Sequence record: OZ035777.1
DNA length: 40,656 nucleotides
Strand: one strand, 5' to 3'
Source of the DNA: Przondovirus NAN33P1
Part shown: positions 1 to 40,656 of the stretch, piece by piece
Position numbering within the stretch: position 1 is the first letter of the stretch
How the letters are laid out: the number at the start of each line of letters is the position of its first letter
The notes under the pieces: model-generated
The model's database searches: none
Seen by the model: only the letters and a program-made list of their open reading frames with translations
What the model was told of the DNA's origin: nothing
Program-made: the position numbers and the translations under genes

Positions 1-29
1 ACTGGAAGAAAGCTAATAAGGAGTAACAT

Positions 30-287
30 ATGGACCTGATTAAGTTCCTCGAAATGTTAGACACTGAGATGGCTCAGCAGATGCTCATGGACCTGAAGAA
101 TCCTGAGAAGCGAACCCCTCAGCTGTACAACGCCATTGGTAAACTACTGGAGCGCCATAAGTTCCAAATCTCTAAGCTGACCCCTGACGTTAACATCTTA
201 GGCGGACTGGCTGAGGGTCTGGAGGCTTACAACTCCAAGGTGGGCGCGGATGGTCTGACAGACGACGATACGTTCACCCTACAGTGA
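30..287 (+). CDS. terminase small subunit / DNA maturase A (T7 gene 18 homolog)
   Basis: 85-aa ORF, ATG at 30 preceded by SD TAAGGAG (16-22). Protein MDLIKFLEMLDT...PQLYNAIGKLLERHKFQI...GLTDDDTFTLQ is collinear with T7 gp18 as I recall it. Sits immediately upstream of Rz and the terminase large subunit. Confidence 0.9.
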   Translation: MDLIKFLEMLDTEMAQQMLMDLKNPEKRTPQLYNAIGKLLERHKFQISKLTPDVNILGGLAEGLEAYNSKVGADGLTDDDTFTLQ

Positions 288-290
288 TAT

Positions 291-325
291 ACTCAAGGTA
301 CTACTATATGTGGTGCCTTTATGGA
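291..325 (+). promoter_or_regulatory. RNase III-type processing hairpin (T7 R18.5-like)
   Basis: ACTCA + 10-bp stem (295-304 pairs with 310-319, two G-U pairs) + TTTATGGA. Same ACTCAAGG...GGCCTTTATGA architecture as the T7 R1.1 RNase III site; position between genes 18 and 18.5 matches T7 R18.5. Confidence 0.6.
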
Positions 326-383
326 TGTCATTGCACTACGCTAGGCGTTCCTACGTGAAAACTGAGAAACAACGGGAGGCATT

Positions 384-830
384 ATGCTGGAAATTACAAA
401 GAGAATCGTCCCGTATCTTGTGGTTATCATGGTGTTCGCCTTCGGGTGGCACTTTGGGTCACAATCCACGGACACCAAATGGAAGGAGGTAATACAGAAT
501 GAGTACGTTCAGAAGCAAACAGCTAGAGCTGAGACTCAGAAAGCGATTGACGCAGTATCGGCTAAGTACCAAGCAGACCTTGAAGGGCTGGAAGGCAGCA
601 CTGATAGGATTATTGCTGATTTGCGTAGCGACAATAAGCGGCTGCGCGTCAGAGTCAAACCTACCAGTGTCGCCGCAGGCCCAGACGGTCGATGCCTCGT
701 TGATGGTTCCGTCGAACTACACGAAGCAACTGCTCGAAGTCTTATCGCAATAACCCAGAAGGCCGACCTCAAAGAGAAGGCCCTACAGGACACAATTCGC
801 AAACTTCAAGGGAAAGGAGGTGAACATTGA
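384..830 (+). CDS. Rz-like i-spanin (T7 gene 18.5 homolog)
   Basis: 148 aa, ATG 384 with SD GGGAGG. N-terminal TM helix ([17 protein letters not shown]) then periplasmic coiled-coil region; collinear with T7 gp18.5 (…[10 protein letters not shown]…DRII(A/S)[14 protein letters not shown]…ALQDTIR). Stop TGA 828-830 overlaps the terminase start. Confidence 0.88.
499..753 (+). CDS. Rz1-like o-spanin lipoprotein, embedded in the +1 frame of Rz (T7 gene 18.7 homolog)
   Basis: 84-aa ORF entirely inside the Rz gene in another frame. ATG 499 with SD GGAAGGAGG (481-489). Hydrophobic stretch ending in a lipobox-like ISGC, then a Pro-rich periplasmic tail. Classic embedded Rz/Rz1 arrangement. Confidence 0.7.
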   Translation: MSTFRSKQLELRLRKRLTQYRLSTKQTLKGWKAALIGLLLICVATISGCASESNLPVSPQAQTVDASLMVPSNYTKQLLEVLSQ

Positions 831-2584
831 GTAACTCTCAGCAAGCCAAGAACGCCTTAATCATTGCGCAACTGAAGGGTGACTTTGTCGCCTTTCTCTT
901 CGTGCTATGGAAGGCCCTGAACCTGCCGGAACCAACCAAATGTCAAATCGACATGGCCAAGTGTCTGGCAGACCCAAAGAACAAGAAGTTCATCCTTCAG
1001 GCTTTCCGTGGTATCGGGAAGTCGTTCATCACGTGTGCGTTCGTAGTGTGGACCCTGTGGCGTGACCCTCAGTTAAAGATATTGATTGTCTCAGCCTCAA
1101 AGGAACGTGCGGACGCTAACTCCATCTTCATCAAGAACATCATCGACTTGTTGCCTTTCCTGAGTGAGCTTAAGCCTCGCCCCGGTCAGCGTGACTCCGT
1201 GATTAGCTTCGATGTAGGCCCTGCCAAGCCGGACCACAGCCCGTCAGTTAAGTCTGTGGGTATTACAGGTCAGCTTACTGGTAGCCGTGCCGATATCATC
1301 ATTGCGGATGACGTGGAGATTCCCGGTAACTCTGCAACCCAAGGTGCCCGCGAGAAACTCTGGACGCTGGTTCAGGAGTTCGCCGCACTGTTGAAACCTC
1401 TGCCGACTAGCCGTGTTATCTATCTGGGGACCCCTCAGACCGAGATGACGCTCTACAAGGAACTTGAGGACAACCGTGGGTACTCGACGATTATCTGGCC
1501 TGCACAGTATCCCCGCTCCAAAGAGGAAGACCTGTACTACGGCGACCGTCTGGCTCCGATGCTCCGCATTGAGTACGATGAGGACAAAGAGGGCCTAAGT
1601 AGCCAACCTACCGACCCGGTGCGATTCGACTCCATGGACCTTCAGGAACGTGAGGTGGAATACGGCAAGGCTGGCTATACGCTTCAGTTCATGCTCAACC
1701 CGAACCTCAGTGACGCCGAGAAGTACCCTCTACGCCTCCGTGACGCTATCGTGTGCGGTCTACAGATGGACAAGGCCCCAATGCACTACCAGTGGCTTCC
1801 GAACCGTCAGAACCGCAATGAGGAGCTTCCTAACGTGGGCATGAAGGGTGACGAGATTTACTCCTTCCATACAGCCTCAAGTAACACTGGTGCGTATCAG
1901 GGTAAGATTCTGGTCATTGACCCAAGTGGTCGCGGTAAGGATGAGACTGGCTGGTGCGTTCTATACACCCTCAACGGCTACATCTACTTGATGGACGCTG
2001 GTGGTACTCGTGGTTACGAAGAGAAGTCCCTTGAGTTCCTCGCTAAGAAGGCTAAGCAGTGGCAGGTGCAGACTGTGGTCTTCGAGAGTAACTTCGGTGA
2101 CGGTATGTTCGGTAACGTGTTCCAGCCTGTGCTCCTGAAGCATCACCCAGCGCAACTCGAAGAGATTCGTGCTCGTGGTATGAAAGAGGTCCGTATCTGC
2201 GATACCCTTGAGCCTGTACTGGCAAGTCACCGCTTGGTTATCCGTGATGAGGTAATCCGTCAGGACTACCAGACAGCACGCGATGCAGACGGTAAGCACG
2301 CTCTGAAGTACAGCCTGTTCTACCAGATGACCCGTATGAGCCGTGAGAAGGGCGCTGTGGCACATGACGACCGACTTGATGCGTTAGCATTGGGTGTCGA
2401 GTTCCTACGCTCTACGATGCAGCAAGACGCTGTGAAGATAGAGGCTGAGGTACTTCAGGAGTTCTTGGAGTACCACATGGAGAAACCTCTGAGTAACATC
2501 TCCCAGTTCCGGGCCACAAGCAGTAACGGTGTGGACATCCGGTGGGAAGACGATGGGGATGACTCTATGTTCATCTCATGGTGA
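827..2584 (+). CDS. terminase large subunit / DNA maturase B (T7 gene 19 homolog)
   Basis: 585 aa, near-collinear with T7 gp19 (…[17 protein letters not shown]…[15 protein letters not shown]…[14 protein letters not shown]…[16 protein letters not shown]…). Start is TTG at 827 (the frame is closed by TGA at 821-823) with SD AAGGAGG at 814-820. Confidence 0.95.
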
Positions 2585-2664
2585 TTATGCAGTGATTGTG
2601 CATAAGGATTCATTAGGCCAAGGAAGGCCACTTTTGGAAAACTCTAAGCATAACAGACACTTGG

Positions 2665-2687
2665 AATTAGGTAGCACTATAGGGAGA
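2665..2687 (+). promoter_or_regulatory. phage RNAP promoter (phi-OR-like, after gene 19)
   Basis: AATTAGGTAGCACTATAGGGAGA, exact match to the 23-bp consensus shared by 13 sites in this window; predicted +1 is G at 2682. Position matches T7 phi-OR. Confidence 0.8.
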
Positions 2688-2827
2688 GACCCAAGGTTAC
2701 ATACTATAAGACTACTTAAAGTTTCATTCATATAGATATGCACTTTAAGTCTCCTCTATGAGAGAGGGTAGTGATGATAATATCACCCTCTAACTATAAG
2801 ACACTAGAGCCAACATAAGGAGGACCT

Positions 2828-2977
2828 ATGCGCTTACTGTTAACCTTACTGCGCCATAGGACTACTTGGCGATTTCTGCTGGTACTTGCTGGTGCCCTTG
2901 GGGCTTCACTGGTTACTCAGCAGCAACTCAGTGGACTGGAGACTCTCGTGTGCTCTCTACTCACTTGTAGCGATTAG
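2828..2977 (+). CDS. gene 19.5-like small protein
   Basis: 49-aa ORF not in the supplied track (<60 aa): MRLLLTLLRHRTTWRFLLVLAGALGASLVTQQQLSGLETLVCSLLTCSD. ATG 2828 with SD TAAGGAGG (2816-2823), stop TAG 2975-2977. Last gene before the genome end, as T7 gene 19.5. Confidence 0.6.
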   Translation: MRLLLTLLRHRTTWRFLLVLAGALGASLVTQQQLSGLETLVCSLLTCSD

Positions 2978-3161
2978 GGTCTTCCTGACGCGCTAGGGAT
3001 TCCGTAGTGATGCTTATCAGCATACACCACTCCATCCCTCTACAGTCAATACTTAAAGTTAACCTTAGGTGATTCATTGGGTCCACCTACGGGTCTATGC
3101 AATGACCTGAGGACTACCTGAGGTTACCTTTAAGAATATGACATAAAGTTCTGAGCGTACA

Positions 3162-3342
3162 TCTCATAGTTTACACTTTTGGTTATCCCCCCCGGTACCC
3201 TCTCAGTCCACCCAAAGTAACCATAGGCCACCCTAAACCTTCGGTTTAACCTTAGGTGGGACTGATGGGAAACCTTTGGTGATACTATATGTTGTGGTGA
3301 GTGGGACCTTGGGATACTATATGTTGATGTCTCTGTGTCCCT
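3162..3342 (+). repeat. predicted terminal repeat region (single collapsed copy) with the physical left genome end near 3162
   Basis: 3162 begins TCTCATAGTTTACAC (T7 left end is TCTCACAGTGTACGG); a C7 run, ACCTTCGGTT, and ...TGTCTCTGTGTCCCT|ATCTGTT at 3329-3348 parallel the T7 terminal repeat and its right boundary as recalled from memory. Boundaries are approximate. Confidence 0.4.
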
Positions 3343-3471
3343 ATCTGTTGGTACTCATTAAGTCACACCTGAGGTAACTACCTGAGGTAATACCGGAGAC
3401 CATATACCTTAGGTTAACCGATGGTACATTAGGTTGAGACTCTTAGATAGTGGTTATCCAGTCATTTACAC

Positions 3472-3494
3472 AATTAGGTATCACTATAGGGAGA
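3472..3494 (+). promoter_or_regulatory. phage RNAP promoter (phi-OL-like, left end)
   Basis: AATTAGGTATCACTATAGGGAGA, one mismatch to consensus (G to T at -8); +1 G at 3489. Lies just upstream of the host-type early promoters, as phi-OL does in T7. Confidence 0.65.
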
Positions 3495-3571
3495 CACTCT
3501 GAGTATTACTAAGAGACCATCACCATAAAGACAACCATCACTATAGGTCTACTTAAAGTTAACTTAGAGTA

Positions 3572-3600
3572 TTGACATTAAGAATACACTGTGAGACTAT
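3572..3600 (+). promoter_or_regulatory. host sigma70-type early promoter (T7 A1 homolog)
   Basis: -35 TTGACA 3572-3577, 17-bp spacer, -10 GACTAT 3595-3600. Upstream AGAGTATTGAC is identical to the T7 A1 promoter upstream region as recalled. Confidence 0.6.
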
Positions 3601-3704
3601 AGCAACCGTTGAGAGACACAACGCTACCAACCACTAGCATACTTCGAGTTACTAGATGGATGCTGAAGGGTCTCAAGTAGCTATCAACCGGCATACGAAA
3701 GTGG

Positions 3705-3733
3705 TTGACTCAACGATGAACAAGTAGTAAGAT
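3705..3733 (+). promoter_or_regulatory. host sigma70-type early promoter (A2/A3-like)
   Basis: -35 TTGACT 3705-3710, 17-bp spacer, -10 TAAGAT 3728-3733; about 175 bp upstream of the first early gene. Confidence 0.5.
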
Positions 3734-3907
3734 GCACCACAGATTCACGAAGTATCGCTCTTTTACAATATGGATTAGCTGACATGTACATCACTCATCA
3801 CTTAGTGTTTAACTAGTGGTTACATTCAGGTCTCTGGCAAGGTACGTCCTGTCACCCTGAGAGTAGCCACACTGATAACCACTAATGTAACATTGAGGAT
3901 ATACACC

Positions 3908-4375
3908 ATGATTCACACGAAAGAACCAGCCAACAAAGTATTTGTATTCGTTACCGCTTACCGTGGGTACGAGTCACTCGAAGTTAACGAGAAGGTACTC
4001 AAGGGCCTCATTCGCACCATTAAGACCTATCCGGGAGCGTATGGCAACATTCGTGATGAGAACGTACAAGGATGCTTTAAGGAGGCTGGTATACCTGAGG
4101 CAACGCAAGAGCGCACGCTTAAGGTGGAATGTACCGTCAAACAAGCGGCTGAGCTGTCATGGTTAGCATGTAAGACCTACCATCAAGACGCTGTACTGGT
4201 GGTTAACTCACAGACTCACACGGCCTCTCTGTGGTCTATCGAGGACAAGGGCGAATACCCAATGGTATACCCATGCTTGAAAGAGGTGTCTTTGGGTGGC
4301 ACGCTGCAACAGGTTGATGCACCTAAGGGTGAATGCTATTCGGTAATCGACGGGCAATACTGGGAGGTGGTGTAA
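3908..4375 (+). CDS. S-adenosylmethionine lyase (T3 gene 0.3 SAMase homolog, anti-restriction)
   Basis: 155 aa from ATG 3908 (SD GAGGA 3895-3899). MIHTKEPANKVFVFVTAYRG...SQTHTASLW... is collinear with the T3 SAMase as recalled (MIFTKEPANVFYVLVSAFRS...SQTHTAGLV). First early gene. Confidence 0.8.
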   Translation: MIHTKEPANKVFVFVTAYRGYESLEVNEKVLKGLIRTIKTYPGAYGNIRDENVQGCFKEAGIPEATQERTLKVECTVKQAAELSWLACKTYHQDAVLVVNSQTHTASLWSIEDKGEYPMVYPCLKEVSLGGTLQQVDAPKGECYSVIDGQYWEVV

Positions 4376-4575
4376 TGAGTAAGCTACTAGCGATATCCAA
4401 AATAACAGGGCAATACACTGTAACACTACGGGAGTACCCGCACGGTAAAATGGGGAGTACCTACACTGTGCGATACGGTAAGCAGGTAAAACACTGGGAC
4501 AACGTGGTACTAGCTCAGGAGGATTATCAATCGTGCGTAGTACATCAATCAACTTGCGCTGGGTGGAATTACTGA
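4375..4575 (+). CDS. hypothetical early protein (66 aa)
   Basis: ATG 4375 overlaps the SAMase stop (TAATG), SD GGAGG 4362-4366. MSKLLAISKITGQYTVTLREYPHGK... No homolog recognised. Confidence 0.5.
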   Translation: MSKLLAISKITGQYTVTLREYPHGKMGSTYTVRYGKQVKHWDNVVLAQEDYQSCVVHQSTCAGWNY

Positions 4576-4757
4576 TGAAACACTACGGAATCACACAGCA
4601 GGATCTCAAGATCACTCGCAAGGCCATGAAGGTGGCCCTGATGTATGTCAACCAGTCACCTGAAGACATGAACGCATGGCACGGCTACTATATGGCCCAG
4701 CTGGCAGCAATTTATCATACTCGTAAGGTAATGTATGATAACCCTGTTCGTAATTAG
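4575..4757 (+). CDS. hypothetical early protein (60 aa)
   Basis: ATG 4575 overlaps the upstream stop (TGATG), translationally coupled. MKHYGITQQDLKITRKAMKVALMYVNQSPEDMNAWHGYYM... Confidence 0.5.
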   Translation: MKHYGITQQDLKITRKAMKVALMYVNQSPEDMNAWHGYYMAQLAAIYHTRKVMYDNPVRN

Positions 4758-4932
4758 TGTGTACGCCCTGATTGTCCTGTACTTTGTGCGGGACTTTCGC
4801 AAGGGTCTTAATGTACACAAAGCATCATTCAGTTACCTGAAGTGGGGCGTGCTGCCTCGCTTTACTGTAAGACTACCTAATGGCCGCTTTAAGGCAAACA
4901 AAGTGGGGATATTCTATGTCGCAACGCACTAA
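4735..4932 (+). CDS. hypothetical early membrane protein (65 aa)
   Basis: ATG 4735 overlaps the previous gene; N-terminal hydrophobic helix (ITLFVISVYALIVLYFV) then a basic tail. Confidence 0.5.
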   Translation: MITLFVISVYALIVLYFVRDFRKGLNVHKASFSYLKWGVLPRFTVRLPNGRFKANKVGIFYVATH

Positions 4933-5149
4933 CCTGAAGAAAGCATTCAAGATTGCACGGATGGTTATGACCTACGGTGCATCCGAACGCGCCACAAAGA
5001 AAGCATACATCAGGCACCACATACGACTACCAGCAAGACAGCAGCGATGGGTAATACGTAGCGTGCACATTCAACTACACGAGCCATTCATGGTCCCTAA
5101 GGACCTCGTTCCATCAGCAACTGGTTTTGCAAAGCGCCAAGAGTTTTAG
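4916..5149 (+). CDS. hypothetical basic early protein (77 aa)
   Basis: ATG 4916 (GGGGA 6 nt upstream); an alternative in-frame ATG exists at 4880. Lys/Arg-rich: MSQRTNLKKAFKIARMVMTYGASERATKKAYIRHHIRLPARQQRW... Confidence 0.45.
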   Translation: MSQRTNLKKAFKIARMVMTYGASERATKKAYIRHHIRLPARQQRWVIRSVHIQLHEPFMVPKDLVPSATGFAKRQEF

Positions 5150-5192
5150 CACTCGTTAACACCACACACTACTATTTAAAGGAAACAACTAA

Positions 5193-6212
5193 ATGAACTA
5201 CACCGACATGCAAGAACGCTTAGACGTCATCCGTAACCTACCAATCTGTGAACTCGACAAGCGCCAACCGCTATTGGTTGCACTCATCGCGGACATTGTG
5301 AACTACGAGACGTCTGACGGTGACGATACAGCTAGCAGCTGTGGTCTGGAAAGTCAGTACTACTGGCAAACACTGAAGATTAAGGCCAAAGACGCCGGGT
5401 TTAACCTGCTGGGTAATGGTCACTTCAGCGCAGCGTTTAAGCACGAGCTACTACCGGGTAGGGTCATCAAGGTTGGCTTTAAGAAAGAAGACTCTGGGGC
5501 CGCTTACGTAGCATTCTGCCGGATGCATCAAGGTCGTGACGGTATTCCTAACGTCTATCACGTAGCGCGTCACGCTGGGTGCTACACGGTGGTACTAGAT
5601 GAGTTGTTACCGTGTCAACGCTACGAGGATGATGACCACGACCATTATGCAGACTTAGCGTTTCAATTCGTTGAGTGCACAGGCTACGACCATGAGGATT
5701 ACCGCAAGGATGACCAGCCGTTCATCGAAACGTGCCAGATGATTCGCAAGTTCTTCTACGGGATTGCGTCCTTTGATATGCATAGTGGTAACATCATGTT
5801 CACCAAAGACGGCAAGCCAGTGATTACCGACCCGGTGTCATTCTCGCATGACCGCGAACGTGAGTCGTTCTCACTGGAACCTGAGGAACTGCTCGCAGAG
5901 ATTGAGCAGATAGCGCACGATAAGATGATTGAACGCTGCAAGCGCAACAAGGCTAAGCGTGACCCGAACGGGGAGCTGCGCATCGCACGCCGTAAGGCCA
6001 ATAAGGAACGTCGGGCTGCCAACAAGGCACACGCTAGGTGGCGCAAGGAGCGCGAACGTGAACGTGAGCAGTATCACGTAGAAGCCTTAAAGGCAGACAT
6101 AGCGAGCATTGAAGCGCGCGTTCCGGTGTGGTGCAGGGGACCGGGCCTAGCGATACAAATGGGCAAGCCACTACCAATCGACAACTACCTTCAGGCTAGA
6201 CTTATGGGTTAA
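5193..6212 (+). CDS. serine/threonine protein kinase, host shutoff (T7 gene 0.7 homolog)
   Basis: 339 aa; LPICELDKRQ...AGFNLLGNGHFSAAF...RVIKVGFKKEDSGAAY(V/T)AFCRM.QGR.GIPNVY.V.RHAGCYTVVLD...IRKFF.GIASFDMHSGNIMF...ITDPVSFS is collinear with T7 gp0.7, followed by a basic Arg/Lys-rich C-terminal region. Confidence 0.92.
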   Translation: MNYTDMQERLDVIRNLPICELDKRQPLLVALIADIVNYETSDGDDTASSCGLESQYYWQTLKIKAKDAGFNLLGNGHFSAAFKHELLPGRVIKVGFKKEDSGAAYVAFCRMHQGRDGIPNVYHVARHAGCYTVVLDELLPCQRYEDDDHDHYADLAFQFVECTGYDHEDYRKDDQPFIETCQMIRKFFYGIASFDMHSGNIMFTKDGKPVITDPVSFSHDRERESFSLEPEELLAEIEQIAHDKMIERCKRNKAKRDPNGELRIARRKANKERRAANKAHARWRKEREREREQYHVEALKADIASIEARVPVWCRGPGLAIQMGKPLPIDNYLQARLMG

Positions 6213-6281
6213 CGAGGTGTATCTTAGGTGTCTCCACTGCGAGGCACCAATAGATAAACTTTATTCACAAAGAGGCACACA

Positions 6282-9002
6282 ATGAACGCATTAAACATTG
6301 CACGTAATGACTTCTCAGAGATTGAACTGGCCGCTATTCCGTACAACATCCTCAGCGAGCACTACGGGGACAAACTGGCACGTGAGCAGTTAGCACTCGA
6401 ACATGAAGCGTACGAGCTGGGCGAGCAGCGTTTCCTGAAGATGCTGGAACGTCAGGTTAAAGCTGGTGAGTTCGCTGACAACGTGGCCGCTAAGCCGCTG
6501 GTCTTAACGTTGCACCCACAGTTAACCAAGCGTATTGACGACTGGAAGGAGGAGCAAGCAAACGCTCGCGGTAAGAAGCCTCGCGCATACTATCCGATTA
6601 AGCACGGTGTGGCCTCAGAGTTAGCCATTAGCATGGGCGCTGAGGTGCTCAACGAGAAGCGCGGAGTGTCCAGTGAGGCAATCGCACTGCTAACCATTAA
6701 GGTAGTCTTAGGGACGCTCACAGACGCCTCAAAGGCCACCATCCAGCAGGTATCCTCTCAGTTAGGTAAGGCCCTTGAGGATGAGGCCCGCTTCGGTCGT
6801 ATTCGTGAGCAGGAAGCCACCTACTTCAAGAAGAACGTAGCGGACCAGCTGGACAAGCGCGTAGGCCACGTGTACAAGAAGGCTTTCATGCAGGTTGTCG
6901 AGGCCGATATGATTTCCAAAGGGATGCTGGGTGGTGACAACTGGGCGAGCTGGAAGACCGACGAGCAGATGCACGTGGGGACCAAGCTGCTAGAGTTACT
7001 CATTGAGGGCACTGGTCTGGTGGAAATGACCAAGAACAAGATGGCCGATGGCTCCGACGATGTGACCAGTATGCAGATGGTCCAGCTGGCTCCGGCCTTT
7101 GTGGAACTCCTGAGCAAACGAGCAGGCGCACTCGCAGGTATCAGCCCGATGTACCAGCCGTGCGTAGTCCCTCCGAAACCTTGGGTTGGAACTGTGGGTG
7201 GAGGCTACTGGTCAGTCGGTCGTCGCCCGCTGGCACTGGTGCGTACCCACTCCAAGAAGGCACTGCGCCGCTATGAAGACGTGCACATGCCTGAGGTGTA
7301 CAAAGCAGTCAATCTCGCGCAAAACACGCCGTGGAAGGTGAACAAGAAGGTGCTGGCGGTAGTCAACGAGATTGTCAACTGGAAGCACTGCCCGGTGGGT
7401 GACGTCCCGGCGATTGAGCGCGAAGAATTACCACCACGCCCGGACGATATCGATACCAACGAGGTGGCACGCAAGGCTTGGCGCAAGGAGGCCGCAGCGG
7501 TCTACCGTAAGGACAAGGCACGACAGTCTCGCCGTTTGTCAATGGAGTTCATGGTTGCACAGGCCAACAAATTCGCTAACCATAAGGCCATCTGGTTCCC
7601 ATACAACATGGACTGGCGTGGACGTGTGTACGCTGTTAGCATGTTCAACCCGCAGGGTAACGACATGACTAAGGGTATGCTGACACTGGCCAAGGGCAAA
7701 CCGATTGGTCTCGATGGGTTCTACTGGCTGAAGATTCACGGTGCAAACTGTGCAGGCGTCGATAAGGTTCCTTTCCCTGAGCGCATCAAGTTCATCGAAG
7801 AGAACGAGGGCAACATTCTGGCGAGCGCAGCCGACCCACTGAATAACACTTGGTGGACCCAGCAGGATTCGCCGTTCTGTTTCCTAGCGTTCTGCTTTGA
7901 GTATGCAGGCGTTAAACATCACGGCCTGAATTACAACTGCTCGCTGCCGCTGGCGTTCGATGGGTCATGCTCTGGGATTCAGCACTTCAGCGCAATGCTC
8001 CGCGATTCCATCGGTGGCCGTGCGGTAAACCTGCTGCCATCTGATACCGTGCAGGATATCTACAAGATTGTGGCCGATAAGGTCAACGAGGTGCTCCACC
8101 AGCACGTTGTCAACGGGTCTCAGACGGTGGTCGAGCAGATTGCAGACAAGAAGACTGGGGAGTTCCGCGAGAAGGTAACACTGGGTGAGTCCGTGCTGGC
8201 TGCTCAGTGGTTGCAATATGGTGTTACCCGTAAGGTGACTAAGCGTTCGGTCATGACGCTGGCGTACGGTTCCAAAGAGTTTGGCTTCCGCCAGCAAGTT
8301 CTTGAGGACACCATTCAGCCAGCTATTGATAACGGCGAGGGCTTGATGTTTACGCACCCTAACCAAGCGGCTGGCTATATGGCTAAGCTGATTTGGGACG
8401 CTGTTACCGTGACCGTAGTGGCCGCTGTCGAGGCTATGAACTGGCTGAAGTCTGCTGCTAAACTGCTGGCCGCTGAAGTCAAGGACAAGAAGACCAAAGC
8501 GGTGCTCCGTAAGCGCTGCGCAATCCACTGGGTAACACCAGACGGCTTCCCGGTGTGGCAGGAATATCACAAGCGCGACCAAGCGCGCCTGAAGCTGACG
8601 TTTCTAGGTCAGGCCAACGTGTTCATGACGTACAACAAAGGGGAAGCCAAAGAGATTGACGCACATAAGCAGGAGTCAGGAATCGCTCCTAACTTTGTGC
8701 ACTCACAGGATGGTAGTCACCTGCGCATGACCGTAGTGCACGCCAACGAGGTCTACGGGATTGACTCCTTCGCGCTCATTCACGACTCCTTCGGGACCAT
8801 TCCGGCAGATGCTGGGAATCTATTTAAGGCAGTCCGTGAGACGATGGTAAAGACCTACGAGGATAACGATGTGATTGCAGACTTCTATGACCAGTTCGCT
8901 GACCAGCTGCACGAGTCTCAGCTCGATAAGATGCCTGAGGTACCAGCCAAAGGGGACCTGAATCTGCGCGATATCTTAGAGTCTGACTTTGCGTTCGCGT
9001 GA
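6282..9002 (+). CDS. single-subunit DNA-directed RNA polymerase (T7 gene 1 homolog)
   Basis: 906 aa (the size I recall for K11 RNAP; T7 is 883). Collinear with T7 RNAP throughout, including the C-terminus ...IHDSFGTIPADA.NLFKAVRETMV.TYE..DV.ADFYDQFADQLHESQLDKMP..PAKG.LNLRDILESDFAFA. Confidence 0.98.
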   Translation: MNALNIARNDFSEIELAAIPYNILSEHYGDKLAREQLALEHEAYELGEQRFLKMLERQVKAGEFADNVAAKPLVLTLHPQLTKRIDDWKEEQANARGKKPRAYYPIKHGVASELAISMGAEVLNEKRGVSSEAIALLTIKVVLGTLTDASKATIQQVSSQLGKALEDEARFGRIREQEATYFKKNVADQLDKRVGHVYKKAFMQVVEADMISKGMLGGDNWASWKTDEQMHVGTKLLELLIEGTGLVEMTKNKMADGSDDVTSMQMVQLAPAFVELLSKRAGALAGISPMYQPCVVPPKPWVGTVGGGYWSVGRRPLALVRTHSKKALRRYEDVHMPEVYKAVNLAQNTPWKVNKKVLAVVNEIVNWKHCPVGDVPAIEREELPPRPDDIDTNEVARKAWRKEAAAVYRKDKARQSRRLSMEFMVAQANKFANHKAIWFPYNMDWRGRVYAVSMFNPQGNDMTKGMLTLAKGKPIGLDGFYWLKIHGANCAGVDKVPFPERIKFIEENEGNILASAADPLNNTWWTQQDSPFCFLAFCFEYAGVKHHGLNYNCSLPLAFDGSCSGIQHFSAMLRDSIGGRAVNLLPSDTVQDIYKIVADKVNEVLHQHVVNGSQTVVEQIADKKTGEFREKVTLGESVLAAQWLQYGVTRKVTKRSVMTLAYGSKEFGFRQQVLEDTIQPAIDNGEGLMFTHPNQAAGYMAKLIWDAVTVTVVAAVEAMNWLKSAAKLLAAEVKDKKTKAVLRKRCAIHWVTPDGFPVWQEYHKRDQARLKLTFLGQANVFMTYNKGEAKEIDAHKQESGIAPNFVHSQDGSHLRMTVVHANEVYGIDSFALIHDSFGTIPADAGNLFKAVRETMVKTYEDNDVIADFYDQFADQLHESQLDKMPEVPAKGDLNLRDILESDFAFA

Positions 9003-9012
9003 GGTCTCCGGT

Positions 9013-9035
9013 AATTAGGTAGCACTATAGGGACC
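9013..9035 (+). promoter_or_regulatory. phage RNAP promoter (immediately after gene 1)
   Basis: AATTAGGTAGCACTATAGGGACC; -17 to +4 match consensus; +1 G at 9030. Drives the 9093-9656 gene. Confidence 0.75.
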
Positions 9036-9092
9036 TGCTCTCTGGGTCCATATACTTAAAGACAACTTAAAGTAAACTTAAAGAGGCACGCT

Positions 9093-9656
9093 ATGACTTA
9101 CTCAATCGTTGTAACCATCTTGTTAATCGTTGTAACCATCCTGTTCATCCGGTCTGTACTGCACGCAAACGACCTACAGAGCACTCTTAGCTCAAAGATG
9201 GAAATGCACAAACAGGCCATAGAGTCAGCTGTCACCAAGGTACGTCGGGCAGAAGAGGACAGAGAATCATACTCCCGAAGGTTACAGCACATTGAGGACC
9301 TACTGTATGCTGAGAAAGACAGGGTGACGACTCTAAGTGGGCACATCACAACCCAGCGTGACCGAATGAAGCATCTCCGTAAGAACAACGATGAGTTACT
9401 GAACGAGCTGATGCTGGTCTCCGACCTGATTCACGTTAAGTTCACCGCTGTGTTGCCTGACGGTACCCACTCTAAGACGCTCTTTAAGTTAGGACTTGGG
9501 CCGTGTGGTCTGCACGTTAAGTCCCTCCGCTGGACCGAGCTTGAAGACCGCTATCTGATAGACCAGCTGTGCACCAATGGCGAGCGTAAGCAGTTCGTCT
9601 ACTACAAGAGCGAAGTAGTAGGACGCATCGAGTTCCGCCACGGTAAGTCTGAATAA
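9093..9656 (+). CDS. hypothetical membrane-anchored coiled-coil protein (no T7 counterpart recognised)
   Basis: 187 aa, ATG 9093 with SD AAGAGG (9081-9086). N-terminal TM helix encoded by a 2x21-nt tandem repeat (9104-9145, IVVTILL/IVVTILF), a heptad-rich charged central region, and a C-terminal domain with Cys residues. Lies between RNAP and gene 1.1. Confidence 0.7.
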   Translation: MTYSIVVTILLIVVTILFIRSVLHANDLQSTLSSKMEMHKQAIESAVTKVRRAEEDRESYSRRLQHIEDLLYAEKDRVTTLSGHITTQRDRMKHLRKNNDELLNELMLVSDLIHVKFTAVLPDGTHSKTLFKLGLGPCGLHVKSLRWTELEDRYLIDQLCTNGERKQFVYYKSEVVGRIEFRHGKSE

Positions 9657-9674
9657 GGTAGCACTATAGGAACA
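9652..9674 (+). promoter_or_regulatory. degenerate phage RNAP promoter (phi-1.1-like)
   Basis: AATAAGGTAGCACTATAGGAACA; core GGTAGCACTATAGG intact, three mismatches at -14, +3 and +5. Overlaps the stop codon of the upstream gene and directly precedes an R1.1-like hairpin, as phi-1.1A does in T7. Confidence 0.5.
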
Positions 9675-9675
9675 T

Positions 9676-9707
9676 ACTCAAGGTCATCATCTGGTGGCCT
9701 TTATGAA
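9676..9707 (+). promoter_or_regulatory. RNase III processing hairpin (T7 R1.1-like)
   Basis: ACTCAAGGTCATCATCTGGTGGCCTTTATGAATG; near-identical ends to the T7 R1.1 site (ACUCAAGGUCAU...GUGGCCUUUAUGAUUG as recalled). Stem 9680-9689 pairs with 9692-9701. Confidence 0.7.
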
Positions 9708-9737
9708 TGTCCCTAACAACCACTCAGGAGCAACACT

Positions 9738-9914
9738 ATGTACCAGAACACAATCAACTTCGAGCGTACCCGCGAACGTCAGCAGACCGAGGGTTATATT
9801 CCTAAGGGCCGCAAGCTGAACAAGACGAAACGAGGTGGTGGCGTGAAGGGTTCCTTCCGTAACGCGAAGGGTGACAGCGTTGTTAACCAAGAGAAATACT
9901 TTGTAGGAGCATAA
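9738..9914 (+). CDS. gene 1.1-like small basic protein
   Basis: 58-aa ORF not in the track: MYQNTINFERTRERQQTEGYIPKGRKLNKTKRGGGVKGSFRNAKGDSVVNQEKYFVGA. SD AGGAG 9726-9730. Shares the KGRKLNKTKR motif of T7 gp1.1 as recalled. Confidence 0.6.
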   Translation: MYQNTINFERTRERQQTEGYIPKGRKLNKTKRGGGVKGSFRNAKGDSVVNQEKYFVGA

Positions 9915-9917
9915 CAA

Positions 9918-10175
9918 ATGGCTAAGCAAACTAAATGGCTGTTCGATGGAAGCACTTCGCAGTGGTCTCGTTTAGGAGCAGCGGAGCGCAGACTGATGGA
10001 TACGACAGGACTACACGTGGTCATGCTTGACGACCCGTTCACTAACACCGTGGTATTCAACGTGTTTGAGCCACGCGGGTCGCTTCTAATAAGCAAGCGG
10101 TTCAGCCGCTGGTCAATTGACTCAGCGTCAGACTGGCTGGCAAAACTCATGGTAGACTACTCAAGTTGGAAATGA
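9918..10175 (+). CDS. gene 1.2-like protein (candidate host dGTPase inhibitor)
   Basis: 85 aa, the same length and position as T7 gp1.2; SD AGGAG 9905-9909. Sequence similarity to T7 gp1.2 was not established by eye; assignment is by synteny and size. Confidence 0.5.
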   Translation: MAKQTKWLFDGSTSQWSRLGAAERRLMDTTGLHVVMLDDPFTNTVVFNVFEPRGSLLISKRFSRWSIDSASDWLAKLMVDYSSWK

Positions 10176-10196
10176 TTAGGTAGCACTATAGGCAGA
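10174..10196 (+). promoter_or_regulatory. phage RNAP promoter (phi-1.3-like)
   Basis: GATTAGGTAGCACTATAGGCAGA; mismatches at -17 and +3; +1 G at 10191. Precedes the ligase gene. Confidence 0.65.
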
Positions 10197-10230
10197 CTCA
10201 AGGTCATCGGATTCCGGTGGCCTTTATGAT
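10196..10230 (+). promoter_or_regulatory. RNase III processing hairpin (T7 R1.3-like)
   Basis: ACTCAAGGTCATCGGATTCCGGTGGCCTTTATGATTG; 11-bp stem (10200-10210 pairs with 10214-10224), same conserved flanks as the other family members. Confidence 0.7.
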
Positions 10231-10280
10231 TGCTTATTGCACACTAAATGAACACTACACTACACTTCGGAGACATCCTC

Positions 10281-11342
10281 ATGATGAACATTAAGACTAA
10301 TCCATTTAAGGCCGTATCGTTCGTTCGCTCTGCTATCGAGAAGGCGTTGGAGACTTCCGGTTACCTCATCGCAGACACTAAGCACGATGGTGTGCGCGGG
10401 AACATCTGCGTAGACAACACGGCCAACACAGCGTGGCTCAGTCGGGTCTCCAAGACCATTCCGGCCCTTGAGCATCTCAACGGTTTCGACCAGCGCTGGC
10501 AGAAGTTACTGAAAGATGACCGCTGGATTTTCCCGGACGGCTTTATGCTTGATGGTGAACTAATGGTCAAAGGCGTGGACTTTAACACCGGGTCTGGCCT
10601 ACTGCGCACCAAGTGGCTGAAAGCTAAGAACTATGAGTTCTCAACATACGCCATTGAGAAAGAGTGGGATAACCCTAAGGGTAAAGTACCATTCCACCTC
10701 AATAGTGCCGACCTCAAAGTTGTTCTGTACGATATCATTCCGCTTGACATTATCGAGTCCGGCGATGACTACGAAGTGATGACACTGCTGCGCCTTGAGC
10801 ACGTCAAGGTAGCCTTACCAGTCCTGCAAGACCACTTCCCTGAAGTTGAGTGGTGCCTCTCGGAGTCCCATGAAGTTTACGACATGGACGAACTCGATGC
10901 GCTGTACCGACAGAAACGTGAAGAAGGTCATGAAGGTCTAGTGGTTAAGGACCCTCGCGGTATCTATAAGCGCGGTAAGAAGTCCGGCTGGTGGAAACTG
11001 AAGCCAGAGAATGAGGCTGACGGCGTCGTTGTGGGACTCAACTGGGGAACTCCCGGTCTTGCCAACGAGGGAAAGGTGATTGGCTTCGAGGTTCTCCTTG
11101 AGTCTGGTCGAGTGGTATCCGCCAACAACATCTCTCAGGCACTTATGGAAGAATTCACCAAGCGCGTTAAAGAGTACACCACTGAGTGTAACGCCAACGA
11201 AGCTGGGTGTTGGTACATGAATCCTTACGAGGGCTGGGCTTGTCAAATCAAGTACATGGAGGAAACTCCAGACGGCTCCCTGCGTCACCCGTCGTTCGAC
11301 AAATGGCGCGGAACAGAGGAAGACCCTACCGTTAAGATGTAA
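10281..11342 (+). CDS. ATP-dependent DNA ligase (T7 gene 1.3 homolog)
   Basis: 353 aa from ATG 10281 (MMNIKTNPFKAVSFV..., SD GGAGA 10269-10273). Collinear with T7 ligase, including the adenylation-site lysine context (IADTKHDGVRG) and ...EGHEGLVVKDP...YKRGKKSGWWK(L/M)KPE. The track start at 10248 lacks an SD. Confidence 0.95.
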   Translation: MMNIKTNPFKAVSFVRSAIEKALETSGYLIADTKHDGVRGNICVDNTANTAWLSRVSKTIPALEHLNGFDQRWQKLLKDDRWIFPDGFMLDGELMVKGVDFNTGSGLLRTKWLKAKNYEFSTYAIEKEWDNPKGKVPFHLNSADLKVVLYDIIPLDIIESGDDYEVMTLLRLEHVKVALPVLQDHFPEVEWCLSESHEVYDMDELDALYRQKREEGHEGLVVKDPRGIYKRGKKSGWWKLKPENEADGVVVGLNWGTPGLANEGKVIGFEVLLESGRVVSANNISQALMEEFTKRVKEYTTECNANEAGCWYMNPYEGWACQIKYMEETPDGSLRHPSFDKWRGTEEDPTVKM

Positions 11343-11363
11343 TTAGGTAGCACTATAGGAGAC
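11341..11363 (+). promoter_or_regulatory. phage RNAP promoter
   Basis: AATTAGGTAGCACTATAGGAGAC; -17 to -1 match consensus exactly, initiating region is GGAGA (one G short). Overlaps the ligase stop codon. Confidence 0.7.
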
Positions 11364-11369
11364 AACAAT

Positions 11370-11459
11370 ATGTCCATCAATCTGATTCTAATCATCGTGT
11401 TCATCCTCGCGGCTATCGTGTGGTCAATGAACGACGAGCCACCATACAGCGGAGGCTAA
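11370..11459 (+). CDS. hypothetical 29-aa membrane peptide
   Basis: Unlisted micro-ORF MSINLILIIVFILAAIVWSMNDEPPYSGG, 12 nt downstream of the promoter +1; hydrophobic core; its stop lies 3 nt before the next gene start. Confidence 0.3.
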   Translation: MSINLILIIVFILAAIVWSMNDEPPYSGG

Positions 11460-11462
11460 ACC

Positions 11463-11726
11463 ATGCGTTTACATTACAACAAAACAAACGGAATCTTCTC
11501 GGTTCGCCGGGAGGATCGCAGCACTGTAGCGGCCTCGGAGCGCCACGGTAAGATTCCACGTATCGGCGACACCTTCGAGCTGGCACCCAGCGTGCACATC
11601 TTGGTTACTCGCGGTCTCTACGAATTGGCTCAGACTAAGAGCCGTCCTTTCGTACCCGTTGTGGTAACCAAGTGGCCACGCCTTCGCCTGTTCTGGGAGC
11701 GACTCAAGGAGGTGGTCAATGAGTGA
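11463..11726 (+). CDS. hypothetical protein (87 aa; gene 1.5/1.6 region)
   Basis: ATG 11463 with SD GGAGG 11451-11455. MRLHYNKTNGIFSVRREDRSTVAASERHGKIPRIGDTFELAPSVHILVTRG... Function unknown. Confidence 0.6.
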   Translation: MRLHYNKTNGIFSVRREDRSTVAASERHGKIPRIGDTFELAPSVHILVTRGLYELAQTKSRPFVPVVVTKWPRLRLFWERLKEVVNE

Positions 11727-12054
11727 GCACAAGGACCACTGCGCATCACTGCACAGCTTCCGAGCGTGTGATTGTGGTGCTGTACCAGTACGTAACACCA
11801 TTCCTATTGGTACCGTTGATGACGGTGTTAAACAGCCAAGTCATTACCAGCTGTTCGAAGGCGTCGAGGCCATCGAGGTGATTGCTCGCAGCATGACCCA
11901 AGAGATGTTCAAAGGTTACTGCCTCGGGAACATCCTCAAGTATCGCCTTCGGGCCGGGAAGAAGTCCGAGCTGGCAACCTTAGAGAAAGACATGGCGAAG
12001 GCCACTTTCTATCTGGAGCTGTATGCAAAATATAAGGGGTCGTGTCATGATTGA
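11719..12054 (+). CDS. hypothetical Cys/His-rich protein (111 aa)
   Basis: ATG 11719 with SD AAGGAGG 11706-11712, overlapping the upstream stop. N-terminal HCASLHSFRACDCG suggests metal binding. Confidence 0.6.
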   Translation: MSEHKDHCASLHSFRACDCGAVPVRNTIPIGTVDDGVKQPSHYQLFEGVEAIEVIARSMTQEMFKGYCLGNILKYRLRAGKKSELATLEKDMAKATFYLELYAKYKGSCHD

Positions 12055-12184
12055 ATTAACACCGAGTAGAATTAAAATCCTGAAAATTTGGGCCAATGAT
12101 ATACTAAGACTCTATCAAACTGAGGACTTCACCAAGGAGGAGCTTGAGTTCATAGAGGAGATTTTAGAGAATGAACCCGAGTGA
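12047..12184 (+). CDS. hypothetical acidic 45-aa protein (gene 1.8 position)
   Basis: Unlisted ORF MIELTPSRIKILKIWANDILRLYQTEDFTKEELEFIEEILENEPE; ATG 12047 overlaps the upstream stop; AAGGGG 12033-12038. Confidence 0.35.
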   Translation: MIELTPSRIKILKIWANDILRLYQTEDFTKEELEFIEEILENEPE

Positions 12185-12261
12185 ATGGGCAAGAAGGATG
12201 TACGAGAAGACGCTCGACCCTGCGTACATCACCCTGTATAACATGTGGAAGGAGCGAGAAG

Positions 12262-12426
12262 ATGCAAAAGTTCGTCGTAACGGTCGAGACAGCTAACGCA
12301 TCGTACGAACTCCCGGTACACGCTGGGTCTCTTGAGGAGGCCCTCGAAGTTGCCGAGGCGGAGTACGAAGAGTTAGGCCAAGTGACTAGGGTACGCCCGG
12401 ATACTACTTTCGGGTTCGACCTGTAG
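12262..12426 (+). CDS. host RNA polymerase inhibitor (T7 gene 2 homolog)
   Basis: 54 aa from ATG 12262 (SD AAGGAG 12248-12253): MQKFVVTVETANASYELPVHAGSLEEALEVAEAEYEELGQVTRVRPDTTFGFDL. Shares F.VTVE...E.P..A.SLEEALE.AE..Y...VTRVRP with T7 Gp2 as recalled. Confidence 0.8.
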   Translation: MQKFVVTVETANASYELPVHAGSLEEALEVAEAEYEELGQVTRVRPDTTFGFDL

Positions 12427-12427
12427 T

Positions 12428-12450
12428 CATTAGGTAGCACTATAGGGACA
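12428..12450 (+). promoter_or_regulatory. phage RNAP promoter (phi-2.5-like)
   Basis: CATTAGGTAGCACTATAGGGACA; mismatch at -17; +1 G at 12445. The transcript 5-prime end can fold GGGACA/TGTCCC (12445-12461). Confidence 0.7.
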
Positions 12451-12492
12451 CAAGCTGTCCCTCTCACTGTTTAAACTTAAAGGAGATTCATC

Positions 12493-13188
12493 ATGGCATT
12501 CGCTAAGAAGAAGATTTATACCACCAAGATTGGTACCTGTGAGCCGTACGCTTACTTCAACAAGCCGGACTATGGCGGTGAGGGTTTTGAGAACCCACGC
12601 GGTACCTACAAGGGTTCCGTAACGTTCAAGAACGAAGACTGTCAGGAGCTGGTAGACCTCATCGTTAAGACCCATGAGGAAAACTACGCGGCCCGTCTGG
12701 AAGCTCACGAAGCGAACCCGCCGAAGGTTCAGAAGGGTAAGAAACCTCTGAAGCCGTACGAAGGCGACATGCCGTTCTTCGACAACGGTGATGGTACCAC
12801 CACGTTCAACTTCAAGTGCTACGGTTCATACGAAGACAAGAAGACTGGCGAGACCAAGAAGATTGTTCTGGGTGTAGTTGATGCTAAGGGCAAGCGCATT
12901 CAGGACGTGCCGATTATCGGTGGCGGCTCCAAGGTCAAGATTCGCTTCTCGCTGGTACCGTACGGCTGGTCTGCGGTAGCTGGTGCTTCCGTTAAGTTGC
13001 AGCTGGAAGGCGTCATGCTGGTCGAACTGGCTACCTTTGGTGGTGGCGAAGATGACTGGGTGGACGAGGCTGTCGAAGGCGGTTACGAAGCCAATGAACC
13101 TCGCAGCCGTAAACCTCAGGAAGACCCGGAAGATTGGTCTGGTGAGGAAGCTGACGAGGGCGAAGCTGAAGAAGACGATGACTTCTAA
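12493..13188 (+). CDS. single-stranded DNA-binding protein (T7 gene 2.5 homolog)
   Basis: 231 aa; ...EPYAY(F/I).KPDYG...KKPLKPYEGDMPFFDNGDGTTTF.FKCY...VPIIGGGSK.K...LVPY.W....GASVKLQLE.VMLVELATFGGGEDDW... with the acidic C-terminal tail ending DDF, collinear with T7 gp2.5. Confidence 0.96.
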   Translation: MAFAKKKIYTTKIGTCEPYAYFNKPDYGGEGFENPRGTYKGSVTFKNEDCQELVDLIVKTHEENYAARLEAHEANPPKVQKGKKPLKPYEGDMPFFDNGDGTTTFNFKCYGSYEDKKTGETKKIVLGVVDAKGKRIQDVPIIGGGSKVKIRFSLVPYGWSAVAGASVKLQLEGVMLVELATFGGGEDDWVDEAVEGGYEANEPRSRKPQEDPEDWSGEEADEGEAEEDDDF

Positions 13189-13637
13189 TGGCTGGCTATG
13201 GGGCCAAAGGGATTCGGAAGGTGGGTGCCTTCCGGTCTGGCCTTGAGGACAAGGTGTCCAAGCAGTTAGAATCAAAGGGCGTCACGTTCGATTATGAATT
13301 GTGGCGCATCCCTTATGTTATTCCTGCGAGTGACCACCTTTACACCCCAGACTTCTTGTTACCCAACGGTATCTTCGTGGAGACTAAGGGTCTCTGGGAA
13401 GCCGAGGACCGCAAGAAGCATCTACTGATTCGTGAGCAACATCCAGAGCTAGACATTCGTCTGGTATTCTCGTCGTCACGGACCAAGATTTACAAAGGGT
13501 CGCCCACCAGTTACGCTGAGTGGTGCGAGAAGCATAACATCTTGTTTGCCGACAAATTGATTCCCGTAGACTGGCTGAAGGAGCCGAAGCGTGATGTACC
13601 GTTCGGCAAGTTCAAGCAGAAGAAAGGAGCAAAGTAA
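13188..13637 (+). CDS. endonuclease I, Holliday junction resolvase (T7 gene 3 homolog)
   Basis: 149 aa, nearly identical over long stretches to T7 gp3 (MAGYGAKGIRKVGAFRSGLEDKVSKQLESKG...PDFLLPNGIFVETKGLWE..DRKKHLLIREQHPELDIR.VFSSSRTK.YKGSPTSY). ATG overlaps the gp2.5 stop. Confidence 0.96.
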   Translation: MAGYGAKGIRKVGAFRSGLEDKVSKQLESKGVTFDYELWRIPYVIPASDHLYTPDFLLPNGIFVETKGLWEAEDRKKHLLIREQHPELDIRLVFSSSRTKIYKGSPTSYAEWCEKHNILFADKLIPVDWLKEPKRDVPFGKFKQKKGAK

Positions 13638-13639
13638 GT

Positions 13640-14095
13640 ATGGCTAAGGTTCAATTCACTAAGCGACAGGAGACCTCTCAGATTTTCGTGCACTGTTCTG
13701 CCACTAAGGTAACCATGGACATCGGTGTCCGCGAGATTCGCCAGTGGCACAAAGAGCAGGGCTGGCTGGACGTAGGGTATCACTTCATCATCCGTCGTGA
13801 TGGTACCGTTGAGGCGGGCCGTGACCAAGACGCTGTAGGTTCACACGTCAAGGGGTACAACTCGACTTCTGTCGGTGTGTGTCTGGTAGGTGGTATCGAC
13901 TCCAAGGGTAACCCTGAAGCAAACTTCACGCCAGCCCAGATGCAGTCTCTGCGCTCACTGCTGGTAGAACTGAAGGTGCAATACTCCGGGGCAGTGTTGA
14001 TGGCACACCATGATGTAGCGCCGAAGGCTTGCCCGAGCTTCGACCTGAAGCGCTGGTGGGAGAAGAACGAATTGGTCACTTCTGACCGTGGGTAA
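13640..14095 (+). CDS. lysozyme / N-acetylmuramoyl-L-alanine amidase (T7 gene 3.5 homolog)
   Basis: 151 aa; ...IFVHCSATK....GVREIRQWHKEQGWLDVGYHFII.RDGTVEAGRD...VGSH.KGYN..S.GVCLVGGID.KG...ANFTPAQMQSLRSLLV.L.....GAVL.AHH.VAPKACPSFDLKRWWEKNELVTSDRG, collinear with T7 lysozyme. Confidence 0.96.
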   Translation: MAKVQFTKRQETSQIFVHCSATKVTMDIGVREIRQWHKEQGWLDVGYHFIIRRDGTVEAGRDQDAVGSHVKGYNSTSVGVCLVGGIDSKGNPEANFTPAQMQSLRSLLVELKVQYSGAVLMAHHDVAPKACPSFDLKRWWEKNELVTSDRG

Positions 14096-14096
14096 A

Positions 14097-16008
<1,912 letters not shown>

Positions 16009-16073
16009 GAAATGTCAATGCCCAGCATGTGACTGGGCGTCACCATACGGTAACCACTGAAAGGAGAACCATC

Positions 16074-16283
16074 ATGTTTAAACTTATCGAAGCATTAGGA
16101 CGTCTGGTCATCGCGCTGTACGTACGCGAAGCCAAGGCGCTGGACAAAGCGTCCAAGGTTGAAGCGGAAGCAGCCGCTAAGCTGGCTAAAGCCGCCGACA
16201 AGGCACGTCAAGCGTCTCTGGACGCAACCGCAGAGGCAGCGAAAGTTGCACTTAAAGCCCAGAAACTTAAGGAGTTCTTCTAA
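16074..16283 (+). CDS. gene 4.3-like small protein
   Basis: 69 aa from ATG 16074 (SD AAGGAGA 16061-16067); MFKLIEALGRLVIALYV...KLKEFF, an Ala/Lys-rich helical protein resembling T7 gp4.3 (MFKLIKKLGQLL...) as recalled. Confidence 0.6.
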   Translation: MFKLIEALGRLVIALYVREAKALDKASKVEAEAAAKLAKAADKARQASLDATAEAAKVALKAQKLKEFF

Positions 16284-16361
16284 CCCATGGACATTTACGT
16301 GCTAGTCGGTATGCTTATTGGCGTCCTGCTCATACACCTATTAACATAAGGAGTTCTTCTA

Positions 16362-16673
16362 ATGACTACCAAAGCTAAATTCCCCGGCAATACCATTCAG
16401 CTGTCAGACACTATTGACCAGTGGGGCCGCAAGGTTCACATCAACGTCCGCAATGACAAGGTCACTCTGGTCTACCGCTGGAAGGCTAAGAGCGATAACC
16501 GTGCGCACACCCAGCGTGTGACCCTCGACGATACACAGGCAGCTCGACTGCTGGCATCCGTAGCCGTAGCCGCTACTGTAGCTGTTGGTGAGGACAAGGT
16601 CCGTGAGGCCATCCTGAGTAAAGAGGTAGGCGAAACTTCCGTACGTCTGGCCGAGGCGTCAGAAGCTAAGTGA
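16362..16673 (+). CDS. hypothetical protein (103 aa; gene 4.5 position)
   Basis: ATG 16362 preceded by TAAGGAG within a 16-bp direct-repeat copy; no homolog recognised by eye. Confidence 0.6.
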   Translation: MTTKAKFPGNTIQLSDTIDQWGRKVHINVRNDKVTLVYRWKAKSDNRAHTQRVTLDDTQAARLLASVAVAATVAVGEDKVREAILSKEVGETSVRLAEASEAK

Positions 16674-16676
16674 TAA

Positions 16677-16713
16677 ACTCAAGGTCATTACTATATGTAG
16701 TGGCCTTTATGAT
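16677..16713 (+). promoter_or_regulatory. RNase III processing hairpin (T7 R4.7-like)
   Basis: ACTCAAGGTCATTACTATATGTAGTGGCCTTTATGATTA; 11-bp stem (16681-16691 pairs with 16697-16707); same family as the R1.1-like site. Confidence 0.7.
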
Positions 16714-16745
16714 TATCATACACAACATATTGAGAGGACATTACC

Positions 16746-17132
16746 ATGCGTAAACCTGAAGAAATCCGTGCAGACATCGCGAAGCTGACCAAAGAGCTGG
16801 AAGCTGTTAAGATTCATGAGTCCAGACAGGTTGCTGCTGTTAACATCTTGTATAACTTAGGGTGGACACACGACCCTCACAAGGGCTGGCAGAAACCTGC
16901 GCCAAAATGGAGCGACTATAAGGCTCCCCTGAAGGCTGGCGACTTTGCGACTTGGGAGGATGGGACCATTGGTGGTACAGTCTACATCCGCAGTGTCGGC
17001 GACAAGTATGCTCAGGTGTCTCAAGTTCGTGCTATTACCGGGCTGGGTGCTGACGTAGCTAACGGTAGCTTCGCCGTCGAGAAGAGTAAGCTAACCGTAC
17101 GTCCTCGTGAGTATTTCATCGGGCGTCATTAA
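16746..17132 (+). CDS. hypothetical protein (128 aa; gene 4.7 position)
   Basis: ATG 16746 with GAGAGGA upstream; assignment by synteny only. Confidence 0.6.
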   Translation: MRKPEEIRADIAKLTKELEAVKIHESRQVAAVNILYNLGWTHDPHKGWQKPAPKWSDYKAPLKAGDFATWEDGTIGGTVYIRSVGDKYAQVSQVRAITGLGADVANGSFAVEKSKLTVRPREYFIGRH

Positions 17133-17148
17133 GTAACAGGAGACCACT

Positions 17149-19263
17149 ATGTTAGTAACCGATATCGAGGCTAACAACCTCTTAGAGAAAGTCACTCAGT
17201 TCCACTGCGGTGTCATTTATGACTACAGCACGGACGAGTACGTATCGTATCGACCTTGGGACTTCTCAGCGTATCTCGATGCGTTAGAAGCTGAGGTGGC
17301 TCGTGGTGGTCTCATCGTATTCCACAACGGTCACAAGTACGATGCCCCAGTGTTAACCAAGCTGGCCAAGCTCCAGTTAAACCGCGAGTTCCACCTGCCG
17401 CGTGAGAACGTAGTGGACACGTTGGTACTTAGCCGTTTGCTTTTTGCGAACATTAAGGACTCCGACATGGCCCTGCTGCGTTCCGGTAAGTTACCCGGTA
17501 AGCGCTTCGGGTCTCACGCTCTGGAGGCGTGGGGTTACCGCTTAGGCGAGATGAAGGGTGAGTACAAGGACGACTTCAAGAAACTCCTTGAGGAACAAGG
17601 AGAGGACTATGTGGACGGTGCTGAGTGGATTAGCTTCAACGAGCCGATGATGGACTATAACGTTCAGGACGTTGTGGTGACCAAGGCGCTCTTAGAGAAG
17701 TTGCTGAGTGACAAGCACTACTTCCCGGATGACGTTAACTTTACCGATTGCTGTACTGATGCCTTTTGGTATGATTCCTGCGAGGCCGTCTGGCTGGAGC
17801 ACAGAGCTGCGTGGTTGCTCGCTAAGCAGGAGCGTAACGGCTTCCCGTTTGACACCAAGGCCATAGAGGAACTCTACGTTGAACTCGCTGGTCGTCGTTC
17901 TGAACTCCTTCAGACACTTACCGACACTTTCGGTACTTGGTACCAACCTAAGGGAGGCACTGAGTTGTTCCTGCACCCTCGCACCGGGAAGCCTCTTGGT
18001 AAATACCCACGAGTGAAGTACCCGAAACAGGGTGGTATCTACAAGAAACCCAAGAACAAAGCTCAGCGTGAGGGTCGTGAACCCTGTGAGCTGGACACTC
18101 GGGATTACGTAGAGGGCGCTCCATACACACCAGTAGAGCACGTTGTGTTCAACCCAAGTAGCCGAGACCACATTGCACTCAAGCTGAAGGAAGCCGGATG
18201 GATACCTACAGAGTTCACCGATAAAGGTGCGCCTAAGGTAGACGACGAGGTCCTTGAGCATGTACGTGTGGATGACCCTGAGAAGCAGCGCTGTATTGAC
18301 CTCATCAAAGAGTACCTGATGATACAGAAGCGCATAGGTCAGGCGGCTGAGGGTGACAAAGCGTGGCTACGTTACGTTCAAGAGGATGGTAAAATTCATG
18401 GGTCCGTTAATCCCAATGGGGCCGTTACTGGCCGAGCAACACACAGTTTTCCTAACCTCGGACAAGTTCCCGGAGTCCGTTCTCCTTATGGTGAACCTTG
18501 CCGAGCAGCATTCGGAGCTGAACACCACCTTGATGGTATTACTGGAAAACCTTGGGTTCAGGCAGGTATCGACGCCTCCGGTCTGGAGTTACGCTGTCTC
18601 GCCCACTTTATGTCCAAGTACGATAATGGAGATTACGCGGACGTTATCCTCAATGGTGACATTCACACAGTTAATCAACAGGCCGCTGAGCTTCCGACTC
18701 GTGACAACGCGAAGACCTTTATCTACGGATTCCTTTACGGAGCAGGAGATGAGAAGATTGGACAAATCGTTGGAGCAGGTAAGGAACGCGGAAAGGAACT
18801 CAAGAAGAAATTCCTTGAGAACACCCCAGCAATCGCAGCCCTGCGCGAAGGAATCCAGCAGACCCTCGTCGAGTCATCCAGATGGGTTGCCGGAGAGCAG
18901 AAGGTCAAGTGGAAACGACGCTGGATTAAGGGACTGGATGGAAGAAAGGTACACGTACGGTCACCACATGCTGCACTCAACACGTTGCTTCAGTCAGCGG
19001 GTGCGCTCATTTGTAAGCTCTGGATTGTCGAGACTGAAGAGTTACTTCTCAAAGCTGGATTAAAGCACGGTTGGGATGGTGATTTTGCGTACATGGCGTG
19101 GGTACACGATGAGATTCAAGTAGCGTGCAGAACCCCTGAGATTGCACAGCAGGTTATCGACACTGCGCAACAAGCTATGCGTAACGTAGGGGAACACTTT
19201 AAGTTCCGTTGCCGTCTGGATACAGAAGGTAAGATGGGTCCTAACTGGGCCGTATGTCACTAA
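17149..19263 (+). CDS. DNA polymerase (T7 gene 5 homolog)
   Basis: 704 aa, the same length as T7 DNAP and collinear throughout (exonuclease motif M.V.DIEAN.LLE, polymerase motifs). Retains the thioredoxin-binding insertion (YQPKGGTE.F.HPRTGKPL.KYPR.K.PK.GGI.KKPKNKAQREGREPCELDTR). Confidence 0.98.
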   Translation: MLVTDIEANNLLEKVTQFHCGVIYDYSTDEYVSYRPWDFSAYLDALEAEVARGGLIVFHNGHKYDAPVLTKLAKLQLNREFHLPRENVVDTLVLSRLLFANIKDSDMALLRSGKLPGKRFGSHALEAWGYRLGEMKGEYKDDFKKLLEEQGEDYVDGAEWISFNEPMMDYNVQDVVVTKALLEKLLSDKHYFPDDVNFTDCCTDAFWYDSCEAVWLEHRAAWLLAKQERNGFPFDTKAIEELYVELAGRRSELLQTLTDTFGTWYQPKGGTELFLHPRTGKPLGKYPRVKYPKQGGIYKKPKNKAQREGREPCELDTRDYVEGAPYTPVEHVVFNPSSRDHIALKLKEAGWIPTEFTDKGAPKVDDEVLEHVRVDDPEKQRCIDLIKEYLMIQKRIGQAAEGDKAWLRYVQEDGKIHGSVNPNGAVTGRATHSFPNLGQVPGVRSPYGEPCRAAFGAEHHLDGITGKPWVQAGIDASGLELRCLAHFMSKYDNGDYADVILNGDIHTVNQQAAELPTRDNAKTFIYGFLYGAGDEKIGQIVGAGKERGKELKKKFLENTPAIAALREGIQQTLVESSRWVAGEQKVKWKRRWIKGLDGRKVHVRSPHAALNTLLQSAGALICKLWIVETEELLLKAGLKHGWDGDFAYMAWVHDEIQVACRTPEIAQQVIDTAQQAMRNVGEHFKFRCRLDTEGKMGPNWAVCH

Positions 19264-19283
19264 TACTATACAGGAGATTTATC

Positions 19284-19586
19284 ATGGCTATTACCAAGCG
19301 TTTTAAAGTGACCTTTGAGGTTACCAGCGTCATTGACAGCGAGTCCGAGAAGAACCTGAGCGAGACCATTCTTAGTATCGCACAGAAGGTTTCCAAAGGT
19401 GAGAAGGTGGACAACTTCAAGCTGGGTTTACTTGAGGCTGCACTAAACGGTGGTCCTGACGCAGCGGTTGAGTATTGCATCCGACACGGTCTGCGCTCGA
19501 TGGTCAAAGATGCCCATGACGGCCTTTCGTTTAACGAGAAGAAACTTATGCGCTTCTCTCCGGCTATCGTGAGGGTGACCAAGTGA
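19284..19586 (+). CDS. gene 5.5-like protein (T7 gp5.5 binds H-NS)
   Basis: 100 aa from ATG 19284 (SD AGGAGA 19272-19277); MAITKRFKVTFEVT... resembles T7 gp5.5 (MAMTKKFKVSFDVT...) as recalled. Confidence 0.75.
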   Translation: MAITKRFKVTFEVTSVIDSESEKNLSETILSIAQKVSKGEKVDNFKLGLLEAALNGGPDAAVEYCIRHGLRSMVKDAHDGLSFNEKKLMRFSPAIVRVTK

Positions 19587-19792
19587 GTGAATATCTCAAA
19601 GTTCTGGCGGCCCTCAAGGGCTGCCCTAAGTCCTTCCAGTCGAACTACGTGCGTAATAACGCTGCGTTAGTCGCGGAGGCTGCGAGCCGTGGTCACATTT
19701 CGTGCCTGACCATGAGTGGTCGTAATGGTGGCGCTTGGGAGATTACCAGTGCCGGAGTGAAATTCCTTAAGACCCATGGAGGTTGCCTGTGA
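19583..19792 (+). CDS. gene 5.7 protein homolog
   Basis: 69 aa, GTG start overlapping the gp5.5 stop. MSEYLKVLAALKGCPKSFQSNYVRNNAALVAEAASRGHISCLTMSGRNGGAWEITSAGVKFLK is near-identical in pattern to T7 gp5.7. Confidence 0.85.
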   Translation: MSEYLKVLAALKGCPKSFQSNYVRNNAALVAEAASRGHISCLTMSGRNGGAWEITSAGVKFLKTHGGCL

Positions 19793-19965
19793 GAAAGAGA
19801 ATGGTGTTCGTGCACCCTTTGGAACCTAAATCACACTGGGAAACTTCTGGTGGCATCGTCTGGTTTTATAAGGATGGCTACATGCTGCGACAGTCCCATG
19901 TCACCCACAAGGACCTTCATGACCCGAAGATGGGTTTTAAATTCAAGGAGTTAAAGAATGAGTAA
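19789..19965 (+). CDS. hypothetical basic protein (gene 5.9 position, not gp5.9-like)
   Basis: ORF in the track starts at TTG 19783; a GTG at 19789 has SD GGAGG (19778-19782) and an ATG lies at 19801. Product is basic, unlike the acidic T7 gp5.9 RecBCD inhibitor. Start is uncertain. Confidence 0.4.
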   Translation: MRKRMVFVHPLEPKSHWETSGGIVWFYKDGYMLRQSHVTHKDLHDPKMGFKFKELKNE

Positions 19966-20863
19966 GCACACATTGTTATCCTTCAGTGACTACCGGGCAA
20001 CCCAGAAGATTGCCAAGGGTGTCCTTGTGATGGATGGTGACTGGCTGGTGTTCCAAGCCATGAGTGCCGCTGAGTTCGATGCCTCTTGGGAGGAGGAGAT
20101 TTGGCATCGTTGTTGTGACCACGCTAAGGCTCGAGAGATTCTGGAGAACTCCATTGAATCCTACAAAGGGCGCAAGAAGGCGTGGAAGAATGCAGACGTT
20201 GTCCTAGCGTTCACTGACCGTGTCAACTGGCGTAAGCTGCTGGTGGACCCAACGTACAAAGAGAACCGAGCTGTCACTAAGAAGCCTGTGGGTTACTTCG
20301 AGTTCCTTGAATCCGTCTTTGAAACCTACACGTGCGTCCTTGAGCCTCAGCTCGAAGGCGATGACGTGATGGGTATCATCGGGTCTAACCCTCTCGTGTA
20401 TAACTACGAGAAGGCCGTGCTGGTCTCCTGTGACAAGGACTTTAAGACCATCCCGGATTGTGATTTCCTGTGGTGCACGACTGGTAACATCCTCGTTCAG
20501 ACTCAGGAGACCGCCGACTACTGGCACCTCTTCCAGACTATCAAGGGCGACATCACCGATGGTTACGGTGGGATTCCCGGCTGGGGCGATACCGCAGAGG
20601 ACTTCCTCAAGGAGCCCTTCATTGTGGAGCCTGTAACGTCCATATTGAAGTCCGGGAAGAACAAGGGCCAAGAGGTAACCAAGTGGGTGAAACGCGCTCC
20701 TGAGCCGGGAGAGACGCTCTGGGACTGCATTAAGTCCATTGGTGCCAAAGCAGGGATGACCGAAGCGGAAGTAATCAAGCAGGGCCAGATGGCTCGCATC
20801 CTCCGTTCTGATGAGTACAACATCGAGACTGGGGAGATTACTCTATGGCAACCGGGCAGCTGA
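19958..20863 (+). CDS. 5-prime to 3-prime exonuclease (T7 gene 6 homolog)
   Basis: 301 aa; ...GILVMDGDWLVFQAMSAAEFDASWEEEIWHRCCDHAKAR.IL...VLAFTD.VNWRK.LVDP.YK.NR...KKPVGYFEFL...CDKDFKTIP.CDFLWCTTGNIL.QT.E.AD.WHLFQTIKGDITDGY.GI.GWGDTAEDFL is collinear with T7 gp6. Confidence 0.96.
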   Translation: MSKHTLLSFSDYRATQKIAKGVLVMDGDWLVFQAMSAAEFDASWEEEIWHRCCDHAKAREILENSIESYKGRKKAWKNADVVLAFTDRVNWRKLLVDPTYKENRAVTKKPVGYFEFLESVFETYTCVLEPQLEGDDVMGIIGSNPLVYNYEKAVLVSCDKDFKTIPDCDFLWCTTGNILVQTQETADYWHLFQTIKGDITDGYGGIPGWGDTAEDFLKEPFIVEPVTSILKSGKNKGQEVTKWVKRAPEPGETLWDCIKSIGAKAGMTEAEVIKQGQMARILRSDEYNIETGEITLWQPGS

Positions 20864-20955
20864 TTCTTATCGTCCTGACCATGGGCTTAATCGCTCGTGG
20901 TCTCTGGATGTTGGCCTTGATTATCAAGCAGATAGTCGAGCACAAAGCAGAGTGA
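20845..20955 (+). CDS. hypothetical 36-aa membrane peptide (gene 6.3 position)
   Basis: Unlisted ORF MATGQLILIVLTMGLIARGLWMLALIIKQIVEHKAE overlapping the 3-prime end of the exonuclease gene in another frame. Confidence 0.35.
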   Translation: MATGQLILIVLTMGLIARGLWMLALIIKQIVEHKAE

Positions 20956-20971
20956 TAAACTCATGGGCACT

Positions 20972-20994
20972 AATTAGGTAGCACTATAGGGAAG
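20972..20994 (+). promoter_or_regulatory. phage RNAP promoter (phi-6.5-like) embedded in an inverted repeat
   Basis: AATTAGGTAGCACTATAGGGAAG; +1 G at 20989. Flanked by a perfect 9-bp inverted repeat ATGGGCACT / AGTGCCCAT (20963-20971 and 20993-21001) with R1.1-family flanks (ACTCA upstream, TTATGATTAT downstream). Confidence 0.7.
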
Positions 20995-21041
20995 TGCCCA
21001 TTATGATTATTACTTAAAGATTACTTAAAGAGGAGACTCAA

Positions 21042-21287
21042 ATGTTAAAACCTATAGAGCACATCCTTAACAATCCTAATGACCTTCCTGACGTACCGCG
21101 AGCTGTCAAGGAGTACCTACAGTCTCGCTACAATGCTGACTTCCTGTATCAATCAGAGGTTCGTAAGCTGCGTGAGGCTGGTCACAGTGAGGAGTTCATC
21201 TCCGGGGTACTGTATGGTCACCACATGGCTTCGCGTGTCCTTGATGAGATGGAGGGCCGTCAGCGTGCACTCAAAGAAGGAGATTGA
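21042..21287 (+). CDS. gene 6.5-like hypothetical protein
   Basis: 81 aa, ATG 21042 with SD AAGAGGAG (21028-21035); assignment by synteny. Confidence 0.65.
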   Translation: MLKPIEHILNNPNDLPDVPRAVKEYLQSRYNADFLYQSEVRKLREAGHSEEFISGVLYGHHMASRVLDEMEGRQRALKEGD

Positions 21288-21289
21288 TT

Positions 21290-21511
21290 ATGTGTTTCTC
21301 ACCTAAGATGAAATCACCTAAGGTTGACACAACGACTGTCCCTGAGCCAGCGCCACTAACCGAGGAACCTAAGGGTGTCCAGTATGGTGGAGACGAGGAC
21401 TCAAACAGCAGCACTCCCGAGGTGTCAGGTCGTAAGTCACTCAAGGTGACCAAGACGACCGAGCCTACAGGGTCCGTCAGTAAAATCCGTAAGTCAGCTT
21501 TAGGAGGCTAA
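21290..21511 (+). CDS. gene 6.7 protein homolog (virion protein)
   Basis: 73 aa from ATG 21290 (SD AAGGAGA 21277-21283); MCFSPKMKSPKVDTT...EPAPLTEEP...GG......T.EVSGRK.LKV... resembles T7 gp6.7 (MCFSPKIKTPKMDT...) as recalled. Confidence 0.8.
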   Translation: MCFSPKMKSPKVDTTTVPEPAPLTEEPKGVQYGGDEDSNSSTPEVSGRKSLKVTKTTEPTGSVSKIRKSALGG

Positions 21512-21512
21512 C

Positions 21513-21773
21513 ATGGGACTGTTCAAGAAAATCAAGAAGGCTATCTCCAAGGTAGTCAAGGCACCACTCAAGGCCGTTGGTCTGGCAGCAGATGCACCCA
21601 ATGTGCAAACAGCCGCTGAGACACCTGTGGCCGCACCTCAGGAAGCGCCGAAAGAGGTCGTGGAGGACATTGAGTCTTCGGCAGACACTGAGTCTGGTAA
21701 GAAGAAAACTCGCGCCTCCGGTAAGAAGTCCCTCTCAGTTTCCCGCAGCTCAGGCGGTGGGATTAACTTATGA
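21513..21773 (+). CDS. gene 7.3 protein homolog (tail/adsorption-associated)
   Basis: 86 aa; Lys-rich N-terminus and C-terminus ...SGKKKTRASGKKSLSVSRSSGGGINL matching the T7 gp7.3 tail (...GGKKSLSVARSSGGGINI) as recalled. Confidence 0.8.
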   Translation: MGLFKKIKKAISKVVKAPLKAVGLAADAPNVQTAAETPVAAPQEAPKEVVEDIESSADTESGKKKTRASGKKSLSVSRSSGGGINL

Positions 21774-21796
21774 TTGGTTACGGGGAGGGCTAACAA

Positions 21797-23404
21797 ATGG
21801 CAGAAGTTAAACTCGAAGGCTTCGCAGAGGAGGGAGCCAAGGCGGTATACGACCGTCTGAAGAACGACCGACAACCTTATGAGACACGAGCAGAGTCCTG
21901 CGCTCAGTACACGATTCCCTCACTGTTCCCTAAGGACTCCGATAACGCCTCAACCGATTATACGACTCCGTGGCAATCCGTAGGTGCACGTGGACTGAAC
22001 AACCTAGCGTCCAAGCTGATGCTGGCCCTGTTCCCGATGCAGTCATGGATGAAGTTGACCATTAGTGAATACGAAGCGAAGAACCTTCTGGGTGACGCTG
22101 AGGGTCTCGCTAAGGTCGATGAGGGTCTCTCAATGGTAGAGCGCATCATCATGAACTACATCGAGTCCAACAGTTACCGAGTGACTCTCTTTGAGTGCTT
22201 GAAGCAACTGTGTGTGGCCGGGAACGCGCTGCTGTACTTACCGGAGCCTGAGGGTTATACCCCTATGAAGCTCTATCGACTGAACTCGTATGTGGTACAG
22301 CGAGACGCTTTCGGTAACGTACTCCAGATTGTCACCCTAGACAAGATTGCGTTTAACGCTCTCCCTGAGGATGTCCGCAGCCAAGTGGAAGCAGCCCAAG
22401 GTGAGCAGAAGGAAGACGCTGAGATTGACATCTACACCCACGTGTATCTGAACGAAGCCGGGGATGGTTACTCGAAGTACGAAGAGGTTGCCGAAGAGGT
22501 AGTACCGGGCAGCGAAGCTGAGTACCCTCTCGAAGAGTGTCCATACATTCCGGTCCGTATGGTCCGCATCGACGGTGAATCCTACGGACGTTCCTACGTG
22601 GAAGAGTATCTGGGAGACCTAAAGTCCCTAGAGAACCTCCAAGAGTCTATCGTGAAGATGGCAATGATTACCGCCAAGGTTATCGCTCTGGTAGACCCCG
22701 CAGGTATCACTCAGGTCCGCCGACTCACGGCAGCCCAATCTGGCGCGTTCGTACCGGGCCGTAAGCAGGACATTGAGTTCCTCCAATTGGAGAAGTCCGG
22801 TGACTTTACCGTAGCGAAGAACGTAAGCGACACCATTGAGGCTCGCCTCTCGTATGCCTTTATGCTCAACAGTGCGGTACAACGTACAGGCGAGCGAGTC
22901 ACAGCCGAAGAGATTCGGTACGTGGCGTCAGAGCTGGAAGATACCCTTGGCGGTGTCTACTCGATTCTCTCGCAGGAACTCCAGCTGCCTCTGGTAAGAG
23001 TGCTCCTGAAGCAACTACAAGCCACGCAGCAAATCCCGGAGTTACCTAAAGAGGCCGTCGAGCCAACTATCAGCACTGGCCTTGAGGCTATCGGACGCGG
23101 TCAGGACCTTGACAAGCTGGAGCGGTGCATTAACGCATGGTCTGCCCTTAAGGCTCTCGAAGGTGATGATGATCTCAACTTGGCTAACCTCAAGTTGCGA
23201 ATTGCTAACGCTATCGGACTCGACACAGCTGGTATGCTTCTCACTCAGGAAGAGAAGAACGCCCTTATGGCACAGCAAGGTGCTCAGATTGCTACACAGC
23301 AAGGGGCCGCTGCGTTGGGTCAAGGGATGGCCGCTCAGGCTACTGCAAGTCCTGAGGCGATGGCAGCTGCTGCTGATTCCGTAGGTATGCAGCCGGGTAT
23401 GTAA
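21797..23404 (+). CDS. portal (head-to-tail connector) protein (T7 gene 8 homolog)
   Basis: 535 aa, long runs identical to T7 gp8 (…YETRA..CAQYTIPSLFPKDSDNASTDY.TPWQ.VGARGLNNLASKLMLALFPMQ.WM.LTISEYEAK...; C-terminus AAQATASPEAMAAAADSVG.QPG). Confidence 0.98.
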   Translation: MAEVKLEGFAEEGAKAVYDRLKNDRQPYETRAESCAQYTIPSLFPKDSDNASTDYTTPWQSVGARGLNNLASKLMLALFPMQSWMKLTISEYEAKNLLGDAEGLAKVDEGLSMVERIIMNYIESNSYRVTLFECLKQLCVAGNALLYLPEPEGYTPMKLYRLNSYVVQRDAFGNVLQIVTLDKIAFNALPEDVRSQVEAAQGEQKEDAEIDIYTHVYLNEAGDGYSKYEEVAEEVVPGSEAEYPLEECPYIPVRMVRIDGESYGRSYVEEYLGDLKSLENLQESIVKMAMITAKVIALVDPAGITQVRRLTAAQSGAFVPGRKQDIEFLQLEKSGDFTVAKNVSDTIEARLSYAFMLNSAVQRTGERVTAEEIRYVASELEDTLGGVYSILSQELQLPLVRVLLKQLQATQQIPELPKEAVEPTISTGLEAIGRGQDLDKLERCINAWSALKALEGDDDLNLANLKLRIANAIGLDTAGMLLTQEEKNALMAQQGAQIATQQGAAALGQGMAAQATASPEAMAAAADSVGMQPGM

Positions 23405-23425
23405 TTAGGTAGCACTATAGGGAGA
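23403..23425 (+). promoter_or_regulatory. phage RNAP promoter (phi-9-like)
   Basis: AATTAGGTAGCACTATAGGGAGA, exact consensus; +1 G at 23420; overlaps the portal stop codon. Confidence 0.8.
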
Positions 23426-23514
23426 CACATCCAGATTGAGTGAGGTCTGGTCTGAAGGTTCGAGTCCTTCGTGTTTCCCCCCCCCCTCTTAGTCTTAAAT
23501 TTAAGGAGATTGAA

Positions 23515-24474
23515 ATGGCTGGCGAATCTAACGCAGACGTATACGCATCCTTCGGTGTCAACAGTGCTGTGCTGACTGGTAGTACACCTGAGGAGCATCA
23601 AGAAAACATGTTGGCTCTTGATGTTGCTGCCCGTGATGGCGATGATGCAATCGAGCTGAACACCAACAGTGATGACCCGTATGGCTCCGATGTGGACCCG
23701 TTCGGTGAACCTGAAGAGGGCCGTATGCAGGTCCGCATCTCCGCTGACGGTTCCGACGAAGAGTCTACCGAAGGTGAAGAGGGTTCTGAAGAAGAACAGC
23801 ATGGCGACGAAGGGAGTCAGCCGGAGGAAGTAACCGACGATGGCGAACCAGAAGAGTTCAAACCGATTGGTGAAACTCCGGCTGACATCAACGAAGCCTC
23901 TCAGCAGCTGGAAGAACACGAAGCTGGCTTTAACGACATGGTTGCCACTGCAATCGAACGCGGTCTCTCACAGGATGCTGTGACCCGTATTCAGCAGGAA
24001 TACCAGAACGAAGACAGTTTGTCCGATGAGTCCTACCAAGAGTTGGCCGAGGCTGGCTACAGTAAGGCATTCGTCGATGCATACATTCGTGGTCAGGAAG
24101 CTCTGGTTAACCAGTACGTCGAGAAAGTGATGGACTTCGTTGGTGGCCGCGAGCGCTTCCAGCAGGTCTATGGTCACATGAAGACCAACAACCCTGAGGG
24201 TGCTGAGGCACTCATCAAGGCTTTTGAATCCCGTGACGTAGCCACCATGAAGACGATTCTGAACCTAGCGGGACAGTCTCGTGATAAAACCTTTGGTAAG
24301 AAAGCTGAGCGCTCTATTGCCAAGCGTGCAACCCCAGCGAAACCTGTGGCCCGTAAAGCTGAAGGCTTCGAGTCTCAGGCTGAGATGATTAAAGCTATGT
24401 CCGACCCGCGCTACCGCACCGACTCCAAGTACCGTCGTGAAGTGGAACAGAAGGTCATCGACTCTAAGTTTTAA
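23515..24474 (+). CDS. capsid assembly scaffolding protein (T7 gene 9 homolog)
   Basis: 319 aa from ATG 23515 (SD TAAGGAGA 23502-23509); M.ESNADVYASFGVNSAV..G...EEH..NMLALDVAARDGDDAIEL... and C-terminus ...EMIKAMSDPRYRTD..YRR.VEQKVIDS.F are collinear with T7 gp9; acidic central region. Confidence 0.95.
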   Translation: MAGESNADVYASFGVNSAVLTGSTPEEHQENMLALDVAARDGDDAIELNTNSDDPYGSDVDPFGEPEEGRMQVRISADGSDEESTEGEEGSEEEQHGDEGSQPEEVTDDGEPEEFKPIGETPADINEASQQLEEHEAGFNDMVATAIERGLSQDAVTRIQQEYQNEDSLSDESYQELAEAGYSKAFVDAYIRGQEALVNQYVEKVMDFVGGRERFQQVYGHMKTNNPEGAEALIKAFESRDVATMKTILNLAGQSRDKTFGKKAERSIAKRATPAKPVARKAEGFESQAEMIKAMSDPRYRTDSKYRREVEQKVIDSKF

Positions 24475-24495
24475 TTAGGTAGCACTATAGGGAGA
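24473..24495 (+). promoter_or_regulatory. phage RNAP promoter (phi-10-like, major capsid)
   Basis: AATTAGGTAGCACTATAGGGAGA, exact consensus; +1 G at 24490. The transcript begins with an interrupted 12-bp hairpin (GGGAGA/TCTCCC plus CCCAGC/GCTGGG, 24490-24528). Confidence 0.8.
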
Positions 24496-24608
24496 CCCCA
24501 GCGCCGATGCAAGGCTGGGACTTCTCCCTTCGAGTTACACAATGAGTATCACCTCGTTTCAAGTAGTACCTCAAAACATTTCGTATAAACAACATAAGGA
24601 GATTCAAC

Positions 24609-25646
24609 ATGGCTATCATGCAAGGTGGACAGCAGCTCGGTACTAACCAAGGTAAAGGTCAATCCGCAGCAGACAAGCTGGCGCTATTTCTGAAAGTATT
24701 CGGCGGTGAAGTCCTGACCGCTTTCGCTCGTACCTCTGTGACAACCAACCGTCACATGCAGCGTCAAATCAGCTCCGGTAAGTCCGCACAGTTCCCTGTG
24801 ATTGGTCGCACCAAAGCTGCTTACCTGCAACCGGGCGAGTCTCTGGATGACAAGCGTAAAGACATCAAGCACACCGAGAAGACCATTAACATTGATGGCC
24901 TGCTGACTGCGGACGTGCTGATTTACGACATCGAAGATGCGATGAACCACTATGATGTGCGCTCCGAGTACACCTCTCAGATTGGTGAATCTCTGGCGAT
25001 GGCAGCTGATGGTGCGGTACTGGCCGAGCTGGCTGGTCTGGTTAACCTCGCGGATTCCGTCAACGAGAACATCGCTGGTCTTGGCAAACCGTCCCTGCTG
25101 GAAGTTGGCGCTAAGGCTGACCTGACTGACCCTGTCAAACTGGGCCAAGCGGTTATCGCACAGCTGACCATTGCTCGTGCGGCTCTGACCAAGAACTACG
25201 TCCCGGCTAACGACCGTACGTTCTACACTACCCCGGATGTGTACTCTGCGATTCTGGCTGCTCTGATGCCTAACGCTGCGAACTATGCGGCTCTGATTGA
25301 CCCTGAGCGTGGTTCTATCCGTAACGTGATGGGCTTCGAAGTCGTTGAGGTTCCGCACCTGACCGCTGGTGGTGCTGGTGATGACCGCCCAGACGAAGGC
25401 GCAGATGCGACCAACCAGAAGCACGCCTTCCCGGCAACTGGTGGTAAAGTCAACAAAGAGAACGTTGTGGGCCTGTTCCAGCATCGTTCAGCTGTTGGTA
25501 CCGTTAAGCTGAAAGATCTGGCTCTGGAGCGTGCTCGCCGCGCTGAATATCAGGCTGACCAGATTATCGCTAAGTACGCGATGGGTCACGGCGGTCTGCG
25601 TCCTGAGTCTGCGGGTGCGCTGGTTTTCACAGCGGCCCAAGCGTAA
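24609..25646 (+). CDS. major capsid protein 10A (T7 gene 10 homolog)
   Basis: 345 aa, the same length as T7 10A and collinear (M..M.GGQQ.GTNQGKG..AA.DKLALFLKVFGGEVLTAFARTSVTT.RHM.R.ISSGKSAQFPV.GRT.AAYL.PGE.LDDKRKDIKHTEK.I.IDGLLTADVLIYDIEDAMNHYDVRSEYTSQ.GESLAMAADGAVLAE.AGL...). SD TAAGGAGA 24595-24602. Confidence 0.98.
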   Translation: MAIMQGGQQLGTNQGKGQSAADKLALFLKVFGGEVLTAFARTSVTTNRHMQRQISSGKSAQFPVIGRTKAAYLQPGESLDDKRKDIKHTEKTINIDGLLTADVLIYDIEDAMNHYDVRSEYTSQIGESLAMAADGAVLAELAGLVNLADSVNENIAGLGKPSLLEVGAKADLTDPVKLGQAVIAQLTIARAALTKNYVPANDRTFYTTPDVYSAILAALMPNAANYAALIDPERGSIRNVMGFEVVEVPHLTAGGAGDDRPDEGADATNQKHAFPATGGKVNKENVVGLFQHRSAVGTVKLKDLALERARRAEYQADQIIAKYAMGHGGLRPESAGALVFTAAQA

Positions 25647-25918
25647 ATACCTTTAGTGCTCGGACGGTAACTCCGTCTGAGTATGAGGTACAGACTGTCG
25701 CTATTGGTGGTGATTCGCTTAAGGTGGCACTTGATGGGCTGGAGAGTGTAACGGACTGGTCAACCCTTGAGGTAACTTATGGTACTTCAGGTATTGCCAG
25801 CCACACTCGCCGGACCAACACGCTGTACTTCAAAGGAATCGCTGTGGGCGAAACTCTAGTGACTGTCAGCTTTGACGGTTCCGAAAGGAAGTCCTTTAAG
25901 CTGATCGTGACTAACTAA
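24609..25918 (+). CDS. minor capsid protein 10B, predicted product of a -1 frameshift at GGTTTTC (25622-25628), with a C-terminal Ig-like extension
   Basis: Heptamer G_GTT_TTC at 10A codons 339-340, the motif I recall for the T7 gene 10 frameshift. The -1 frame is open from 25628 to TAA 25916-25918 (96 codons) across the apparent intergenic gap. The extension has a Big_2-like beta-strand pattern. Confidence 0.55.
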
Positions 25919-25930
25919 AACTAAGCCAAA

Positions 25931-25968
25931 CCCCTTGGGGACCACTCACGGTCTCTGAGGGGTTTTTT
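25931..25968 (+). terminator. T-phi-like terminator for phage RNAP (also intrinsic-terminator-like)
   Basis: AACCCCTTGGGG...CTCTGAGGGGTTTTTT: 12-bp stem (25931-25942 pairs with 25951-25962, three G-U pairs) followed by T6 (25963-25968). Resembles T7 T-phi (...AACCCCTTGGGGCCTCTAAACGGGTCTTGAGGGGTTTTTTG) at the same map position after gene 10. Confidence 0.8.
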
Positions 25969-25985
25969 CGTTAGGAGCTTACATT

Positions 25986-26564
25986 ATGAACATGCAAGAT
26001 GCTTACTTTGGGTCTGCCGCTGAGCTGGATGCTATCAACGAGATGCTCGCAGCTATCGGTGAATCCCCGGTGACCACCCTTGACGAAGATGGTAGCGCAG
26101 ACGTAGCGAACGCTCGTCGTATCCTCAACAGGATTAACCGCCAGATTCAGTCTAAAGGTTGGGCATTCAATATTAACGAGTCAGCAACATTGACCCCGGA
26201 TGCCAGCACTGGACTCATTCCGTTCCGTCCGGCCTACCTGTCAATCCTTGGTGGCCAGTACGTTAACCGTGGAGGTTGGGTGTACGATAAGTCAACCGAC
26301 ACTGACACCTTCTCAGGACCAATTACCGTGACCCTGATTACCCTTCAGGACTACGACGAGATGCCTGAGTGTTTCCGCCAATGGATTGTCACCAAGGCCA
26401 GCCGCCAGTTCAACTCTCGGTTCTTCGGAGCGGAGGACGTAGAGAACTCACTGGCACAGGAAGAGATGGAAGCACGGATGGCGTGCAATGAGTACGAGAT
26501 GGACTTCGGGCAGTACAACATGCTCGATGGGGATGCATTCGTACAGGGTCTCATCGGTCGTTAA
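25986..26564 (+). CDS. tail tubular protein A (T7 gene 11 homolog)
   Basis: 192 aa; ...AAEL.A.N..LA.IGE.PV.TL......[26 protein letters not shown]... and ...[51 protein letters not shown] are collinear with T7 gp11. Confidence 0.95.
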
Positions 26565-26586
26565 TCAGAAACTTAAGGAGGACCAA

Positions 26587-28962
26587 ATGGCTCTCGTATC
26601 ACAATCAATCAAGAACCTCAAGGGAGGCATTAGCCAGCAGCCTGAAATCCTAAGGTACCCAGAGCAGGGTACACTTCAGGTCAACGGTTGGTCCTCCGAG
26701 ACTGAGGGTCTCCAGAAGCGACCACCTATGGTGTTCATCAAGTCCTTAGGAGGCCGTGGGTATCTTGGGGAAGACCCATACATCCACCTCATCAACCGTG
26801 ACGAATACGAGCAGTATTACGCTGTGTTCACAGGGAATGACGTTCGGGTATTCGACCTGTCCGGCTATGAGTATCAGGTCCGAGGTGATCGCTCTTACGT
26901 GACAGTAAACAACCCTAAGGATAACTTGCGGATGGTCACCGTGGCCGACTACACGTTCATCGTGAACCGTACCAGACATGTCCGGGAGAGTCAGAACCTT
27001 ACCAACGGTGGCACCTTCAGAGATAACGTTGACGCCCTCATTAACGTTCGCGGTGGTCAGTATGGGCGTAAGCTCGAAGTGAACATTAACGGCGTGTGGG
27101 TAAGCCACCAGCTCCCTCCGGGCGACAACGCTAAGGATGACCCGCCCAAGGTGGACGCACAGGCCATCGCTGAGGCCATCACGGTTCTTCTACGCGCAGC
27201 GCACCCTACGTGGACGTTCAATGTCGGAACAGGGTTCATCCACTGCATCGCTCCAGCAGGTGCCACCATTGACATCTTGGAGACTAAGGATGGGTACGCC
27301 GACCAGTTAATCAATCCGGTTACTCACTACGTCCAGAGCTTCTCTAAGTTACCTCTGAACGCACCAGATGGGTACATGGTGAAGATTGTCGGGGACACAT
27401 CCAAGACCGCTGACCAGTATTACGTTAAGTATGACAAGAGTCAGAAGGTCTGGAAGGAAACTGTTGGATGGAACATCTCGATAGGGCTGGATTACACCAC
27501 TATGCCTTGGACACTGGTTCGCGCAGCCGATGGTAACTTTGACCTCGGGTATCATGAATGGAAGGACCGACGCGCTGGTGATGACGATACCAACCCTCAA
27601 CCATCCTTTGTGAACTCAACGATAACCGACGTGTTCTTCTTCAGGAACCGATTAGGGTTCATCTCTGGGGAGAACATTGTGATGTCCCGTACCAGTAAAT
27701 ACTTCGAGTTCTACCCGCCGTCAGTGGCCAACTACACGGACGATGACCCGCTGGATGTTGCTGTGAGTCATAACCGAGTGTCGGTCCTCAAGTATGCTGT
27801 GAGCTTCGCTGAGGAGCTTCTGCTGTGGTCTGATGAGGCACAGTTCGTCCTGTCAGCCAACGGTGTATTATCCGCTAAGACAGCACAGCTGGACCTGACC
27901 ACTCAGTTCGATGTGTCAGACCGTGCGCGTCCTTATGGTATCGGTAGGAACATCTACTATGCAGCTCCTCGCAGCTCCTTTACGTCCATCATGCGCTACT
28001 ACGCGGTACAGGATGTAAGCTCCGTGAAGAACGCAGAGGACATGACAGCGCACGTCCCGAACTACATCCCGAACGGTGTGTATAGCATCAACGGGTCAGG
28101 TACTGAGAACTTCGCGTGTGTACTGACCAAAGGTGCTCCAAGCAAGGTGTTCATCTACAAGTTCCTCTACATGGACGAGAACATCCGTCAGCAGTCGTGG
28201 TCCCACTGGGACTTCGGGGATGGTGTGGAGGTGATGGCCGCAAACTGTATCAACTCAACGATGTACATGTTGATGCGTAATGCCTACAACGTGTGGATAG
28301 CTGCTGTTGACTTTAAGAAGAACTCTACGGACTTTCCGTTCGAGCCTTACAGGTTCCACGTGGATTCCAAGAGGTCATACCGCATCTCAGAGACTGCGTA
28401 TGACATTGAGACAAACCAGACGGTAGTGAACGTCAAGGACATCTACGGTGCGTCGTTCTCTAAGGGTACCGTGGCAATCTGCGAGAGTGACGGTAAAATC
28501 ACCGAGTACGAGCCTACGGGTTCCTCTTGGGATTCAACCCCGGACATCCGCATTAGCGGTGACATCTCAGGTAAGGACATTGTCATCGGGTTCCTGTACG
28601 ACTTCCAGTATGTGTTCAGTCGGTTCCTCATCAAGCAGGAGCAGAACGACGGCACAACGTCCACTGAGGACTCTGGTCGCCTACAGCTGCGCAGAGCGTG
28701 GGTGAACTATCAGGACACTGGAGCGTTCACTGTGAGCGTCGATAACGGTAGCCGTGAGTTCAACTATCTGGTAAACGCCCGAGTAGGCTCGACAGGTCTG
28801 CGTCTGGGCCAGAAGGCAACAACCACTGGTCAGTATCGTTTCCCGGTGACAGGTAACGCTTTGTATCAGAAGGTGTCCTTGAGTTCCTTCAACGCTTCCC
28901 CGGTGTCGATCATTGGGTGTGGCTGGGAGGGTAACTACAGCAGACGCGCTAACGGTATTTAA
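26587..28962 (+). CDS. tail tubular protein B (T7 gene 12 homolog)
   Basis: 791 aa from ATG 26587 (SD TTAAGGAGG 26573-26581); MAL(V/I)SQSIKNLKGGISQQP.ILRYP.QG..QVNGWSSETEGLQKRPP matches the T7 gp12 N-terminus. The upstream extension in the track (from 26488) lacks an SD and overlaps gene 11. Confidence 0.95.
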   Translation: MALVSQSIKNLKGGISQQPEILRYPEQGTLQVNGWSSETEGLQKRPPMVFIKSLGGRGYLGEDPYIHLINRDEYEQYYAVFTGNDVRVFDLSGYEYQVRGDRSYVTVNNPKDNLRMVTVADYTFIVNRTRHVRESQNLTNGGTFRDNVDALINVRGGQYGRKLEVNINGVWVSHQLPPGDNAKDDPPKVDAQAIAEAITVLLRAAHPTWTFNVGTGFIHCIAPAGATIDILETKDGYADQLINPVTHYVQSFSKLPLNAPDGYMVKIVGDTSKTADQYYVKYDKSQKVWKETVGWNISIGLDYTTMPWTLVRAADGNFDLGYHEWKDRRAGDDDTNPQPSFVNSTITDVFFFRNRLGFISGENIVMSRTSKYFEFYPPSVANYTDDDPLDVAVSHNRVSVLKYAVSFAEELLLWSDEAQFVLSANGVLSAKTAQLDLTTQFDVSDRARPYGIGRNIYYAAPRSSFTSIMRYYAVQDVSSVKNAEDMTAHVPNYIPNGVYSINGSGTENFACVLTKGAPSKVFIYKFLYMDENIRQQSWSHWDFGDGVEVMAANCINSTMYMLMRNAYNVWIAAVDFKKNSTDFPFEPYRFHVDSKRSYRISETAYDIETNQTVVNVKDIYGASFSKGTVAICESDGKITEYEPTGSSWDSTPDIRISGDISGKDIVIGFLYDFQYVFSRFLIKQEQNDGTTSTEDSGRLQLRRAWVNYQDTGAFTVSVDNGSREFNYLVNARVGSTGLRLGQKATTTGQYRFPVTGNALYQKVSLSSFNASPVSIIGCGWEGNYSRRANGI

Positions 28963-28988
28963 CTAAATGTCTCCCTGTGGTGTTGCTC

Positions 28989-29011
28989 AATTAGGTAGCA
29001 CTATAGGGAGA
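28989..29011 (+). promoter_or_regulatory. phage RNAP promoter (phi-13-like)
   Basis: AATTAGGTAGCACTATAGGGAGA, exact consensus; +1 G at 29006; 30-nt leader to gene 13. Confidence 0.8.
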
Positions 29012-29035
29012 CCACACTAAGAGGGGACTTAAAGC

Positions 29036-29446
29036 ATGTACATAAGAAACACTGTAAGTAATGACTTCGAGTTATTCATCCCGGCCTACCATGACGTACT
29101 TGAGGCGCAGGCCATGGGTATAGAACCATCGTTCCCAGCGGTTACTGAGTGTGTCACGTTAGACCACGATGGTTTTCCTTTGGCTATAGGTGGACACTGC
29201 GGAGACCAGTGCTGGTTCGTCACGAGCGACCAAGTGTGGAGACTCGACAGGGCTGGCAAGCTGGAGTTCCGTGAGAGAATCATGGAGTACAGGGACATGT
29301 TATTAAATGTGTATCCATCCCTGTGGAACTTCGTGTGGGTCGGTAACGGTCCTCACAGGCGGTTCCTTAAGTCCATCGGTGCTGTATTCCACGAGGAGTA
29401 CACTCAGGATGGTAAGTTCCAACTGTTCACTATAACGAGGAGGTAA
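29036..29446 (+). CDS. internal virion protein A (T7 gene 13 position)
   Basis: 136 aa (T7 gp13 is about 138 aa); ATG 29036 with AAGAGGGG upstream; assigned by size and synteny between the gene 12 and gene 14 homologs. Confidence 0.75.
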   Translation: MYIRNTVSNDFELFIPAYHDVLEAQAMGIEPSFPAVTECVTLDHDGFPLAIGGHCGDQCWFVTSDQVWRLDRAGKLEFRERIMEYRDMLLNVYPSLWNFVWVGNGPHRRFLKSIGAVFHEEYTQDGKFQLFTITRR

Positions 29447-29448
29447 CT

Positions 29449-30039
29449 ATGTGCTGGATGGCAGCAATACCAATTGCAATGGCAGCAGCGCAGTCTGTAG
29501 GTAACGCTCGGAATGCCGCTAAGGTCACCGGTCTACAGAACGACCAGATGCGCCGACAGTCTGCCCAGATGATTAAAGAGTCAAACATTCAGAACGCTAA
29601 CGCCAGCCTTGAGCAGAAGCAGAAGCTGGAAGAAGCCAGTGCGGACCTGACCGCTAAGAATCTCGATAAGGTTCAGGCCATGGGTACAATCCGTGCAGCA
29701 ATCGGAGAGGGAAACCTTGAGGGTGCCAGCATGGACCGTATCAGTCGCATCGAAGAGGGCAAGTTCATTCGGGAGGCCAACGCGGTCACCGATAACTACC
29801 GTCGAGACTATGCGTCACTGTTCGCCCAGCAGCTGGGTAACTCTGAGTCAACCATGGACCAAGTAAAATCCATGCAGAAGGCTGAGGGTAAAGGTAAGTC
29901 CAAGCTGGAGCAGGTGCTTGACCCACTGGCTCTTATGGGTTCACAGGCAGCATCCGCATACGCTTCCGGTGCGTTCGACAGCAAGTCCACCAAGGCCCCA
30001 ATCAGTCAGGCCAAAGGAACTAAGGTAGGAGGTAAGTAA
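29449..30039 (+). CDS. internal virion protein B (T7 gene 14 homolog)
   Basis: 196 aa, the same length as T7 gp14; MCW.AAIPIA...AQ...N...A... and ...DRI.R..EG.FIREAN.VT.NYRRDY...FAQQLG.......Q.....KAE.K.KSKL..VLDPLA.MGS.AASAYASGAFDSKST are collinear. Confidence 0.92.
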   Translation: MCWMAAIPIAMAAAQSVGNARNAAKVTGLQNDQMRRQSAQMIKESNIQNANASLEQKQKLEEASADLTAKNLDKVQAMGTIRAAIGEGNLEGASMDRISRIEEGKFIREANAVTDNYRRDYASLFAQQLGNSESTMDQVKSMQKAEGKGKSKLEQVLDPLALMGSQAASAYASGAFDSKSTKAPISQAKGTKVGGK

Positions 30040-32294
30040 TGGCCAGTAAACTAGAACAAGCATTGAACCAGATACCACAGGCCGGGTCTACTCGAATCCG
30101 TGGTGGCGCAGCGTCCATGCAGTATCGCCCAGTGACCATTCAACAGGAGGGTGCCCGCCAGTCCAACCTAGTGCAGTCCTTGGCGAAGTTTGGGGCAGCA
30201 ATGGGTGAGGCGGCAGACGCCTACGATAAGCGACAGCGGGACAAGGCTGAGGAGCGGTCCGACGAGATTATCCGCAAGTTGACCCCAGAGCAGCGACGAG
30301 AGGCAATCAAGAATGGGACCCTGCTGTATCAGGATGACCCGTACGCTATGGAGGCCCTACGGTTCAAGACTGGCCGTAATGCTGCGTTCCTCATAGACGA
30401 CGAAGTGGCACAGAAGGTTCAGAACGGTGAGTTCCGCACTCGTACCGAGATGGAAGAATACAGACACAAGCGGTTGACCGAAGGTGCCAACGAGTACGCT
30501 GAGCAGTTCATGATTAACCCTGAGGACTCTGAGTTCCAGAGGGGGTTCAATGCGAACATCACCGAGCGTAACATCTCACTGTATGGTAAGCACGATACAT
30601 TCCTGAGCGAACAGGCACAGAAGGGTGCCATACTGGCCTCTAAGGTGGAGTTGTCAGGCGTACTTAAAGACCCACAGGTTCTGGCGCGTCCAGAGTCCGG
30701 TGAGTTCTTCCAGCGCTACATTGACAATGCACTTAAGACCGGGAGTATTCCTAGCGATGCTCAAGCCCAGCAGGTCATCATCGGGTCGCTCAACGACGTC
30801 ATCCAGCGTCCGGGTGCTACCAACTTCTTGCAGAGCCTTGAGGGCCGTCCGGTCACCCTTAACGGGAAGACCACGACCTACAAGGAACTTATGGGAGAGG
30901 AGCAGTGGAACGCCCTGATGGTCAAGGCCCAGTCAACCCAGTTCGACAATGACGCTAAGTTGTCCGAAGGTTTCCGCCTTGGGATCACCAGTGCGTTGAA
31001 CCAAGACGACACCAGCAAGGGCTGGGAGATGCTTCAGGGTGCCAAGGCAGAACTGGATCGTCTGCAACCCGGTGAACAGATGACACCCGAGCGTGAGCGC
31101 CTGATTCAAGCTGAGGAACAGATGCAAGCCCGTTTCCGTCAGGAGGCCCAAGCGGCAGCCAAGGAGATGGACAAGCGTCAAAAGACCATTAACAAGAATC
31201 GGGTCATCGACCAGCAGTTCACCAAACGCATCAACGGGCAGTACGTGTCCACCAGCTACAAGGACATGCCTACCAACGAGAACACTGGAGAGTTCACTCA
31301 CAGTGACATGGTGAACTACGCTAACGGGAAGCTGGCTGAGATTGACCAGATGCAGCTCACGGAGCAACAGAAGGACCGCATGAAGCTGAGCTACCTACGG
31401 GCAGACTCAGAGGGTGGAGCCTTCCGTACTGTTGTAGGCCAGATGGTCACCGACGCTGGGTCTGAATGGTCTGCCGCTGTGATTAACGGTAAGTTACCAG
31501 AGGACACCACGGCGTTGAACAAGCTGCGGACCATGCGTAACACCGACCCGGACCTCTTCGCTGCGCTATACCCAGATAAGGCGGACCTGTTCCTGACGAT
31601 GGACATGATGGATAAGCAGGGCATTGACCCGCAGATTCTCATAGACGCTGACCGTTCCCGCCGCAGTCTCACCAAGGAGATGCAGTACGAGGATGATAAG
31701 GCGTGGGCGTCCCTGAAGAACAACTCAGAGTCTCCCGAGCTGTCCCGCATTCCAGCTAGTCTGGATGGCATGGCCCGTAAGATTTACGACAGCGTCAAAT
31801 ACCGGACAGGTAACAGCGACATGGCTATGCAGCAGGTAGACAAGTTCCTCAAGGAATCCACTGTGACTTTCAAAGGTGATGACGTGGATGGCGATACCAT
31901 TGGTATTATCCCGAAGAACATCCTACAGGTCAGTGATGACCCTAAGAGCTGGGAGCAAGGCCGAGACATTCTCGAAGAAGCCCGTAAGGGAATCATTGCG
32001 GCTAACCCTTGGGTGACCAACAAGCAGCTGACGATGTACCAGCAGGGTGATTCTATCTACATGATGGACACCACTGGGACTGTTCGCATCCGCTATGATA
32101 AGGAGCTACTGACTCGAACCTATCAGGAACAGCAGCAGCGACTGGCCAAGGAAGCCGAAGAGAAGGCACTGAAGGAAGCAACCAAGCGTGCACCTATCGC
32201 CGCAGCCACTCAGGCCCGTAAGGCCGCTGGTGAGCGTGTCCGTGCGAAACGTAAAGCCACTCCGAAGTTCATTTATGGAGGTGGCGATGAGTAA
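30039..32294 (+). CDS. internal virion (core) protein C (T7 gene 15 homolog)
   Basis: 751 aa (T7 gp15 is 747 aa); ATG overlaps the gene 14 stop (TAATG); helical, charged protein at the syntenic position. Confidence 0.93.
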   Translation: MASKLEQALNQIPQAGSTRIRGGAASMQYRPVTIQQEGARQSNLVQSLAKFGAAMGEAADAYDKRQRDKAEERSDEIIRKLTPEQRREAIKNGTLLYQDDPYAMEALRFKTGRNAAFLIDDEVAQKVQNGEFRTRTEMEEYRHKRLTEGANEYAEQFMINPEDSEFQRGFNANITERNISLYGKHDTFLSEQAQKGAILASKVELSGVLKDPQVLARPESGEFFQRYIDNALKTGSIPSDAQAQQVIIGSLNDVIQRPGATNFLQSLEGRPVTLNGKTTTYKELMGEEQWNALMVKAQSTQFDNDAKLSEGFRLGITSALNQDDTSKGWEMLQGAKAELDRLQPGEQMTPERERLIQAEEQMQARFRQEAQAAAKEMDKRQKTINKNRVIDQQFTKRINGQYVSTSYKDMPTNENTGEFTHSDMVNYANGKLAEIDQMQLTEQQKDRMKLSYLRADSEGGAFRTVVGQMVTDAGSEWSAAVINGKLPEDTTALNKLRTMRNTDPDLFAALYPDKADLFLTMDMMDKQGIDPQILIDADRSRRSLTKEMQYEDDKAWASLKNNSESPELSRIPASLDGMARKIYDSVKYRTGNSDMAMQQVDKFLKESTVTFKGDDVDGDTIGIIPKNILQVSDDPKSWEQGRDILEEARKGIIAANPWVTNKQLTMYQQGDSIYMMDTTGTVRIRYDKELLTRTYQEQQQRLAKEAEEKALKEATKRAPIAAATQARKAAGERVRAKRKATPKFIYGGGDE

Positions 32295-32310
32295 ACAATA
32301 AGGAGACAAC

Positions 32311-35300
32311 ATGAGCTACGACAAGTCCAAACCTAGTGACTACGACGGTATGTTCCAGAAGGCAGCAGACGCACACGGTGTTAGTTACGACCTACTGCGT
32401 AAACTGTCCTTCAACGAATCATCCTTCAACCCTAAGGCCGTCTCTAAGACTGGCCCTAAAGGCATCATGCAGTTCACCAAAGCGACGGCCCGGAGCATGG
32501 GCCTTAACGTGACCGATGGTGACGACGATGGGCGCTACAACCCTGAGTTAGCCATTGACGCTGGCGCTAAGCTGCTTGCCAGTCTCGTTAAGAAGTACGA
32601 CGGTGATGAGCTGAAAGCGGCCCTAGCGTACAACCAAGGGGAAGGCCCAGCGGGTGCCCCTCAGCTCCAAGCGTACGACAAGGGAGACTTCAGGTCTATC
32701 TCGGAGGAGGGGCGTAACTACATGCGCAAGCTGCTGGATGTGGCCAAGAGTCCGAACTCAGGCGCACTGGAGGCGTTCGGTGGTATCACCCCAAAGGGTA
32801 AAGGGATTCCCGCAGAGGATGCCTTCAAGGGCATTGCTAAGACTGGTAAGGTAGGTACTGCGCTGCCGGAGTCCCATGGGTTCGACGTAGAGGGTGTAGC
32901 GCAGGAAGCGCCCAACACGCCATACGCTAAGGACTTCTGGGAGAAGACCGGGACGACTCTCGACGAGTATAACGCTCGGTCTACCTTCTTCGGCTTCGGT
33001 GATGCTGCTGAGGCTCAACTTCAGAACTCAACCTTGGGTGTGGCCTTCCGTGCTGCGCGTGCTGATGATGGGTACGATGTGTTCAAGGACACGATGACCC
33101 CGACTCGCTGGAACTCTTACGTCCCGTCCAAGGAGGACTTACAGAAGCTGCGGGACTCCGGGTTACCTCCCAGTTACTACGGTGTGGTGACAGGTGGTGA
33201 CGGTGAGAACTGGGACGCCCTCATTAAGCTGGCCAAGGATAACTTTGCTGCTGACCAAAGGGCCGCCGAGGCTGGTACTGGTGCGAAACTTGCAGCTGGT
33301 GTTGTAGGCGCTGGTGTGGACCCATTGAGCTATGTCCCCTTGGTGGGTGTGACCGGGAAGGGTATCAAGGTAGTCAATAAGGCTCTCCGTGTTGGAGCTC
33401 AGGCTGGTGCACTCAACGTTGCCTCTGAAGGAATCCGTACGTCTATCGCTGGTGGTGAAGCTCACTATGCTGATGCGGCGCTCGGTGGTCTACTGTTCGG
33501 CTCCGGTATGTCAGTCCTCAGTGACGCTGTGGCTGCTGGTATCCGTAAGACACGTGGTGTTGAATCAGTGAACGAGTTCGCTGGTCCGGCACTTCGTATG
33601 GAAGCCAGAGAGACTGCTATCAACACTGGTGGCCATGATACCTCCACGCTACCTCCTGAGAACTTCTCGTTTGAGCAGAACCATGGGGGTGTTCCGTTTG
33701 CCGACCATCCTACCGAAGAGGGCGCAGTGGTTCTGGCCAATGGTTCAATCCTGAGTGACACCAACCCGCTTAACCCAAGGACTCAGCGGGACTTCGCGGA
33801 GATTGACCCAGAGCGTGCAGCTCCCGGTATCAAACTCGGTGGGTTCACTGAGATTGGCCTGAAGACATTAGGGTCCAAGGATGCTGGTGTACGTGCAATC
33901 GCTCAGGACCTCGTACGCTCTCCCACAGGGATGCAATCAGGGTCTAGCGGTAAGTTTGGTGCGACCGCTTCGGACATCCATGAGCGGCTCCATGCGACTG
34001 ACCAGCGGATGTACAACCAACTGTATGACGCTGTTGACCGTGCCATGAAGGACCCAGAGTTCTCCATTGGTGAGCAGAAGATGTCACGCAGAGCCATCCG
34101 TCAGGAAGTCTACAAGCGTGCAGCCTTGGCGATTGAGCGTCCAGAGTTACAGGCTGATTTGACCAAAGGTGAACGTGAGGTGATGGACCTACTGAAAGAG
34201 CACTTCGACACCAAGCGTGAGCTGATGGAACAGCCGGGTATTTTCGGTAACGCTAACGCCGTGAGCATCTTCCCCGGTAGTCGCCATAAGGGAACCTACA
34301 TACCTAACGTGTACGATAGGGGTGCTAAGGAGCTGATGACTCAGAAACTAGGCGGACCTGAAGGACTCCAACAGGCTATCGCCCAGAGCTGGCTCACCAG
34401 TTACCGAGTGCGTCCTGAGGTTAAGGCACGTGTCGATGAGTACCTCATGGAACTCAACGGCTACAAGTCGGTTGACCAAGTGACACCTGAGGTGGTCCAG
34501 AAGCACGCCATGGACAAGGCTTACGGTATCAGCCACACTGAGGACTTCACGGCATCAAGTGTCATTGACGACAACATCACTGGTCTGGTCGGTATTGAGA
34601 ACAACTCGTTCCTTGAAGCCCGTAATATGTTCGACAGCGACATCCCGGTTACCTTACCGGACGGGTCAACCTTCAGTGTCAACGACCTGAGGGACTTCGA
34701 CATGGCACGGATTATCCCAGCGTACGACCGTCGAGTTAACGGTGATATCGCCATCATGGGCGGTAGCGGTAAGACCACGAAGCAGCTCAAGGACGAAATC
34801 ATGGCGTTAGACAAACGGGCCGAACGTAAGGGACAGCTTAAGGGTGAAGTGGAAGCACTGAAGGATACCGTTAAGATTCTCACTGGCCGTGCTCGCCGCA
34901 ACAATGACACAGCCTTTGAGACGGCTATGCGCTCCTTGAATGACCTAGCGTTCTTCGCTAAGAACTTCTACATGGGTCCGCAGAACCTCACAGAGATTGC
35001 TGGGATGTTGGCTAAAGGTAACGTTAAGGCGATGCTGCATGGTATCCCAACGTTGCGTGACCTCGCCACCAGAACCTCTCCGGTTTCCGGTAGTGAACTC
35101 CGTGAACTCCATGGGGCGCTGTTCGGTAAGGAACTAGACCAGCTAATACGACCGGGGCGTGAGGACATCGTGCAGCGAATCCGTGAGGCTTCCGATACCA
35201 GCGGGGCCATGGCGTCAGTCATTGGTACCATTAAGTTCGGTACTCAGGAGCTGTCGGCTCGTTCTCCTTGGACCAAGATGCTGAACGGTACGGCCAACTA

Positions 35301-36276
35301 CATTCTGGACACTGCCCGTCAGGGTGTGCTCGGGGATGTGGCTGGTGCTGCCCTCGGCGGTAAGGGTTCCAAGTTCGGTAAGGAGAACTTCCTCAAAGCT
35401 GCCTCTATCAGTCCAGAGCAGTGGAAGGGCATCAAGCAACTCTTTGTTGACCATGCGACTCGTGATGCCAACGGACAGTTCACCATCAAGGACAAGAAGG
35501 CGTTCAGTCAAGACCCGAGAGCGATGGACCTGTGGCGTCTTGCCGATAAGGTTGCTGATGAGACCATGCTGAGGCCTCACAAGGTATCCCAGCAGGATTC
35601 CAAGGCGTATGGTGCTGGTGTCAAGATGGCTATGCAGTTCAAGAACTTCACCATCAAGTCACTCAACGCTAAGTTCATTCGGTCCTTCTACGAGGGCTAC
35701 AAGAACAACCGTGCCATCGACATGGCCCTGACCCACGTGTTGTCTATGGGTATCGCTGGGACTTACTTTGCGATGCAGGCCCATGTGAAGGCTTACGGAC
35801 TCCAAGAGGCTCAACGTAAGGACTACCTGAAGAAAGCTCTTAACCCGACTATGCTGGGCTACGCAGCGTTGACTCGAAGTTCCCACACTGGTGCCCCGCT
35901 GTCTATCGTTTCGATGATGGCTGGTGCCGCTGGATTCCAAGACGCCAACATGCTGCGCTCCACCATCTTACCTAAGGAGGAACAGTTCCAGAAGAAAGAT
36001 GGAGCGTCCAAAGGTCGAGCCGAGTCGAGCAACCTTGCGGGTAACTTAGGGTCTCAGGTCCCAGCGCTGGGTTACGTAGGGAACGTCATTGCGACCGCTA
36101 AGAACGCTTATGGTGTTGCTACAGCGCCTAACAAGCCGACTGAGCGTGACTACATGACTGGCCTGATGAACTCCACCAAGGAGCTTGTACCTAACGACCC
36201 GCTCACCCAGCAGCTCATAATGAAAATCTATGAGGCAAACGGTGTGACCATCAAGCAACAGCCTAAACCTAACTAA
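32311..36276 (+). CDS. internal virion protein D with N-terminal lytic transglycosylase domain (T7 gene 16 homolog)
   Basis: 1321 aa (T7 gp16 is 1318 aa); N-terminal SLT-like domain (...SDYDG.FQKAADA.GVSYDLLRK...ES.F.P.A.SKTGP.G.MQFTKATA...LAYNQGEG) and extensive collinearity to the C-terminus (...MTGLMNSTKELVPNDPLTQQL..KIYEANGV). Confidence 0.96.
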   Translation: MSYDKSKPSDYDGMFQKAADAHGVSYDLLRKLSFNESSFNPKAVSKTGPKGIMQFTKATARSMGLNVTDGDDDGRYNPELAIDAGAKLLASLVKKYDGDELKAALAYNQGEGPAGAPQLQAYDKGDFRSISEEGRNYMRKLLDVAKSPNSGALEAFGGITPKGKGIPAEDAFKGIAKTGKVGTALPESHGFDVEGVAQEAPNTPYAKDFWEKTGTTLDEYNARSTFFGFGDAAEAQLQNSTLGVAFRAARADDGYDVFKDTMTPTRWNSYVPSKEDLQKLRDSGLPPSYYGVVTGGDGENWDALIKLAKDNFAADQRAAEAGTGAKLAAGVVGAGVDPLSYVPLVGVTGKGIKVVNKALRVGAQAGALNVASEGIRTSIAGGEAHYADAALGGLLFGSGMSVLSDAVAAGIRKTRGVESVNEFAGPALRMEARETAINTGGHDTSTLPPENFSFEQNHGGVPFADHPTEEGAVVLANGSILSDTNPLNPRTQRDFAEIDPERAAPGIKLGGFTEIGLKTLGSKDAGVRAIAQDLVRSPTGMQSGSSGKFGATASDIHERLHATDQRMYNQLYDAVDRAMKDPEFSIGEQKMSRRAIRQEVYKRAALAIERPELQADLTKGEREVMDLLKEHFDTKRELMEQPGIFGNANAVSIFPGSRHKGTYIPNVYDRGAKELMTQKLGGPEGLQQAIAQSWLTSYRVRPEVKARVDEYLMELNGYKSVDQVTPEVVQKHAMDKAYGISHTEDFTASSVIDDNITGLVGIENNSFLEARNMFDSDIPVTLPDGSTFSVNDLRDFDMARIIPAYDRRVNGDIAIMGGSGKTTKQLKDEIMALDKRAERKGQLKGEVEALKDTVKILTGRARRNNDTAFETAMRSLNDLAFFAKNFYMGPQNLTEIAGMLAKGNVKAMLHGIPTLRDLATRTSPVSGSELRELHGALFGKELDQLIRPGREDIVQRIREASDTSGAMASVIGTIKFGTQELSARSPWTKMLNGTANYILDTARQGVLGDVAGAALGGKGSKFGKENFLKAASISPEQWKGIKQLFVDHATRDANGQFTIKDKKAFSQDPRAMDLWRLADKVADETMLRPHKVSQQDSKAYGAGVKMAMQFKNFTIKSLNAKFIRSFYEGYKNNRAIDMALTHVLSMGIAGTYFAMQAHVKAYGLQEAQRKDYLKKALNPTMLGYAALTRSSHTGAPLSIVSMMAGAAGFQDANMLRSTILPKEEQFQKKDGASKGRAESSNLAGNLGSQVPALGYVGNVIATAKNAYGVATAPNKPTERDYMTGLMNSTKELVPNDPLTQQLIMKIYEANGVTIKQQPKPN

Positions 36277-36297
36277 TTAGGTAGCACTATAGGGAGA
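36275..36297 (+). promoter_or_regulatory. phage RNAP promoter (phi-17-like)
   Basis: AATTAGGTAGCACTATAGGGAGA, exact consensus; +1 G at 36292; overlaps the gene 16 stop. The transcript starts with an 8-bp hairpin GGGAGACC/GGTTTCCC (36292-36311). Confidence 0.8.
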
Positions 36298-36337
36298 CCG
36301 CTTGGTTTCCCTTCTCATTCACTTTAAGGAGGTCATA

Positions 36338-38869
36338 ATGGACCAAGACATTAAAACAGTCATTCAGTACCCAGTGGGAGAGACTGAGTACGACATCCCG
36401 TTCGACTACCTATCCCGTCGCTTCGTCAGAGTGTCTCTGGTCTCTGAGGATTCCCGAAGACTGCTGAGTAACATCACGGAGTACCGCTACGTCTCCAAGA
36501 CCAGAATCAAACTACTGGTTTCTACTGAAGGTTTCGACCGTGTTGAGATTCGTCGGTTTACCTCAGCCTCTGAGCGAATTGTTGACTTCAATGATGGCTC
36601 TGTGCTGCGAGCAACAGACCTTAACGTATCACAGCTACAGTCGGCGCATATTGCGGAAGAAGCCCGTGATGCAGCCCTGCTGGCCATGCCTCAGGACGAC
36701 GCAGGTAACCTCGATGCACGCAGTCGCCGTATCGTTAACTTAGCTCCCGGTATTGACGGCACTGACGCTATCAATAAGGACCAGTTAGATTCAACGCTGG
36801 GTGAGGCTGGTGGTATCCTTTCTGATATGAAAGAAGTACAGAAGGAAACCTATGACTATATCGAGAAGCTCGGTGATGACACTTCAATTGTCCGTGGGGT
36901 AACTTGGGTGTACAACCAAGGGTCTGCCGTTGGTGGCGAGACTACTGTACTCATCGATAAACCTACCCGCACGCTGGCCGTTCCTTATATTGAGATTAAT
37001 GGTAGCCGCCAAGAGGTTGGGTATCACTTCTCGTTTGATATTGCCACCCAGATGATTACCTTAACGGAACCACTGGTTACCGGGGACTTCCTGATGGCAA
37101 TGACCACAGAGTCTAGTGTACCTCTGGAAGACCTTCTGGCTAACCCGACTGGTGCCTCGGCTATCGGTACCTCCGATGGTCGAAACGTTCAGGCAAACAT
37201 CGACGAGCTTCGCTCAGAGTTAGACTTCCTGAAAGACACTACGGTGCTCGACGTTCGCCGTTTTGGTGCTGTGGGTGATGGCATTGCAGATGATTACCCG
37301 GCGTTTCAGAAAGCGTGTATCGCTGCGAGCCAACTTGGCGGGGCAATAGTCCACGTACCGACCCCAAAGGTAAAATGGAAGATTGGATTCCCGGTATACT
37401 TGTTCGACCGAACTTGGGTCCGGGGTACAGGCATCAACTGTATTGTAGAGTTCACTGACCCGCTGTATGCGCGCAAGTCCCGCTCTGGGTTCGTCATTGG
37501 GTCTGGTTACGAACAGAACCGCGACAAGGCCATCCAGTGTCTTAACGATGGCACTTGGGCCACTACTGGCTCGGTGGTAAATAGGGACTTCGTTGAATTG
37601 GGCCGAGGGCAGTACGTACGCGACAACCCTAGCAAGGTCCAGTCGAGACTGTGCCGAGTGTCCGGGATGTACCTGAAAGCTTCGTACCAGAACGGTGCTA
37701 CCCTGAAGGGCGGCTACGCTGTGTCTGGTGCCAACGCGGTAGACTCAGAGGTATTTGACATTTGGGGTGAAGGTTGGACTGAGATTATCAACTTCGGGTC
37801 TGACGTACCGCCAGCTACGCCAAGTTGTCACAACCTCCATGCGTACGACATAACGTGTGTTGCTCCTAACGACTACGAGACGTACTACAGCGCAGGGTTC
37901 ATTGCGAACTCTACAAGCTGCTCTATTGGCCGATTCAAGCAGCTCAGGGCAATAGCTGATGGTTCTCCTCACGGTTCTTGTGGTTCCATGAACTACACCG
38001 AGTATTGCTCCTTCTACGATATCGACGTACCGAGCTTAGGTCGTACAGCCTCGTCTGAGGGTATCCTTGTGAACAACTCCAAGGGCGCTGTGACTCGTAA
38101 CGTTCGTATTGGTAACGCTAAGACCGGGGTGGCCGAGTATTACACCACTGGTGCTGGTATCTTCTACGACAGAGACCAACCCAACGTGTTCGATAGTATC
38201 CATGCGAATAACTGTGACAACGCGGTAGCTCTCCGCTCCAAGTTCTCGGTTTGGAAGAACGTGACGCAGACCAACTGTACCTATCACGTCTACTTCGGGA
38301 CGACCAACGCACAAGCCTGTGTGGTCAAGTTCGTACCGGACACAATCGGTGGTGGTAATAACGTAGACATTCTGGACAGGCTCCGCGATAACGTTGTGAC
38401 TGGCTGGCGTGTGCGCTCGCTCCACATCCGCCCCATCGCCTACCTACTGAACGACAAGTCAGTGTTGCGTAGCTGGGATGCTGGTAAGAACATCAAGGCT
38501 GAGAACGGTGTGGGATTCCAGTGGTTATTCCCTGTACCATCTACCATGCGTGCAATCACTCAGGTCAGCCAATGGTTTACTTTCGAGGTGGGTGCAGCGA
38601 CGGCAGGGACAGAGGTCAAGGTTCAGGTTCGCCGTATGTCAGCGTACAACGGAGACGCCAACGAGCAGCCTGTAATCCTCTTTGAGAACAGCCGAAAGGC
38701 CTCTCTGGATACCGTACAGGCTACTAACATTGTGGCCAACTCCCCGGGTCTGGTCCTGACGTCCCCTACGGATGGACTGGCTAACGCTGTGGATGTCCTC
38801 GTGAGTGTTACGGCACCGACCGTTAACTTCAACATGAAAGAAGCTCGCATCACGTATCTGGGCGACTAA
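36338..38869 (+). CDS. tail fiber / tailspike protein with T7 gp17-like N-terminal anchor and C-terminal beta-helix (depolymerase-type) domain
   Basis: 843 aa from ATG 36338 (SD AAGGAGG 36326-36332). Residues 1-150 are collinear with the T7 gp17 N-terminal adaptor (...IKTV..Y.....E.D.IPF.YL.R.FV.V.L...D.R.L...T.YR.....RI.L......F...E.RR.TS...R.VDF.DGS.LRA.DLNV.Q.Q..H.AEEARD...). The rest is unrelated to T7 and carries a pectate-lyase-like motif [35 protein letters not shown]. Confidence 0.9.
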
Positions 38870-38882
38870 CTAAGGAGACAGT

Positions 38883-40469
38883 ATGTTAAACAAATTGAAT
38901 CAACCTAAAGGCTCTACAATCGGTGTGCTCAAGGATGGGCGCACCGTCCAAGAGGCAATCGACGAGCTGGAGAAGATTAAGACCCGCAACGTTGACCCTG
39001 AGCGCTTCCGTGAGACACTGACGTCAAGTGACGATGAGGTATTCGAGAAGCTGTTCGCGTGGTTGGCTACTCAGTCAGACGTTGTGGGAACCTCAAGTTC
39101 TTCCTATATCACAGCCTTACCTCGCATGATTGAGCTTAGCGGTCGTACCTATACGTTGACTAAGCGTCACGTGCTGGACGGTAACTTTGGTATACAGAAC
39201 GGTACCATCCTGATGTCCGGTGAGGGTGAGATTATCATGGGCCTCGATGCTGGTACCAAGACTCGTCGTCACTTCCTTAAGTATGTACATTTCGAATACA
39301 TCGGGTCGGCTGACCGGGATACCTCACTGGTTACTATGGCCCGCTGTTTTAACTCAGTGGTGCTGTTCTGTAACTTCATCGCTGGTGGGGATACTGCCCG
39401 CAACCGGGCACCGCGTACCCGTTACGGCCTGTTCGCAGGGTCCACCAGATGCTGGGGCTTCCAGTTAATCGGTGGTGAGTATTACGGTGGCGACTGTGCG
39501 TTGCGTGTTGGACGCGCTAACGACCACACTGGGTTGACCATTCGTCCCGGTACCGTTCACCACTCACGTGTTATCAACATGCTGCTGTGTAACCCTGCTG
39601 GTGCAGAGGTGTCTGGTTGTAACATTGAGCACGCAGATAACGGTGCGATTGGCTTAGGGATTACATCAGGTACCAACACCTCCGGTAACGCAGCCCACGG
39701 TGTTCGCATCAACGGTGTGTACTTCTATAACAATGGTAATGGTTCCAGTGGGTCAAACGTTGCTCCAGCGAACATCCTCATAGGGAAGGACATTCCGGGG
39801 ACTGAGGGCTGGGACCGACCGGGTGAGCTGATTACGTCAAGTCGAAACACTGCGCACAGCATTACGGTGTCAGAGTGTTACATCGTTAGCCCAAACACCC
39901 AGAACGCTTGGCAGGTTAACGCCCTGTACGGTGTATCCTTCTTGGACAACAAAGTGGGCCTCAAAGGTGACGCTACGATTCACGGTGTGTACGACGGTAC
40001 ATGTGCTAACTGCTGGGCTGTAGGTAACCGAGACCAAGGCGGCAAGGTGTTCCAGTTCTCCTCTACGGCAACCAACACGATTCTGACTACCAGAAAGGGT
40101 AAGTGGACTCCGAAGATTATCGGTGAGGGCACAGCAGGTAACACGACGCTGAGTGCTTCTGGTGGTGCGTACTCTCTGGATAACGGAATGGTCACCGTGT
40201 CGTGCTTCGCAGTGGTTGACACTAAGGACCCAAACATGGCTGGCAACCTGAACATCAAACTACCGGTAGCCTGTGAGGACCAGCAGCGGGGCGGTACAGG
40301 CATATCGTTGACGAACGTCCCAGACGTGCCGAGCCCGAATGGTAGCATCATTGTGATAGGAGACACCGCTCGAATCATGCTGGGGTCTGCGCGATTACAG
40401 CCAGCGAACGTCACGACTGGTACCGCCATCCACTTCTCGGTGTCCTACCCAGCAGACGTTAAGGTATAA
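38883..40469 (+). CDS. second receptor-binding protein / tailspike (beta-helix, depolymerase-type) lacking a gp17 anchor domain
   Basis: 528 aa, ATG 38883 with SD TAAGGAGA (38871-38878), 13 nt after the first fiber gene. No gp17-like N-terminus; Gly/Asn/Thr-rich repetitive beta-helix-like segments (NGAIGLGITSGTNTSGNAAHGVRINGVYFYNNGNGSSGSN). Sits between gene 17 and holin gene 17.5, where T7 has no gene. Confidence 0.85.
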   Translation: MLNKLNQPKGSTIGVLKDGRTVQEAIDELEKIKTRNVDPERFRETLTSSDDEVFEKLFAWLATQSDVVGTSSSSYITALPRMIELSGRTYTLTKRHVLDGNFGIQNGTILMSGEGEIIMGLDAGTKTRRHFLKYVHFEYIGSADRDTSLVTMARCFNSVVLFCNFIAGGDTARNRAPRTRYGLFAGSTRCWGFQLIGGEYYGGDCALRVGRANDHTGLTIRPGTVHHSRVINMLLCNPAGAEVSGCNIEHADNGAIGLGITSGTNTSGNAAHGVRINGVYFYNNGNGSSGSNVAPANILIGKDIPGTEGWDRPGELITSSRNTAHSITVSECYIVSPNTQNAWQVNALYGVSFLDNKVGLKGDATIHGVYDGTCANCWAVGNRDQGGKVFQFSSTATNTILTTRKGKWTPKIIGEGTAGNTTLSASGGAYSLDNGMVTVSCFAVVDTKDPNMAGNLNIKLPVACEDQQRGGTGISLTNVPDVPSPNGSIIVIGDTARIMLGSARLQPANVTTGTAIHFSVSYPADVKV

Positions 40470-40478
40470 GGAGGTAAC

Positions 40479-40656
40479 ATGCTGTCCCTAGACTTCAACA
40501 ACGAAGTTATCAAGGCGGCTCCCATTGCGGGGGTCGCTGGGGCTGACGGTGTAGCGAGGCTCTTTTGGGGCCTCTCACTCAACGAGTGGTTCTACGTCGC
40601 GGCAATCGCCTACACAGTGGTTCAGATTGGTGCCAAGGTAGTCGATAAAATCATTG
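40479..40656 (+). CDS. class II holin (T7 gene 17.5 homolog), 3-prime truncated by the window edge
   Basis: ATG 40479 with SD AAGGAGG (40469-40475). MLSLDFNNEVIKAAPIAGVAGADGVARLFWGLSLNEWFYVAAIAYTVVQIGAKVVDKI is near-identical to T7 gp17.5 (MLSLDFNNELIKAAPIVGTGVADVSARLFFGLSLNEWFYVAAIAYTVVQIGAKVVDK...). The ORF runs off the end of the window. Confidence 0.9.
   Translation, partial: MLSLDFNNEVIKAAPIAGVAGADGVARLFWGLSLNEWFYVAAIAYTVVQIGAKVVDKII

What the first reader, a model, noticed from the sequence alone, without database searches (positions are those of the whole stretch)
291..21006. Family of five conserved hairpins matching the T7 R1.1 RNase III site
The motif ACTCA-AGG...stem...CC-TTTATGA recurs at 291-325, 9676-9707, 10196-10230 and 16677-16713, with a variant at 20959-21006. 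Stems are 10-11 bp with G-U pairs. The ends are near-identical to the T7 R1.1 site as I remember it (ACUCAAGGUCAU...GUGGCCUUUAUGAUUG). Map positions correspond to T7 R18.5, R1.1, R1.3, R4.7 and R6.5. In the fifth copy the stem arms flank the phi-6.5 promoter, so promoter core and processing site are merged: a read-through transcript would contain the full hairpin while the transcript initiated here would not.
Basis: partly seen in the sequence, partly recalled or inferred. Interest (0 to 1): 0.5.

Follow-up and report, generated by a model that had tools for sequence, protein, structure and literature searches.

The report
T7-type RNase III sites, Klebsiella phage
The five hairpins are the Klebsiella-phage counterparts of the well-known sites where the host enzyme RNase III cuts phage T7 messenger RNAs, including the T7-style site with a promoter inside its loop, so the finding is correct but ordinary.

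Summary
All five hairpins are at the stated coordinates. The exact motif occurs 4 times against 0.00 in shuffles.

The window is a complete, circularly permuted genome of a K11/KP32-like Klebsiella phage (Przondovirus).

Each hairpin is only the upper stem of a larger structure: a 7-9 bp lower stem, an asymmetric internal loop (ACUC / UUAUG) and a 9-11 bp upper stem. This is the classic T7 RNase III-site architecture.

- A covariance model built only from T7 and T3 sites ranks the five as its top five window hits (E 1e-10 to 1e-5).
- Flanking genes place them at R18.5, R1.1, R1.3, R4.7 and R6.5.
- Across 143 related copies the pairing covaries strongly.

The promoter-in-loop design of the fifth site is not new. 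T7, T3 and K11 have the same arrangement, with compensatory stem changes, and the T3 record annotates it.

Cleavage itself was not testable here. Verdict: new members of a known kind, low interest.

The parts
282..333 (+). R18.5 homologue. Lower stem CAGUGAUAU/AUGUCAUUG, internal loop, 10-bp upper stem AAGGUACUAC/GUGGUGCCUU. Expected cut after U322 (CCUUUAU|GG), by homology.
   Evidence: dG -22.8, z -5.4. CM hit 276-338 at 45.3 bits, E 5e-8. Lies between gene 18 (30-287) and gene 18.5 (384-830).
9667..9716 (+). R1.1 homologue, directly downstream of promoter phi1.1 (+1 at 9669). Its first 8 upper-stem pairs are identical to T7 R1.1. Expected cut after U9704.
   Evidence: dG -18.2, z -3.8. Best CM hit, 9661-9720 at 56.1 bits, E 1.4e-10. 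Lies between gene 1.05 and gene 1.1.
10187..10238 (+). R1.3 homologue, directly downstream of promoter phi1.3 (+1 at 10191). 11-bp upper stem. Expected cut after U10227.
   Evidence: dG -22.4, z -5.5. CM hit 10181-10243 at 35 bits, E 1.4e-5. Lies between gene 1.2 and gene 1.3 (ligase).
16670..16720 (+). R4.7 homologue. 11-bp upper stem whose pairs 1-9 equal those of T7 R1.1, including the U:G/U:A distal box. Expected cut after U16710.
   Evidence: dG -19.5, z -5.4. CM hit 16662-16726 at 45.9 bits, E 3.7e-8. Lies between gene 4.5 (ends 16673) and gene 4.7 (16746).
20950..21015 (+). R6.5 homologue. Lower stem GAGUGAUAA/UUAUUACUU and upper stem AUGGGCACU/AGUGCCCAU, enclosing promoter phi6.5 in the loop. 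Expected cut after U21004, in read-through RNA only.
   Evidence: dG -21.6, z -3.7. CM hit 20944-21019 at 35.5 bits, E 1.1e-5. Alignment with T7, T3 and K11 R6.5. blastn hit to T7 18504-18596. Lies between gene 6.3 and gene 6.5.
20972..20994 (+). Phage-RNAP promoter phi6.5 (-17 to +6, +1 = G20989), lying in the loop and 3' arm of the R6.5 hairpin.
   Evidence: One of 13 copies of TAGGTAGCACTATAGG, against 0.2 expected. K11 annotates phi6.5 at the homologous place.
6219..6258 (+). UAUCU/AGAUA lower stem and 8-bp upper stem GGUGUCUC/GAGGCACC, between the gene 0.7 kinase and gene 1.
   Evidence: Sixth CM hit, 6208-6267 at 16.9 bits, E 0.29. Fold dG -16.0, z -4.85. Alignment with T7, T3 and K11 R1.
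14111..14138 (+). ACAGGGAGAC/GUUUCCCUGU, beginning at -3 of the promoter at 14100 (+1 = 14114).
   Evidence: Fold dG -15.2, z -6.4. Alignment with T7 and T3 R3.8 shows promoter -2 A->C paired with a 3'-arm U->G. The T3 record annotates its homologue as an RNase III site.
28969..29012 (+). A 19-bp stem whose 3' arm is promoter phi13 itself (+1 = 29006), so only read-through RNA can form it.
   Evidence: Fold dG -31.1, z -8.4. Alignment and folds of the T7, T3 and K11 counterparts. T3 annotates R13 enclosing phi13.
3816..3871 (+). Irregular hairpin of about 21 bp, 37 nt upstream of gene 0.3 (start 3908). Possible R0.3 analogue of a different sequence type.
   Evidence: Fold dG -27.0, z -4.4. Identical in K11 826-880. 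The few variants in related loci keep pairing, one by a compensatory U:A->C:G change. Not matched by the T7/T3 model.
5193..6212 (+). Gene 0.7 protein kinase homologue (context). In T7 this kinase raises RNase III activity.
   Evidence: 83.5% identical to K11 gp0.7 'serine-threonine kinase'. Abstract of PMC4858673.

Best explanation
The five elements are orthologues of the T7/T3 RNase III processing sites R18.5, R1.1, R1.3, R4.7 and R6.5, in a K11/KP32-like Klebsiella phage.

Shown here:
- On the sense RNA each folds into two coaxial helices, about 17-20 bp in all, separated by an asymmetric internal loop.
- The sequence and structure match T7 and T3 sites, and the flanking genes are the same.
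- A transcript started at phi6.5 (+1 = 20989) lacks the 5' arms of the R6.5 structure.

Inferred by homology:
- Host RNase III binds the helix and cuts once, on the 3' side of the loop (CCUUUAU|GA).
- This divides polycistronic transcripts into defined mRNAs. The upstream product ends in the protective hairpin and the downstream product starts a few nucleotides before the next gene's leader.
- R1.1 and R1.3 lie 36-37 nt downstream of their promoters, so read-through and promoter-initiated RNAs would get the same 5' end.
- At R6.5, and likewise at R13 and partly at R3.8, the promoter sits inside the hairpin. Only RNA reading through from upstream can fold and be cut. Promoter-initiated RNA would escape processing.
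For: - Motif far beyond chance: 4 exact matches against 0.00 in shuffles.
- Two-helix fold with internal loop, z -3.7 to -5.5.
- A model built from 14 T7/T3 sites only gives these five as its top window hits, E 1.4e-10 to 1.4e-5, all on the + strand.
- Synteny with T7, T3 and K11 genes.
- The T3 record annotates the homologous stem-loops as RNase III recognition sites, with R6.5 enclosing phi6.5.
- The motif is widespread on 38-45 kb viral contigs: more than 120 stretches.
- Across 143 model hits, 93.3% of cells are paired, against 30-50% when partners are slid. There are 283 double-sided changes against 81 in shuffles, 0 of 500 reaching the observed value.
- R6.5 stems differ completely between T7, T3 and K11/window but stay complementary around three different promoters.
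- The sense RNA folds far better than the antisense (for example -22.8 against -4.9 kcal/mol) because of G.U pairs.
- Proximal-box position 2 is A:U in four sites and U:A in R6.5. U:A is tolerated (relative reactivity 0.8) and is not the inhibitory G:C/C:G (PMC1540722).
- A gp0.7 kinase homologue is present.
Against: - No experimental data for this phage or genus. No processed ends or in vitro cleavage were found in the searchable literature.
- Przondovirus GenBank records do not annotate these sites.
- Two upper stems (R1.1, R6.5) are 9 bp. That is shorter than the 11 bp minimum reported for a substrate that lacks a lower stem. Natural sites do have the lower stem.
- The distal-box pair U:A of T7 R1.1 is replaced in R1.1, R1.3, R18.5 and R6.5.
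- The covariation alignment was fitted to the model, which inflates pair counts somewhat.
- The T7 cleavage coordinates were recalled from memory. They were checked only by their landing on the conserved CCTTTA-T-GAT.
Confidence: 0.9

Rival explanations
1. The hairpins act only as RNA structural elements, without RNase III cleavage in this host. They would be 3'-end stabilisers or barriers to exonucleases, or insulators that separate translation units.
For: Stable sense-strand hairpins sit in intergenic positions. T7 itself grows without RNase III, according to PMC6938266, so cleavage is not essential and could in principle have been lost.
Against: The conserved part is the internal loop and cleavage-site sequence, not merely a stem. 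The two-helix, internal-loop geometry is specific to T7 RNase III substrates. The proximal-box pairs are retained. A bare stabiliser would not need this conservation across T7, T3 and K11.
Confidence: 0.05
2. The repeats are DNA-level elements. They would be palindromes serving as recombination joints between modules, replication-origin hairpins, or targets of host systems that sense DNA hairpins.
For: The motif is a dispersed repeat at module boundaries. T7 RNase III-site palindromes on plasmids, and similar ones from a T7-like vibriophage, trigger the Lamassu DdmABC system, presumably as ssDNA hairpins (PMC11707656).
Against: All copies are on the transcribed strand. G.U pairs are conserved, for example U:G in 98 of 117 sequences at one upper-stem position. 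The complementary strand therefore folds much worse. That is the signature of selection on RNA, not on a DNA cruciform. Any DNA-level effect would be a side effect.
Confidence: 0.03
3. They are transcription terminators or pause sites for host or phage RNA polymerase.
For: A moderately G+C-rich stem is followed by UUUAU.
Against: None of the four sites within 9000-21500 is picked up by the terminator scan, which found 5 sites against 9.8 expected. There is no U-run. Genes downstream of each site lack a promoter of their own in several cases (for example gene 18.5 and gene 4.7), so termination there would silence them. The homologous T7 sites are processing sites.
Confidence: 0.02

Closest known systems
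Bacteriophage T7 RNase III sites R1.1, R1.3, R4.7 and R18.5 (with the T3 sites of the same names)
   Same: Same intergenic positions and same strand. Same lower stem, asymmetric loop and upper stem. Same ACUCAAGG...CCUUUAUGAU core. In R1.1, R1.3 and R4.7 the first 8 upper-stem pairs (AAGGUCAU/GUGGCCUU) are identical to T7 R1.1.
   Different: Loop sequences and lower stems differ, through compensatory changes. Upper stems are 9-11 bp against 10 in T7 R1.1. No phi4.7 promoter follows R4.7 here. Only one promoter (phi1.1) flanks R1.1, as in T3 and not as in T7. Cleavage is untested in Klebsiella.
T7 and T3 R6.5 (promoter phi6.5 inside the RNase III hairpin), with R13 and R3.8
   Same: The promoter lies in the loop between the upper-stem arms. 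T7 has AAGGTCCCTA[phi6.5]TAGGGGCCTT. T3 annotates stem_loop 17135-17206 enclosing the promoter at 17160-17182. K11 and the window have ATGGGCAC(T)[phi6.5]AGTGCCCAT. R13 pairs an upstream segment with the promoter itself in all four phages.
   Different: The stem sequence is entirely different, with a compensatory A:U->U:A at the second pair. The enclosed promoter is the phage's own specificity type, TAGGTAGCACTATAGG.
Cellular and lambda RNase III substrates (rRNA precursor stems, lambda N leader, sib)
   Same: Hairpins of about two helical turns, cut by the same host enzyme.
   Different: Those are mostly cut on both strands and share no sequence with the T7-type sites. The T7-type internal loop restricts cutting to one strand (PMC1540722).

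Membership tests
T7-group (Studiervirinae) RNase III processing sites | Two coaxial helices (about two helical turns in all) separated by an asymmetric internal loop that carries the scissile bond on its 3' side | tested here: met
   All five fold as a 7-9 bp lower stem, a loop and a 9-11 bp upper stem. 0 of 200 shuffles fold as well.
T7-group (Studiervirinae) RNase III processing sites | Sequence and structure match to experimentally defined or annotated T7 and T3 sites | tested here: met
   A covariance model built from 14 T7/T3 sites only gives the five as its top hits, 35-56 bits, E 1e-10 to 1e-5. The next hit is the R1 homologue at E 0.29, and the rest are at E 2 or above.
T7-group (Studiervirinae) RNase III processing sites | Sense-strand, intergenic location at the syntenic positions (18/18.5, 1.05/1.1, 1.2/1.3, 4.5/4.7, 6.3/6.5) | tested here: met
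   tblastn of K11 proteins, compared with the T7 and T3 maps.
T7-group (Studiervirinae) RNase III processing sites | Base pairing maintained by compensatory change across relatives | tested here: met
   143 copies, 93.3% of cells paired. 15 of 16 pairs show double-sided changes. 0 of 500 shuffles reach the observed covariation score. Slid controls give 30-50% paired. The alignment was fitted to the model, so the counts lean towards it.
T7-group (Studiervirinae) RNase III processing sites | Proximal box free of the inhibitory G:C/C:G pair at position 2 | tested here: met
   A:U in four sites and U:A in R6.5. U:A retains 0.8 relative reactivity in uR1.1 (PMC1540722). The mapping of box positions onto the stems is my own derivation from the paper's numbering.
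T7-group (Studiervirinae) RNase III processing sites | Canonical distal box (U:A / U:G) | tested here: inconclusive
   The U:G at upper-stem pair 8 is present in R1.1, R1.3, R4.7 and R18.5. The adjacent U:A is kept only in R4.7. R6.5 has C:G/U:A. Natural T7 and T3 sites vary here too.
T7-group (Studiervirinae) RNase III processing sites | Site-specific cleavage by host RNase III in vivo and in vitro | not testable with these tools
   No transcript-end data for this phage or genus were found.
Intrinsic (rho-independent) terminators | G+C-rich stem followed directly by a run of U | tested here: not met
   No site in 9000-21500 was flagged. The scan found 5 against 9.8 expected, all on the minus strand.
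Any curated Rfam family | Score at or above the family gathering threshold | tested here: not met
   0 matches in the whole window. No Rfam family matched any of these sites.

The most novel reading that the evidence does not exclude
The promoter-embedded sites (R6.5, R13 and partly R3.8) may be a selected device that sorts transcripts by origin. RNA reading through from the previous class would be cut and capped by a 3' hairpin. RNA started at the embedded promoter would stay unprocessed. Because one hairpin arm must pair with or around the promoter, the arm has to co-evolve with RNA-polymerase promoter specificity. At R13 the window pairs GUGUUGCU with GGUAGCAC, K11 pairs GUGUGCUC with GGGCACAC, and T7 and T3 differ again. 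These hairpins would therefore couple promoter-specificity change to RNA processing, a constraint that I have not seen described. The searches here did not look for this point, and the original T7 and T3 genome papers could not be read.
Probability: 0.3. Interest if true: 0.3.

Novelty: new member of a known kind. Interest (0 to 1): 0.12.

Why it matters
Mostly for annotation. Hundreds of Klebsiella przondovirus genomes carry these elements, identical or nearly so, and the sampled records of the R6.5 region label them only as hypothetical proteins or promoters. The T7/T3-derived model built here recovers them directly.

For engineering therapeutic Klebsiella phages, or KP32/K11 polymerase expression systems, the positions of the likely processing sites matter when inserting or deleting genes. 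So does knowing which promoters (phi6.5, phi13, phi3.8) are entangled with them.

Biologically the finding adds evidence that the T7 processing map, including promoter-in-hairpin sites, is ancestral to Studiervirinae. It does not open a new question.

Tried and rejected
- **Rfam:** a search at gathering thresholds gave no family.
- **Terminator reading:** rejected.
- **DNA cruciform or palindrome reading:** rejected as the primary function, because the antisense strand folds much worse and G.U pairs are conserved.
- **Canonical R0.3 and R0.5 sites:** searched for in the early region. The model finds none. K11 has a canonical-type site at L002 1086-1146, preceded by a small unannotated ORF. The window lacks that whole segment. 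My first pairwise alignment of the regions upstream of gene 0.3 was misleading. The true K11 homologue of window 3816-3871 is at K11 826-880.
- **Literature:** searches for RNase III sites in Klebsiella or other przondoviruses found nothing specific. One search failed on a term shorter than three characters. The phiYeO3-12 genome paper could not be fetched. The original T7 (Dunn and Studier 1983) and T3 genome papers were not looked up, because I judged them to lie outside the held library. The T7 cleavage coordinates therefore rest on my memory, checked against the sequence.
- **Technical:** locus L003 was not visible to Python at first, so T3 sites were handled through the alignment and fold tools.


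Full report
**What the window is.** The 40,656-base window is a whole, circularly permuted genome of a T7-like Klebsiella phage of the genus Przondovirus (K11/KP32 group).
- A 3-kb segment is 90-94% identical to Klebsiella phages KA1-1, Emom and PMBT12.
- K11 proteins map along it in T7 gene order at 57-100% identity.
- It carries 13 copies of its own phage-polymerase promoter, TAGGTAGCACTATAGG, against 0.2 expected.

**The observation.** The exact pattern ACTCAAGG-N8-30-GCCTTTATG occurs four times, all on the + strand, and never in 100 shuffles. The fifth copy is the variant ACTCATGG...CCATTATGA. The remembered T7 R1.1 sequence is right.

**Anatomy.**
- Free energies are -18 to -23 kcal/mol and z-scores -3.7 to -5.5. 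None of 200 shuffles folds as well.
- This is the architecture of the T7 sites. Internal loops of this kind limit cutting to one phosphodiester and leave a protective 3' hairpin (PMC1540722).
- The structures contain 2-5 G.U pairs each. The antisense RNA therefore folds much worse (for example -22.8 against -4.9, and -22.4 against -11.0 kcal/mol). This points to an RNA-level, sense-strand function.

**Independent family test.**
- I aligned seven canonical sites each from T7 and T3. T7 coordinates were recalled from memory and land on CCTTTA-T-GAT. T3 sites are annotated in NC_003298 as 'RNase III recognition site'.
- The consensus structure has 16 pairs, 9 of them with compensatory changes. 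I built a covariance model from it without any window sequence.
- Scanning the window with filters off gave the five reader sites as the top five hits, at 56.1, 45.9, 45.3, 35.5 and 35.0 bits (E 1.4e-10 to 1.4e-5).
- The next hit was 6208-6267 (16.9 bits, E 0.29). Everything else was noise at E 2 or above.

**Synteny.** The sites lie between these genes:
- gene 18 (30-287) and 18.5 (384-830);
- gene 1.05 (9093-9656) and 1.1 (9738-9914);
- gene 1.2 (ends 10175) and 1.3 (ligase);
- gene 4.5 (ends 16673) and 4.7 (16746-17132);
- gene 6.3 (20845-20955) and 6.5 (21042-21287).

These are the positions of R18.5, R1.1, R1.3, R4.7 and R6.5 in T7 and T3. As in T3, R1.1 and R1.3 follow their promoters directly. 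The +1 positions are 9669 and 10191, 36-37 nt before the expected cut.

**Distribution and covariation.**
Nearly all are on 38-45 kb contigs, the size of T7-like genomes.
- The T7/T3 model found 143 copies in 80 of those loci plus K11 and the window.
- On that alignment 93.3% of cells form standard pairs, against 30-50% when partners are slid. There are 283 cells with changes on both sides against 81 in shuffles (0 of 500), and 15 of 16 pairs show such changes.
- The alignment was fitted to the model, so these numbers lean towards it. The lower stem nevertheless varies freely in sequence while keeping 88.5% pairing.
- A U:G pair is kept in 98 of 117 distinct sequences at one upper-stem position.

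**The fifth site.** The arms AUGGGCACU and AGUGCCCAU enclose promoter phi6.5 (20972-20994, +1 = 20989), and a 9-bp lower stem closes the whole. A transcript starting at 20989 lacks both 5' arms, so only read-through RNA can form the substrate.

It is not a novelty of this genome:
- T7 reads AAGGTCCCTA-[TAATACGACTCACTATAGGGAGA]-TAGGGGCCTT.
- The T3 record annotates the R6.5 stem-loop 17135-17206 around promoter 17160-17182.
- K11's annotated phi6.5 (17793-17815) sits inside the model hit 17766-17841.
- The four stems are entirely different in sequence yet complementary. This includes an A:U to U:A swap at the second pair, a substitution that retains 0.8 relative reactivity in the minimal R1.1 substrate.
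- blastn of the segment reaches T7 18504-18596 directly. 126 phage records carry it at 99% identity or more, and none of the listed records labels it as an RNase III site.

- R1: 6219-6258, between the gene 0.7 kinase and gene 1 (z -4.85). It aligns with T7, T3 and K11 R1 with compensatory upper-stem changes.
- R3.8 type: 14111-14138, starting at -3 of the promoter at 14100. The unusual C at promoter -2 pairs with a G in the 3' arm, where T7 and T3 have A and U.
- R13 type: 28969-29012, a 19-bp hairpin (-31.1 kcal/mol, z -8.4) whose 3' arm is promoter phi13 itself. In K11, T7 and T3 the upstream arm is complementary to each phage's own promoter.
- Possible R0.3 analogue: an irregular hairpin of about 21 bp at 3816-3871, 37 nt before gene 0.3. 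It is identical in K11, and its few variants elsewhere preserve pairing. It does not match the T7/T3 model.
- No R0.5 equivalent was found.

**Mechanism.**
- Shown: the fold, the family match, the synteny and the covariation.
- Inferred by homology: host RNase III cuts once in the 3' side of the internal loop (CCUUUAU|GA), after U322, U9704, U10227, U16710 and U21004. This would separate the long phage transcripts into defined mRNAs whose 3' ends carry the hairpin.
- Context: the phage encodes a gene 0.7 kinase homologue. In T7 this kinase raises RNase III activity (abstract of PMC4858673).
- In T7 the sites shape transcript abundance between R3.8 and R6.5, although the phage can grow without RNase III (PMC6938266).

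**Rivals.**
- A terminator role is not supported. No site was flagged, there is no U-run, and downstream genes depend on read-through.
- A DNA-palindrome role is unlikely as the primary function, given strand bias and G.U pairs. T7-type RNase III palindromes can incidentally trigger the Lamassu DdmABC defence (PMC11707656).
- A purely structural role without cleavage cannot be excluded without experiments. It would not explain why the loop and cleavage sequence are so conserved.

**Verdict.** The elements are orthologues of a textbook system in a lineage where they are not annotated. They are new members of a known kind, and interest is low.

Noticed in passing
window 6219-6258: An R1-type RNase III hairpin between the gene 0.7 kinase and the RNA polymerase gene.
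   Followed up: yes
window 28969-29012 (K11 L002 25838-25874; T7 L001 27236-27278): An R13-type 19-bp hairpin whose 3' arm is the phi13 promoter. The upstream arm differs between the window, K11, T7 and T3 so as to stay complementary to each phage's own promoter specificity region.
   Followed up: yes
window 14100-14138: The promoter here has C instead of T at -2 (CACTACAGG). That base is part of an R3.8-type hairpin and pairs with a G in the 3' arm. T7 and T3 have A paired with U at the same place, so the promoter deviation appears tied to the RNA structure.
   Followed up: partly
window 3816-3871; K11 L002 826-880 and 913-1146: A conserved irregular hairpin lies in the early leader just before gene 0.3. 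After the same hairpin, K11 carries about 250 bp more: a small unannotated ORF starting at 913 and a canonical-type RNase III site at 1086-1146. The window lacks this segment.
   Followed up: partly
window 9054-9083, 12475-12482, 21012-21030, 29027-29034 and others: The octamer ACTTAAAG occurs 15 times against 0.76 expected. 12 copies are on the + strand, several of them in 5' leaders a few bases before ribosome-binding sites (three in tandem before gene 1.05, two before gene 6.5). It may be a translational-leader motif, reminiscent of the T7 gene 10 leader (from memory).
   Followed up: partly
window 9030-9052, 12445-12462, 24490-24530, 36292-36315: Transcripts from several phage promoters (phi1.05, phi2.5, phi10, phi17) would begin with a short hairpin formed by the GGGA(G/C)A start and a downstream complement, as in T7 late leaders.
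   Followed up: no
window 2590-3560: The window is a circular permutation of a linear genome. Gene 19 ends at 2584, phiOR is at 2668 and phiOL at 3475, so the terminal-repeat and concatemer-junction region lies inside the window at roughly 2750-3450.
   Followed up: no
literature (PMC11707656): T7 RNase III-site palindromes, and similar ones from a T7-like vibriophage, trigger Lamassu DdmABC-dependent cell death in Vibrio cholerae. The palindromes in this window could be comparable liabilities at the DNA level.
   Followed up: no

Follow-up and report, generated by a model that had tools for sequence, protein, structure and literature searches.

Background

The K11 and KP32 phages, which belong to the same genus as the phage analyzed here, are the closest described systems. 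The annotated phage-RNAP promoter set of K11 (NC_011043) consists of phiOL, 1.05, 1.1, 1.3, 1.6, 2.5, a promoter after gene 3.5, 6.5, 9, 10, 13, 17, and phiOR. K11's own promoters read AATTAGG[G/A]C[A/C]CACTATAGG, and the promoters of K11 and KP32 together read AATTAGG[G/A]C[A/C]CACTATAGGGAGA. The KP32 promoters are of the K11 type and were validated both in vivo and in vitro; the methods were a GFP reporter, transcription in vitro, and mapping of start sites (PMC13580328). The K11 and KP32 RNA polymerases (RNAPs) are already in use for RNA synthesis. In phages T7 and T3, likewise, the polymerases are closely related and the promoters diverge within a short stretch recognized by the specificity loop, and a few loop residues switch specificity, such as N748D for positions -10/-11 (PMC11617373). 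The SP6 promoter is ATTTAGGTGACACTATAG, and -9 and -8 are the main positions that discriminate SP6 from T7 promoters (table and text in PMC11617373).

The window analyzed here is the whole 40,656-nucleotide stretch of Przondovirus NAN33P1 (OZ035777.1), a circularly permuted genome of the K11/KP32-like group with ~94-95% identity to KpV767 and PMBT12.

Promoter sites in the window

A sequence-only reading had listed 13 copies of a 23-bp motif on the + strand and had placed them on a T7-type promoter map. The motif was present at 13 of 13 coordinates, and all 13 sites were orthologous, position for position, to annotated K11 promoters; the flanks of orthologous window and K11 promoters were often identical. 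As in the T7 group, the window promoters cover ~23 bp (-17 to +6): the 5' part is AT-rich, the core is CACTATA, and the start region is GGGAGA. Five sites are exact copies of the consensus AATTAGGTAGCACTATAGGGAGA: the phiOR equivalent (2665..2687), which lies 3' of the terminase large subunit gene and is orthologous, with conserved flanks, to K11 phiOR at 40503, and, by motif match and K11 orthology as for all the sites that follow, the phi9 (23403..23425), phi10 (24473..24495, 5' of the major capsid gene), phi13 (28989..29011), and phi17 (36275..36297, 5' of the tail fibre/spike gene) equivalents. The equivalents of phi1.05, a class II promoter (9013..9035), and phi6.5 (20972..20994) depart from the consensus at +5/+6 only. 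The phi1.6 equivalent (11341..11363) is complete from -17 to +2 and has GGAGAC downstream of TATA, an initiation region that K11 shares; because it is one G short after +2, it was missed by a search allowing three mismatches. The remaining variants are the equivalents of phiOL (3472..3494; T at -8, giving GGTAT), phi1.1 (9652..9674; A at -14, A at +3, C at +5), phi1.3 (10174..10196, 5' of the DNA ligase gene; G at -17, C at +3), and phi2.5 (12428..12450; C at -17, C at +5), and a promoter 3' of gene 3.5 and 5' of the primase/helicase gene (14097..14119; C at -17, C at -2). A T at -8 was found at about one site per relative having the window's loop type.

Several details of the earlier description were adjusted accordingly. 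Seven of the eight sites called exact or near-exact are so, and 11341 is not downstream of +2. The positions named as tolerant (-17, -8, -2, and +3) do all vary, but the list was incomplete, with -14 and +4 to +6 varying as well. Every site is at a gene junction, but the earlier description as intergenic is only approximate, since six of them (9652, 10174, 11341, 23403, 24473, and 36275) run into the final codons of the preceding gene. At some of these overlapping sites the TAA stop codon includes the first two promoter A's.

A position weight matrix scan, which had been proposed as a check, was performed with a matrix built from the same 13 sites, which scored 32-42 bits; as the matrix was trained on them, more can be learned from the highest score of any other site on the two strands (9.4) and from the top score among shuffled sequences (15.1, n=50), which indicate exactly 13 sites and zero on the - strand. 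The scan thus returned no weaker or - strand site above the shuffle range, and the motif had no match in 100 dinucleotide shuffles of the window. A similar sequence at 3529 and a few matches to CACT.TAGG on the minus strand were rejected, their upstream part being without a match. Scans of the early region for sigma-70 promoters and terminators gave counts equal to those in shuffles. A Tphi-like stem-loop terminator with a 16-bp stem followed by a T run was located on the + strand at 25928..25965, 3' of the capsid gene, where the K11 terminator is annotated at the same map position; it would be the stop signal expected of the same transcription system.

Comparison with described promoters

The window and the K11/KP32 class have in common AATTA (-17 to -13), GG at -12/-11, and the melting and initiation region, with the same 13 map positions and identical sequence from -17 to -11 and from -7 to +6. 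The K11 consensus given in the sequence-only reading agrees with K11's own sequence. Site by site, window and K11 promoters differed at 39 of 39 positions in -10 to -8 and at 8 of 260 in the other 20 promoter positions. The window carries TAG at -10 to -8 (TAT at phiOL), a triplet TAG never occurring in K11 or KP32, and the K11/KP32-class block [G/A]C[A/C], which makes the consensus GGGCAC or GGACAC ahead of ACTATAG, was found at 0 of the 13 window sites, all of which are TA[G/T]; the block is heterogeneous in the K11 set and almost uniform in the window. The proposed distinctness of GGTAG (-12 to -8) from K11 therefore applies to -10 to -8 (TAG versus [G/A/T]C[A/C]) and not to -12/-11, where GG is common to both. 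Identity with a K11 or KP32 promoter, which had been named as evidence that would count against a new specificity, was ruled out and is inapplicable here because the promoters of both phages are of the other, [G/A]C[A/C], type.

The difference from the blocks of T7 (CGACT), T3 (ACCCT), and SP6 (GGTGA) was also borne out, and T7-like and T3-like loci recovered in an RNAP-centred survey had CGACT and ACCCT, each with its own loop. SP6 promoters resemble those of the window in GGT at -12 to -10 and in the CACTATAG core; they differ at -9/-8 (GA versus AG in the window), at -17 to -13, and in the initiation sequence (GAAGAG versus GGGAGA), and SP6 RNAP is a distant relative of the window RNAP. Promoter sequences suited to a comparison of window-type and K11/KP32 RNAPs are AATTAGGTAGCACTATAGGGAGA, AATTAGGGCACACTATAGGGAGA, AATTAGGACACACTATAGGGAGA, and that of T7.

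RNA polymerase and specificity loop

The 906-aa RNAP that had been claimed was confirmed as the ORF at 6282..9002 (+), gene 1, a single-subunit T7-like enzyme that matches T7 RNAP (1cez, E = 0) over its full length. It has the same length as K11 RNAP and the same 20-aa N-terminal insertion, and the two differ at 22 of 906 residues (~97.6% identity), nine of which are in the specificity loop. The loop segment (8568..8675, +; window aa 763-790, T7 740-767, with T7 numbering verified against PDB chain 1cez_A) was aligned as the earlier reading had suggested, and all nine differences fell within T7 positions 740-767. From K11 to the window they are R740H, Q742R, N743D, V750T, K758F, T763K, K765E, D766A, and S767K in T7 numbering, or H763, R765, D766, T773, F781, K786, E788, A789, and K790 in window numbering. 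The window loop, designated F type, is HKRDQARLKLTFLGQANVFMTYNKGEAK, and the K11/KP32 loop, designated K type, is RKQNQARLKLVFLGQANVKMTYNTGKDS, so that the window RNAP is set apart from the K11/KP32 loop by nine substitutions. The AT-rich recognition loop region is identical in the two types. Residue-to-base assignments rest on the T7 structure. T7's R756 is absent from K11-like loops, and base contacts may therefore be arranged differently in them.

Covariation among relatives

For the comparison of relatives, F type was defined as the window's loop with TA[G/T] promoters and K type as the K11/KP32 loop with [G/A/T]C[A/C] promoters. About 50 relatives were surveyed out of ~380 GenBank Przondovirus genomes, and loop type and promoter type disagreed at 3 of ~600 sites in this sample, which is non-independent in that 26 of its 54 RNAP-centred loci come from a single metagenome; that metagenome holds both types, with 13 contigs each. 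K-like promoters made up 158 of the 159 sites at K-type RNAP-centred loci (n=25). At F-type loci (n=29), 232 of 238 sites were F-like, two were K-like, and four were unrelated look-alikes. Late regions were uniform, with GGTAG at 105/105 sites in F-type genomes (n=23) and GG[G/A/T]C[A/C] at 110/110 sites in K-type genomes (n=23), and thus no heterotypic promoter among the 215 late sites of both types. The three natural heterotypic promoters, in relatives L026, L009, and L012, imply that a mismatch at a class II position is tolerated, either because the promoter is dispensable or because it is cross-recognized. Position -9 is an invariant C in K type and an invariant A in F type. K-type promoters accept G, A, or T at -10 and A or C at -8; at least the K-type enzyme is accordingly not strict at two of these three positions (-10 to -8), and partial cross-reading by it is conceivable.

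Fixed differences between types were then counted. A comparison of 51 unique RNAP genes gave no fixed amino-acid difference other than the nine loop residues, and all 17 fixed nucleotide differences lay within 107 nt in the loop segment, where net divergence between types was 0.15, versus 0.001-0.014 elsewhere in the gene. Downstream of gene 1 (8,997 aligned columns), 13 columns were fixed, of which 11 belong to -10 to -8 of four promoters and two (10172 and 10174) to the upstream edge of phi1.3; two more promoters in this region were near-fixed. In the late region (15,508 columns), all 14 fixed columns were at promoter positions -10 to -8, and -10 of phi6.5 was near-fixed (0.94). The two alignments contained 5,234 and 5,426 polymorphic columns, and no fixed column arose in 500 label permutations. 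Over the ~27 kb compared, all fixed differences thus lay in the loop or in the promoter triplets, save the two bases abutting phi1.3. Pairwise distances within types (0.108/0.096 and 0.071/0.068) were matched by those between types (0.109 and 0.075), so that over 24 kb between-type divergence equals within-type divergence. One genome, L003, has an F-type loop and yet resembles K11 at most of the RNAP residues that are polymorphic. As the loop and the triplets are, the two phi1.3-edge bases aside, the only consistent differences, loop residues and triplets appear to be co-adapted. Clade structure was considered as a cause of the covariation and was rejected by the distance and fixed-difference tests.

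Interpretation

We consider it likely that the 13 sites are promoters of the phage's own RNAP and that the genome has one of two co-adapted RNAP/promoter types, each enzyme preferring its own set. The scheme of promoter binding, melting, and initiation, as well as start sites and promoter strength, is taken from homology with T7, K11, and KP32. Class II and class III promoters would be served by the single-subunit RNAP of gene 1, which, as in T7, would bind the -17 to -5 stretch as duplex DNA, with AATTA (-17 to -13) contacted by the AT-rich recognition loop and the major groove at about -11 to -7 occupied by the specificity loop; CACTATA would then melt and RNA begin at the G of GGGAGA. Both transcription types would be present side by side in the gene pool of K11/KP32-like phages (Przondovirus), the window being F. 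The chief promoter discriminators are most likely -9 (C to A) and -8 (A/C to G/T), and the chief protein discriminator is most likely the residue at T7 Q758 (Lys in K11, Phe in the window), with V750T and the loop-base changes (T7 positions 740-743 and 763-767) as probable helpers. Each polymerase would favor its own promoters and be poor on those of the other type, and we infer biochemical orthogonality to the K11/KP32 RNAP on this comparative basis. The comparison with T7 and T3 suggests that the F type is the derived state, because C at -9, T763, and K765-D766-S767 are common to T7 and the K type.

The repeats could instead be another kind of dispersed cis element, such as a recombination or replication signal. 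In T7, replication origins are linked with phiOL and phiOR, and a second role is thus conceivable for some sites; the single orientation 5' of gene blocks, the T7-group architecture from -17 to +6, the orthology to promoters annotated in K11 and validated in KP32, and the Tphi-like terminator where one is expected make this reading highly improbable. Shared ancestry of two separate clades, with loop and triplet linked and not functionally coupled, is just as improbable: linked variants are co-inherited by related genomes and part of the sample is a single metagenome, but the types are no more diverged from each other than within themselves, the RNAP outside the loop has almost no net divergence, ~27 kb lack fixed differences beyond those described, and L003 combines a K11-like RNAP background with an F-type loop.

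Less remote, though still unlikely, is that these are ordinary K11-class promoters, with TAG and the loop changes nearly neutral and both enzymes reading both types, so that there is no distinct specificity. The degeneracy of the K-type set at -10 (G/A/T) and -8 (A/C), the identity of the types outside -10 to -8, and the persistence of three heterotypic promoters in natural genomes fit this. Neutral changes, however, would lose a perfect association over 40 kb, in which thousands of columns are polymorphic and only two others are fixed; all fixed differences but those two lie in the DNA-reading loop or in bases expected to face it, the late promoters include no heterotypic site, and -9 is invariant within each type. 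Co-adapted types remain our preferred reading, and the window pair probably represents a distinct, undescribed specificity. The orthogonal specificity that had been proposed for this RNAP is favored in that loop and promoter covary and differ from K11/KP32, but it is not peculiar to this phage, as at least 234 phage records in GenBank carry the loop type.

Unlike T7 and T3, which are separate lineages with genome-wide divergence and discriminate at -12 to -10, the F and K types would share one recombining pool, are otherwise undiverged, and would discriminate at -10 to -8, above all at -9/-8. Orthogonal T7 RNAPs were reportedly engineered through specificity-loop swaps by Temme et al. in 2012, a study cited in PMC13580328; there, too, exchange of the loop and the -12 to -8 block yields a new pair, whereas the window pair is natural and would be maintained by selection in phage populations.

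Significance

Searches of PMC and bioRxiv full text (subscription journals, figures, and patents lying outside this scope) for the promoter, its sub-strings, and its reverse complement returned unrelated primers only, and for two Przondovirus promoter types the literature search yielded nothing beyond a review and the KP32 paper, each of which gives the K type. Promoter features over the phi10 region were present in none of the best 60 GenBank records, and those of KpV767 are elsewhere than at the motif sites. The published K11/KP32 consensus cannot find the promoters in most sequenced Przondovirus genomes.

If the types are orthogonal, nature already defines a minimal promoter-specificity switch of nine loop residues and three base pairs, in a background ~97.6% identical to the K11/KP32 enzymes, and if discrimination is strong the pair would be an additional orthogonal polymerase/promoter combination for gene circuits and in vitro transcription. 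How a polymerase and a dozen dispersed promoters change specificity jointly becomes a testable evolutionary question, as the two states occur side by side, with recombination around the sites under selection and a few heterotypic intermediates left behind. The balance tips modestly toward one freely recombining pool with two incompatible transcription systems, in which selection against mismatched recombinants is the sole force tying a nine-residue loop allele to 3 bp at each of 13 promoters over 40 kb. The dimorphism might be kept because the transcription of each type stays private in mixed infections.

Genome organization and the promoter family

The sequence was identified as a complete genome in circularly permuted form, that of a T7-like Klebsiella phage in the K11/KP32-like genus Przondovirus; KpV767 and PMBT12 showed 94-95% identity to it over 25 kb. 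Gene 1 (6282-9002), which encodes the single-subunit RNA polymerase (RNAP) of 906 aa, was 97% identical in nucleotide sequence to that of phage PMBT12 and about 94% identical to K11-like records, and the protein gave a full-length match to T7 RNA polymerase structures. The terminase large subunit gene (827-2584), phiOR (2665), and phiOL (3472) are permuted relative to K11, which places the terminal repeat junction between phiOR and phiOL (promoters are named after their K11 equivalents). A stem-loop terminator with a 16-bp stem was located 3' of the capsid gene (25928-25965). Two consecutive large ORFs after phi17, of 855 aa (36302-38869) and 528 aa (38883-40469), match the arrangement of those K11-like phages that carry a pair of tail fibre/spike genes and are probably host-range determinants.

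When up to three mismatches were allowed, AATTAGGTAGCACTATAGGGAGA matched at 12 places, every one on the + strand, where none was expected by chance; the thirteenth site, at 11341, is intact from -17 to +2 and continues with GGAGAC. A weight matrix constructed from the 13 sites scored its members at 32-42 bits, values that are circular because the same sites were used for training, while the runner-up on either strand scored 9.4 bits and the maximum over 50 shuffles was 15.1. The family thus has exactly 13 members, and the motif search and matrix scan together bear out the 13 + strand sites claimed in the sequence-only reading. Exact copies were found at 2665, 23403, 24473, 28989, and 36275, and comprise four late-gene promoters and phiOR, in line with the class III promoters of T7; the non-exact sites lie chiefly in the early and middle region. 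Positions -17, -14, -8, -2, and +3 to +6 vary among the 13 sites, all of which are at gene junctions and several of which share bases with the stop codon of the preceding gene. A look-alike at 3529-3551 (AGACAACCATCACTATAGGTCTA), 57 nt downstream of phiOL, matches only in the promoter core (-7 to +2) and is positionally conserved in K11, KpV767, and the contig locus L003, that is, in both RNAP types described below.

Comparison with the K11 and KP32 promoters

The K11 reference genome is annotated with 13 phage-polymerase promoters (phiOL, 1.05, 1.1, 1.3, 1.6, 2.5, one after gene 3.5, 6.5, 9, 10, 13, 17, and phiOR), which correspond one-to-one, frequently with identical flanks, to the 13 sites; the family is orthologous to characterized promoters. 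The K11 promoters read AATTAGG[G/A]C[A/C]CACTATAGG, in agreement with the K11 consensus given in the earlier reading. KP32 promoters, given as ATTAGGGCACACTATAG in a review table (PMC11617373), belong to this type too, with both in vivo and in vitro validation (PMC13580328). Between the present genome and K11, 39 of 39 bases differ at -10 to -8, compared with 8 of 260 at the remaining promoter positions, so that the proposal of a block unlike that of K11 held and identity with K11/KP32 was excluded. The genome carries the standard promoter/polymerase system of the T7 group but falls outside the K11/KP32 specificity class, since it lacks the defining -9/-8 bases and loop sequence, although GG at -12/-11 and AATTA are common to both. 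From this correspondence, the polymerase would be expected to initiate at all 13 sites.

The RNAP specificity loop

Alignment of the specificity loop, the DNA-reading loop of the polymerase, had been proposed as a check and revealed that nine of the 22 residues (of 906) differing from K11 RNAP lie within it: R740H, Q742R, N743D, V750T, K758F, T763K, K765E, D766A, and S767K (K11 to present phage; T7 numbering, verified against PDB chain 1cez_A). In T7 RNAP-promoter structures, the bases at -7 to -11 are contacted specifically by loop residues 746, 748, 756, and 758. Of these, R746 is conserved in the present phage, as is the C at -7. The type of the present phage was named F and the K11/KP32 type K, after the residue at the T7 758 equivalent; both have Lys at 748 together with GG at -12/-11, and their AT-rich recognition loop regions do not differ, which fits the common AATTA. 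We infer that the main determinants are -9, -8, and residue 781 (T7 758, Lys to Phe). The K-type Lys could bond the template-strand G at -9, and the F-type Phe could pack against the template-strand T, a chemically plausible reading of the contact. The F type looks derived, as T7 and the K type have -9 C, T763, and K765-D766-S767 in common.

Distribution and covariation among relatives

A tblastn search of 50,697 phage records, with a 64-aa query covering the loop, returned 234 records with at least 95% identity (F type), 149 at 80-90% (K11/KP32 type), and none at 90-95%. Covariation with the promoters was assessed in RNAP-centred IMG/VR loci and, on the same contigs, in loci of the late region. 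Of 159 promoter-like sites in 25 K-type RNAP-centred genomes, 158 were GG[G/A/T]C[A/C] and one was GGTAG, while the 238 sites in 29 F-type genomes comprised 232 GGTAG/GGTAT/AGTAG, two K-like sites, and four unrelated look-alikes. In the late region, GGTAG was present at 105/105 sites of 23 F-type genomes and GG[G/A/T]C[A/C] at 110/110 sites of 23 K-type genomes. The F promoters are therefore closely tied to a specificity-loop allele of their own, and such coupling suggests that each RNAP type discriminates against the promoters of the other.

The three heterotypic promoters, in contigs L026, L009, and L012 (5529, 4001, and 5712 nt beyond the start of the loop, respectively), all occupy class II positions, phi2.5 or phi3.8: GGTAG stands at phi3.8 of one K-type genome, and the two F-type cases show GGACA at phi2.5 or GGGCA at phi3.8. 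These cases are evidence that the types recombine and that class II positions are tolerant. In two F-type contigs (L007 and L008), AATTAACCCACACTATTGGGAAC, a T3-like promoter look-alike, precedes an inserted gene; it lies about 7.7-8.0 kb beyond the start of the loop. In IMG/VR metagenome 3300045988, 26 loci between L009 and L084 included 13 contigs of each RNAP/promoter type, showing that F and K coexist in the same environment.

Population-genomic comparison of the two types

Alignment of 51 unique RNAP genes (27 F, 24 K; 2,718 nt) yielded nine fixed amino acid differences, all in the loop, and 17 fixed nucleotides, all within gene nt 2288-2394 (8569-8675 in the genome). Net F-K divergence was 0.15 across the loop segment and 0.001-0.014 in the rest of the gene, with a diversity of 0.04-0.09 inside each type along the whole gene. 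In the roughly 9.5 kb that follow gene 1 (46 genomes, 8,997 columns), 11 of the 13 fixed columns were positions -10 to -8 of phi1.05, 1.1, 1.3, and 1.6, and the other two, 10172 and 10174, lie at the upstream edge of phi1.3, with 10174 being the -17 of that promoter; the phi2.5 and phi3.8 triplets were only near-fixed because of the heterotypic exceptions. All 14 fixed columns of the late region (37 genomes, 15,508 columns) were positions -10 to -8 of phi6.5, 9, 10, 13, and 17, with -10 of phi6.5 near-fixed (0.94). Random shuffling of the type labels produced no fixed column in either alignment in 500 trials.

Mean pairwise distances were 0.108/0.096 within types and 0.109 between them downstream of gene 1, and 0.071/0.068 and 0.075 in the late region; by this equivalence and the few fixed differences, F and K are not separate clades. 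The two types exchange the rest of the genome while every promoter triplet stays matched to the loop allele.

Just upstream of phi13, a cluster of near-fixed type-associated differences (28968-28977) could reflect hitch-hiking or extended promoter context; a minus-strand matrix match at 28992 (9.4 bits) overlaps this region.

No annotation of these promoters was found in the 60 closest records, which were checked at the phi10 region, and no mention of the promoter sequence, or of two promoter types, was found in the searchable literature, where published characterization concerns the K type only (PMC13580328; PMC11617373). Hundreds of deposited genomes share the F promoter type, which makes the present genome not unusual in itself; the more interesting aspect is the dimorphism of two types inside one recombining gene pool.

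What the first reader, a model, noticed from the sequence alone, without database searches (positions are those of the whole stretch)
2978..3500. Genome ends and terminal repeat lie inside the window; the contig is a circular permutation
Gene 19.5 ends at 2977 and the first early promoter lies at about 3472. In between, 3162 starts TCTCATAGTTTACAC (compare the T7 left end TCTCACAGTGTACGG), followed by a C7 run, ACCTTCGGTT and ...TGTCTCTGTGTCCCT|ATCTGTT at about 3342, mirroring the T7 160-bp terminal repeat and its boundary as recalled. Short repeats flank it (ACCTGAGG at 3107/3119/3369/3381; CCTTAGGT at 3063/3249/3409), analogous to the T7 concatemer-junction repeats. The mature genome is therefore probably linear with a roughly 181-bp direct terminal repeat collapsed to one copy here. 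The window should be re-oriented to start at about 3162, and the true genome is about 181 bp longer than the unique sequence.
Basis: partly seen in the sequence, partly recalled or inferred. Interest (0 to 1): 0.5.

Follow-up and report, generated by a model that had tools for sequence, protein, structure and literature searches.

The report
Collapsed terminal repeat of T7-like phage
The window is a complete Klebsiella T7-like (Przondovirus) phage genome written out from an arbitrary start.

Summary
The observation and its interpretation are both essentially correct, and the feature is already known.

- **Sequence check.** TCTCATAGTTTACAC starts at 3162 and ...TGTCTCTGTGTCCCT ends at 3342, followed by ATCTGTT.
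- **Match to relatives.** These 181 bp align end to end (93-96%) with base 1 to ~180 of at least 18 Klebsiella przondoviruses that carry two copies per record. Several annotate them as left and right terminal repeats (K11, KpV289, Whistle, Oda, Tokugawa and others).
- **Junction form.** Concatemer junctions built in silico from relatives are collinear with window 2601-3800, with one repeat copy.
- **Circular permutation.** The window ends cut the holin gene. Joining them restores a 67-aa ORF identical to the KpV289 and Whistle holins.
- **Predicted virion DNA.** It starts at 3162 and is 40,837 bp long (±1-2).

- The promoter at 3472-3494 is a phage-RNA-polymerase promoter (phiOL homologue), not a host early promoter. 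Host-type promoters start at about 3572.
- ATCTGTT at the repeat boundary is the known class II pause signal for the phage RNA polymerase.
- Some short-repeat coordinates are off by 1-3 nt.

The physical ends of this particular isolate remain inferred, because no reads are available.

The parts
30..287 (+). Gene 18, terminase small subunit (85 aa). The contig appears to have been rotated to start about 30 nt upstream of it.
   Evidence: PHROG 1351, E=4e-42. Records of the same style (OZ035736, OZ035814) share the start and end convention.
827..2584 (+). Gene 19, terminase large subunit (585 aa). This is the enzyme that cuts concatemers at the repeat.
   Evidence: PHROG 38, E=4e-129. Collinear with the K11, KpV289 and Whistle terminase genes.
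2665..2687 (+). Phage-RNA-polymerase promoter, homologue of phiOR. It sends transcription rightwards across the repeat.
   Evidence: Perfect match to the window's own promoter consensus TAGGTAGCACTATAGGGAGA: 12 copies, all on the plus strand, 0.08 expected. K11 annotates phiOR at the homologous place, between genes 19 and 19.5.
2828..2977 (+). Gene 19.5 (49 aa), the last gene before the right genome end.
   Evidence: PHROG 2193, E=2e-22. The homologous genes are annotated gp19.5 in K11 and KpV289. Its 3' end aligns to T7 gene 19.5.
2995..3039 (.). Conserved imperfect inverted repeat (AGGGATTCCGTAGTG ... CACCACTCCATCCCT, loop TATC at 3015-3018), 145 bp left of the repeat. It is a candidate hairpin site for repeat duplication.
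   Evidence: Present in K11 and, at the homologous position, in T7 (39568-39608), where the inner stem sequence differs. It is predicted as a stem in the DNA fold. Any role is inferred.
3045..3161 (.). Right-flank short-repeat block, analogous to the short-repeat array I recall beside the T7 right repeat. It holds CTTAAAG, CCTTAGG, two CCTGAGG and CATAAAG units and a 22-26 nt inverted repeat (3045-3070 with 3116-3141). It ends with the conserved CATAAAGTTCTGAG(C/T)G.. sequence just before the cut site.
   Evidence: DNA fold z=-3.25. Nearly invariant among przondoviruses and partly conserved in T7.
3162..3342 (+). Single collapsed copy of the direct terminal repeat (181 bp). Position 3162 is the predicted first base of virion DNA and 3342 (possibly 3343) the predicted last base.
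   Evidence: Identity is 93-96% to the fetched Whistle, Oda, Tokugawa and KpV289 repeats and 84.5% to K11, and both boundaries coincide. Nine IMG/VR contigs start exactly at the homologous TCTCAC, and five stretches end at ...TGTCCC(T). There is one copy in the window.
3342..3350 (+). Concatemer-junction signal TATCTGTTG, the class II pause/termination signal (H-ATCTGTT) for the phage RNA polymerase.
   Evidence: Identical to the K11 feature annotated 'concatemeric junction' at 180..188. It is the only ATCTGTT on the transcribed strand of the whole window. The signal is described in bioRxiv 10.1101/2021.01.11.426313 and 10.64898/2026.02.12.705533.
3351..3471 (.). Left-flank short-repeat block, analogous to the short-repeat array I recall beside the T7 left repeat. 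It holds CATTAAG, two ACCTGAGGTAA units and ACCTTAGGTTAA. It is 168 bp shorter than in K11.
   Evidence: The alignment to K11 shows three gaps of 25, 75 and 68 bp.
3472..3494 (+). Phage-RNA-polymerase promoter AATTAGGTATCACTATAGGGAGA, homologue of phiOL.
   Evidence: Matches the phage promoter consensus. It aligns to K11 phiOL at 479-501.
3572..3608 (+). First host (sigma-70 type) early promoter, A1-like: TTGACA, 17 nt, GACTAT.
   Evidence: Read from the sequence. It aligns to the K11 feature 'host RNAP promoter' at 581-617. The simple promoter scan did not report it.
3705..3741 (+). Second host early promoter, A2-like: TTGACT, 17 nt, TAAGAT.
   Evidence: The promoter scan found it at 3705-3733. 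It aligns to the K11 'host RNAP promoter' at 715-751.
40479..40656 (+). Five-prime part of the holin gene (gene 17.5). It continues at window 1-26, so the window ends fall inside a gene.
   Evidence: Joining the window end to its start gives a 67-aa ORF 100% identical to the KpV289 and Whistle holins. The flanks are contiguous in both relatives.

Best explanation
The window is a complete genome of a Klebsiella-infecting Przondovirus (T7-like, subfamily Studiervirinae). It was assembled as a circle and opened about 30 nt upstream of the small-terminase gene. Region 2978-3500 is therefore the concatemer-junction form of the genome ends: the right-end unique DNA, one copy of the 181-bp direct terminal repeat (3162-3342), then the left-end unique DNA.

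In the virion the DNA is predicted to be linear. It would start at 3162 (TCTCATAG...), run around the permuted contig, and end at 3342 (...TGTGTCCCT) with a second copy of the repeat. The total would be about 40,837 bp.

The mechanism is inferred from T7 and T3:
1. Replication yields head-to-tail concatemers with one repeat per junction.
2. The phage RNA polymerase, transcribing rightwards from the phiOR-type promoter (2665-2687), pauses at the class II signal TATCTGTT (3342-3349) on the right edge of the repeat.
3. Terminase (gp18 and gp19) is recruited there and cuts at the two repeat boundaries.
4. The repeat is duplicated by local DNA synthesis, possibly primed through the conserved inverted repeat at 2995-3039, so that each packaged genome carries the repeat at both ends.

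Short-read or circularising assemblers merge the two copies into one. That is why the window holds a single internal copy.
For: **Shown here**
- The window is a przondovirus. It matches PMBT12 at 96.9% over 99% of 20.6 kb, and it encodes the T7-type gp18, gp19, gp19.5, gp0.7 and gp1 set.
- Window 3162-3342 aligns base for base with the terminal repeats of at least 18 relatives, starting at record base 1.
- Exact terminal repeats of 179-181 bp were confirmed in Whistle, KpV289, K11, Oda and Tokugawa. Their boundaries coincide with 3162 and 3342.
- In-silico concatemer junctions from Oda and Tokugawa align to window 2601-3800 as single collinear matches.
- Nine IMG/VR contigs begin exactly at the homologous TCTCAC.
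- The window ends are contiguous in relatives and split the holin gene.
- The window has one repeat copy.
- phiOR-type and phiOL-type promoters flank the repeat as in K11.
- ATCTGTT is unique on the transcribed strand.

**From the literature**
- Przondovirus terminal repeats are 180-183 bp, were Sanger-validated for Oda and Tokugawa, and are routinely deleted or assembled mid-genome by short-read assemblers (PMC10438801).
- ATCTGTT is the class II signal found at the T7 concatemer junction.
- The polymerase pause at the junction is linked to gp18/gp19 and packaging (PMC3276506).
- A hairpin intermediate has been reported on T7 concatemers (Chung et al. 1990, as cited in PMC4281155 and PMC4925675).
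Against: - No sequencing reads or virion DNA for this isolate were available, so its termini are inferred by homology only.
- Position 6 of the predicted left end is T (3167). All 46 IMG/VR przondovirus copies have C. T3 naturally has T there, so this is unlikely to matter.
- The right boundary is uncertain by 1 nt. Records disagree between ...CCCT and ...CCCTA. This is probably because run-off Sanger sequencing adds a non-templated A (PMC4925675).
- The C7 homopolymer may be miscounted, which would change the length by 1-2 nt.
- The mechanistic steps (pause, terminase recruitment, hairpin-primed duplication) are carried over from T7 and T3. They were not tested in any przondovirus here.
Confidence: 0.93

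Rival explanations
1. The phage has T7-type direct terminal repeats, but in this isolate the cut sites are shifted. The repeat would then differ from 3162-3342 by more than a couple of bases, for example because of the C-to-T change at 3167 or the shortened flanking repeat array.
For: T at 3167 is absent from 46 of 46 IMG/VR przondovirus copies. The left-flank region is 168 bp shorter than in K11. Repeat lengths of 177-186 bp appear among database records.
Against: Both boundary sequences are otherwise conserved from T7 and T3 to przondoviruses: a 20/20 match at the right boundary, and TCTCATAGTT identical to T3 at the left. The length variation among relatives comes from internal indels, not from moved boundaries.
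Confidence: 0.04
2. The genome is packaged by a headful mechanism, or has cohesive ends. In that case there would be no fixed direct terminal repeat, and the resemblance to T7 termini would be vestigial.
For: Only that no read data were examined here.
Against: Close relatives (93-96% identical in this segment) have physically mapped direct repeats (PMC10438801). The terminase is the T7 gp18/gp19 type. The boundary motifs and the junction pause signal are strictly conserved.
Confidence: 0.01
3. The window is a truly circular or integrated element (plasmid-like or prophage). On this reading the segment would be an ordinary intergenic region and not a pair of collapsed ends.
For: The sequence closes on itself without overlap.
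Against: The genome is a strictly lytic T7-like phage type, with all mapped genes on one strand. Every relative that was mapped physically is linear with terminal repeats. Circular closure is the expected product of assembling terminally redundant DNA.
Confidence: 0.01

Closest known systems
Direct terminal repeats of Klebsiella przondoviruses (K11, KP32, KpV289, Oda, Tokugawa, Whistle)
   Same: - Same position, between gene 19.5 and phiOL.
- Same length class (179-183 bp).
- 84-96% identity.
- Identical boundary sequences, the same junction signal TATCTGTTG, and the same flanking inverted and short repeats.
   Different: - T instead of C at the sixth base.
- C7 instead of C5-C6.
- The region between the repeat and phiOL is 168 bp shorter than in K11.
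- Here the repeat is present once and internally, because of how the contig was assembled and rotated.
Terminal repeat and concatemer junction of phage T7 (160 bp) and T3 (231 bp)
   Same: - Left end TCTCA(C/T)AGT.
- Right boundary ...TGTGTCCCT|ATCTGTT with the class II pause signal.
- phiOR upstream and phiOL downstream, followed by the host promoters A1-A3.
- Arrays of short repeats on both sides.
- An inverted repeat just after gene 19.5.
   Different: - Interior repeat sequence is only ~58-59% identical, and the length differs.
- The short-repeat unit here is mostly ACCT(G/T)AGGT, whereas I recall the T7 unit as CCTAAAG.
- Promoter specificity is K11-like (TAGGTAGCACTATAGGGAGA).
Assembly artefact: collapsed or internalised terminal repeats in short-read phage assemblies
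   Same: One internal repeat copy and a contig opened at an arbitrary point, here inside the holin gene. This is what Elek et al. 2023 describe for przondoviruses. At most about 118 of the 392 matching INPHARED records hold two copies.
   Different: Nothing substantive.

Membership tests
Studiervirinae (T7-like) direct terminal repeat / concatemer junction | The genome is a T7-type podophage with a gp18/gp19 terminase and a single-subunit RNA polymerase. | tested here: met
   PHROG hits for gp18, gp19, gp19.5, gp0.7 and gp1. Whole-genome collinearity with Whistle and KpV289.
Studiervirinae (T7-like) direct terminal repeat / concatemer junction | The repeat lies between the last gene (19.5) and phiOL plus the early promoters. 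| tested here: met
   Gene 19.5 ends at 2977, the repeat is 3162-3342, and phiOL is 3472-3494.
Studiervirinae (T7-like) direct terminal repeat / concatemer junction | Conserved left-terminal sequence TCTCA(C/T)AGT. | tested here: met
   3162-3171 is TCTCATAGTT, identical to T3 bases 1-10 and one mismatch from T7 and K11.
Studiervirinae (T7-like) direct terminal repeat / concatemer junction | Conserved right boundary ...TGTGTCCCT followed by the class II pause signal ATCTGTT. | tested here: met
   The 20-mer 3330-3349 is identical to T7 and K11. It is the only plus-strand ATCTGTT in the window.
Studiervirinae (T7-like) direct terminal repeat / concatemer junction | Homologous segment is present at both physical ends of relatives whose termini were mapped experimentally. 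| tested here: met
   Oda and Tokugawa carry exact 181-bp repeats at both ends. [quoted passage not shown]
Studiervirinae (T7-like) direct terminal repeat / concatemer junction | Two copies at the ends of this phage's own virion DNA (twofold coverage, read-start pile-ups). | not testable with these tools
   No reads or virion DNA. The window holds one copy.
Genus Przondovirus | High nucleotide identity across the genome to recognised members. | tested here: met
   96.9% over 99% of 20.6 kb to PMBT12, and 96.7% over 93% to KpV767. Identity to KpV289 and Whistle is 84-98% across most of the genome. Only part of the genome was used as a query, and no formal intergenomic distance was computed.

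The most novel reading that the evidence does not exclude
The most novel reading still open is that this isolate's terminase cuts differently from other przondoviruses. The terminal sequence is T3-like (T at the sixth base, unseen in 46 other przondovirus copies) and the left-flank repeat array is strongly shortened. If cutting or packaging efficiency did differ, the isolate would be a natural variant for dissecting which bases of the T7-type packaging site matter.
Probability: 0.04. Interest if true: 0.3.

Novelty: already known. Interest (0 to 1): 0.08.

Why it matters
The value is practical, not conceptual.
- The deposited or assembled sequence is a rotated circle that lacks one copy of the terminal repeat.
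- A correct linear record would start at 3162, end with a second copy of 3162-3342, and be about 40,837 bp.
- This affects genome-length reporting, comparative alignment, the spurious small ORFs sometimes called across the repeat, and any engineering or rebooting of the phage from synthetic DNA.
- It adds no new biology. T7-type terminal repeats, their junction pause signal and their loss during assembly are all documented.

Tried and rejected
- **Terminal overlap.** I looked for an exact overlap between the window's own ends, which would be an assembly signature. There is none of 8 nt or more.
- **Second repeat copy or artefactual repeats.** I looked for a second repeat copy and for the ~79-bp artefactual repeats that Elek et al. 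describe. The only repeats of 25 nt or more are the phage promoters.
- **Structured RNAs.** Rfam (E up to 1) and tRNA scans of 2400-4100 found nothing.
- **Exact source record.** No INPHARED record is identical. The best is PMBT12 at 96.9%, so I could not read the termini from this phage's own deposited record.
- **T variant elsewhere.** TCTCATAGTTTACACTTTTGG has 0 hits in IMG/VR.
- **ATCTGTT depletion as evidence of function.** One plus-strand copy against roughly 2.5 expected per strand is compatible with function but not statistically remarkable.
- **Covariation in the inverted repeat 2995-3039.** Only two sequence types exist (przondovirus-like and T7-like), so covariation evidence is weak. 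I did not build a model.
- **Hairpin position in T7.** I could not read Chung, Nardone and Hinkle 1990. My recollection is that the T7 hairpin maps about 190 bp left of the right repeat, near T7 39,587. That would coincide with the conserved inverted repeat, but it remains a recollection. Only the existence of the paper is documented.

Full report
**1. What is in the sequence**

- Gene 19.5 (49 aa; PHROG 2193) stops at 2975-2977.
- A stretch of about 930 bp follows with no ORF of 40 aa or more, apart from one 41-aa minus-strand ORF (2961-3086), up to the first early gene at 3908.
- TCTCATAGTTTACAC begins at 3162, the C7 run is 3187-3193, and ACCTTCGGTT is 3237-3246.
- TGTCTCTGTGTCCCT occupies 3328-3342 and is followed by ATCTGTT at 3343-3349.
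- The proposed repeat 3162-3342 is exactly 181 bp.

The short repeats are real and enriched.
- ACCTGAGG lies at 3105, 3116, 3367 and 3380, with 9 copies in the window against 1.8 expected.
- CCTTAGGT lies at 3063, 3250 and 3407, with 9 copies against 1.2 expected.
- The broader unit ACCTNNGGT has 8 of its 20 plus-strand copies within 2978-3500. I defined that motif after seeing the data.
One CCTTAGGT copy lies inside the repeat, not beside it.

**2. What the window is**

The window encodes the T7-type set: small terminase (30-287), large terminase (827-2584), gp19.5, a gene-0.3-position SAM-related protein (3908-4375), the gp0.7 kinase (5193-6212) and the single-subunit RNA polymerase (6282-9002).

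[quoted passage not shown] No record in the phage collection is identical.

A 20-nt promoter consensus, TAGGTAGCACTATAGGGAGA (K11-like), occurs 12 times, always on the plus strand, against 0.08 expected.

**3. The segment is the terminal repeat of this phage group**

- BLAST of 3162-3342 found 392 phage records.
- In at least 18 distinct phages that hold two copies per record, query base 1 aligns to record base 1 and the match runs about 180 bp. Many of these records annotate the stretch as a left or right terminal repeat (K11, KpV289, KpV767, K5, K5-2, Whistle, Emom, Mera, Oda, Tokugawa, Toyotomi, Speegle, Cornelius).
- I fetched Whistle, KpV289, K11, Oda, Tokugawa and T7. Exact direct terminal repeats of 181, 179, 181, 181, 181 and 160 bp were confirmed.
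- Alignments of the left ends and of the DNA preceding the right repeat place both boundaries at the bases homologous to 3162 and 3342 (table).
- In IMG/VR, nine contigs start exactly at the homologous TCTCAC, and five stretches with the motif 177-182 nt from their end finish at ...TGTCCC(T). A further 29 copies are internal, as in the window.
- T3 shows the same architecture: left end TCTCATAGTT, a 231-bp repeat, and boundary ...TGTGTCCCT|ATCTGTT.
- The 20-mer across the right boundary is identical in the window, T7 and K11.

**4. The window holds the concatemer-junction form and is circularly permuted**

- Junctions built in silico from relatives (right end, plus left end minus one repeat) align to window 2601-3800. 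For Oda and Tokugawa this is a single collinear match.
- Alignment to the right end of KpV289 and Whistle stops at 3342/3343. Alignment to their left end starts at 3162.
- Window base 40656 and base 1 are adjacent in KpV289 (37699|37700) and Whistle (37335|37336).
- Joining the window ends restores a 67-aa ORF 100% identical to the holins of both phages. The window's ends therefore lie inside a gene and cannot be physical termini.
- The window has no terminal overlap and no second repeat copy.
- Several database records, such as Przondovirus NAN33P6 with its repeat at 3163-3342, use the same rotation, starting just upstream of the small-terminase gene.

**5. Support from the literature**

- Elek et al. 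2023 (PMC10438801) state that przondovirus genomes are flanked by direct terminal repeats of 180-183 bp with 84-99.7% similarity.
[quoted passage not shown] That describes this window exactly.
- At most about 118 of the 392 matching records hold two copies (510 places in all), so the collapsed form is the commoner state in the database.

**6. Anatomy and likely mechanism**

The repeat is bracketed by two phage-polymerase promoters.
- 2665-2687 is the phiOR homologue, between genes 19 and 19.5 as annotated in K11.
- 3472-3494 aligns to K11 phiOL.
- Host-type promoters follow at 3572-3608 and 3705-3741. They align to the K11 'host RNAP promoter' features.

TATCTGTTG at 3342-3350 is identical to the K11 feature 'concatemeric junction'.
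- ATCTGTT preceded by A, C or T is the class II pause/termination signal of T7 RNA polymerase. It occurs naturally at the T7 concatemer junction (bioRxiv 10.1101/2021.01.11.426313; 10.64898/2026.02.12.705533).
- It is the only copy on the transcribed strand of the window. On its own that is not statistically remarkable.
- The paused polymerase has been linked to gp18/gp19 and the initiation of maturation and packaging (PMC3276506).

Left of the repeat there are two inverted repeats.
- 2995-3039 lies directly after gene 19.5. T7 has an inverted repeat at the homologous place (39568-39608) with the same outer arms (AGGGAT/ATCCCT) but a different inner stem.
- A longer inverted repeat, 3045-3070 with 3116-3141, has a DNA-fold z-score of -3.25.
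- A hairpin intermediate on T7 concatemers was reported by Chung, Nardone and Hinkle 1990, as cited in PMC4281155 and PMC4925675. My recollection that it maps about 190 bp left of the right repeat would match the first inverted repeat. I could not verify this.

The proposed sequence of events is carried over from T7 and T3 and was not shown for this phage: concatemers with one repeat per junction, a polymerase pause at the junction signal, terminase cuts at both boundaries, and local synthesis that duplicates the repeat.

**7. Remaining uncertainties**

- The right boundary is uncertain by 1 nt. T7, T3, K11 and KpV289 end at ...CCCT, whereas Whistle, Oda and Tokugawa end at ...CCCTA. The next base is A, and run-off Sanger sequencing adds a non-templated A (PMC4925675).
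- The C7 run is one or two bases longer than in relatives and could be a homopolymer error.
- Base 3167 is T, whereas 46 of 46 IMG/VR przondovirus copies have C. T3 has T there.
- The physical ends of this isolate were not observed.

**8. Verdict**

Both the observation and the interpretation are right apart from small corrections. The feature is a textbook T7-type terminal repeat in its collapsed, internalised assembly form, so it is already known and of low interest. The practical consequence is that the linear genome should begin at 3162, carry 3162-3342 at both ends, and measure about 40,837 bp.

Noticed in passing
window 40479-40656 + 1-26: The window's two ends cut the holin gene (gene 17.5). 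Rejoined, they give a 67-aa ORF 100% identical to the KpV289 and Whistle holins. ORF callers working on the linear contig will miss or truncate this gene.
   Followed up: yes
window 3167: The sixth base of the predicted left end is T (TCTCATAG). All 46 IMG/VR przondovirus copies anchored on the adjacent sequence have C, and the T version has no exact hit. T3 naturally has TCTCATAGTT. This is either a rare natural variant or a base-calling error.
   Followed up: partly
window 3187-3193: The homopolymer is C7, against C6 in K11 and Whistle and C5 in KpV289. It may be a homopolymer length error, and it changes the repeat length by 1-2 nt.
   Followed up: no
window 3371-3466: The region between the repeat and phiOL is 168 bp shorter than in K11, with three alignment gaps of 25, 75 and 68 bp. 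The left-flank short-repeat array is therefore much reduced in this phage.
   Followed up: partly
window 2995-3039; T7 39568-39608 (L004 669-709): An imperfect inverted repeat sits directly after the gene 19.5 stop. The outer arms (AGGGAT/ATCCCT) are conserved from T7 to przondoviruses, while the inner stem differs (ATGCT/AGCAT against TGAT/ATCA). It may be the hairpin site of the T7 concatemer-processing model.
   Followed up: partly
window 3045-3070 / 3116-3141: A 22-26 nt inverted repeat lies 20-115 bp left of the cut site. It is built from the short-repeat units, is conserved in K11, and has a DNA-fold z-score of -3.25.
   Followed up: partly
window 3343-3349 versus 31075-31081 and 31117-31123: ATCTGTT occurs once on the transcribed (+) strand, at the repeat boundary, and twice on the minus strand. 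About 5 copies on both strands together are expected by chance.
   Followed up: yes
L001, L007-L010 versus L002, L005-L006 (right ends of records): Deposited przondovirus repeats disagree by one base at the right boundary. Whistle, Oda and Tokugawa end ...CCCTA, while K11 and KpV289 (and T7, T3) end ...CCCT. This is probably the non-templated A of run-off Sanger sequencing.
   Followed up: partly
window 3472-3494 and 11 other sites (e.g. 2665-2687, 23403-23425, 36275-36297): Twelve plus-strand promoters match TAGGNNNCACTATAGGGAGA within three mismatches, and a thirteenth variant lies near 11342. Eleven of the twelve read TAGGTAGCAC. The phiOL copy reads TAGGTATCAC, and K11 phiOL also deviates there (TAGGACACAC).
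   Followed up: partly
window ~37191-40465: The tail-spike / receptor-binding region has almost no match in Whistle or KpV289, but it is covered by PMBT12, a Klebsiella oxytoca phage (99% coverage of the 20000-40656 query). This is the usual variable host-range module.
   Followed up: no
phage collection: 392 records match the repeat in 510 places, so at most about 30% of deposited relatives carry both copies. Several records annotate small 'hypothetical proteins' across the repeat, for example Whistle 117-224. These are probably spurious.
   Followed up: no

What the first reader, a model, noticed from the sequence alone, without database searches (positions are those of the whole stretch)
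4375..5149. Cluster of four overlapping small early genes between the SAM lyase and the gp0.7 kinase
Four translationally coupled ORFs (4375..4575, 4575..4757, 4735..4932, 4916..5149; 60-77 aa) fill the slot where T7 carries genes 0.4-0.65, which encode cell-division, cytoskeleton and defence inhibitors. None resembles the T7 proteins by eye. One has an N-terminal TM helix (4735..4932) and one is strongly basic (4916..5149). Expressed first from host promoters, they are prime candidates for uncharacterised host-takeover or anti-defence functions.
Basis: inference. Interest (0 to 1): 0.6.

Follow-up and report, generated by a model that had tools for sequence, protein, structure and literature searches.

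The report
Four small early phage takeover genes
The four short overlapping genes are real, conserved early genes of a T7-like Klebsiella phage that belong to already named gene families (0.45, 0.4, 0.6, 0.65), and one of them is probably a cell-division (FtsZ) inhibitor, so the cluster is a fairly ordinary part of the phage's host-takeover region.

Summary
Four coupled ORFs (66, 60, 65 and 77 aa) lie between a SAM lyase and a gp0.7-type kinase in a Klebsiella Przondovirus. They sit downstream of host-type early promoters, and all four evolve under purifying selection.

They are not orphans:
- ORF A (4375-4575) is gene 0.45 of phiYeO3-12/13a.
- ORF C (4735-4932) is T3-type gene 0.6, 65% identical to T3 gp0.6 and present in 664 phage records.
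- ORF D (4916-5149) has the N-terminal domain of T3 gp0.65.
- ORF B (4575-4757) is the gene that the phage K11 record.4. It is a remote but supported homologue of T7 gp0.4, the FtsZ inhibitor. Support comes from reciprocal PHROG hits near 1e-4, hhalign, and a linking sequence. Five of six experimentally defined FtsZ-contact residues are kept, while the face sensed by the CapRel defence protein is replaced.

C and D show no detectable homology to T7 gp0.6A/0.6B, so the T7 MreB-inhibitor function cannot be transferred to them. A (β4-α fold), C (membrane helix plus a small basic cytoplasmic β-domain) and D (basic, probably helical) remain functionally uncharacterised.

Verdict: new members of known kinds, modest interest.

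The parts
3470..3492 (+). phage-RNAP promoter, phiOL equivalent
   Evidence: Core CACTATAGGGAGA at 3482. Sits where the phiOL promoter annotated in K11 aligns (K11 478-915 aligns to window ~3471-3910 at 85% identity).
3572..3608 (+). host sigma-70-type early promoter (K11 'host RNAP promoter' 1 equivalent)
   Evidence: TTGACA...; 8 mismatches of 37 to the K11 annotated promoter. Predicted by homology only.
3705..3741 (+). host sigma-70-type early promoter (K11 'host RNAP promoter' 2 equivalent)
   Evidence: 1 mismatch of 37 to the K11 annotated promoter. TTGACT-17-TAAGAT also found by the consensus scan.
3800..3888 (+). stable RNA hairpin at the position of the R0.3 RNase III site
   Evidence: MFE -32.2 kcal/mol, z -3.25 against shuffles. 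T3 and phiYeO3-12 records annotate R0.3 just upstream of gene 0.3.
3908..4375 (+). gene 0.3, SAM lyase (context)
   Evidence: Pfam PF23780, E 9.5e-35. 91% identical to phage K5 ORF1.
4375..4575 (+). ORF A = gene 0.45 family (phrog_6500), 66 aa, β4-α fold
   Evidence: PHROG E 8.7e-41. 82% identical to phiYeO3-12 gp0.45. 157 phage records. AF2 pLDDT 90. dN/dS 0.05-0.3.
4575..4757 (+). ORF B = gp0.4-superfamily protein (phrog_5058), 60-aa form; probable FtsZ inhibitor
   Evidence: PHROG E 8.7e-26. K11 names its homologue gp0.4. hhalign and PHROG cross-hits to T7 gp0.4. FtsZ-contact residues kept.
4735..4932 (+). ORF C = T3-type gene 0.6 (phrog_2385), 65 aa, N-terminal membrane helix plus basic three-stranded cytoplasmic β-domain
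   Evidence: 65% identical to T3 gp0.6. 664 phage records. 158 clusters. AF2 pLDDT 93.6. dN/dS 0.05-0.15.
4916..5149 (+). ORF D = gp0.65 family (phrog_23914), 77 aa, pI 11.5; conserved N-terminal ~42 aa plus a variable C-terminal tail
   Evidence: PHROG E 3.3e-48, and phrog_10380 (T3 0.65 family) E 5.2e-6. hhalign against the T3-type form E 1.4e-11. Identical to phage K5 ORF4.
5193..6212 (+). gene 0.7 protein kinase (context)
   Evidence: phrog_2828, E 1.5e-170.

Best explanation
The region is the variable host-takeover part of the class I (early) operon of a Klebsiella Przondovirus. It probably makes one mRNA from host-type promoters about 640-800 nt upstream. That mRNA carries the SAM lyase gene and then four translationally coupled small genes. 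Each gene is an independently exchangeable cassette that already has a name in the T7 supergroup.

(1) ORF A is gp0.45. It is a 66-aa four-strand-plus-helix protein under very strong purifying selection, with unknown target.

(2) ORF B is a gp0.4-family protein. By inference it forms a two-helix hairpin that binds monomeric FtsZ at the synergy-loop face and blocks Z-ring polymerisation, stopping cell division as T7 gp0.4 does. The window carries the 60-aa form, which has a 12-residue insertion between the two predicted helices.

(3) ORF C is T3-type gp0.6. It is a single-pass inner-membrane protein. The positive-inside rule places its small, nearly invariant, strongly basic β-domain on the cytoplasmic face. 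It most likely binds a conserved enterobacterial membrane-proximal target that has not been identified.

(4) ORF D is a gp0.65-family basic protein, probably helical. It starts at its own ATG inside the end of C.

Shown here: gene reality, family membership, early-region position, predicted folds of A and C, and conservation of FtsZ-contact residues in B. Inferred: FtsZ inhibition by B, topology and target class of C, and any activity of A and D.
For: Identity of the phage and the slot.

Coding status: dN/dS well below 1 for all four. Third-position entropy exceeds amino-acid entropy outside the overlaps.

Early context: the K11-annotated phiOL and host promoters map to 3470-3741. No + strand terminator-like site in 2500-6400.

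ORF A:
- phrog_6500, E 8.7e-41.
- 74-98% identical in Przondo-, Teetre- and T7-like phages, although dS is saturated.
- One cluster is named gp0.45 of phage 13a.

ORF B:
- The K11 record calls the homologue gp0.4.
- T7 gp0.4 hits B's phrog_5058 at E 9e-5, and a 48-aa B homologue hits T7's phrog_7202 at E 1.9e-4.
- hhalign of the 48-aa form against the T7 0.4 family gives E 7.4e-5, score 24, against a best score of 17.7 in 30 column-shuffled controls.
- With the linking sequence L071 included, probability is 97.9% and E is 6e-13.
- T7 residues whose substitution abolishes Gp0.4 toxicity (PMC13423816) map as follows: V15 to L/I/M, V22 to L/M/F, M32 to M (37/37), L35 to L or M, Y39 to Y (37/37).

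ORF C:
- 65% identical to T3 gp0.6; 664 records.
- AF2 pLDDT 93.6, with helix 2-27 followed by three strands.

ORF D:
- N-terminal domain homologous to T3 gp0.65.
Against: - The window's own 60-aa B does not hit T7's phrog_7202 at E <= 0.01. The 60-aa form alone gives hhalign E 0.038. The link therefore runs through family relatives.
- T7 W28, essential for FtsZ binding, is H36 in the window protein, with a Trp one position earlier.
- L071 could be a recombinant rather than an evolutionary intermediate.
- No experimental data exist for any Przondovirus protein of this cluster in the searched literature.
Confidence: 0.65

Rival explanations
1. At least one of A, C or D is an anti-defence protein that inhibits or evades a Klebsiella immune system, rather than a host-physiology inhibitor.
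For: - The cluster sits between two known counter-defence or takeover genes, the SAM lyase and the kinase.
- The slot is highly mosaic. A is present or absent. D has at least three alleles or is missing. Ant-like genes are inserted in some phages.
- The exact D allele is found only in phage K5.
Against: - No PADLOC, Pfam or NCBIfam hit.
- C and A are far too conserved across host genera, with dN/dS around 0.05-0.15, for a typical arms-race protein.
- A gp0.65-like protein (UDP0163) was in the Silas et al. accessory-gene library but is not mentioned in that paper's main text.
- The Acr matches are below any meaningful Z.
Confidence: 0.25
2. C, alone or with D, is the functional equivalent of T7 gp0.6 and inhibits the actin-like protein MreB at the membrane.
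For: - Same position and name: 0.6/0.6A in the T3, phiYeO3-12 and K11 records.
- T7 gp0.6 is cited as an MreB inhibitor (PMC5624674).
- C's basic cytoplasmic domain is held at the inner membrane, where MreB resides (the MreB location is from established knowledge).
Against: - hhalign of C against the T7 0.6A family aligns only the last 10 residues, score 12.0. Shuffled controls reach 15.2.
- T7 0.6A/0.6B belong to phrog_8393 with no cross-hit to phrog_2385 or phrog_23914.
- The shared tail is the DNA of the overlap junction with the next gene.
Confidence: 0.15
3. C and D are joined by a programmed +1 ribosomal frameshift into a gp0.6B-like fusion protein, as annotated for phiYeO3-12 and suggested for T7.
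For: - The phiYeO3-12 record annotates a 'putative +1 frameshift' giving 0.6B, and T7 has a 'possible gene 0.6B'.
- D is in the +1 frame of C.
- The 13-17 nt overlap is conserved across genera.
Against: - D has its own ATG with a GGGGA Shine-Dalgarno 6 nt upstream, conserved in Przondoviruses.
- T3 annotates an independent UUG start.
- The overlap RNA has no stable structure, z +0.97.
- No slippery codon precedes the stop (read directly from the sequence).
- Many phages have C without any D.
Confidence: 0.1
4. B is a diverged gp0.4 relative that no longer targets FtsZ and has acquired another partner.
For: - Only about 25-30% identity to T7 gp0.4.
- W28 is replaced.
- There is a 12-residue insertion.
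- The central third of the protein is hypervariable among Przondoviruses, with 48- and 60-aa forms.
Against: - The residues kept invariant across the B family are the ones shown to contact FtsZ in T7 (M32, L35, Y39).
- The variable ones are those that in T7 face the CapRel sensor (PMC13423816).
Confidence: 0.25
5. One or more of the ORFs are chance open frames and not genes.
For: The ORFs are short (60-77 aa). Many records label them 'hypothetical' or do not annotate them at all.
Against: PHROG family matches, conserved lengths and start contexts, dN/dS below 1, and a codon-position variation pattern typical of coding sequence.
Confidence: 0.02

Closest known systems
T7 gp0.4 (FtsZ inhibitor; Kiro et al. 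2013; Zhang et al. 2026, PMC13423816)
   Same: - ORF B's family gives reciprocal profile hits with the T7 gp0.4 family.
- The family's 48-aa form matches T7 gp0.4 (51 aa) in size.
- In phages that lack gene 0.45 it sits directly after gene 0.3.
- It keeps M32, L35 and Y39 and has conservative replacements at V15 and V22 of the FtsZ interface.
   Different: - 25-30% identity.
- The window protein is the 60-aa form, with a 12-residue insertion between the helices.
- W28 becomes H.
- All six residues that T7 gp0.4 presents to CapRel-Ebc are replaced.
- In this window it lies after gene 0.45 rather than before it.
- No experimental data.
T3 gp0.6 / phiYeO3-12 gp0.6A / K11 gp0.6A (phrog_2385)
   Same: ORF C is a full-length orthologue: 65 aa, 63-69% identical. 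It shares the membrane helix and has a nearly invariant C-terminal 45 residues.
   Different: Nothing substantive. The function of the whole family is unknown. Despite the name it is not detectably related to T7 gp0.6A.
T3 gp0.65 / C-terminal part of phiYeO3-12 gp0.6B (phrog_10380)
   Same: ORF D shares the N-terminal ~42 residues (MSQRTN..MxYGAS..ARQ), the +1-frame overlap with gene 0.6, and the very basic character.
   Different: D is 77 aa, with a 25-35 residue C-terminal extension. The window allele is only about 50% identical to the other 77-aa alleles and is otherwise found only in phage K5.
phiYeO3-12 / 13a gp0.45 (phrog_6500)
   Same: ORF A is an orthologue: 66 aa, 74-98% identical across genera.
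   Different: - It is placed directly after gene 0.3 and before the 0.4-like gene. In T7-like phages it follows gene 0.4.
- Position 14 is Tyr instead of the usual Cys.
T7 gp0.6A/0.6B (MreB inhibitor)
   Same: Occupies the same slot before the kinase. The last ~10 codons and the start of the overlapping downstream frame are similar.
   Different: No significant protein homology to C or D. T7 gp0.6A has no membrane helix.

Membership tests
T7 gp0.4 family (FtsZ inhibitors) - ORF B | Sequence or profile homology to T7 gp0.4 | tested here: met
   - Reciprocal PHROG cross-hits at E 9e-5 and 1.9e-4.
- hhalign E 7.4e-5 for the 48-aa form and 5.9e-4 for all B, above all 30 shuffled controls.
- With the linking sequence L071, probability 97.9%.
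- Caveat: the window's 60-aa form alone gives E 0.038.
T7 gp0.4 family (FtsZ inhibitors) - ORF B | FtsZ-contact residues V15, V22, M32, L35, Y39 (substitution abolishes Gp0.4 toxicity in T7) | tested here: met
   Window residues L11, M18, M40, L43 and Y47. Across 37 family members: L/I/M, L/M/F, M (37/37), L (32) or M (5), Y (37/37) (residues from PMC13423816).
T7 gp0.4 family (FtsZ inhibitors) - ORF B | Trp28 at the FtsZ interface (W28L and W28A abolish binding) | tested here: inconclusive
   The aligned residue is H36 in the window (H or F in the family). The 60-aa form has a Trp one position earlier (W35).
T7 gp0.4 family (FtsZ inhibitors) - ORF B | Two antiparallel helices of about 50 aa | not tested
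The window form has a 12-residue insertion at the inter-helix position.
T7 gp0.4 family (FtsZ inhibitors) - ORF B | Binds FtsZ, blocks polymerisation, causes filamentation | not testable with these tools
   Needs expression, two-hybrid or ITC experiments.
T3-type gp0.6 (phrog_2385) - ORF C | Full-length homology to T3 gp0.6, with an N-terminal hydrophobic helix and the conserved C-terminal motif ...NGRFKANKVGxFYxATH | tested here: met
   blastp 65% over 65 aa, E 3.5e-32. PHROG E 1.2e-28. Invariant columns in the 41-sequence alignment.
T7 gp0.6A/0.6B (MreB inhibitor, phrog_8393) - ORFs C and D | Sequence or profile homology to T7 gp0.6A or the 0.6B extension | tested here: not met
   hhalign scores of 12.0 (C) and 13.5 (D) fall within the shuffled controls, which reach 15.2 and 14.2. 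No PHROG cross-hit.
gp0.65 family (phrog_10380 / phrog_23914) - ORF D | Conserved N-terminal ~42-residue domain, overlapping the end of gene 0.6 in the +1 frame | tested here: met
   hhalign E 1.4e-11. PHROG E 3.3e-48 and 5.2e-6. The overlap is conserved in the loci.
gp0.6B-type frameshift fusion - ORFs C+D | Programmed +1 frameshift signal (slippery site, stimulator) | tested here: inconclusive
   No stable RNA structure and no obvious slippery codon. D has its own ATG and SD. Absence of a signal cannot exclude low-level shifting.
gp0.45 family (phrog_6500) - ORF A | Full-length homology to phiYeO3-12 / 13a gp0.45 | tested here: met
   PHROG E 8.7e-41. 82% identical to phiYeO3-12 gp0.45. A cluster named Gp0.45 of phage 13a.
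AP2 / WGR / integrase arm-binding type DNA-binding fold - ORF A | Significant structural match, and a conserved basic DNA-contact surface on the sheet | tested here: inconclusive
Known anti-defence or defence proteins - all four | Match to a described defence-related family | tested here: not met
   No PADLOC hit at E <= 1. No Pfam or NCBIfam hit. PADLOC holds defence systems, not a full anti-defence catalogue.

The most novel reading that the evidence does not exclude
The gp0.4-like ORF B family is being reshaped by immune surveillance of the FtsZ-inhibitor complex. The FtsZ-binding face is frozen. The opposite face and the inter-helix loop are hypervariable among Klebsiella phages: there are 48- and 60-aa forms, and every residue that CapRel-Ebc senses in T7 gp0.4 is replaced. 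This would fit escape from effector-triggered sensors that guard FtsZ. Separately, the almost invariant membrane-anchored ORF C, present in 664 phage genomes, would target a still unknown conserved inner-membrane host factor.
Probability: 0.2. Interest if true: 0.6.

Novelty: new member of a known kind. Interest (0 to 1): 0.3.

Why it matters
For annotation, hundreds of Przondovirus genomes label these genes 'hypothetical'. They can be named 0.45, 0.4-like, 0.6 (T3 type) and 0.65. The 0.4-like gene can be given a testable function, FtsZ inhibition.

For biology, there are two worthwhile leads:
- The pattern of conservation in the gp0.4-like family separates a fixed FtsZ face from a fast-changing face. 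That is what effector-triggered immunity of the CapRel type would be expected to produce.
- T3-type gp0.6 is one of the most conserved small early proteins of enterobacterial T7-like phages, and neither its function nor its fold has a known relative.

These phages are used against Klebsiella pneumoniae. Knowing which early genes arrest host division or alter the envelope therefore has some practical relevance.

Tried and rejected
- **Library scans.** Pfam, NCBIfam and PADLOC scans of all four proteins gave no hits at E <= 1.
- **PDB sequence and profile searches.** Nothing for C. Chance-level hits for A. Only de novo designed helical repeats for D.
- **C against T7 gp0.6A and gp0.5, and D against the T7 0.6B extension.** Not above shuffled controls. 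The MreB function was therefore not transferred.
- **B against D.** They share a 'MAYGAS' hexamer, but the match is not above shuffled controls.
- **Zinc site in A (C54/H57/C61).** Weakened, because C54 is Ser and C61 is replaced in some close homologues. The motif is, however, common in the wider family.
- **BFVD for A.** Only uncharacterised phage proteins.
- **Rfam.** No credible RNA family in 2500-6400.
- **Frameshift stimulator at the C/D overlap.** None found.
- **Literature.** No paper on gp0.45, gp0.65 or T3 gp0.6 function. Only a gp0.65-like protein appears in the Silas et al. accessory-gene library, and none of A, B or C does.
- **afdb50 fold library.** Not available.
- **The search for homologous proteins for D.** Returned only 7 clusters.
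Full report
**What the window is.** Megablast of 3800-5250 finds 384 phage records, nearly all Klebsiella Przondovirus (T7-like, Studiervirinae). The best match is phage K5 at 91% identity. The assembly is circularly permuted. The large terminase lies at 827-2584, and the K11 left end (positions 1-237) maps to about 3162-3398. The early region follows.

The gene before the cluster is an S-adenosylmethionine lyase (Pfam PF23780, E 9.5e-35; ATG at 3908). The gene after it is the gp0.7-type kinase (phrog_2828, E 1.5e-170), followed by the RNA polymerase.

| ORF | Coordinates | Length | Overlap with previous gene | Shine-Dalgarno |
|---|---|---|---|---|
| A | 4375-4575 | 66 aa | TAATG with the lyase stop | GGAGGT |
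| B | 4575-4757 | 60 aa | TGATG with A | GGGTGGA |
| C | 4735-4932 | 65 aa | 23 nt with B | AAGG |
| D | 4916-5149 | 77 aa | 17 nt with C | GGGGA |

Each Shine-Dalgarno sequence lies 5-7 nt upstream of its ATG, read directly. C carries a hydrophobic N-terminal segment. D has pI 11.5.

**Are they genes?** Yes.
- Each matches a PHROG family of unknown function: phrog_6500, 5058, 2385 and 23914, at E 1e-26 to 3e-48.
- I fetched 80 related loci around kinase homologues, mapped the slot and extracted the homologous ORFs.
- Pairwise dN/dS against same-length homologues is 0.05-0.3 for A, 0.08-0.6 for B, 0.05-0.15 for C and 0-0.36 for D.
- Third-codon positions vary much more than the encoded residues, except in the dual-coding overlaps.

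**Early expression.** Phage K11 has an annotated phiOL promoter and two annotated host-RNAP promoters.
- A phiOL-type promoter (core CACTATAGGGAGA at 3482, taken as 3470-3492) lies where K11 phiOL aligns. The closest sequence match to K11 phiOL is a second promoter copy at 2665.
- The host promoters map to 3572-3608 (8 mismatches) and 3705-3741 (1 mismatch of 37).
- No + strand terminator-like site lies in 2500-6400.
- A stable hairpin at 3800-3888 (z -3.25) sits where T3 and phiYeO3-12 annotate the R0.3 RNase III site.

Early transcription is therefore well supported by homology, though nothing here measures it.

**What each ORF is.**

ORF A is gene 0.45.
- It is 82% identical to phiYeO3-12 gp0.45.
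- It occurs in 157 phage records from Klebsiella, Escherichia, Yersinia, Salmonella, Citrobacter and others.
- One cluster is named Gp0.45 of phage 13a.
- Amino-acid identity stays at 74-98% even where synonymous sites are saturated (dS above 1) and the neighbouring kinase is only about 50-60% identical. This indicates long-term strong constraint rather than recent transfer.
- AF2 gives a confident model (pLDDT 90) of four β-strands followed by an 18-residue helix.
- Foldseek against viral models finds many uncharacterised ~60-aa phage proteins, including some from jumbo phages, at TM 0.7-0.8.
- A profile search of 1.8 billion representatives finds 48 clusters, nearly all 60-90 aa. They share the motif GQxxVxL...YxVxYG...AxxEYxxCxxHxxxCAG(W/F).
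- Its function is unknown.

ORF B is the informative one.
- It occurs in 310 phage records, essentially all Przondovirus. Its ends are conserved, its middle is hypervariable, and it comes in 48-aa and 60-aa forms.
- The K11 record, which uses T7-style gene names, calls the 48-aa homologue gp0.4.
- T7 gp0.4 hits B's phrog_5058 at E 9e-5. A 48-aa B homologue hits T7's phrog_7202 at E 1.9e-4.
- hhalign of the 48-aa form against the T7 0.4 family gives an ungapped 39-column alignment, E 7.4e-5, score 24. All B together give E 5.9e-4, score 21. The best of 30 column-shuffled controls scores 17.7.
- A T7-like phage (L071) carries, at the gp0.4 position, a protein with the T7 N-terminus and a B-like body. 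Including it raises the probability to 97.9%.

Zhang et al. 2026 (PMC13423816) showed that T7 Gp0.4 is a two-helix hairpin. It binds monomeric FtsZ at the synergy loop with Kd 382 nM. Substitutions V15A, V22A, W28A/L, M32A, L35A/P and Y39A abolish its toxicity, and W28L and L35P were also shown to abolish FtsZ interaction in yeast two-hybrid. Substitutions A12, T14, L16, S19, R23 and K36 affect only sensing by the defence protein CapRel-Ebc. In my alignment of 37 B-family proteins:

| T7 residue | Role | B family |
|---|---|---|
| V15 | FtsZ contact | L/I/M |
| V22 | FtsZ contact | L/M/F |
| W28 | FtsZ contact | H/F (a Trp one position earlier in the 60-aa form) |
| M32 | FtsZ contact | M in 37/37 |
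| L35 | FtsZ contact | L (32) or M (5) |
| Y39 | FtsZ contact | Y in 37/37 |
| A12, T14, L16, S19, R23, K36 | CapRel-facing | all replaced |

I conclude that B is a gp0.4-superfamily protein and probably an FtsZ inhibitor (about 0.6). The caveats are the W28 replacement, the 12-residue insertion in the window's form, and the weaker direct score of that form (E 0.038).

ORF C is T3-type gene 0.6.
- It is 65% identical over its full length to T3 gp0.6.
- The K11 and phiYeO3-12 records call it gp0.6A.
- It is present in 664 phage records from at least ten host genera and in 158 clusters at 90% identity.
- The last 45 residues are nearly invariant while their third-codon positions vary freely.
- AF2 (pLDDT 93.6) models a long N-terminal helix (residues 2-27), a three-stranded sheet (31-57) and a short helix.
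- The basic stretch RDFRKG...HK after the hydrophobic segment implies, by the positive-inside rule, that the β-domain faces the cytoplasm. This is an inference.
- Despite the shared name, C is not detectably homologous to T7 gp0.6A. hhalign aligns only the last 10 residues, at score 12.0, while shuffled controls reach 15.2. The PHROG families differ.
- The shared tail is the DNA of the overlap junction with the next gene. Locus L063 combines a C-type gene with a T7-type downstream gene.
- The MreB-inhibitor function reported for T7 gp0.6 (cited in PMC5624674) therefore cannot be transferred by homology.

ORF D belongs to the gp0.65 family.
- Its first ~42 residues are homologous to T3 gp0.65: blastp E 3e-5, cross-PHROG E 5e-6 to 8e-6, hhalign E 1.4e-11.
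- The C-terminal tail is allele-specific.
- The window's exact allele occurs only in phage K5. The other 77-aa alleles are about 50% identical.
- This slot holds at least three alleles, or nothing, or an Ant-like gene.
- D shows no significant similarity to the T7 0.6B extension beyond the first six residues.
- phiYeO3-12 annotates a putative +1 frameshift joining 0.6A to this frame. Here D has its own ATG and SD, and the overlap RNA is unstructured. Independent, coupled initiation is the simpler reading.

**Mosaic structure.** Across the 80 loci the slot between gene 0.3 and the kinase is assembled from interchangeable cassettes:
- SAM lyase or Ocr.
- 0.45 present or absent. It comes before the 0.4-like gene here and after gene 0.4 in T7-like phages.
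- A 0.4-like gene in Przondoviruses, and true 0.4 in T7-like phages.
- T3-type 0.6, or T7-type 0.5 plus 0.6A.
- One of several 0.65 or 0.6B alleles.

The description is accurate, and the 'early host-takeover' framing is reasonable. The cluster is nevertheless made of known, named families. One of them does resemble a T7 protein once profiles are used. There is no specific evidence for anti-defence activity.

**Verdict.**
- The genes are real and the cluster is ordinary for this phage group: new members of known kinds.
- The useful outputs are the probable FtsZ-inhibitor assignment for ORF B and its split pattern of conservation. The analysis also shows that 'gp0.6' of T3-type phages is unrelated to T7 gp0.6, and that ORF C is a highly conserved small membrane protein with no known function or structural relative.
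- Interest 0.3.

Noticed in passing
window 827-3400: The window is a circularly permuted assembly. The large terminase gene (827-2584) precedes the physical left end of the genome. The K11 terminal repeat and left end (1-237) match window positions ~3162-3398 at 84% identity.
   Followed up: partly
window 3800-3888: A stable RNA hairpin (-32.2 kcal/mol, z -3.25) lies just upstream of the SAM lyase gene. T3 and phiYeO3-12 annotate the R0.3 RNase III processing site at this position.
   Followed up: partly
window 2675, 3482, 9662, 12438, 23413, 24483, 28999, 36285: Eight phage-RNAP promoter cores (ATTAGGTAGCACTATAGGGAGA-like) lie on the + strand. They include a second copy at 2665-2687, just before the genome end.
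   Followed up: no
L015:2262-2441, L022, L023, L031, L038, L040, L041, L048, L051, L059, L070: A 59-aa paralogue of ORF A (phrog_20418, about 37% identical, same C..H...C motif) sits upstream of gene 0.3 in 11 Przondovirus loci. It never co-occurs with gene 0.45 itself. The numbers are too small for this exclusivity to be significant.
   Followed up: partly
L071:2730-2876: A T7-like phage carries, at the gp0.4 position, a protein with the T7 gp0.4 N-terminus and a Przondovirus B-like body (MANNVQYGLTREMLQTYRVAMAYGASFGYCMAQLAQTYRARKAMYGSK). It is either an evolutionary intermediate or an in-frame recombinant.
   Followed up: partly
L001:1781-1972 versus L063, L064, L072, L073, L078, L080: The C-terminal part of T7's 'possible gene 0.6B' (…DKRGRRGIDERKRLKPRNSPHLNRH) is in a different frame from the corresponding protein of close T7 relatives (…AQERAAWHRRKEKVKAKKLAALEKALANTLNAIS). 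The T7 reference therefore appears frameshifted relative to its relatives.
   Followed up: no
L031:2884-3252: One metagenomic Przondovirus contig lacks gene 0.3 and has the B-like and C genes fused in frame (122 aa). This could be a real fusion or an assembly error.
   Followed up: no
L029:2602-3465, L045:2639-3466, L055:1759-2586: A 275-287 aa gene is inserted between gene 0.6 and the kinase in some Przondoviruses. Other records with such inserts annotate a prophage anti-repressor (Ant) in this early region (IME183, CP-p-Kpn-21069).
   Followed up: no
L009, L015, L040, L043, L051, L055 (B/C junction): In some phages the B-like gene is extended to 67-79 aa and C has a different N-terminal membrane segment (MPLPLVIIALLGYSLIL...). 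This gives a much longer B/C overlap.
   Followed up: no
window 4208-4552 (- strand): A 114-aa antisense ORF spans the lyase/ORF A junction. I made no test of it and take it to be a chance frame opposite coding sequence.
   Followed up: no

What the first reader, a model, noticed from the sequence alone, without database searches (positions are those of the whole stretch)
3908..4375. SAM lyase (T3 0.3-type anti-restriction) instead of a T7 Ocr DNA mimic
The first early gene is collinear with the T3 SAMase (MIHTKEPANKVFVFVTAYRG vs MIFTKEPANVFYVLVSAFRS; SQTHTASLW vs SQTHTAGLV, from memory), not with T7 Ocr. It would deplete S-adenosylmethionine, blunting SAM-dependent restriction-modification and possibly other SAM-dependent host functions. 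This places the phage in the T3/K11-like rather than the strict T7 early-gene configuration.
Basis: partly seen in the sequence, partly recalled or inferred. Interest (0 to 1): 0.45.

Follow-up and report, generated by a model that had tools for sequence, protein, structure and literature searches.

The report
T3-type SAM lyase early gene
The first gene this Klebsiella T7-like phage switches on encodes a well-known type of enzyme that destroys the host's methyl donor SAM to disarm restriction-type defences; it is real, but ordinary and already annotated in hundreds of related phages.

Summary
The observation and the interpretation both hold. Window 3908-4375 (+) is a 155-codon ORF with a GAGGA ribosome-binding site. 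It is the first ORF behind two host-type early promoters in a circularly permuted Przondovirus (K11/KP32-like Klebsiella phage) genome.

- **Family match:** it hits Pfam PF23780 (S-AdoMet_lyase) at 119.9 bits against a cut-off of 28.
- **Similarity to T3:** it aligns end to end with T3 gp0.3 SAM lyase (37% identity, E 1e-31). An AlphaFold model superposes on the solved T3 enzyme (8BB1, TM 0.84-0.89).
- **No Ocr:** it shows no similarity to T7 Ocr, and no Ocr-like frame exists anywhere in the window.
- **Key residues:** the T3 substrate-binding residues are kept (G55, E68, Q93, D94). So are the MetK-contact residues (T4, N9, Q102-T103-H104-T105). The one change is Tyr57 to Phe, which 28 of 38 aligned family members share.
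- **Already public:** K11 gp0.3 is 92% identical, and the exact protein is already in NCBI.

Most likely it cleaves SAM to methylthioadenosine plus homoserine lactone and also binds host MetK, blunting Type I R-M and BREX. Activity in this clade is inferred, not shown. Already known; low interest.

The parts
3572..3608 (+). Host (sigma-70 type) early promoter: -35 TTGACA 3572-3577, 17-nt spacer, TGn-extended -10 GACTAT 3595-3600
   Evidence: Aligns column for column with the 'host RNAP promoter' annotated at K11 581-617. It is too far from consensus in the -10 element to be listed by the simple scan. Function is inferred from the K11 annotation.
3705..3741 (+). Host early promoter: TTGACT, 17 nt, TAAGAT (3705-3733)
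   Evidence: Found by the promoter scan with 9/12 matches. It aligns with the K11 annotated host RNAP promoter at 715-751 and is nearly identical in sequence. The total number of sites in that scan was not above shuffles, so the support comes from conservation and annotation, not from the scan.
3800..3897 (+). Long imperfect hairpin in the 5' leader, a candidate RNase III processing site (R0.3 equivalent). Its 3' arm reaches the ribosome-binding site.
   Evidence: Inverted repeat 3801-3822 / 3876-3897. The RNA fold of 3790-3912 gives -37 kcal/mol, z = -3.0, and 0 of 200 shuffles fold as well. phiSG-JL2 carries an annotated 'RNaseIII site R0.3' stem-loop 28 nt upstream of its 0.3 gene. No covariation test was possible, because K11 is nearly identical here. 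There was no Rfam match.
3895..3899 (+). Shine-Dalgarno GAGGA, 8 nt before the ATG
   Evidence: Read directly from the sequence. It is conserved in K11.
3908..4375 (+). Gene 0.3: T3-type S-adenosylmethionine lyase, 155 aa, 17.4 kDa, pI 5.4
   Evidence: Pfam PF23780 at 119.9 bits vs cut-off 28. PDB 7OCK/8BB1 E 1e-22. T3 37% identity, E 1e-31. K11 gp0.3 92%. AF2 model pLDDT 82 with Foldseek 8bb1_E E 1e-13, TM 0.84/0.89. Key residues conserved.
4362..4377 (+). Translational coupling to the next early gene: SD GGGAGG inside the 3' end of 0.3, and ATG 4375-4377 overlapping the TAA stop (TAATG)
   Evidence: Read directly from the sequence. The downstream 66-aa ORF 4375-4575 matches phrog_6500 at E 9e-41 and is called as a gene on the Logan contig.

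Best explanation
Window 3908-4375 is gene 0.3 of a Przondovirus (K11/KP32-like Klebsiella podophage) and encodes an orthologue of the phage T3 SAM lyase. Host RNA polymerase transcribes it from the early promoters as the genome enters the cell, so it is the first phage protein made. By analogy with T3, it lowers the cell's SAM pool in two ways. (a) It cleaves SAM intramolecularly into 5'-methylthioadenosine and homoserine lactone, using the conserved Gly55 / Phe57 / Glu68 / Gln93 / Asp94 pocket to hold SAM in a reactive conformation. (b) It binds the host SAM synthetase MetK through its invariant N-terminal tail (M-I-x-T-K-E-P-A-N) and the Q102-T103-H104-T105 loop, which blocks re-synthesis of SAM. 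SAM-dependent defences then fail before they can attack the unmodified phage DNA: Type I (and Type III) restriction, which need SAM as a cofactor for cleavage, and BREX. What is shown here: homology, fold, residue conservation, gene position and expression signals. What is inferred: enzymatic activity, MetK binding in Klebsiella and the anti-defence phenotype.
For: Family and fold: (PF23780 E 9e-35; 7OCK/8BB1 E 1e-22; T3 37% identity end to end; Foldseek TM 0.84-0.89 to 8bb1_E, with Svi3-3 6zm9 as the next distinct protein). Catalytic residues come from the literature: T3 E68, Q94 and D95, equivalent to Svi3-3 E69, Q104 and E105, plus G56/Y58 (PMC7877911; bioRxiv 2023.02.27.530186). In the window protein E68 is invariant in 38/38 aligned relatives, and G55, Q93 and D94 are each present in 37/38. 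T3 E67 is Gln here, but E67Q in T3 behaves like wild type. MetK contacts in T3 are M1, I2, F3, T4, K5, A8, N9, Q103, T104, (H105) and T106. Here all are kept except F3 to H. T4 and QTHT are 38/38 and N9 is 37/38. The N-terminal tail is strongly conserved yet has low pLDDT (below 50 for residues 1-3, mean 62 for 1-10), as expected of a partner-binding tail. K. pneumoniae MetK is 97% identical to E. coli MetK and keeps D132, V133, I178 and I211 of the specificity patch. T3 SAMase expressed in K. pneumoniae produces a SAM-depletion phenotype (PMC12456054). Gene position: it is the first ORF after promoters that align with K11's annotated host promoters. Purifying selection: 45 synonymous vs 13 non-synonymous codon changes against K11.
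Against: No enzyme of this Przondovirus clade was found to have been assayed in the searchable literature. The residue equivalent to Svi3-3 Tyr58 / T3 Tyr57 is Phe. Y58F in Svi3-3 lowered activity five-fold and destabilised its trimer. However, the same paper reports that the Tyr-Glu proton relay is not required, Phe can still give the cation-pi contact, and Phe is the majority state in the family (28 of 38). On the host side, one MetK specificity residue differs in Klebsiella (A214 to T), and the neighbouring residues 218-220 differ too. MetK capture in Klebsiella is therefore plausible but unproven. The structural match rests on a predicted model.
Confidence: 0.88

Rival explanations
1. The protein is a catalytically weak or dead lyase that works mainly as a stoichiometric inhibitor of host MetK. 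SAM would then fall because synthesis stops, not because SAM is cleaved.
For: Tyr57 is Phe, and Y58F weakens Svi3-3. A catalytically inactive T3 E68Q/Q94A mutant still binds MetK and keeps partial anti-BREX activity. The MetK-contact residues are the most conserved surface positions of the family.
Against: All other substrate-binding residues (G55, E68, Q93, D94) are invariant or nearly so across 38 relatives, which is hard to explain without selection for SAM binding. Phe at position 57 is the majority state of the family rather than a lesion of this gene. The published calculations say the Tyr hydroxyl is dispensable.
Confidence: 0.07
2. It is a SAM-dependent methyltransferase, as RefSeq and PHROG 2226 label it and its relatives. 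In that case it would methylate something rather than destroy SAM.
For: This rests only on database names: phrog_2226 and the RefSeq product names for K11, KP32, KpV289 and others.
Against: No methyltransferase domain appears in a Pfam scan at E<=1; the only hit is the SAM lyase family. The only solved relatives are SAM lyases. No methyltransferase is among the top 50 fold matches. The GenBank versions of the same records say SAM hydrolase. The label looks like propagated mis-annotation.
Confidence: 0.01
3. It is an Ocr-like DNA mimic that binds restriction enzymes directly, which is the T7 solution at the same genome position.
For: It occupies the same genomic slot (gene 0.3) as T7 Ocr. Older genome papers conflate the two functions (PMC4283147).
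Against: BLASTP finds no alignment to Ocr at E<=100. No Ocr-like frame exists in the window (best tblastn E 3.2). D+E is 12.9% and pI 5.4, against 29.1% D+E for Ocr. The predicted fold is a beta-barrel with two helices, not Ocr's helical DNA mimic.
Confidence: 0.005
4. Its relevant substrate is the type III CRISPR second messenger SAM-AMP, so it would act as an anti-CRISPR, like the Clostridium botulinum SAM-AMP lyase.
For: Chi et al. 2023 show that a SAM-lyase-like protein degrades SAM-AMP, and they suggest that lyases on mobile elements could act as anti-CRISPRs (PMC10600005).
Against: Nothing in the window or its relatives points to CorA-type type III CRISPR in the host. The conserved MetK-contact residues and the T3 phenotypes already explain the gene. 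I did not test whether the C. botulinum enzyme is closer to the Svi3-3 or the T3 subfamily.
Confidence: 0.02

Closest known systems
Klebsiella phage K11 gp0.3 and its Przondovirus orthologues (KP32, K5, KpV289, ZK2, and others)
   Same: It has the same length (155 aa) and is 92% identical to K11 and 97.4% to vB_KpnP_ZK2. It has the same position behind the same host promoters and the same leader hairpin and RBS. The exact protein sequence is already in NCBI and on a Logan contig, in a 90%-identity cluster of 501 members.
   Different: Only point differences, for example H3 vs F3 and variable residues at 61-67 and 113-123. K11 carries an extra unannotated 62-aa ORF between the promoters and 0.3, which the window lacks. 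The window has a 66-aa ORF between 0.3 and the gp0.4-like gene that K11 lacks.
Phage T3 gp0.3 SAM lyase (SAMase; PDB 7OCK, 8BB1; Pfam PF23780)
   Same: Collinear over the full length at 37% identity. It has the same predicted fold (TM 0.84-0.89). It keeps G55, E68, Q/D (T3 94/95) and the MetK-contact residues T4, K5, A8, N9 and Q-T-H-T. It is the first early gene behind host promoters with an upstream RNase III-type hairpin.
   Different: Tyr57 is Phe, Phe3 is His and Glu67 is Gln. An 8-residue insertion lengthens the hairpin around residues 113-121. There is no in-frame internal start at the position of the T3-group 0.3B product, codon 28. The host is Klebsiella, whose MetK has T214 instead of A214.
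Svi3-3 / Orf1 environmental phage SAM lyases (PDB 6ZM9, 6ZMG)
   Same: The chemistry is the same (SAM to MTA plus homoserine lactone) and the Gly/aromatic/Glu/Gln/acid substrate-binding constellation is equivalent. The fold resemblance is weak (Foldseek rank 6, probability 0.96).
   Different: phmmer finds no sequence similarity, and TM is only 0.35-0.40. Svi3-3 is a trimer with active sites between subunits, lacks the MetK-binding residues and gave no anti-BREX effect (and figure S1 legend).
T7 Ocr (gp0.3)
   Same: It has the same genomic slot and the same biological purpose, overcoming Type I R-M and BREX.
   Different: It is an unrelated protein with an unrelated mechanism: a DNA mimic rather than metabolite depletion. 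No sequence similarity was found.

Membership tests
T3-type SAM lyase (Pfam PF23780 S-AdoMet_lyase) | Scores above the family's curated HMM threshold over the whole domain | tested here: met
   119.9 bits vs gathering score 28; residues 13-154 cover profile positions 1-132 of 133.
T3-type SAM lyase (Pfam PF23780 S-AdoMet_lyase) | Full-length collinear similarity to the experimentally characterised T3 enzyme | tested here: met
   BLASTP gives 37% identity, residues 1-154 vs 1-151, E 1e-31. phmmer against PDB 7OCK/8BB1 gives E 1e-22.
T3-type SAM lyase (Pfam PF23780 S-AdoMet_lyase) | Monomer fold: antiparallel beta-barrel with two outer helices, as in 8BB1/7OCK | tested here: met
   The AF2 model (pLDDT 82, pTM 0.73) has 8 DSSP strands and two long helices (24-40, 77-90). 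Foldseek to 8bb1_E gives E 1e-13, TM 0.84/0.89. This is a predicted structure, not a solved one.
T3-type SAM lyase (Pfam PF23780 S-AdoMet_lyase) | Substrate-binding residues: Gly55, Glu68, Gln94, Asp95 (T3 numbering) | tested here: met
   G55, E68, Q93 and D94 are present. Across the 38 aligned relatives they occur in 37, 38, 37 and 37 sequences respectively.
T3-type SAM lyase (Pfam PF23780 S-AdoMet_lyase) | Aromatic residue over the sulfonium (Svi3-3 Tyr58 / T3 Tyr57) | tested here: inconclusive
   It is Phe57 here. The position is aromatic in all 38 relatives (28 Phe, 10 Tyr). Y58F in Svi3-3 cost five-fold in activity. The effect in the T3-type scaffold is unknown.
T3-type SAM lyase (Pfam PF23780 S-AdoMet_lyase) | MetK-contact residues (T4, N9, Q103, T104, H105, T106 in T3) | tested here: met
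   T4, N9, Q102, T103, H104 and T105 are all present and are invariant or 37/38 in relatives. F3 is His here; the position is polymorphic (H/Y/F) even among Klebsiella phages.
T3-type SAM lyase (Pfam PF23780 S-AdoMet_lyase) | Cleaves SAM to 5'-methylthioadenosine plus homoserine lactone | not testable with these tools
   This needs a biochemical assay. No published assay of a Przondovirus enzyme was found.
T3-type SAM lyase (Pfam PF23780 S-AdoMet_lyase) | First early gene, transcribed by host RNA polymerase; confers resistance to Type I R-M / BREX | tested here: inconclusive
   Position and promoters are met. The phenotype is not testable here.
Svi3-3-type trimeric SAM lyase | Detectable sequence or close fold similarity to Svi3-3 (6ZM9) | tested here: not met
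   phmmer finds no hit at E<=1. Foldseek gives E 0.03, TM 0.35/0.40. It is a distant relative at best, not a member of that subfamily.
Ocr (T7 gp0.3 DNA mimic) | Sequence similarity to Ocr and an extremely acidic composition | tested here: not met
   BLASTP finds no alignment at E<=100. The Pfam scan at E<=1 returns no Ocr family. D+E is 12.9% against 29.1% in Ocr.
SAM-dependent methyltransferase (RefSeq/PHROG label) | Methyltransferase domain or Rossmann-type fold | tested here: not met
   The only Pfam hit is the SAM lyase family. No methyltransferase appears among the top 50 fold matches.

The most novel reading that the evidence does not exclude
The Przondovirus branch of the family differs from T3 by Phe57, a variable residue 3 and an 8-residue longer hairpin at about 113-121. 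The most novel reading is that this branch is tuned to Klebsiella MetK (T214 and altered residues 218-220). The balance between SAM cleavage and MetK capture would then differ from T3, and the gene would contribute to host specificity or to evasion of Klebsiella-specific SAM-dependent defences such as BREX and the Type I-like systems of hypervirulent strains. Evidence against: residue 3 is H, Y or F among phages of the same host genus, so it does not track the host. All other contact residues are identical to T3.
Probability: 0.12. Interest if true: 0.3.

Novelty: already known. Interest (0 to 1): 0.1.

Why it matters
It matters little as a discovery. The gene family has a Pfam entry and two solved structures. 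A 2021-2023 literature covers its mechanism, and near-identical copies are annotated in several hundred Klebsiella phage genomes. The practical value is modest and has three parts. First, it correctly classifies the phage's anti-defence equipment (SAM depletion, not an Ocr mimic), which is relevant when choosing Klebsiella therapy phages against hosts with Type I R-M or BREX. Second, it flags that the widespread RefSeq/PHROG label 'SAM-dependent methyltransferase' is wrong for this family. Third, it shows that the whole Przondovirus clade carries Phe instead of the Tyr discussed in the mechanistic papers, and no member of the clade appears to have been assayed.

Tried and rejected
- **Ocr elsewhere in the window:** tblastn of T7 Ocr gave a best E of 3.2. 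A scan for very acidic + strand ORFs found only three unrelated ones, at 12023, 12262 and 23515. Rejected.
- **Methyltransferase reading of the database label:** rejected.
- **NCBIfam:** no model matches. This is uninformative, because that library targets cellular genomes.
- **Rfam on the whole window:** no match at gathering score, so the leader hairpin cannot be assigned to a curated RNA family.
- **Internal 0.3B-type start, as annotated in phiSG-JL2 at codon 28:** there is no start codon there. The only in-frame candidates with SD-like sequence lie in the last 27 codons. Rejected.
- **Klebsiella MetK from the genome collection:** Trabulsiella and Scandinavium as proxies showed that the interface residues vary even among close relatives. 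I then obtained real K. pneumoniae MetK sequences through the cluster look-up.
- **'Trp 26' in PMC8406200:** this residue does not correspond to a Trp in E. coli MetK numbering, where position 26 is Ala. W216 in the same patch is conserved. I left this residue out of the comparison.
- **Profile search of PDB with alignment A1:** the profile includes T3 itself, so its E-value (2e-54) is not independent evidence.
- **First structure job:** I re-ran it without T3.

Full report
**What is at the coordinates.** Window 3908-4375 (+) is an ATG-initiated ORF of 155 codons ending in TAA. A GAGGA Shine-Dalgarno sequence (3895-3899) sits 8 nt upstream.

**What the window is.** The first 25 kb are about 92% identical, over 94-95% of their length, to many Klebsiella phages of the genus Przondovirus (Autographiviridae, Studiervirinae).
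- Aligning window 2950-3910 with the left end of phage K11 places K11 nucleotide 1 at window 3162. The K11 180-bp terminal repeat then falls at 3162-3341, its phiOL phage promoter at 3472-3494, and its two annotated host-RNA-polymerase promoters at 3572-3608 and 3705-3741.
- The window is therefore a complete, circularly permuted phage genome (40,656 bp) whose physical left end lies near 3162.
- The ORF is the first gene downstream of the early promoters. No + strand ORF of 30 aa or more lies between 3733 and 3908.
- Downstream lie four small early ORFs (phrog_6500; a weak gp0.4/PF26807 match; phrog_2385; phrog_23914). The gp0.7-type kinase (5193-6212) and the RNA polymerase (6282-9002) follow.

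**Formal test of the homology claim.**
- Pfam gives a single hit, PF23780 'S-Adenosylmethionine lyase family', E 9e-35, 119.9 bits against a cut-off of 28, covering the whole profile.
- The only significant solved relative is the T3 enzyme (7OCK, 8BB1; E 1e-22).
- BLASTP against T3 gp0.3 gives 37% identity and 56% positives over residues 1-154 vs 1-151, E 1e-31.
- tblastn of T3 gp0.3 against the whole window hits only 3908-4369.
- An AlphaFold2 model was built from 37 relatives, with T3 excluded (pLDDT 82, pTM 0.73). Its best PDB match is chain E of 8BB1, 'T3 SAM lyase in complex with S-adenosylmethionine synthase' (E 1e-13, TM 0.84/0.89). The 7OCK chains come next, and then, far weaker, the Svi3-3 lyase 6ZM9.
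- The gene is under purifying selection: 45 synonymous vs 13 non-synonymous codon differences to K11, and 17 vs 4 to ZK2.

**Test of 'instead of Ocr'.** T7 Ocr, taken from NC_001604, gives no BLASTP alignment at E<=100. tblastn of Ocr against the window gives nothing better than E 3.2. The protein is not Ocr-like in composition either (D+E 12.9% vs 29.1%).

**Test of 'T3/K11-like'.** K11 gp0.3 is 92% identical. The best phage-database match is vB_KpnP_ZK2 at 97.4%. In all, 470 phage records encode a relative, 287 of them Klebsiella phages. The identical protein already exists in NCBI and on a 40,686-bp Logan contig (ERR12949717), in a 90%-identity cluster of 501 members.

**Mechanism, residue by residue.**
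- Guo et al. 2021 (PMC7877911) showed that phage SAMases, T3 included, are lyases, not hydrolases. They make MTA plus homoserine lactone. Few residues matter: in Svi3-3 these are Gly56, Tyr58, Glu69, Gln104 and Glu105, and T3 Glu68 is the Glu69 equivalent.
- Andriianov et al. (bioRxiv 2023.02.27.530186) showed that T3 E68Q/Q94A is catalytically dead but still binds MetK and keeps part of the anti-BREX activity. T3 contacts MetK through M1, I2, F3, T4, K5, A8, N9 and Q103, T104, T106, with H105 supporting the tail. These residues are conserved among relatives with at least 30% identity.
- Simon-Baram et al. 2021 (PMC8406200) independently found MetK binding and inhibition.
- In the window protein the corresponding residues are G55, F57, Q67, E68, Q93 and D94, then M1, I2, H3, T4, K5, A8, N9, and Q102, T103, H104, T105.
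- In an alignment of 38 relatives spanning 28-95% identity, T4, E68 and Q-T-H-T are invariant. N9, G55, Q93 and D94 are each 37/38. Position 57 is Phe in 28 and Tyr in 10. Position 3 is H, Y or F. Position 67 is free to vary, which is consistent with T3 E67Q behaving as wild type.
- The N-terminal tail combines near-invariance with low model confidence, as expected of a segment that orders only on its partner.

**The host side.** K. pneumoniae MetK was obtained from the cluster of E. coli MetK. It is 97% identical to the E. coli enzyme and keeps D132, V133, I178 and I211 of the patch that makes E. coli MetK sensitive to T3 SAMase. It has T214 instead of A214, and residues 218-220 differ. 'Trp 26' in that paper does not fit E. 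coli numbering, so I did not use it. T3 SAMase expressed in K. pneumoniae gives a SAM-depletion phenotype (PMC12456054), so the strategy works in this host genus.

**Expression signals.**
- The promoter at 3705-3733 (TTGACT-17-TAAGAT) is found by the scan and is almost identical in K11. The scan's total count is not above shuffles, so the support is conservation plus K11's annotation.
- The leader between the promoter and the RBS folds into a long hairpin: 3801-3822 pairs with 3876-3897, -37 kcal/mol, z = -3.0, and no shuffle folds as well. This is at the position where phiSG-JL2 has an annotated RNase III site R0.3. I treat it as a candidate RNase III site. It is too conserved between the window and K11 to test by covariation, and Rfam has no match.
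- The stop codon overlaps the next gene's ATG (TAATG, 4373-4377), with GGGAGG 8 nt upstream. This indicates translational coupling.

**Rivals.**
- A mainly MetK-inhibiting, weakly catalytic protein cannot be excluded without an assay. It is disfavoured by the conservation of the SAM-binding residues.
- The 'SAM-dependent methyltransferase' label in RefSeq and PHROG 2226 has no support from domain or fold searches.
- The Ocr reading is refuted.
- A SAM-AMP lyase or anti-CRISPR role (PMC10600005) is possible in principle but has no support here.

**Verdict.** The finding is an ordinary, already annotated member of a characterised family. The only points beyond the textbook are the family-wide Tyr-to-Phe state, the absence of any published assay for the Przondovirus clade, and the mislabelling in some databases. 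Interest 0.1; novelty: already known.

Noticed in passing
window 3162-3341 (and 3341-3349): The window is a circularly permuted complete phage genome. K11's physical left end and its 180-bp terminal repeat align to 3162-3341, and the concatemer junction aligns to 3341-3349. Only one copy of the repeat is present, so the assembly collapsed the direct terminal repeats.
   Followed up: partly
window 2665-2690 and 3472-3497: Two copies of a K11-type phage RNA polymerase promoter (AATTAGGTAnCACTATAGGGAGA) flank the genome end. The second aligns with K11's annotated phiOL. The first, just after the terminase gene, would be the phiOR equivalent.
   Followed up: partly
L004 (phage K11) 913-1101: K11 has an unannotated 62-aa ORF (MEIVMQALNHG...) between its host promoters and gene 0.3. 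It is preceded by the same RBS context as the window's 0.3 gene and followed by a second copy of that context. The window lacks this roughly 246-bp segment. Several other Klebsiella phages show an insertion in this region too, seen as two-piece matches spanning about 1280-1325 bp for an 1101-bp query.
   Followed up: partly
window 4375-4575: A 66-aa early ORF (phrog_6500, unknown function) is translationally coupled to the SAM lyase gene. It sits between 0.3 and the gp0.4-like ORF. K11 goes straight from 0.3 to 0.4. The early region is mosaic among close relatives.
   Followed up: partly
window 3908-4375; databases: There is a naming conflict. PHROG 2226 and the RefSeq records (K11, KP32, KpV289, IL33, BIS33, and others) call this family 'SAM-dependent methyltransferase'. 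The GenBank versions say SAM hydrolase, and Pfam/PDB say SAM lyase. The methyltransferase label has no support.
   Followed up: yes
proteins P0013, P0038, P0047 (homologues): Some metagenomic relatives carry both PF23780 (SAM lyase) and PF26807 (phage T7 gp0.4) in one predicted protein, with only 42-76% of the query covered. They look like frameshifted or read-through fusions of 0.3 with the next gene, or gene-calling artefacts.
   Followed up: no
phage records PQ569706.1 (vB_Kpn_K74_evo4), OR645408.1 (phage 515), WPJ52275.1 (RCIP0048, 133 aa): Several Klebsiella phages carry truncated or interrupted copies of the gene. In the 'evo4' phage only residues 99-155 remain. This hints that the gene is dispensable, or is lost, under some propagation conditions.
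   Followed up: no
one search hit table (Klebsiella phages): Klebsiella phages carry at least three sequence clades of this lyase relative to the window protein: 83% identity or more (Przondovirus), about 45% (for example phi1_146018, 066038) and about 37% (T3-like, for example Bumbleweed, NL_ZS_3).
   Followed up: no
PMC8406200 vs L005 (E. coli metK): That paper lists 'Trp 26' among six MetK specificity residues, but E. coli MetK has Ala at position 26. The nearest Trp in the same surface patch is W216. This is possibly a typographical slip in the paper.
   Followed up: partly

What the first reader, a model, noticed from the sequence alone, without database searches (positions are those of the whole stretch)
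9013..9707. Extra gene between RNA polymerase and gene 1.1: membrane-anchored coiled-coil protein with its own promoter
T7 goes from gene 1 straight to the 1.1/1.2 region; here a 187-aa ORF (9093..9656) is inserted. It has a dedicated consensus promoter (9013-9035), and is followed by a degenerate promoter and an R1.1-type RNase III hairpin, so it forms its own processed transcription unit. The protein has an N-terminal TM helix built from a 2x21-nt tandem duplication (9104-9145, IVVTILL/IVVTILF), a long charged heptad-rich segment, and a C-terminal domain with Cys residues. I recognise no T7 homolog. Expression right after RNAP suggests a host-takeover, superinfection-exclusion or anti-defence role.
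Basis: partly seen in the sequence, partly recalled or inferred. Interest (0 to 1): 0.7.

Follow-up and report, generated by a model that had tools for sequence, protein, structure and literature searches.

The report
T3-type gene 1.05, membrane-anchored form
The "extra" gene after the phage RNA polymerase is the already catalogued gene 1.05 of T3/K11/KP32-type phages, sitting in its usual place with its usual promoters and RNA-processing site. Its function is still unknown, so the finding is ordinary apart from some new detail on how the protein is built and how it varies.

Summary
ORF 9093..9656 (187 aa) is preceded by a near-consensus phage promoter (9012-9034). A weaker promoter (9651-9673) and an R1.1-type RNase III hairpin (9668-9714) follow it. 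It is not a novel insertion. The window is a Klebsiella przondovirus. The ORF is its ortholog of T3 gene 1.05: Pfam PF25755 at 1.8e-26, PHROG 6440 at 2.4e-85, and KP32 gp05 is annotated "fusion protein, other name gp1.05". It was found in 503 phage records. T3, T7M and phiSG-JL2 GenBank records annotate the same layout: phi1.05, primary origin, 1.05, phi1.1, R1.1, 1.1, 1.2. The protein is an N-terminal membrane anchor (predicted N-out/C-in), a roughly 88-residue heptad coiled coil, and a conserved helix plus six-stranded small beta-barrel. The barrel is under strong purifying selection (dN/dS about 0.05-0.1), so the gene is translated. The coiled coil is a diversity hotspot that keeps only its heptad pattern. 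The TM and coil are optional across the family: T3 has the barrel alone. No function is published and no solved structure is related. My best guess, which is inferred, is a non-essential early accessory factor that binds a conserved cytoplasmic partner and holds it at the membrane. Interest is low.

The parts
9012..9034 (+). phage-RNAP promoter phi1.05 (transcription start inferred at G9030)
   Evidence: One of 12 matches to the 23-mer in the window, 0 expected by chance. Conserved in 46 przondovirus loci. Same position as the annotated phi1.05 of T3, T7M, phiSG-JL2 and Kvp1.
9031..9049 (+). 5' stem-loop of the phi1.05 transcript (GGACCU...GGGUCC)
   Evidence: Fold. Other przondoviruses carry a different sequence here (GGGAACCTTCG...CGAGGGTTCC) that is also self-complementary. 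T3 has GGGAGAC...GTCTCCC.
9054..9086 (+). AT-rich leader with three ACTTAAAG repeats; the last contains the Shine-Dalgarno AAGAGG (9081-9086). Positional and sequence homolog of the stretch annotated as primary origin of DNA replication in T3/T7M
   Evidence: TRF: period 11, 2.8 copies. Invariant repeats in 46 loci. Alignment with the T3, phiSG-JL2, Kvp1 and T7 leaders. rep_origin annotations. Origin function here is inferred, not shown.
9093..9656 (+). gene 1.05 CDS, 187 aa (ortholog of KP32 gp05 'fusion protein / gp1.05')
   Evidence: Best protein match is PMBT12 at 94%.
9093..9155 (+). residues 1-21: N-terminal transmembrane anchor, predicted N-out/C-in
   Evidence: Kyte-Doolittle 19-residue windows reach 2.9, only at the N-terminus. 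In 32 of 32 TM-bearing homologues there is no K/R before the TM and 1-4 K/R in the 12 residues after it.
9104..9149 (+). 21-nt tandem repeat (2.2 copies) inside the TM codons
   Evidence: TRF score 78, 92% matches. Restricted to the KP32-like allele class. Both copies change together in KP32 (GTC/GTC) versus the window (GTT/GTT).
9156..9353 (+). residues 22-87: hypervariable coiled-coil stalk
   Evidence: Nucleotide diversity 0.17-0.42 against a background of 0.04-0.10. dS 1.09 and dN/dS 0.40. Heptad kept in all alleles: a/d positions 70% hydrophobic versus 18% elsewhere, and no Pro. Helix in the AF2 model.
9354..9422 (+). residues 88-110: conserved basic helix (QRDRMKHLRK...ELxxVSDL) leading into the barrel
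   Evidence: Invariant columns in the 28-sequence alignment. pLDDT above 90 up to residue 100, then a dip to 66 at the 101-110 junction.
9426..9641 (+). residues 112-183: 1.05 domain, a six-stranded small beta-barrel with the motif FKLGLGxCG
9651..9673 (+). weaker phage promoter phi1.1, overlapping the stop codon of 1.05
   Evidence: Three mismatches to phi1.05. Same overlap with the 3' end of 1.05 as the annotated phi1.1 of T3, T7M, phiSG-JL2, Kvp1 and PP81.
9668..9714 (+). R1.1-type RNase III processing hairpin (lower stem, internal loop, 9-bp upper stem)
   Evidence: Fold at -17 kcal/mol; z-score only -1.4, so not remarkable on energy alone. Sequence homology to the annotated R1.1 of T3/T7M/phiSG-JL2 and to the T7 sequence after phi1.1A. 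Five pairs with compensatory changes.
9738..9914 (+). context: gene 1.1 homolog (58 aa)
   Evidence: ORF list. Annotated as a hypothetical protein in KpV767/KP32 at the same position.
9918..10175 (+). context: gene 1.2 (dGTPase inhibitor) homolog; contains a second diversity hotspot
   Evidence: Annotation of the orthologous ORF in KpV767/KP32. Diversity 0.2-0.33 at 9933-10112.

Best explanation
This is the przondovirus (K11/KP32-type) version of bacteriophage T3 gene 1.05, in its standard expression cassette. Phage RNA polymerase starts at phi1.05 (+1 about 9030). The transcript carries a 5' hairpin and an AT-rich ACTTAAAG-repeat leader, which in T3 coincides with the annotated primary replication origin, and then the 187-codon gene. 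A weaker promoter, phi1.1, overlaps the stop codon, and RNase III cuts read-through RNA at the R1.1 hairpin before genes 1.1/1.2.

The protein is a single-pass inner-membrane protein with a two-to-four-residue N-terminus outside and everything else in the cytoplasm. It has an unbroken heptad coiled-coil stalk of about 88 residues (roughly 13 nm). At the stalk's tip is a nearly invariant basic helix plus a six-stranded small beta-barrel, the '1.05 domain'.

The most likely mode of action is inferred, not shown. The barrel is the working part and binds a conserved cytoplasmic partner. The coiled coil oligomerises it. In this lineage the anchor holds the complex at the membrane, which would sequester or relocalise the partner. 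That makes it a dispensable early/middle accessory (host-interaction) factor of the kind that fills the gene 0.3-2 region of T7-like phages.

My probabilities: identity and architecture about 0.95; cytoplasmic orientation about 0.8; 'binds and tethers a conserved partner' about 0.4; partner unknown.
For: Identity. Pfam PF25755 over residues 112-182, E 1.8e-26. PHROG 6440 full length, E 2.4e-85. KP32 gp05 is annotated 'fusion protein, other name gp1.05'. 503 phage records by tblastn, 303 of them near full length.

Cassette. The layout matches the features annotated in T3, T7M and phiSG-JL2. The leader and R1.1 align with T3 and T7. R1.1 shows compensatory pairs.

Translated and functional. dN/dS is 0.053 in the Pfam part with pS 0.29, over 46 genes. 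The SD sequence is conserved in all loci.

Architecture. The AF2 model has pLDDT 90, with a helix over 2-107 and six strands over 112-183. The heptad is preserved in all alleles.

Topology. No K/R before the TM and 1-4 after it in 32 of 32 homologues. T3, Ninurta and kayfunavirus homologues have the barrel with no TM or signal peptide, so the barrel must work in the cytoplasm.

Accessory status. The gene is absent from T7 and reduced to the barrel alone in T3. Among the 150 best 50%-identity representatives, 46 are TM plus long stalk, 13 TM plus short linker, 17 long without a clear TM, and 74 barrel only.

Diversity. The hotspot is confined to the stalk, as also seen in the neighbouring host-interaction gene 1.2.
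Against: No partner, phenotype or localisation has been measured. No paper in the library reports a function.

The barrel is not notably charged (median core pI 7.9), which says nothing about what it binds.

The membrane anchor is optional in the family, so tethering cannot be the core activity.

The hypervariable stalk could simply be unconstrained spacer (dN/dS 0.4-0.7, never above 1).
Confidence: 0.5

Rival explanations
1. A phi29 p16.7-like organiser. The TM, coiled coil and C-terminal binding domain would tether replicating phage DNA, or origin-proximal RNA, to the inner membrane. The gene sits on the primary origin, and the barrel would bind ssDNA/RNA.
Confidence: 0.12
2. An arms-race protein: either an anti-defence factor or a protein sensed by a host defence. 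The hypervariable coiled coil would be the surface under diversifying selection, so its alleles would match different host defence repertoires.
For: Stalk diversity is 4- to 8-fold above the flanks, with deep allele classes (dS about 1.1) and recombination breakpoints inside the gene. Within-class dN/dS is 0.69 in the stalk against 0.18 in the conserved part. A similar hotspot lies in gene 1.2, a known host-interaction and exclusion-target gene. The gene is dispensable in some lineages.
Against: dN/dS never exceeds 1. Variation respects only the heptad pattern, as expected for a structurally tolerant spacer. The gene is nearly universal in przondoviruses rather than sporadic: about 300 full-length hits against about 383 records with a przondovirus-level RNAP. 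There is no hit to defence-system models, though that library does not hold anti-defence proteins.
Confidence: 0.15
3. A superinfection-exclusion or envelope-acting protein, with the coiled coil and barrel in the periplasm (N-in/C-out), blocking DNA entry of competing phages or acting on the envelope.
For: It is an early membrane protein. It superficially resembles Rz-type i-spanins and other bitopic periplasmic coiled-coil proteins. There are weak PHROG matches to Rz-like spanins (E 0.1-0.3).
Against: The positive-inside rule points the other way in 32 of 32 homologues. Homologues without any TM or signal peptide must be cytoplasmic. The phage has its own spanin pair 18.5/18.7 at 384-830 and 499-753. 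The spanin matches are not significant.
Confidence: 0.06
4. The ORF is not a real protein gene, and its conservation reflects DNA-level functions (origin, promoters).
For: It is bracketed by promoters and lies at the origin region. No proteomic evidence was found.
Against: Synonymous divergence accumulates (pS 0.29) while non-synonymous divergence is held at 0.019-0.034 in the C-terminal half. The reading frame is intact in 46 of 46 loci. There is a confident, family-wide fold and 262 clusters at 50% identity.
Confidence: 0.02

Closest known systems
Bacteriophage T3 gene 1.05 protein (NP_523302; Pfam PF25755 Phage_T3_1_05) and its cassette phi1.05 / primary origin / 1.05 / phi1.1 / R1.1
   Same: Homologous C-terminal barrel (36% identity to the T7M copy, motif FKLGLGPCG). 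Same genome position between gene 1 and genes 1.1/1.2. Same two promoters, with phi1.1 overlapping the 3' end. Homologous leader and R1.1 hairpin.
   Different: T3's protein is 90 aa and lacks the membrane anchor and the coiled coil. Promoter specificity differs (T3 AATTAACCCTCACTAAAGGGAGA versus TAATTAGGTAGCACTATAGGGAG here).
Klebsiella phage KP32 gp05 / K11-type 'fusion protein gp1.05' (PHROG 6440)
   Same: Full-length ortholog with the same 186-187 aa architecture. KP32-type alleles are 86-94% identical (PMBT12 94%). Present in about 300 przondovirus records.
   Different: Only allelic differences. Most przondoviruses carry other stalk alleles that are about 63% identical overall.
phiSG-JL2 gp1.05, Kvp1 1.05, LPST144, Erwinia pEp_SNUABM_03 homologues (Teetrevirus, Berlinvirus and others)
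   Same: The same TM, coiled coil and barrel architecture, and the same cassette.
   Different: The stalks are unrelated in sequence, overall identity is 26-32%, and some carry C-terminal tails.
phi29 p16.7 (membrane organiser of phage DNA replication)
   Same: An early phage protein with an N-terminal TM, a coiled coil and a C-terminal binding domain facing the cytoplasm (PMC11476376; architecture from established knowledge).
   Different: No sequence or fold relation: p16.7C is helical, whereas this domain is a beta-barrel. DNA binding is not shown here, and the anchor is optional in the 1.05 family.
Sm-like / SH3-like small beta-barrels (Hfq, WYL domains of BrxR/PafBC/DriD, SspB, Gemin6/7)
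   Same: These are the best structural neighbours of the barrel model: 45-57 residues aligned at 2.2-3.5 A.
T7 phi1.1A / R1.1 / phi1.1B / origin region
   Same: It uses the same building blocks: two class II promoters, the R1.1 hairpin (very similar sequence) and the ACTTTAAG AT-rich leader.
   Different: T7 has no gene between the promoters, and the modules are in a different order (phi1.1A, R1.1, phi1.1B, AT-rich leader, 1.1).

Membership tests
T3 gene 1.05 protein family (Pfam PF25755) | Match to the family HMM above the curated gathering score | tested here: met
   92.4 bits against a cut-off of 27, E 1.8e-26, residues 112-182 covering profile positions 2-72 of 73. All 23 aligned domain sequences match.
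T3 gene 1.05 protein family (Pfam PF25755) | Conserved core residues and motif (F..A, FKLGLGxCG, Q, G, K.F.Y, GR) | tested here: met
   F117, A119, G134, G139, V142, Q158, G163, K166, Y170, G177 and R178 are invariant across 60 sequences from several genera. C138, F131 and F168 are nearly so.
T3 gene 1.05 protein family (Pfam PF25755) | Position in enterobacterial Studiervirinae: between gene 1 (RNAP) and genes 1.1/1.2, flanked by phi1.05 and phi1.1, followed by R1.1 | tested here: met
   Window layout, compared with the annotated layouts of T3, T7M, phiSG-JL2 and Kvp1.
Przondovirus 'fusion protein' gp1.05 (PHROG 6440; KP32 gp05) | Full-length similarity including the TM and stalk | tested here: met
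   PHROG 6440: E 2.4e-85, residues 1-185 on profile 1-185 of 186. 94% identity to PMBT12 and 86% to KP32 isolate 194.
Rz-type i-spanin | Significant similarity to spanin families | tested here: not met
   PHROG 739 and PHROG 89 match only at E 0.11 and 0.32.
Rz-type i-spanin | Located in the late lysis cassette with an embedded or adjacent o-spanin lipoprotein gene | tested here: not met
   The gene lies in the class II region next to the RNAP gene. The phage's real spanin pair is at 384-830 (18.5-like) with an embedded lipobox ORF at 499-753.
Rz-type i-spanin | N-in/C-out topology with a periplasmic coiled coil | tested here: not met
   Charge distribution predicts N-out/C-in in 32 of 32 TM-bearing homologues. 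TM-less homologues exist. This is a prediction only.
phi29 p16.7-type membrane replication organiser | N-terminal TM plus coiled coil plus a cytoplasmic C-terminal domain; early expression | tested here: met
   Class II promoter.
phi29 p16.7-type membrane replication organiser | Helical, dimeric DNA-binding C-terminal domain homologous to p16.7C | tested here: not met
phi29 p16.7-type membrane replication organiser | Binds DNA and localises replication to the membrane | not testable with these tools
   Needs EMSA, microscopy and a deletion mutant.
T7-group RNase III site R1.1 | Two-part stem with an internal loop, homologous to the annotated R1.1 | tested here: met
   18 pairs, 5 of them with compensatory changes across T7, T3 and przondoviruses.
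T7-group RNase III site R1.1 | Cleavage by RNase III | not testable with these tools
   Needs in vitro cleavage or 5'-end mapping.
T7-group phage-RNAP promoter | 23-bp conserved sequence repeated through the genome on the coding strand | tested here: met
   12 sites, all on the + strand, 0 expected by chance.

The most novel reading that the evidence does not exclude
The 1.05 domain is a family-wide (Autographiviridae) small beta-barrel that binds a nucleic acid or a core replication/transcription component. In the anchored versions, as here, it would physically couple the phage's origin-proximal DNA or RNA to the inner membrane, working like phi29 p16.7 in T7-like phages. The hypervariable stalk would be kept diverse by host recognition. 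This would give a function to a gene that has sat on the T3-type primary origin unexplained since the T3 genome was annotated.
Probability: 0.1. Interest if true: 0.6.

Novelty: already known. Interest (0 to 1): 0.22.

Why it matters
As a discovery it matters little. The gene, its family, its position and its regulatory signals are already in Pfam, PHROGs and GenBank annotations.

The residual value is descriptive. Gene 1.05 is one of the conserved T7-group early-region genes with no assigned function. This analysis gives a concrete architecture: an N-out/C-in anchor, a heptad stalk of about 13 nm, and an invariant helix plus small beta-barrel. It shows the barrel is the selected part and that the stalk is a recombining diversity hotspot. 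It also shows the anchor is optional.

Together these points define cheap experiments, namely deletion, barrel pull-down and topology reporters. This matters for przondoviruses, which are widely used as Klebsiella therapy candidates.

Tried and rejected

2. afdb50 fold search: the library was not available.

3. PDB sequence searches with profiles of the whole protein and of the domain. They returned only generic coiled coils or noise.

4. NCBIfam and PADLOC: nothing above noise.

5. Rfam on 8950-9800: only a sub-threshold sRNA hit (17 bits against 40), taken as chance.

6. Sigma-70 promoter and intrinsic terminator scan: no more than in shuffles, so there is no terminator after 1.05.

7. The second whole-database protein search with a mixed alignment returned only przondovirus clusters. 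A third search without przondovirus members supplied the diversity needed for modelling.

8. Rosetta-stone search for informative domain fusions among the 150 best 50%-identity representatives, out of 262 clusters found. There were none: all proteins are 59-242 aa, and the extras are TM, coiled coil or short tails.

9. Test of 'always downstream of RNAP' in distant relatives. The two ORFs after the RNAP gene in PPpW-4 and the two examined after it in gh-1 are not homologues. The PPpW-4 homolog is upstream of the RNAP gene.

10. Literature searches for gp1.05 / gene 1.05 function, and for przondovirus transcriptomics. They found genome-annotation tables only.

11. Spanin reading: rejected.

12. 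Non-coding reading: rejected.

13. Disulfide or zinc role for 'the Cys residues': only one Cys (C138) is conserved, so this was not pursued.
Full report
**What the window is.** The 40,656-base window is a complete, circularly permuted genome of a Klebsiella T7-like phage of the genus Przondovirus (K11/KP32 group). The 1-kb stretch around the finding is 94% identical to Klebsiella phage KA1-1 and 89-94% identical to KpV767, Emom, Saitama and KP32. The window begins in gene 18. It carries the spanin pair 18.5/18.7 at 384-830 and 499-753 and the large terminase at 827-2584. The RNA polymerase gene is at 6282-9002, and the window ends with two tail-fibre genes.

**Checking the observation.**
- The ORF is at 9093..9656 and encodes 187 aa.
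It is one of 12 + strand sites matching the 23-mer TAATTAGGTAGCACTATAGGGAC within three mismatches, where shuffles give none. Most of those sites end in GGGAG.
- The second promoter, at 9651-9673, has three mismatches to the first and overlaps the stop codon.
- The hairpin at 9668-9714 has a lower stem, an internal loop and a nine-pair upper stem.
- Tandem Repeats Finder reports the 21-nt repeat at 9104-9149: 2.2 copies, 92% matches.
- Hydropathy singles out only the N-terminus as a membrane segment.

**What it is.** The C-terminal 71 residues match Pfam PF25755, 'Enterobacteria phage T3 gene 1.05 protein', at 92.4 bits against a cut-off of 27. The whole protein matches PHROG 6440 end to end at E 2.4e-85. 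KP32 gp05 at the same position is annotated 'fusion protein, other name gp1.05'. tblastn finds relatives in 503 phage records. Of these, 303 cover at least 80% of the protein, and they are mostly Klebsiella przondoviruses. About 383 records carry a przondovirus-level RNAP, so the gene is near-universal in the genus.

The GenBank records of T3, T7M and phiSG-JL2 annotate exactly this cassette: promoter phi1.05; 'primary origin of DNA replication' over the leader and start of the gene; gene 1.05; promoter phi1.1 overlapping its 3' end; RNase III site R1.1; then genes 1.1 and 1.2. Kvp1 and PP81 show the same promoter pair, and a paper on Yersinia phage AP5 lists phi1.05 and phi1.1 (PMC4283147). 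The window's leader aligns with those of T3, phiSG-JL2, Kvp1 and T7, and its hairpin aligns with the annotated R1.1. A consensus fold of nine R1.1 sequences from przondoviruses, T3, phiSG-JL2 and T7 keeps 18 pairs, five with compensatory changes.

T7 itself has no gene here. Its phi1.1A and phi1.1B lie 75 bp apart. It holds the same modules in a different order: phi1.1A, R1.1, phi1.1B, AT-rich leader.

**Is it a real protein?** Yes. All 46 related loci from the viral collection (one further, truncated locus set aside) have an intact frame. Over these genes the Pfam part has pS 0.29 but pN 0.019, giving dN/dS 0.053. Residues 88-187 as a whole have dN/dS 0.095. That pattern shows selection on the protein, not on overlapping DNA signals. 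The Shine-Dalgarno sequence and the three ACTTAAAG repeats are invariant in all loci. The 5' hairpin is kept by structure with two different sequences.

**Architecture.** An AlphaFold model built on a 60-sequence alignment spanning several genera has mean pLDDT 90. It shows one continuous helix over residues 2-107, followed by six strands over 112-183. A domain-only model has pLDDT 88.7 and pTM 0.73. The helix carries an unbroken heptad from residue 22 to 109. Across 28 alleles the a/d positions are 70-74% hydrophobic against 18-19% elsewhere, and there is no proline. This fits a coiled-coil stalk of about 13 nm.

In all 32 TM-bearing homologues examined there is no Lys or Arg before the membrane segment and one to four in the twelve residues after it. 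The positive-inside rule therefore predicts N-out/C-in. T3 and T7M (90 aa), Dickeya phage Ninurta (81 aa) and the kayfunaviruses (coiled coil but no TM) carry the barrel with no anchor or signal peptide at all. The barrel must therefore act in the cytoplasm, which agrees with that topology. Among the 150 best representatives of the 262 clusters found at 50% identity, 46 are TM plus long stalk, 13 are TM plus short linker, 17 are long without a clear TM, and 74 are barrel-only. No member is longer than 242 aa, and none carries an informative extra domain.

**Variation.** Nucleotide diversity across 45 przondovirus loci is 0.04-0.10 in the RNAP gene, the leader and the 3' half of 1.05. It jumps to 0.17-0.42 between 9123 and 9392, which is codons 11-100. 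In that stalk region dS is saturated (1.09) and dN/dS is 0.40. Within the KP32-like allele class to which the window belongs, the stalk has pS 0.08 and dN/dS 0.69. The conserved 3' part has pS 0.26 and dN/dS 0.18. The gene is therefore a recombinant mosaic, with a breakpoint near codons 88-100. The stalk comes in several ancient allele classes, and the window carries the minority KP32-like class. Variation respects only the heptad. This fits either an unconstrained spacer or a surface under diversifying pressure, and the data do not separate the two. The 21-nt repeat is confined to the KP32-like class, does not change the TM length, and shows concerted changes in both copies.

**Mechanism.** The following points are shown: the identity of the gene, its cassette, the purifying selection on the barrel, and the modular and optional N-terminal parts. 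The rest is inferred. The protein is a bitopic inner-membrane protein whose coiled coil presents an invariant helix-plus-barrel module to the cytoplasm. That module binds a conserved partner. In anchored versions the partner is held at the membrane. Three things make a non-essential host-interaction role the most likely class (about 0.4): the company the gene keeps (anti-restriction, kinase, dGTPase inhibitor and host-RNAP inhibitor genes, from established knowledge of T7), its loss from T7, and its truncation in T3.

A phi29 p16.7-like role in membrane-associated replication is attractive because of the shared architecture and the origin location. It is weakened by the anchor-less half of the family, by T7 doing without the gene, and by the PPpW-4 homolog lying upstream of the RNAP gene. 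I put it at about 0.12. An arms-race reading of the stalk gets about 0.15. Periplasmic exclusion or spanin-like roles get about 0.06 or less; the phage has its own spanins, the topology prediction points the other way, and the spanin matches are not significant. A non-coding reading is refuted.

**Literature.** Searches for gp1.05 and gene 1.05 returned only genome-annotation tables. Przondovirus and T3-relative papers say nothing about the gene. Some GenBank records call kayfunavirus homologues 'microtubule-binding protein'. This looks like a spurious coiled-coil annotation.

**Verdict.** This is an already catalogued gene of unknown function in its canonical context, so interest is low. The useful residue is the architectural and population-genetic description, together with a short list of decisive experiments.

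Noticed in passing
window 9012-9034, 9651-9673 and the other 10 promoter sites; loci L003-L047 around position 1420-1445: Przondovirus promoters come in several specificity flavours at about -12 to -8: GGTAGCACTATA (this window), GGGCACACTATA (K11/KP32) and GGACACAC / GGACCCAC. phi1.05 and phi1.1 of a given phage usually carry the same or a closely related flavour, which suggests co-evolution with the RNAP specificity loop. In the non-GGTAGC (K11-type) phages phi1.1 reads CACTATCAGG, with an extra C, and looks more degenerate than here.
   Followed up: partly
window 9933-10112 (gene 1.2) and 10608-10742 (DNA ligase): There are two further sharp nucleotide-diversity islands among przondoviruses: 0.2-0.33 in the dGTPase-inhibitor gene 1.2, and up to 0.53 with indels in the ligase gene. 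The background is 0.04-0.10.
   Followed up: no
window 9054-9086; L060 183-259 (T3); L059 (T7) after phi1.1B: The leader of gene 1.05 holds three ACTTAAAG repeats that are invariant in 46 przondovirus loci. It is recognisably homologous to the stretch annotated as the primary replication origin in T3/T7M, and to the AT-rich leader after T7 phi1.1B. The last repeat doubles as the ribosome-binding site.
   Followed up: partly
L059 (T7 5825-6010) versus window 9012-9740: T7 carries the same modules in a different order (phi1.1A, R1.1 hairpin, phi1.1B, AT-rich leader, 1.1). The window and T3 have phi1.05, leader, 1.05, phi1.1, R1.1, 1.1. T7's arrangement is therefore not a simple deletion of 1.05.
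   Followed up: partly
window 9104-9145; same region in KP32 (L004), Emom (L062): The two 21-nt repeat copies change in concert: both are GTC in KP32 and both GTT in the window, and the copies are perfect 21/21 in KP32 and Emom. This suggests repeated conversion or slippage between the copies.
   Followed up: partly
window 1-2600 and 36302-40469: The window is circularly permuted relative to the GenBank przondovirus records that start at the genome's left end, such as KP32. It starts in gene 18, with spanins 18.5/18.7 and the terminase at the left end. It ends with two consecutive tail-fibre/depolymerase-type genes (855 and 528 aa).
   Followed up: no
NC_023005.1 (Pseudomonas phage PPpW-4) 4249-4416 versus RNAP CDS 4572-7244: In this Pseudomonas Studiervirinae phage the 1.05-domain homolog lies just upstream of the RNAP gene, not downstream. 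The domain is therefore an early-region gene, but it is not tied to the origin position everywhere.
   Followed up: partly
proteins P0206, P0237; H149 Enterobacter phage IME278: Some GenBank records name kayfunavirus-type 1.05 homologues 'microtubule-binding protein'. This is almost certainly an artefact of coiled-coil similarity.
   Followed up: no
window 9071-9161: A sub-threshold Rfam hit to the Rhizobiales sRNA Atu_C9 (17.2 bits against a gathering score of 40, E 0.035) spans the leader and start of 1.05. I regard it as chance.
   Followed up: no
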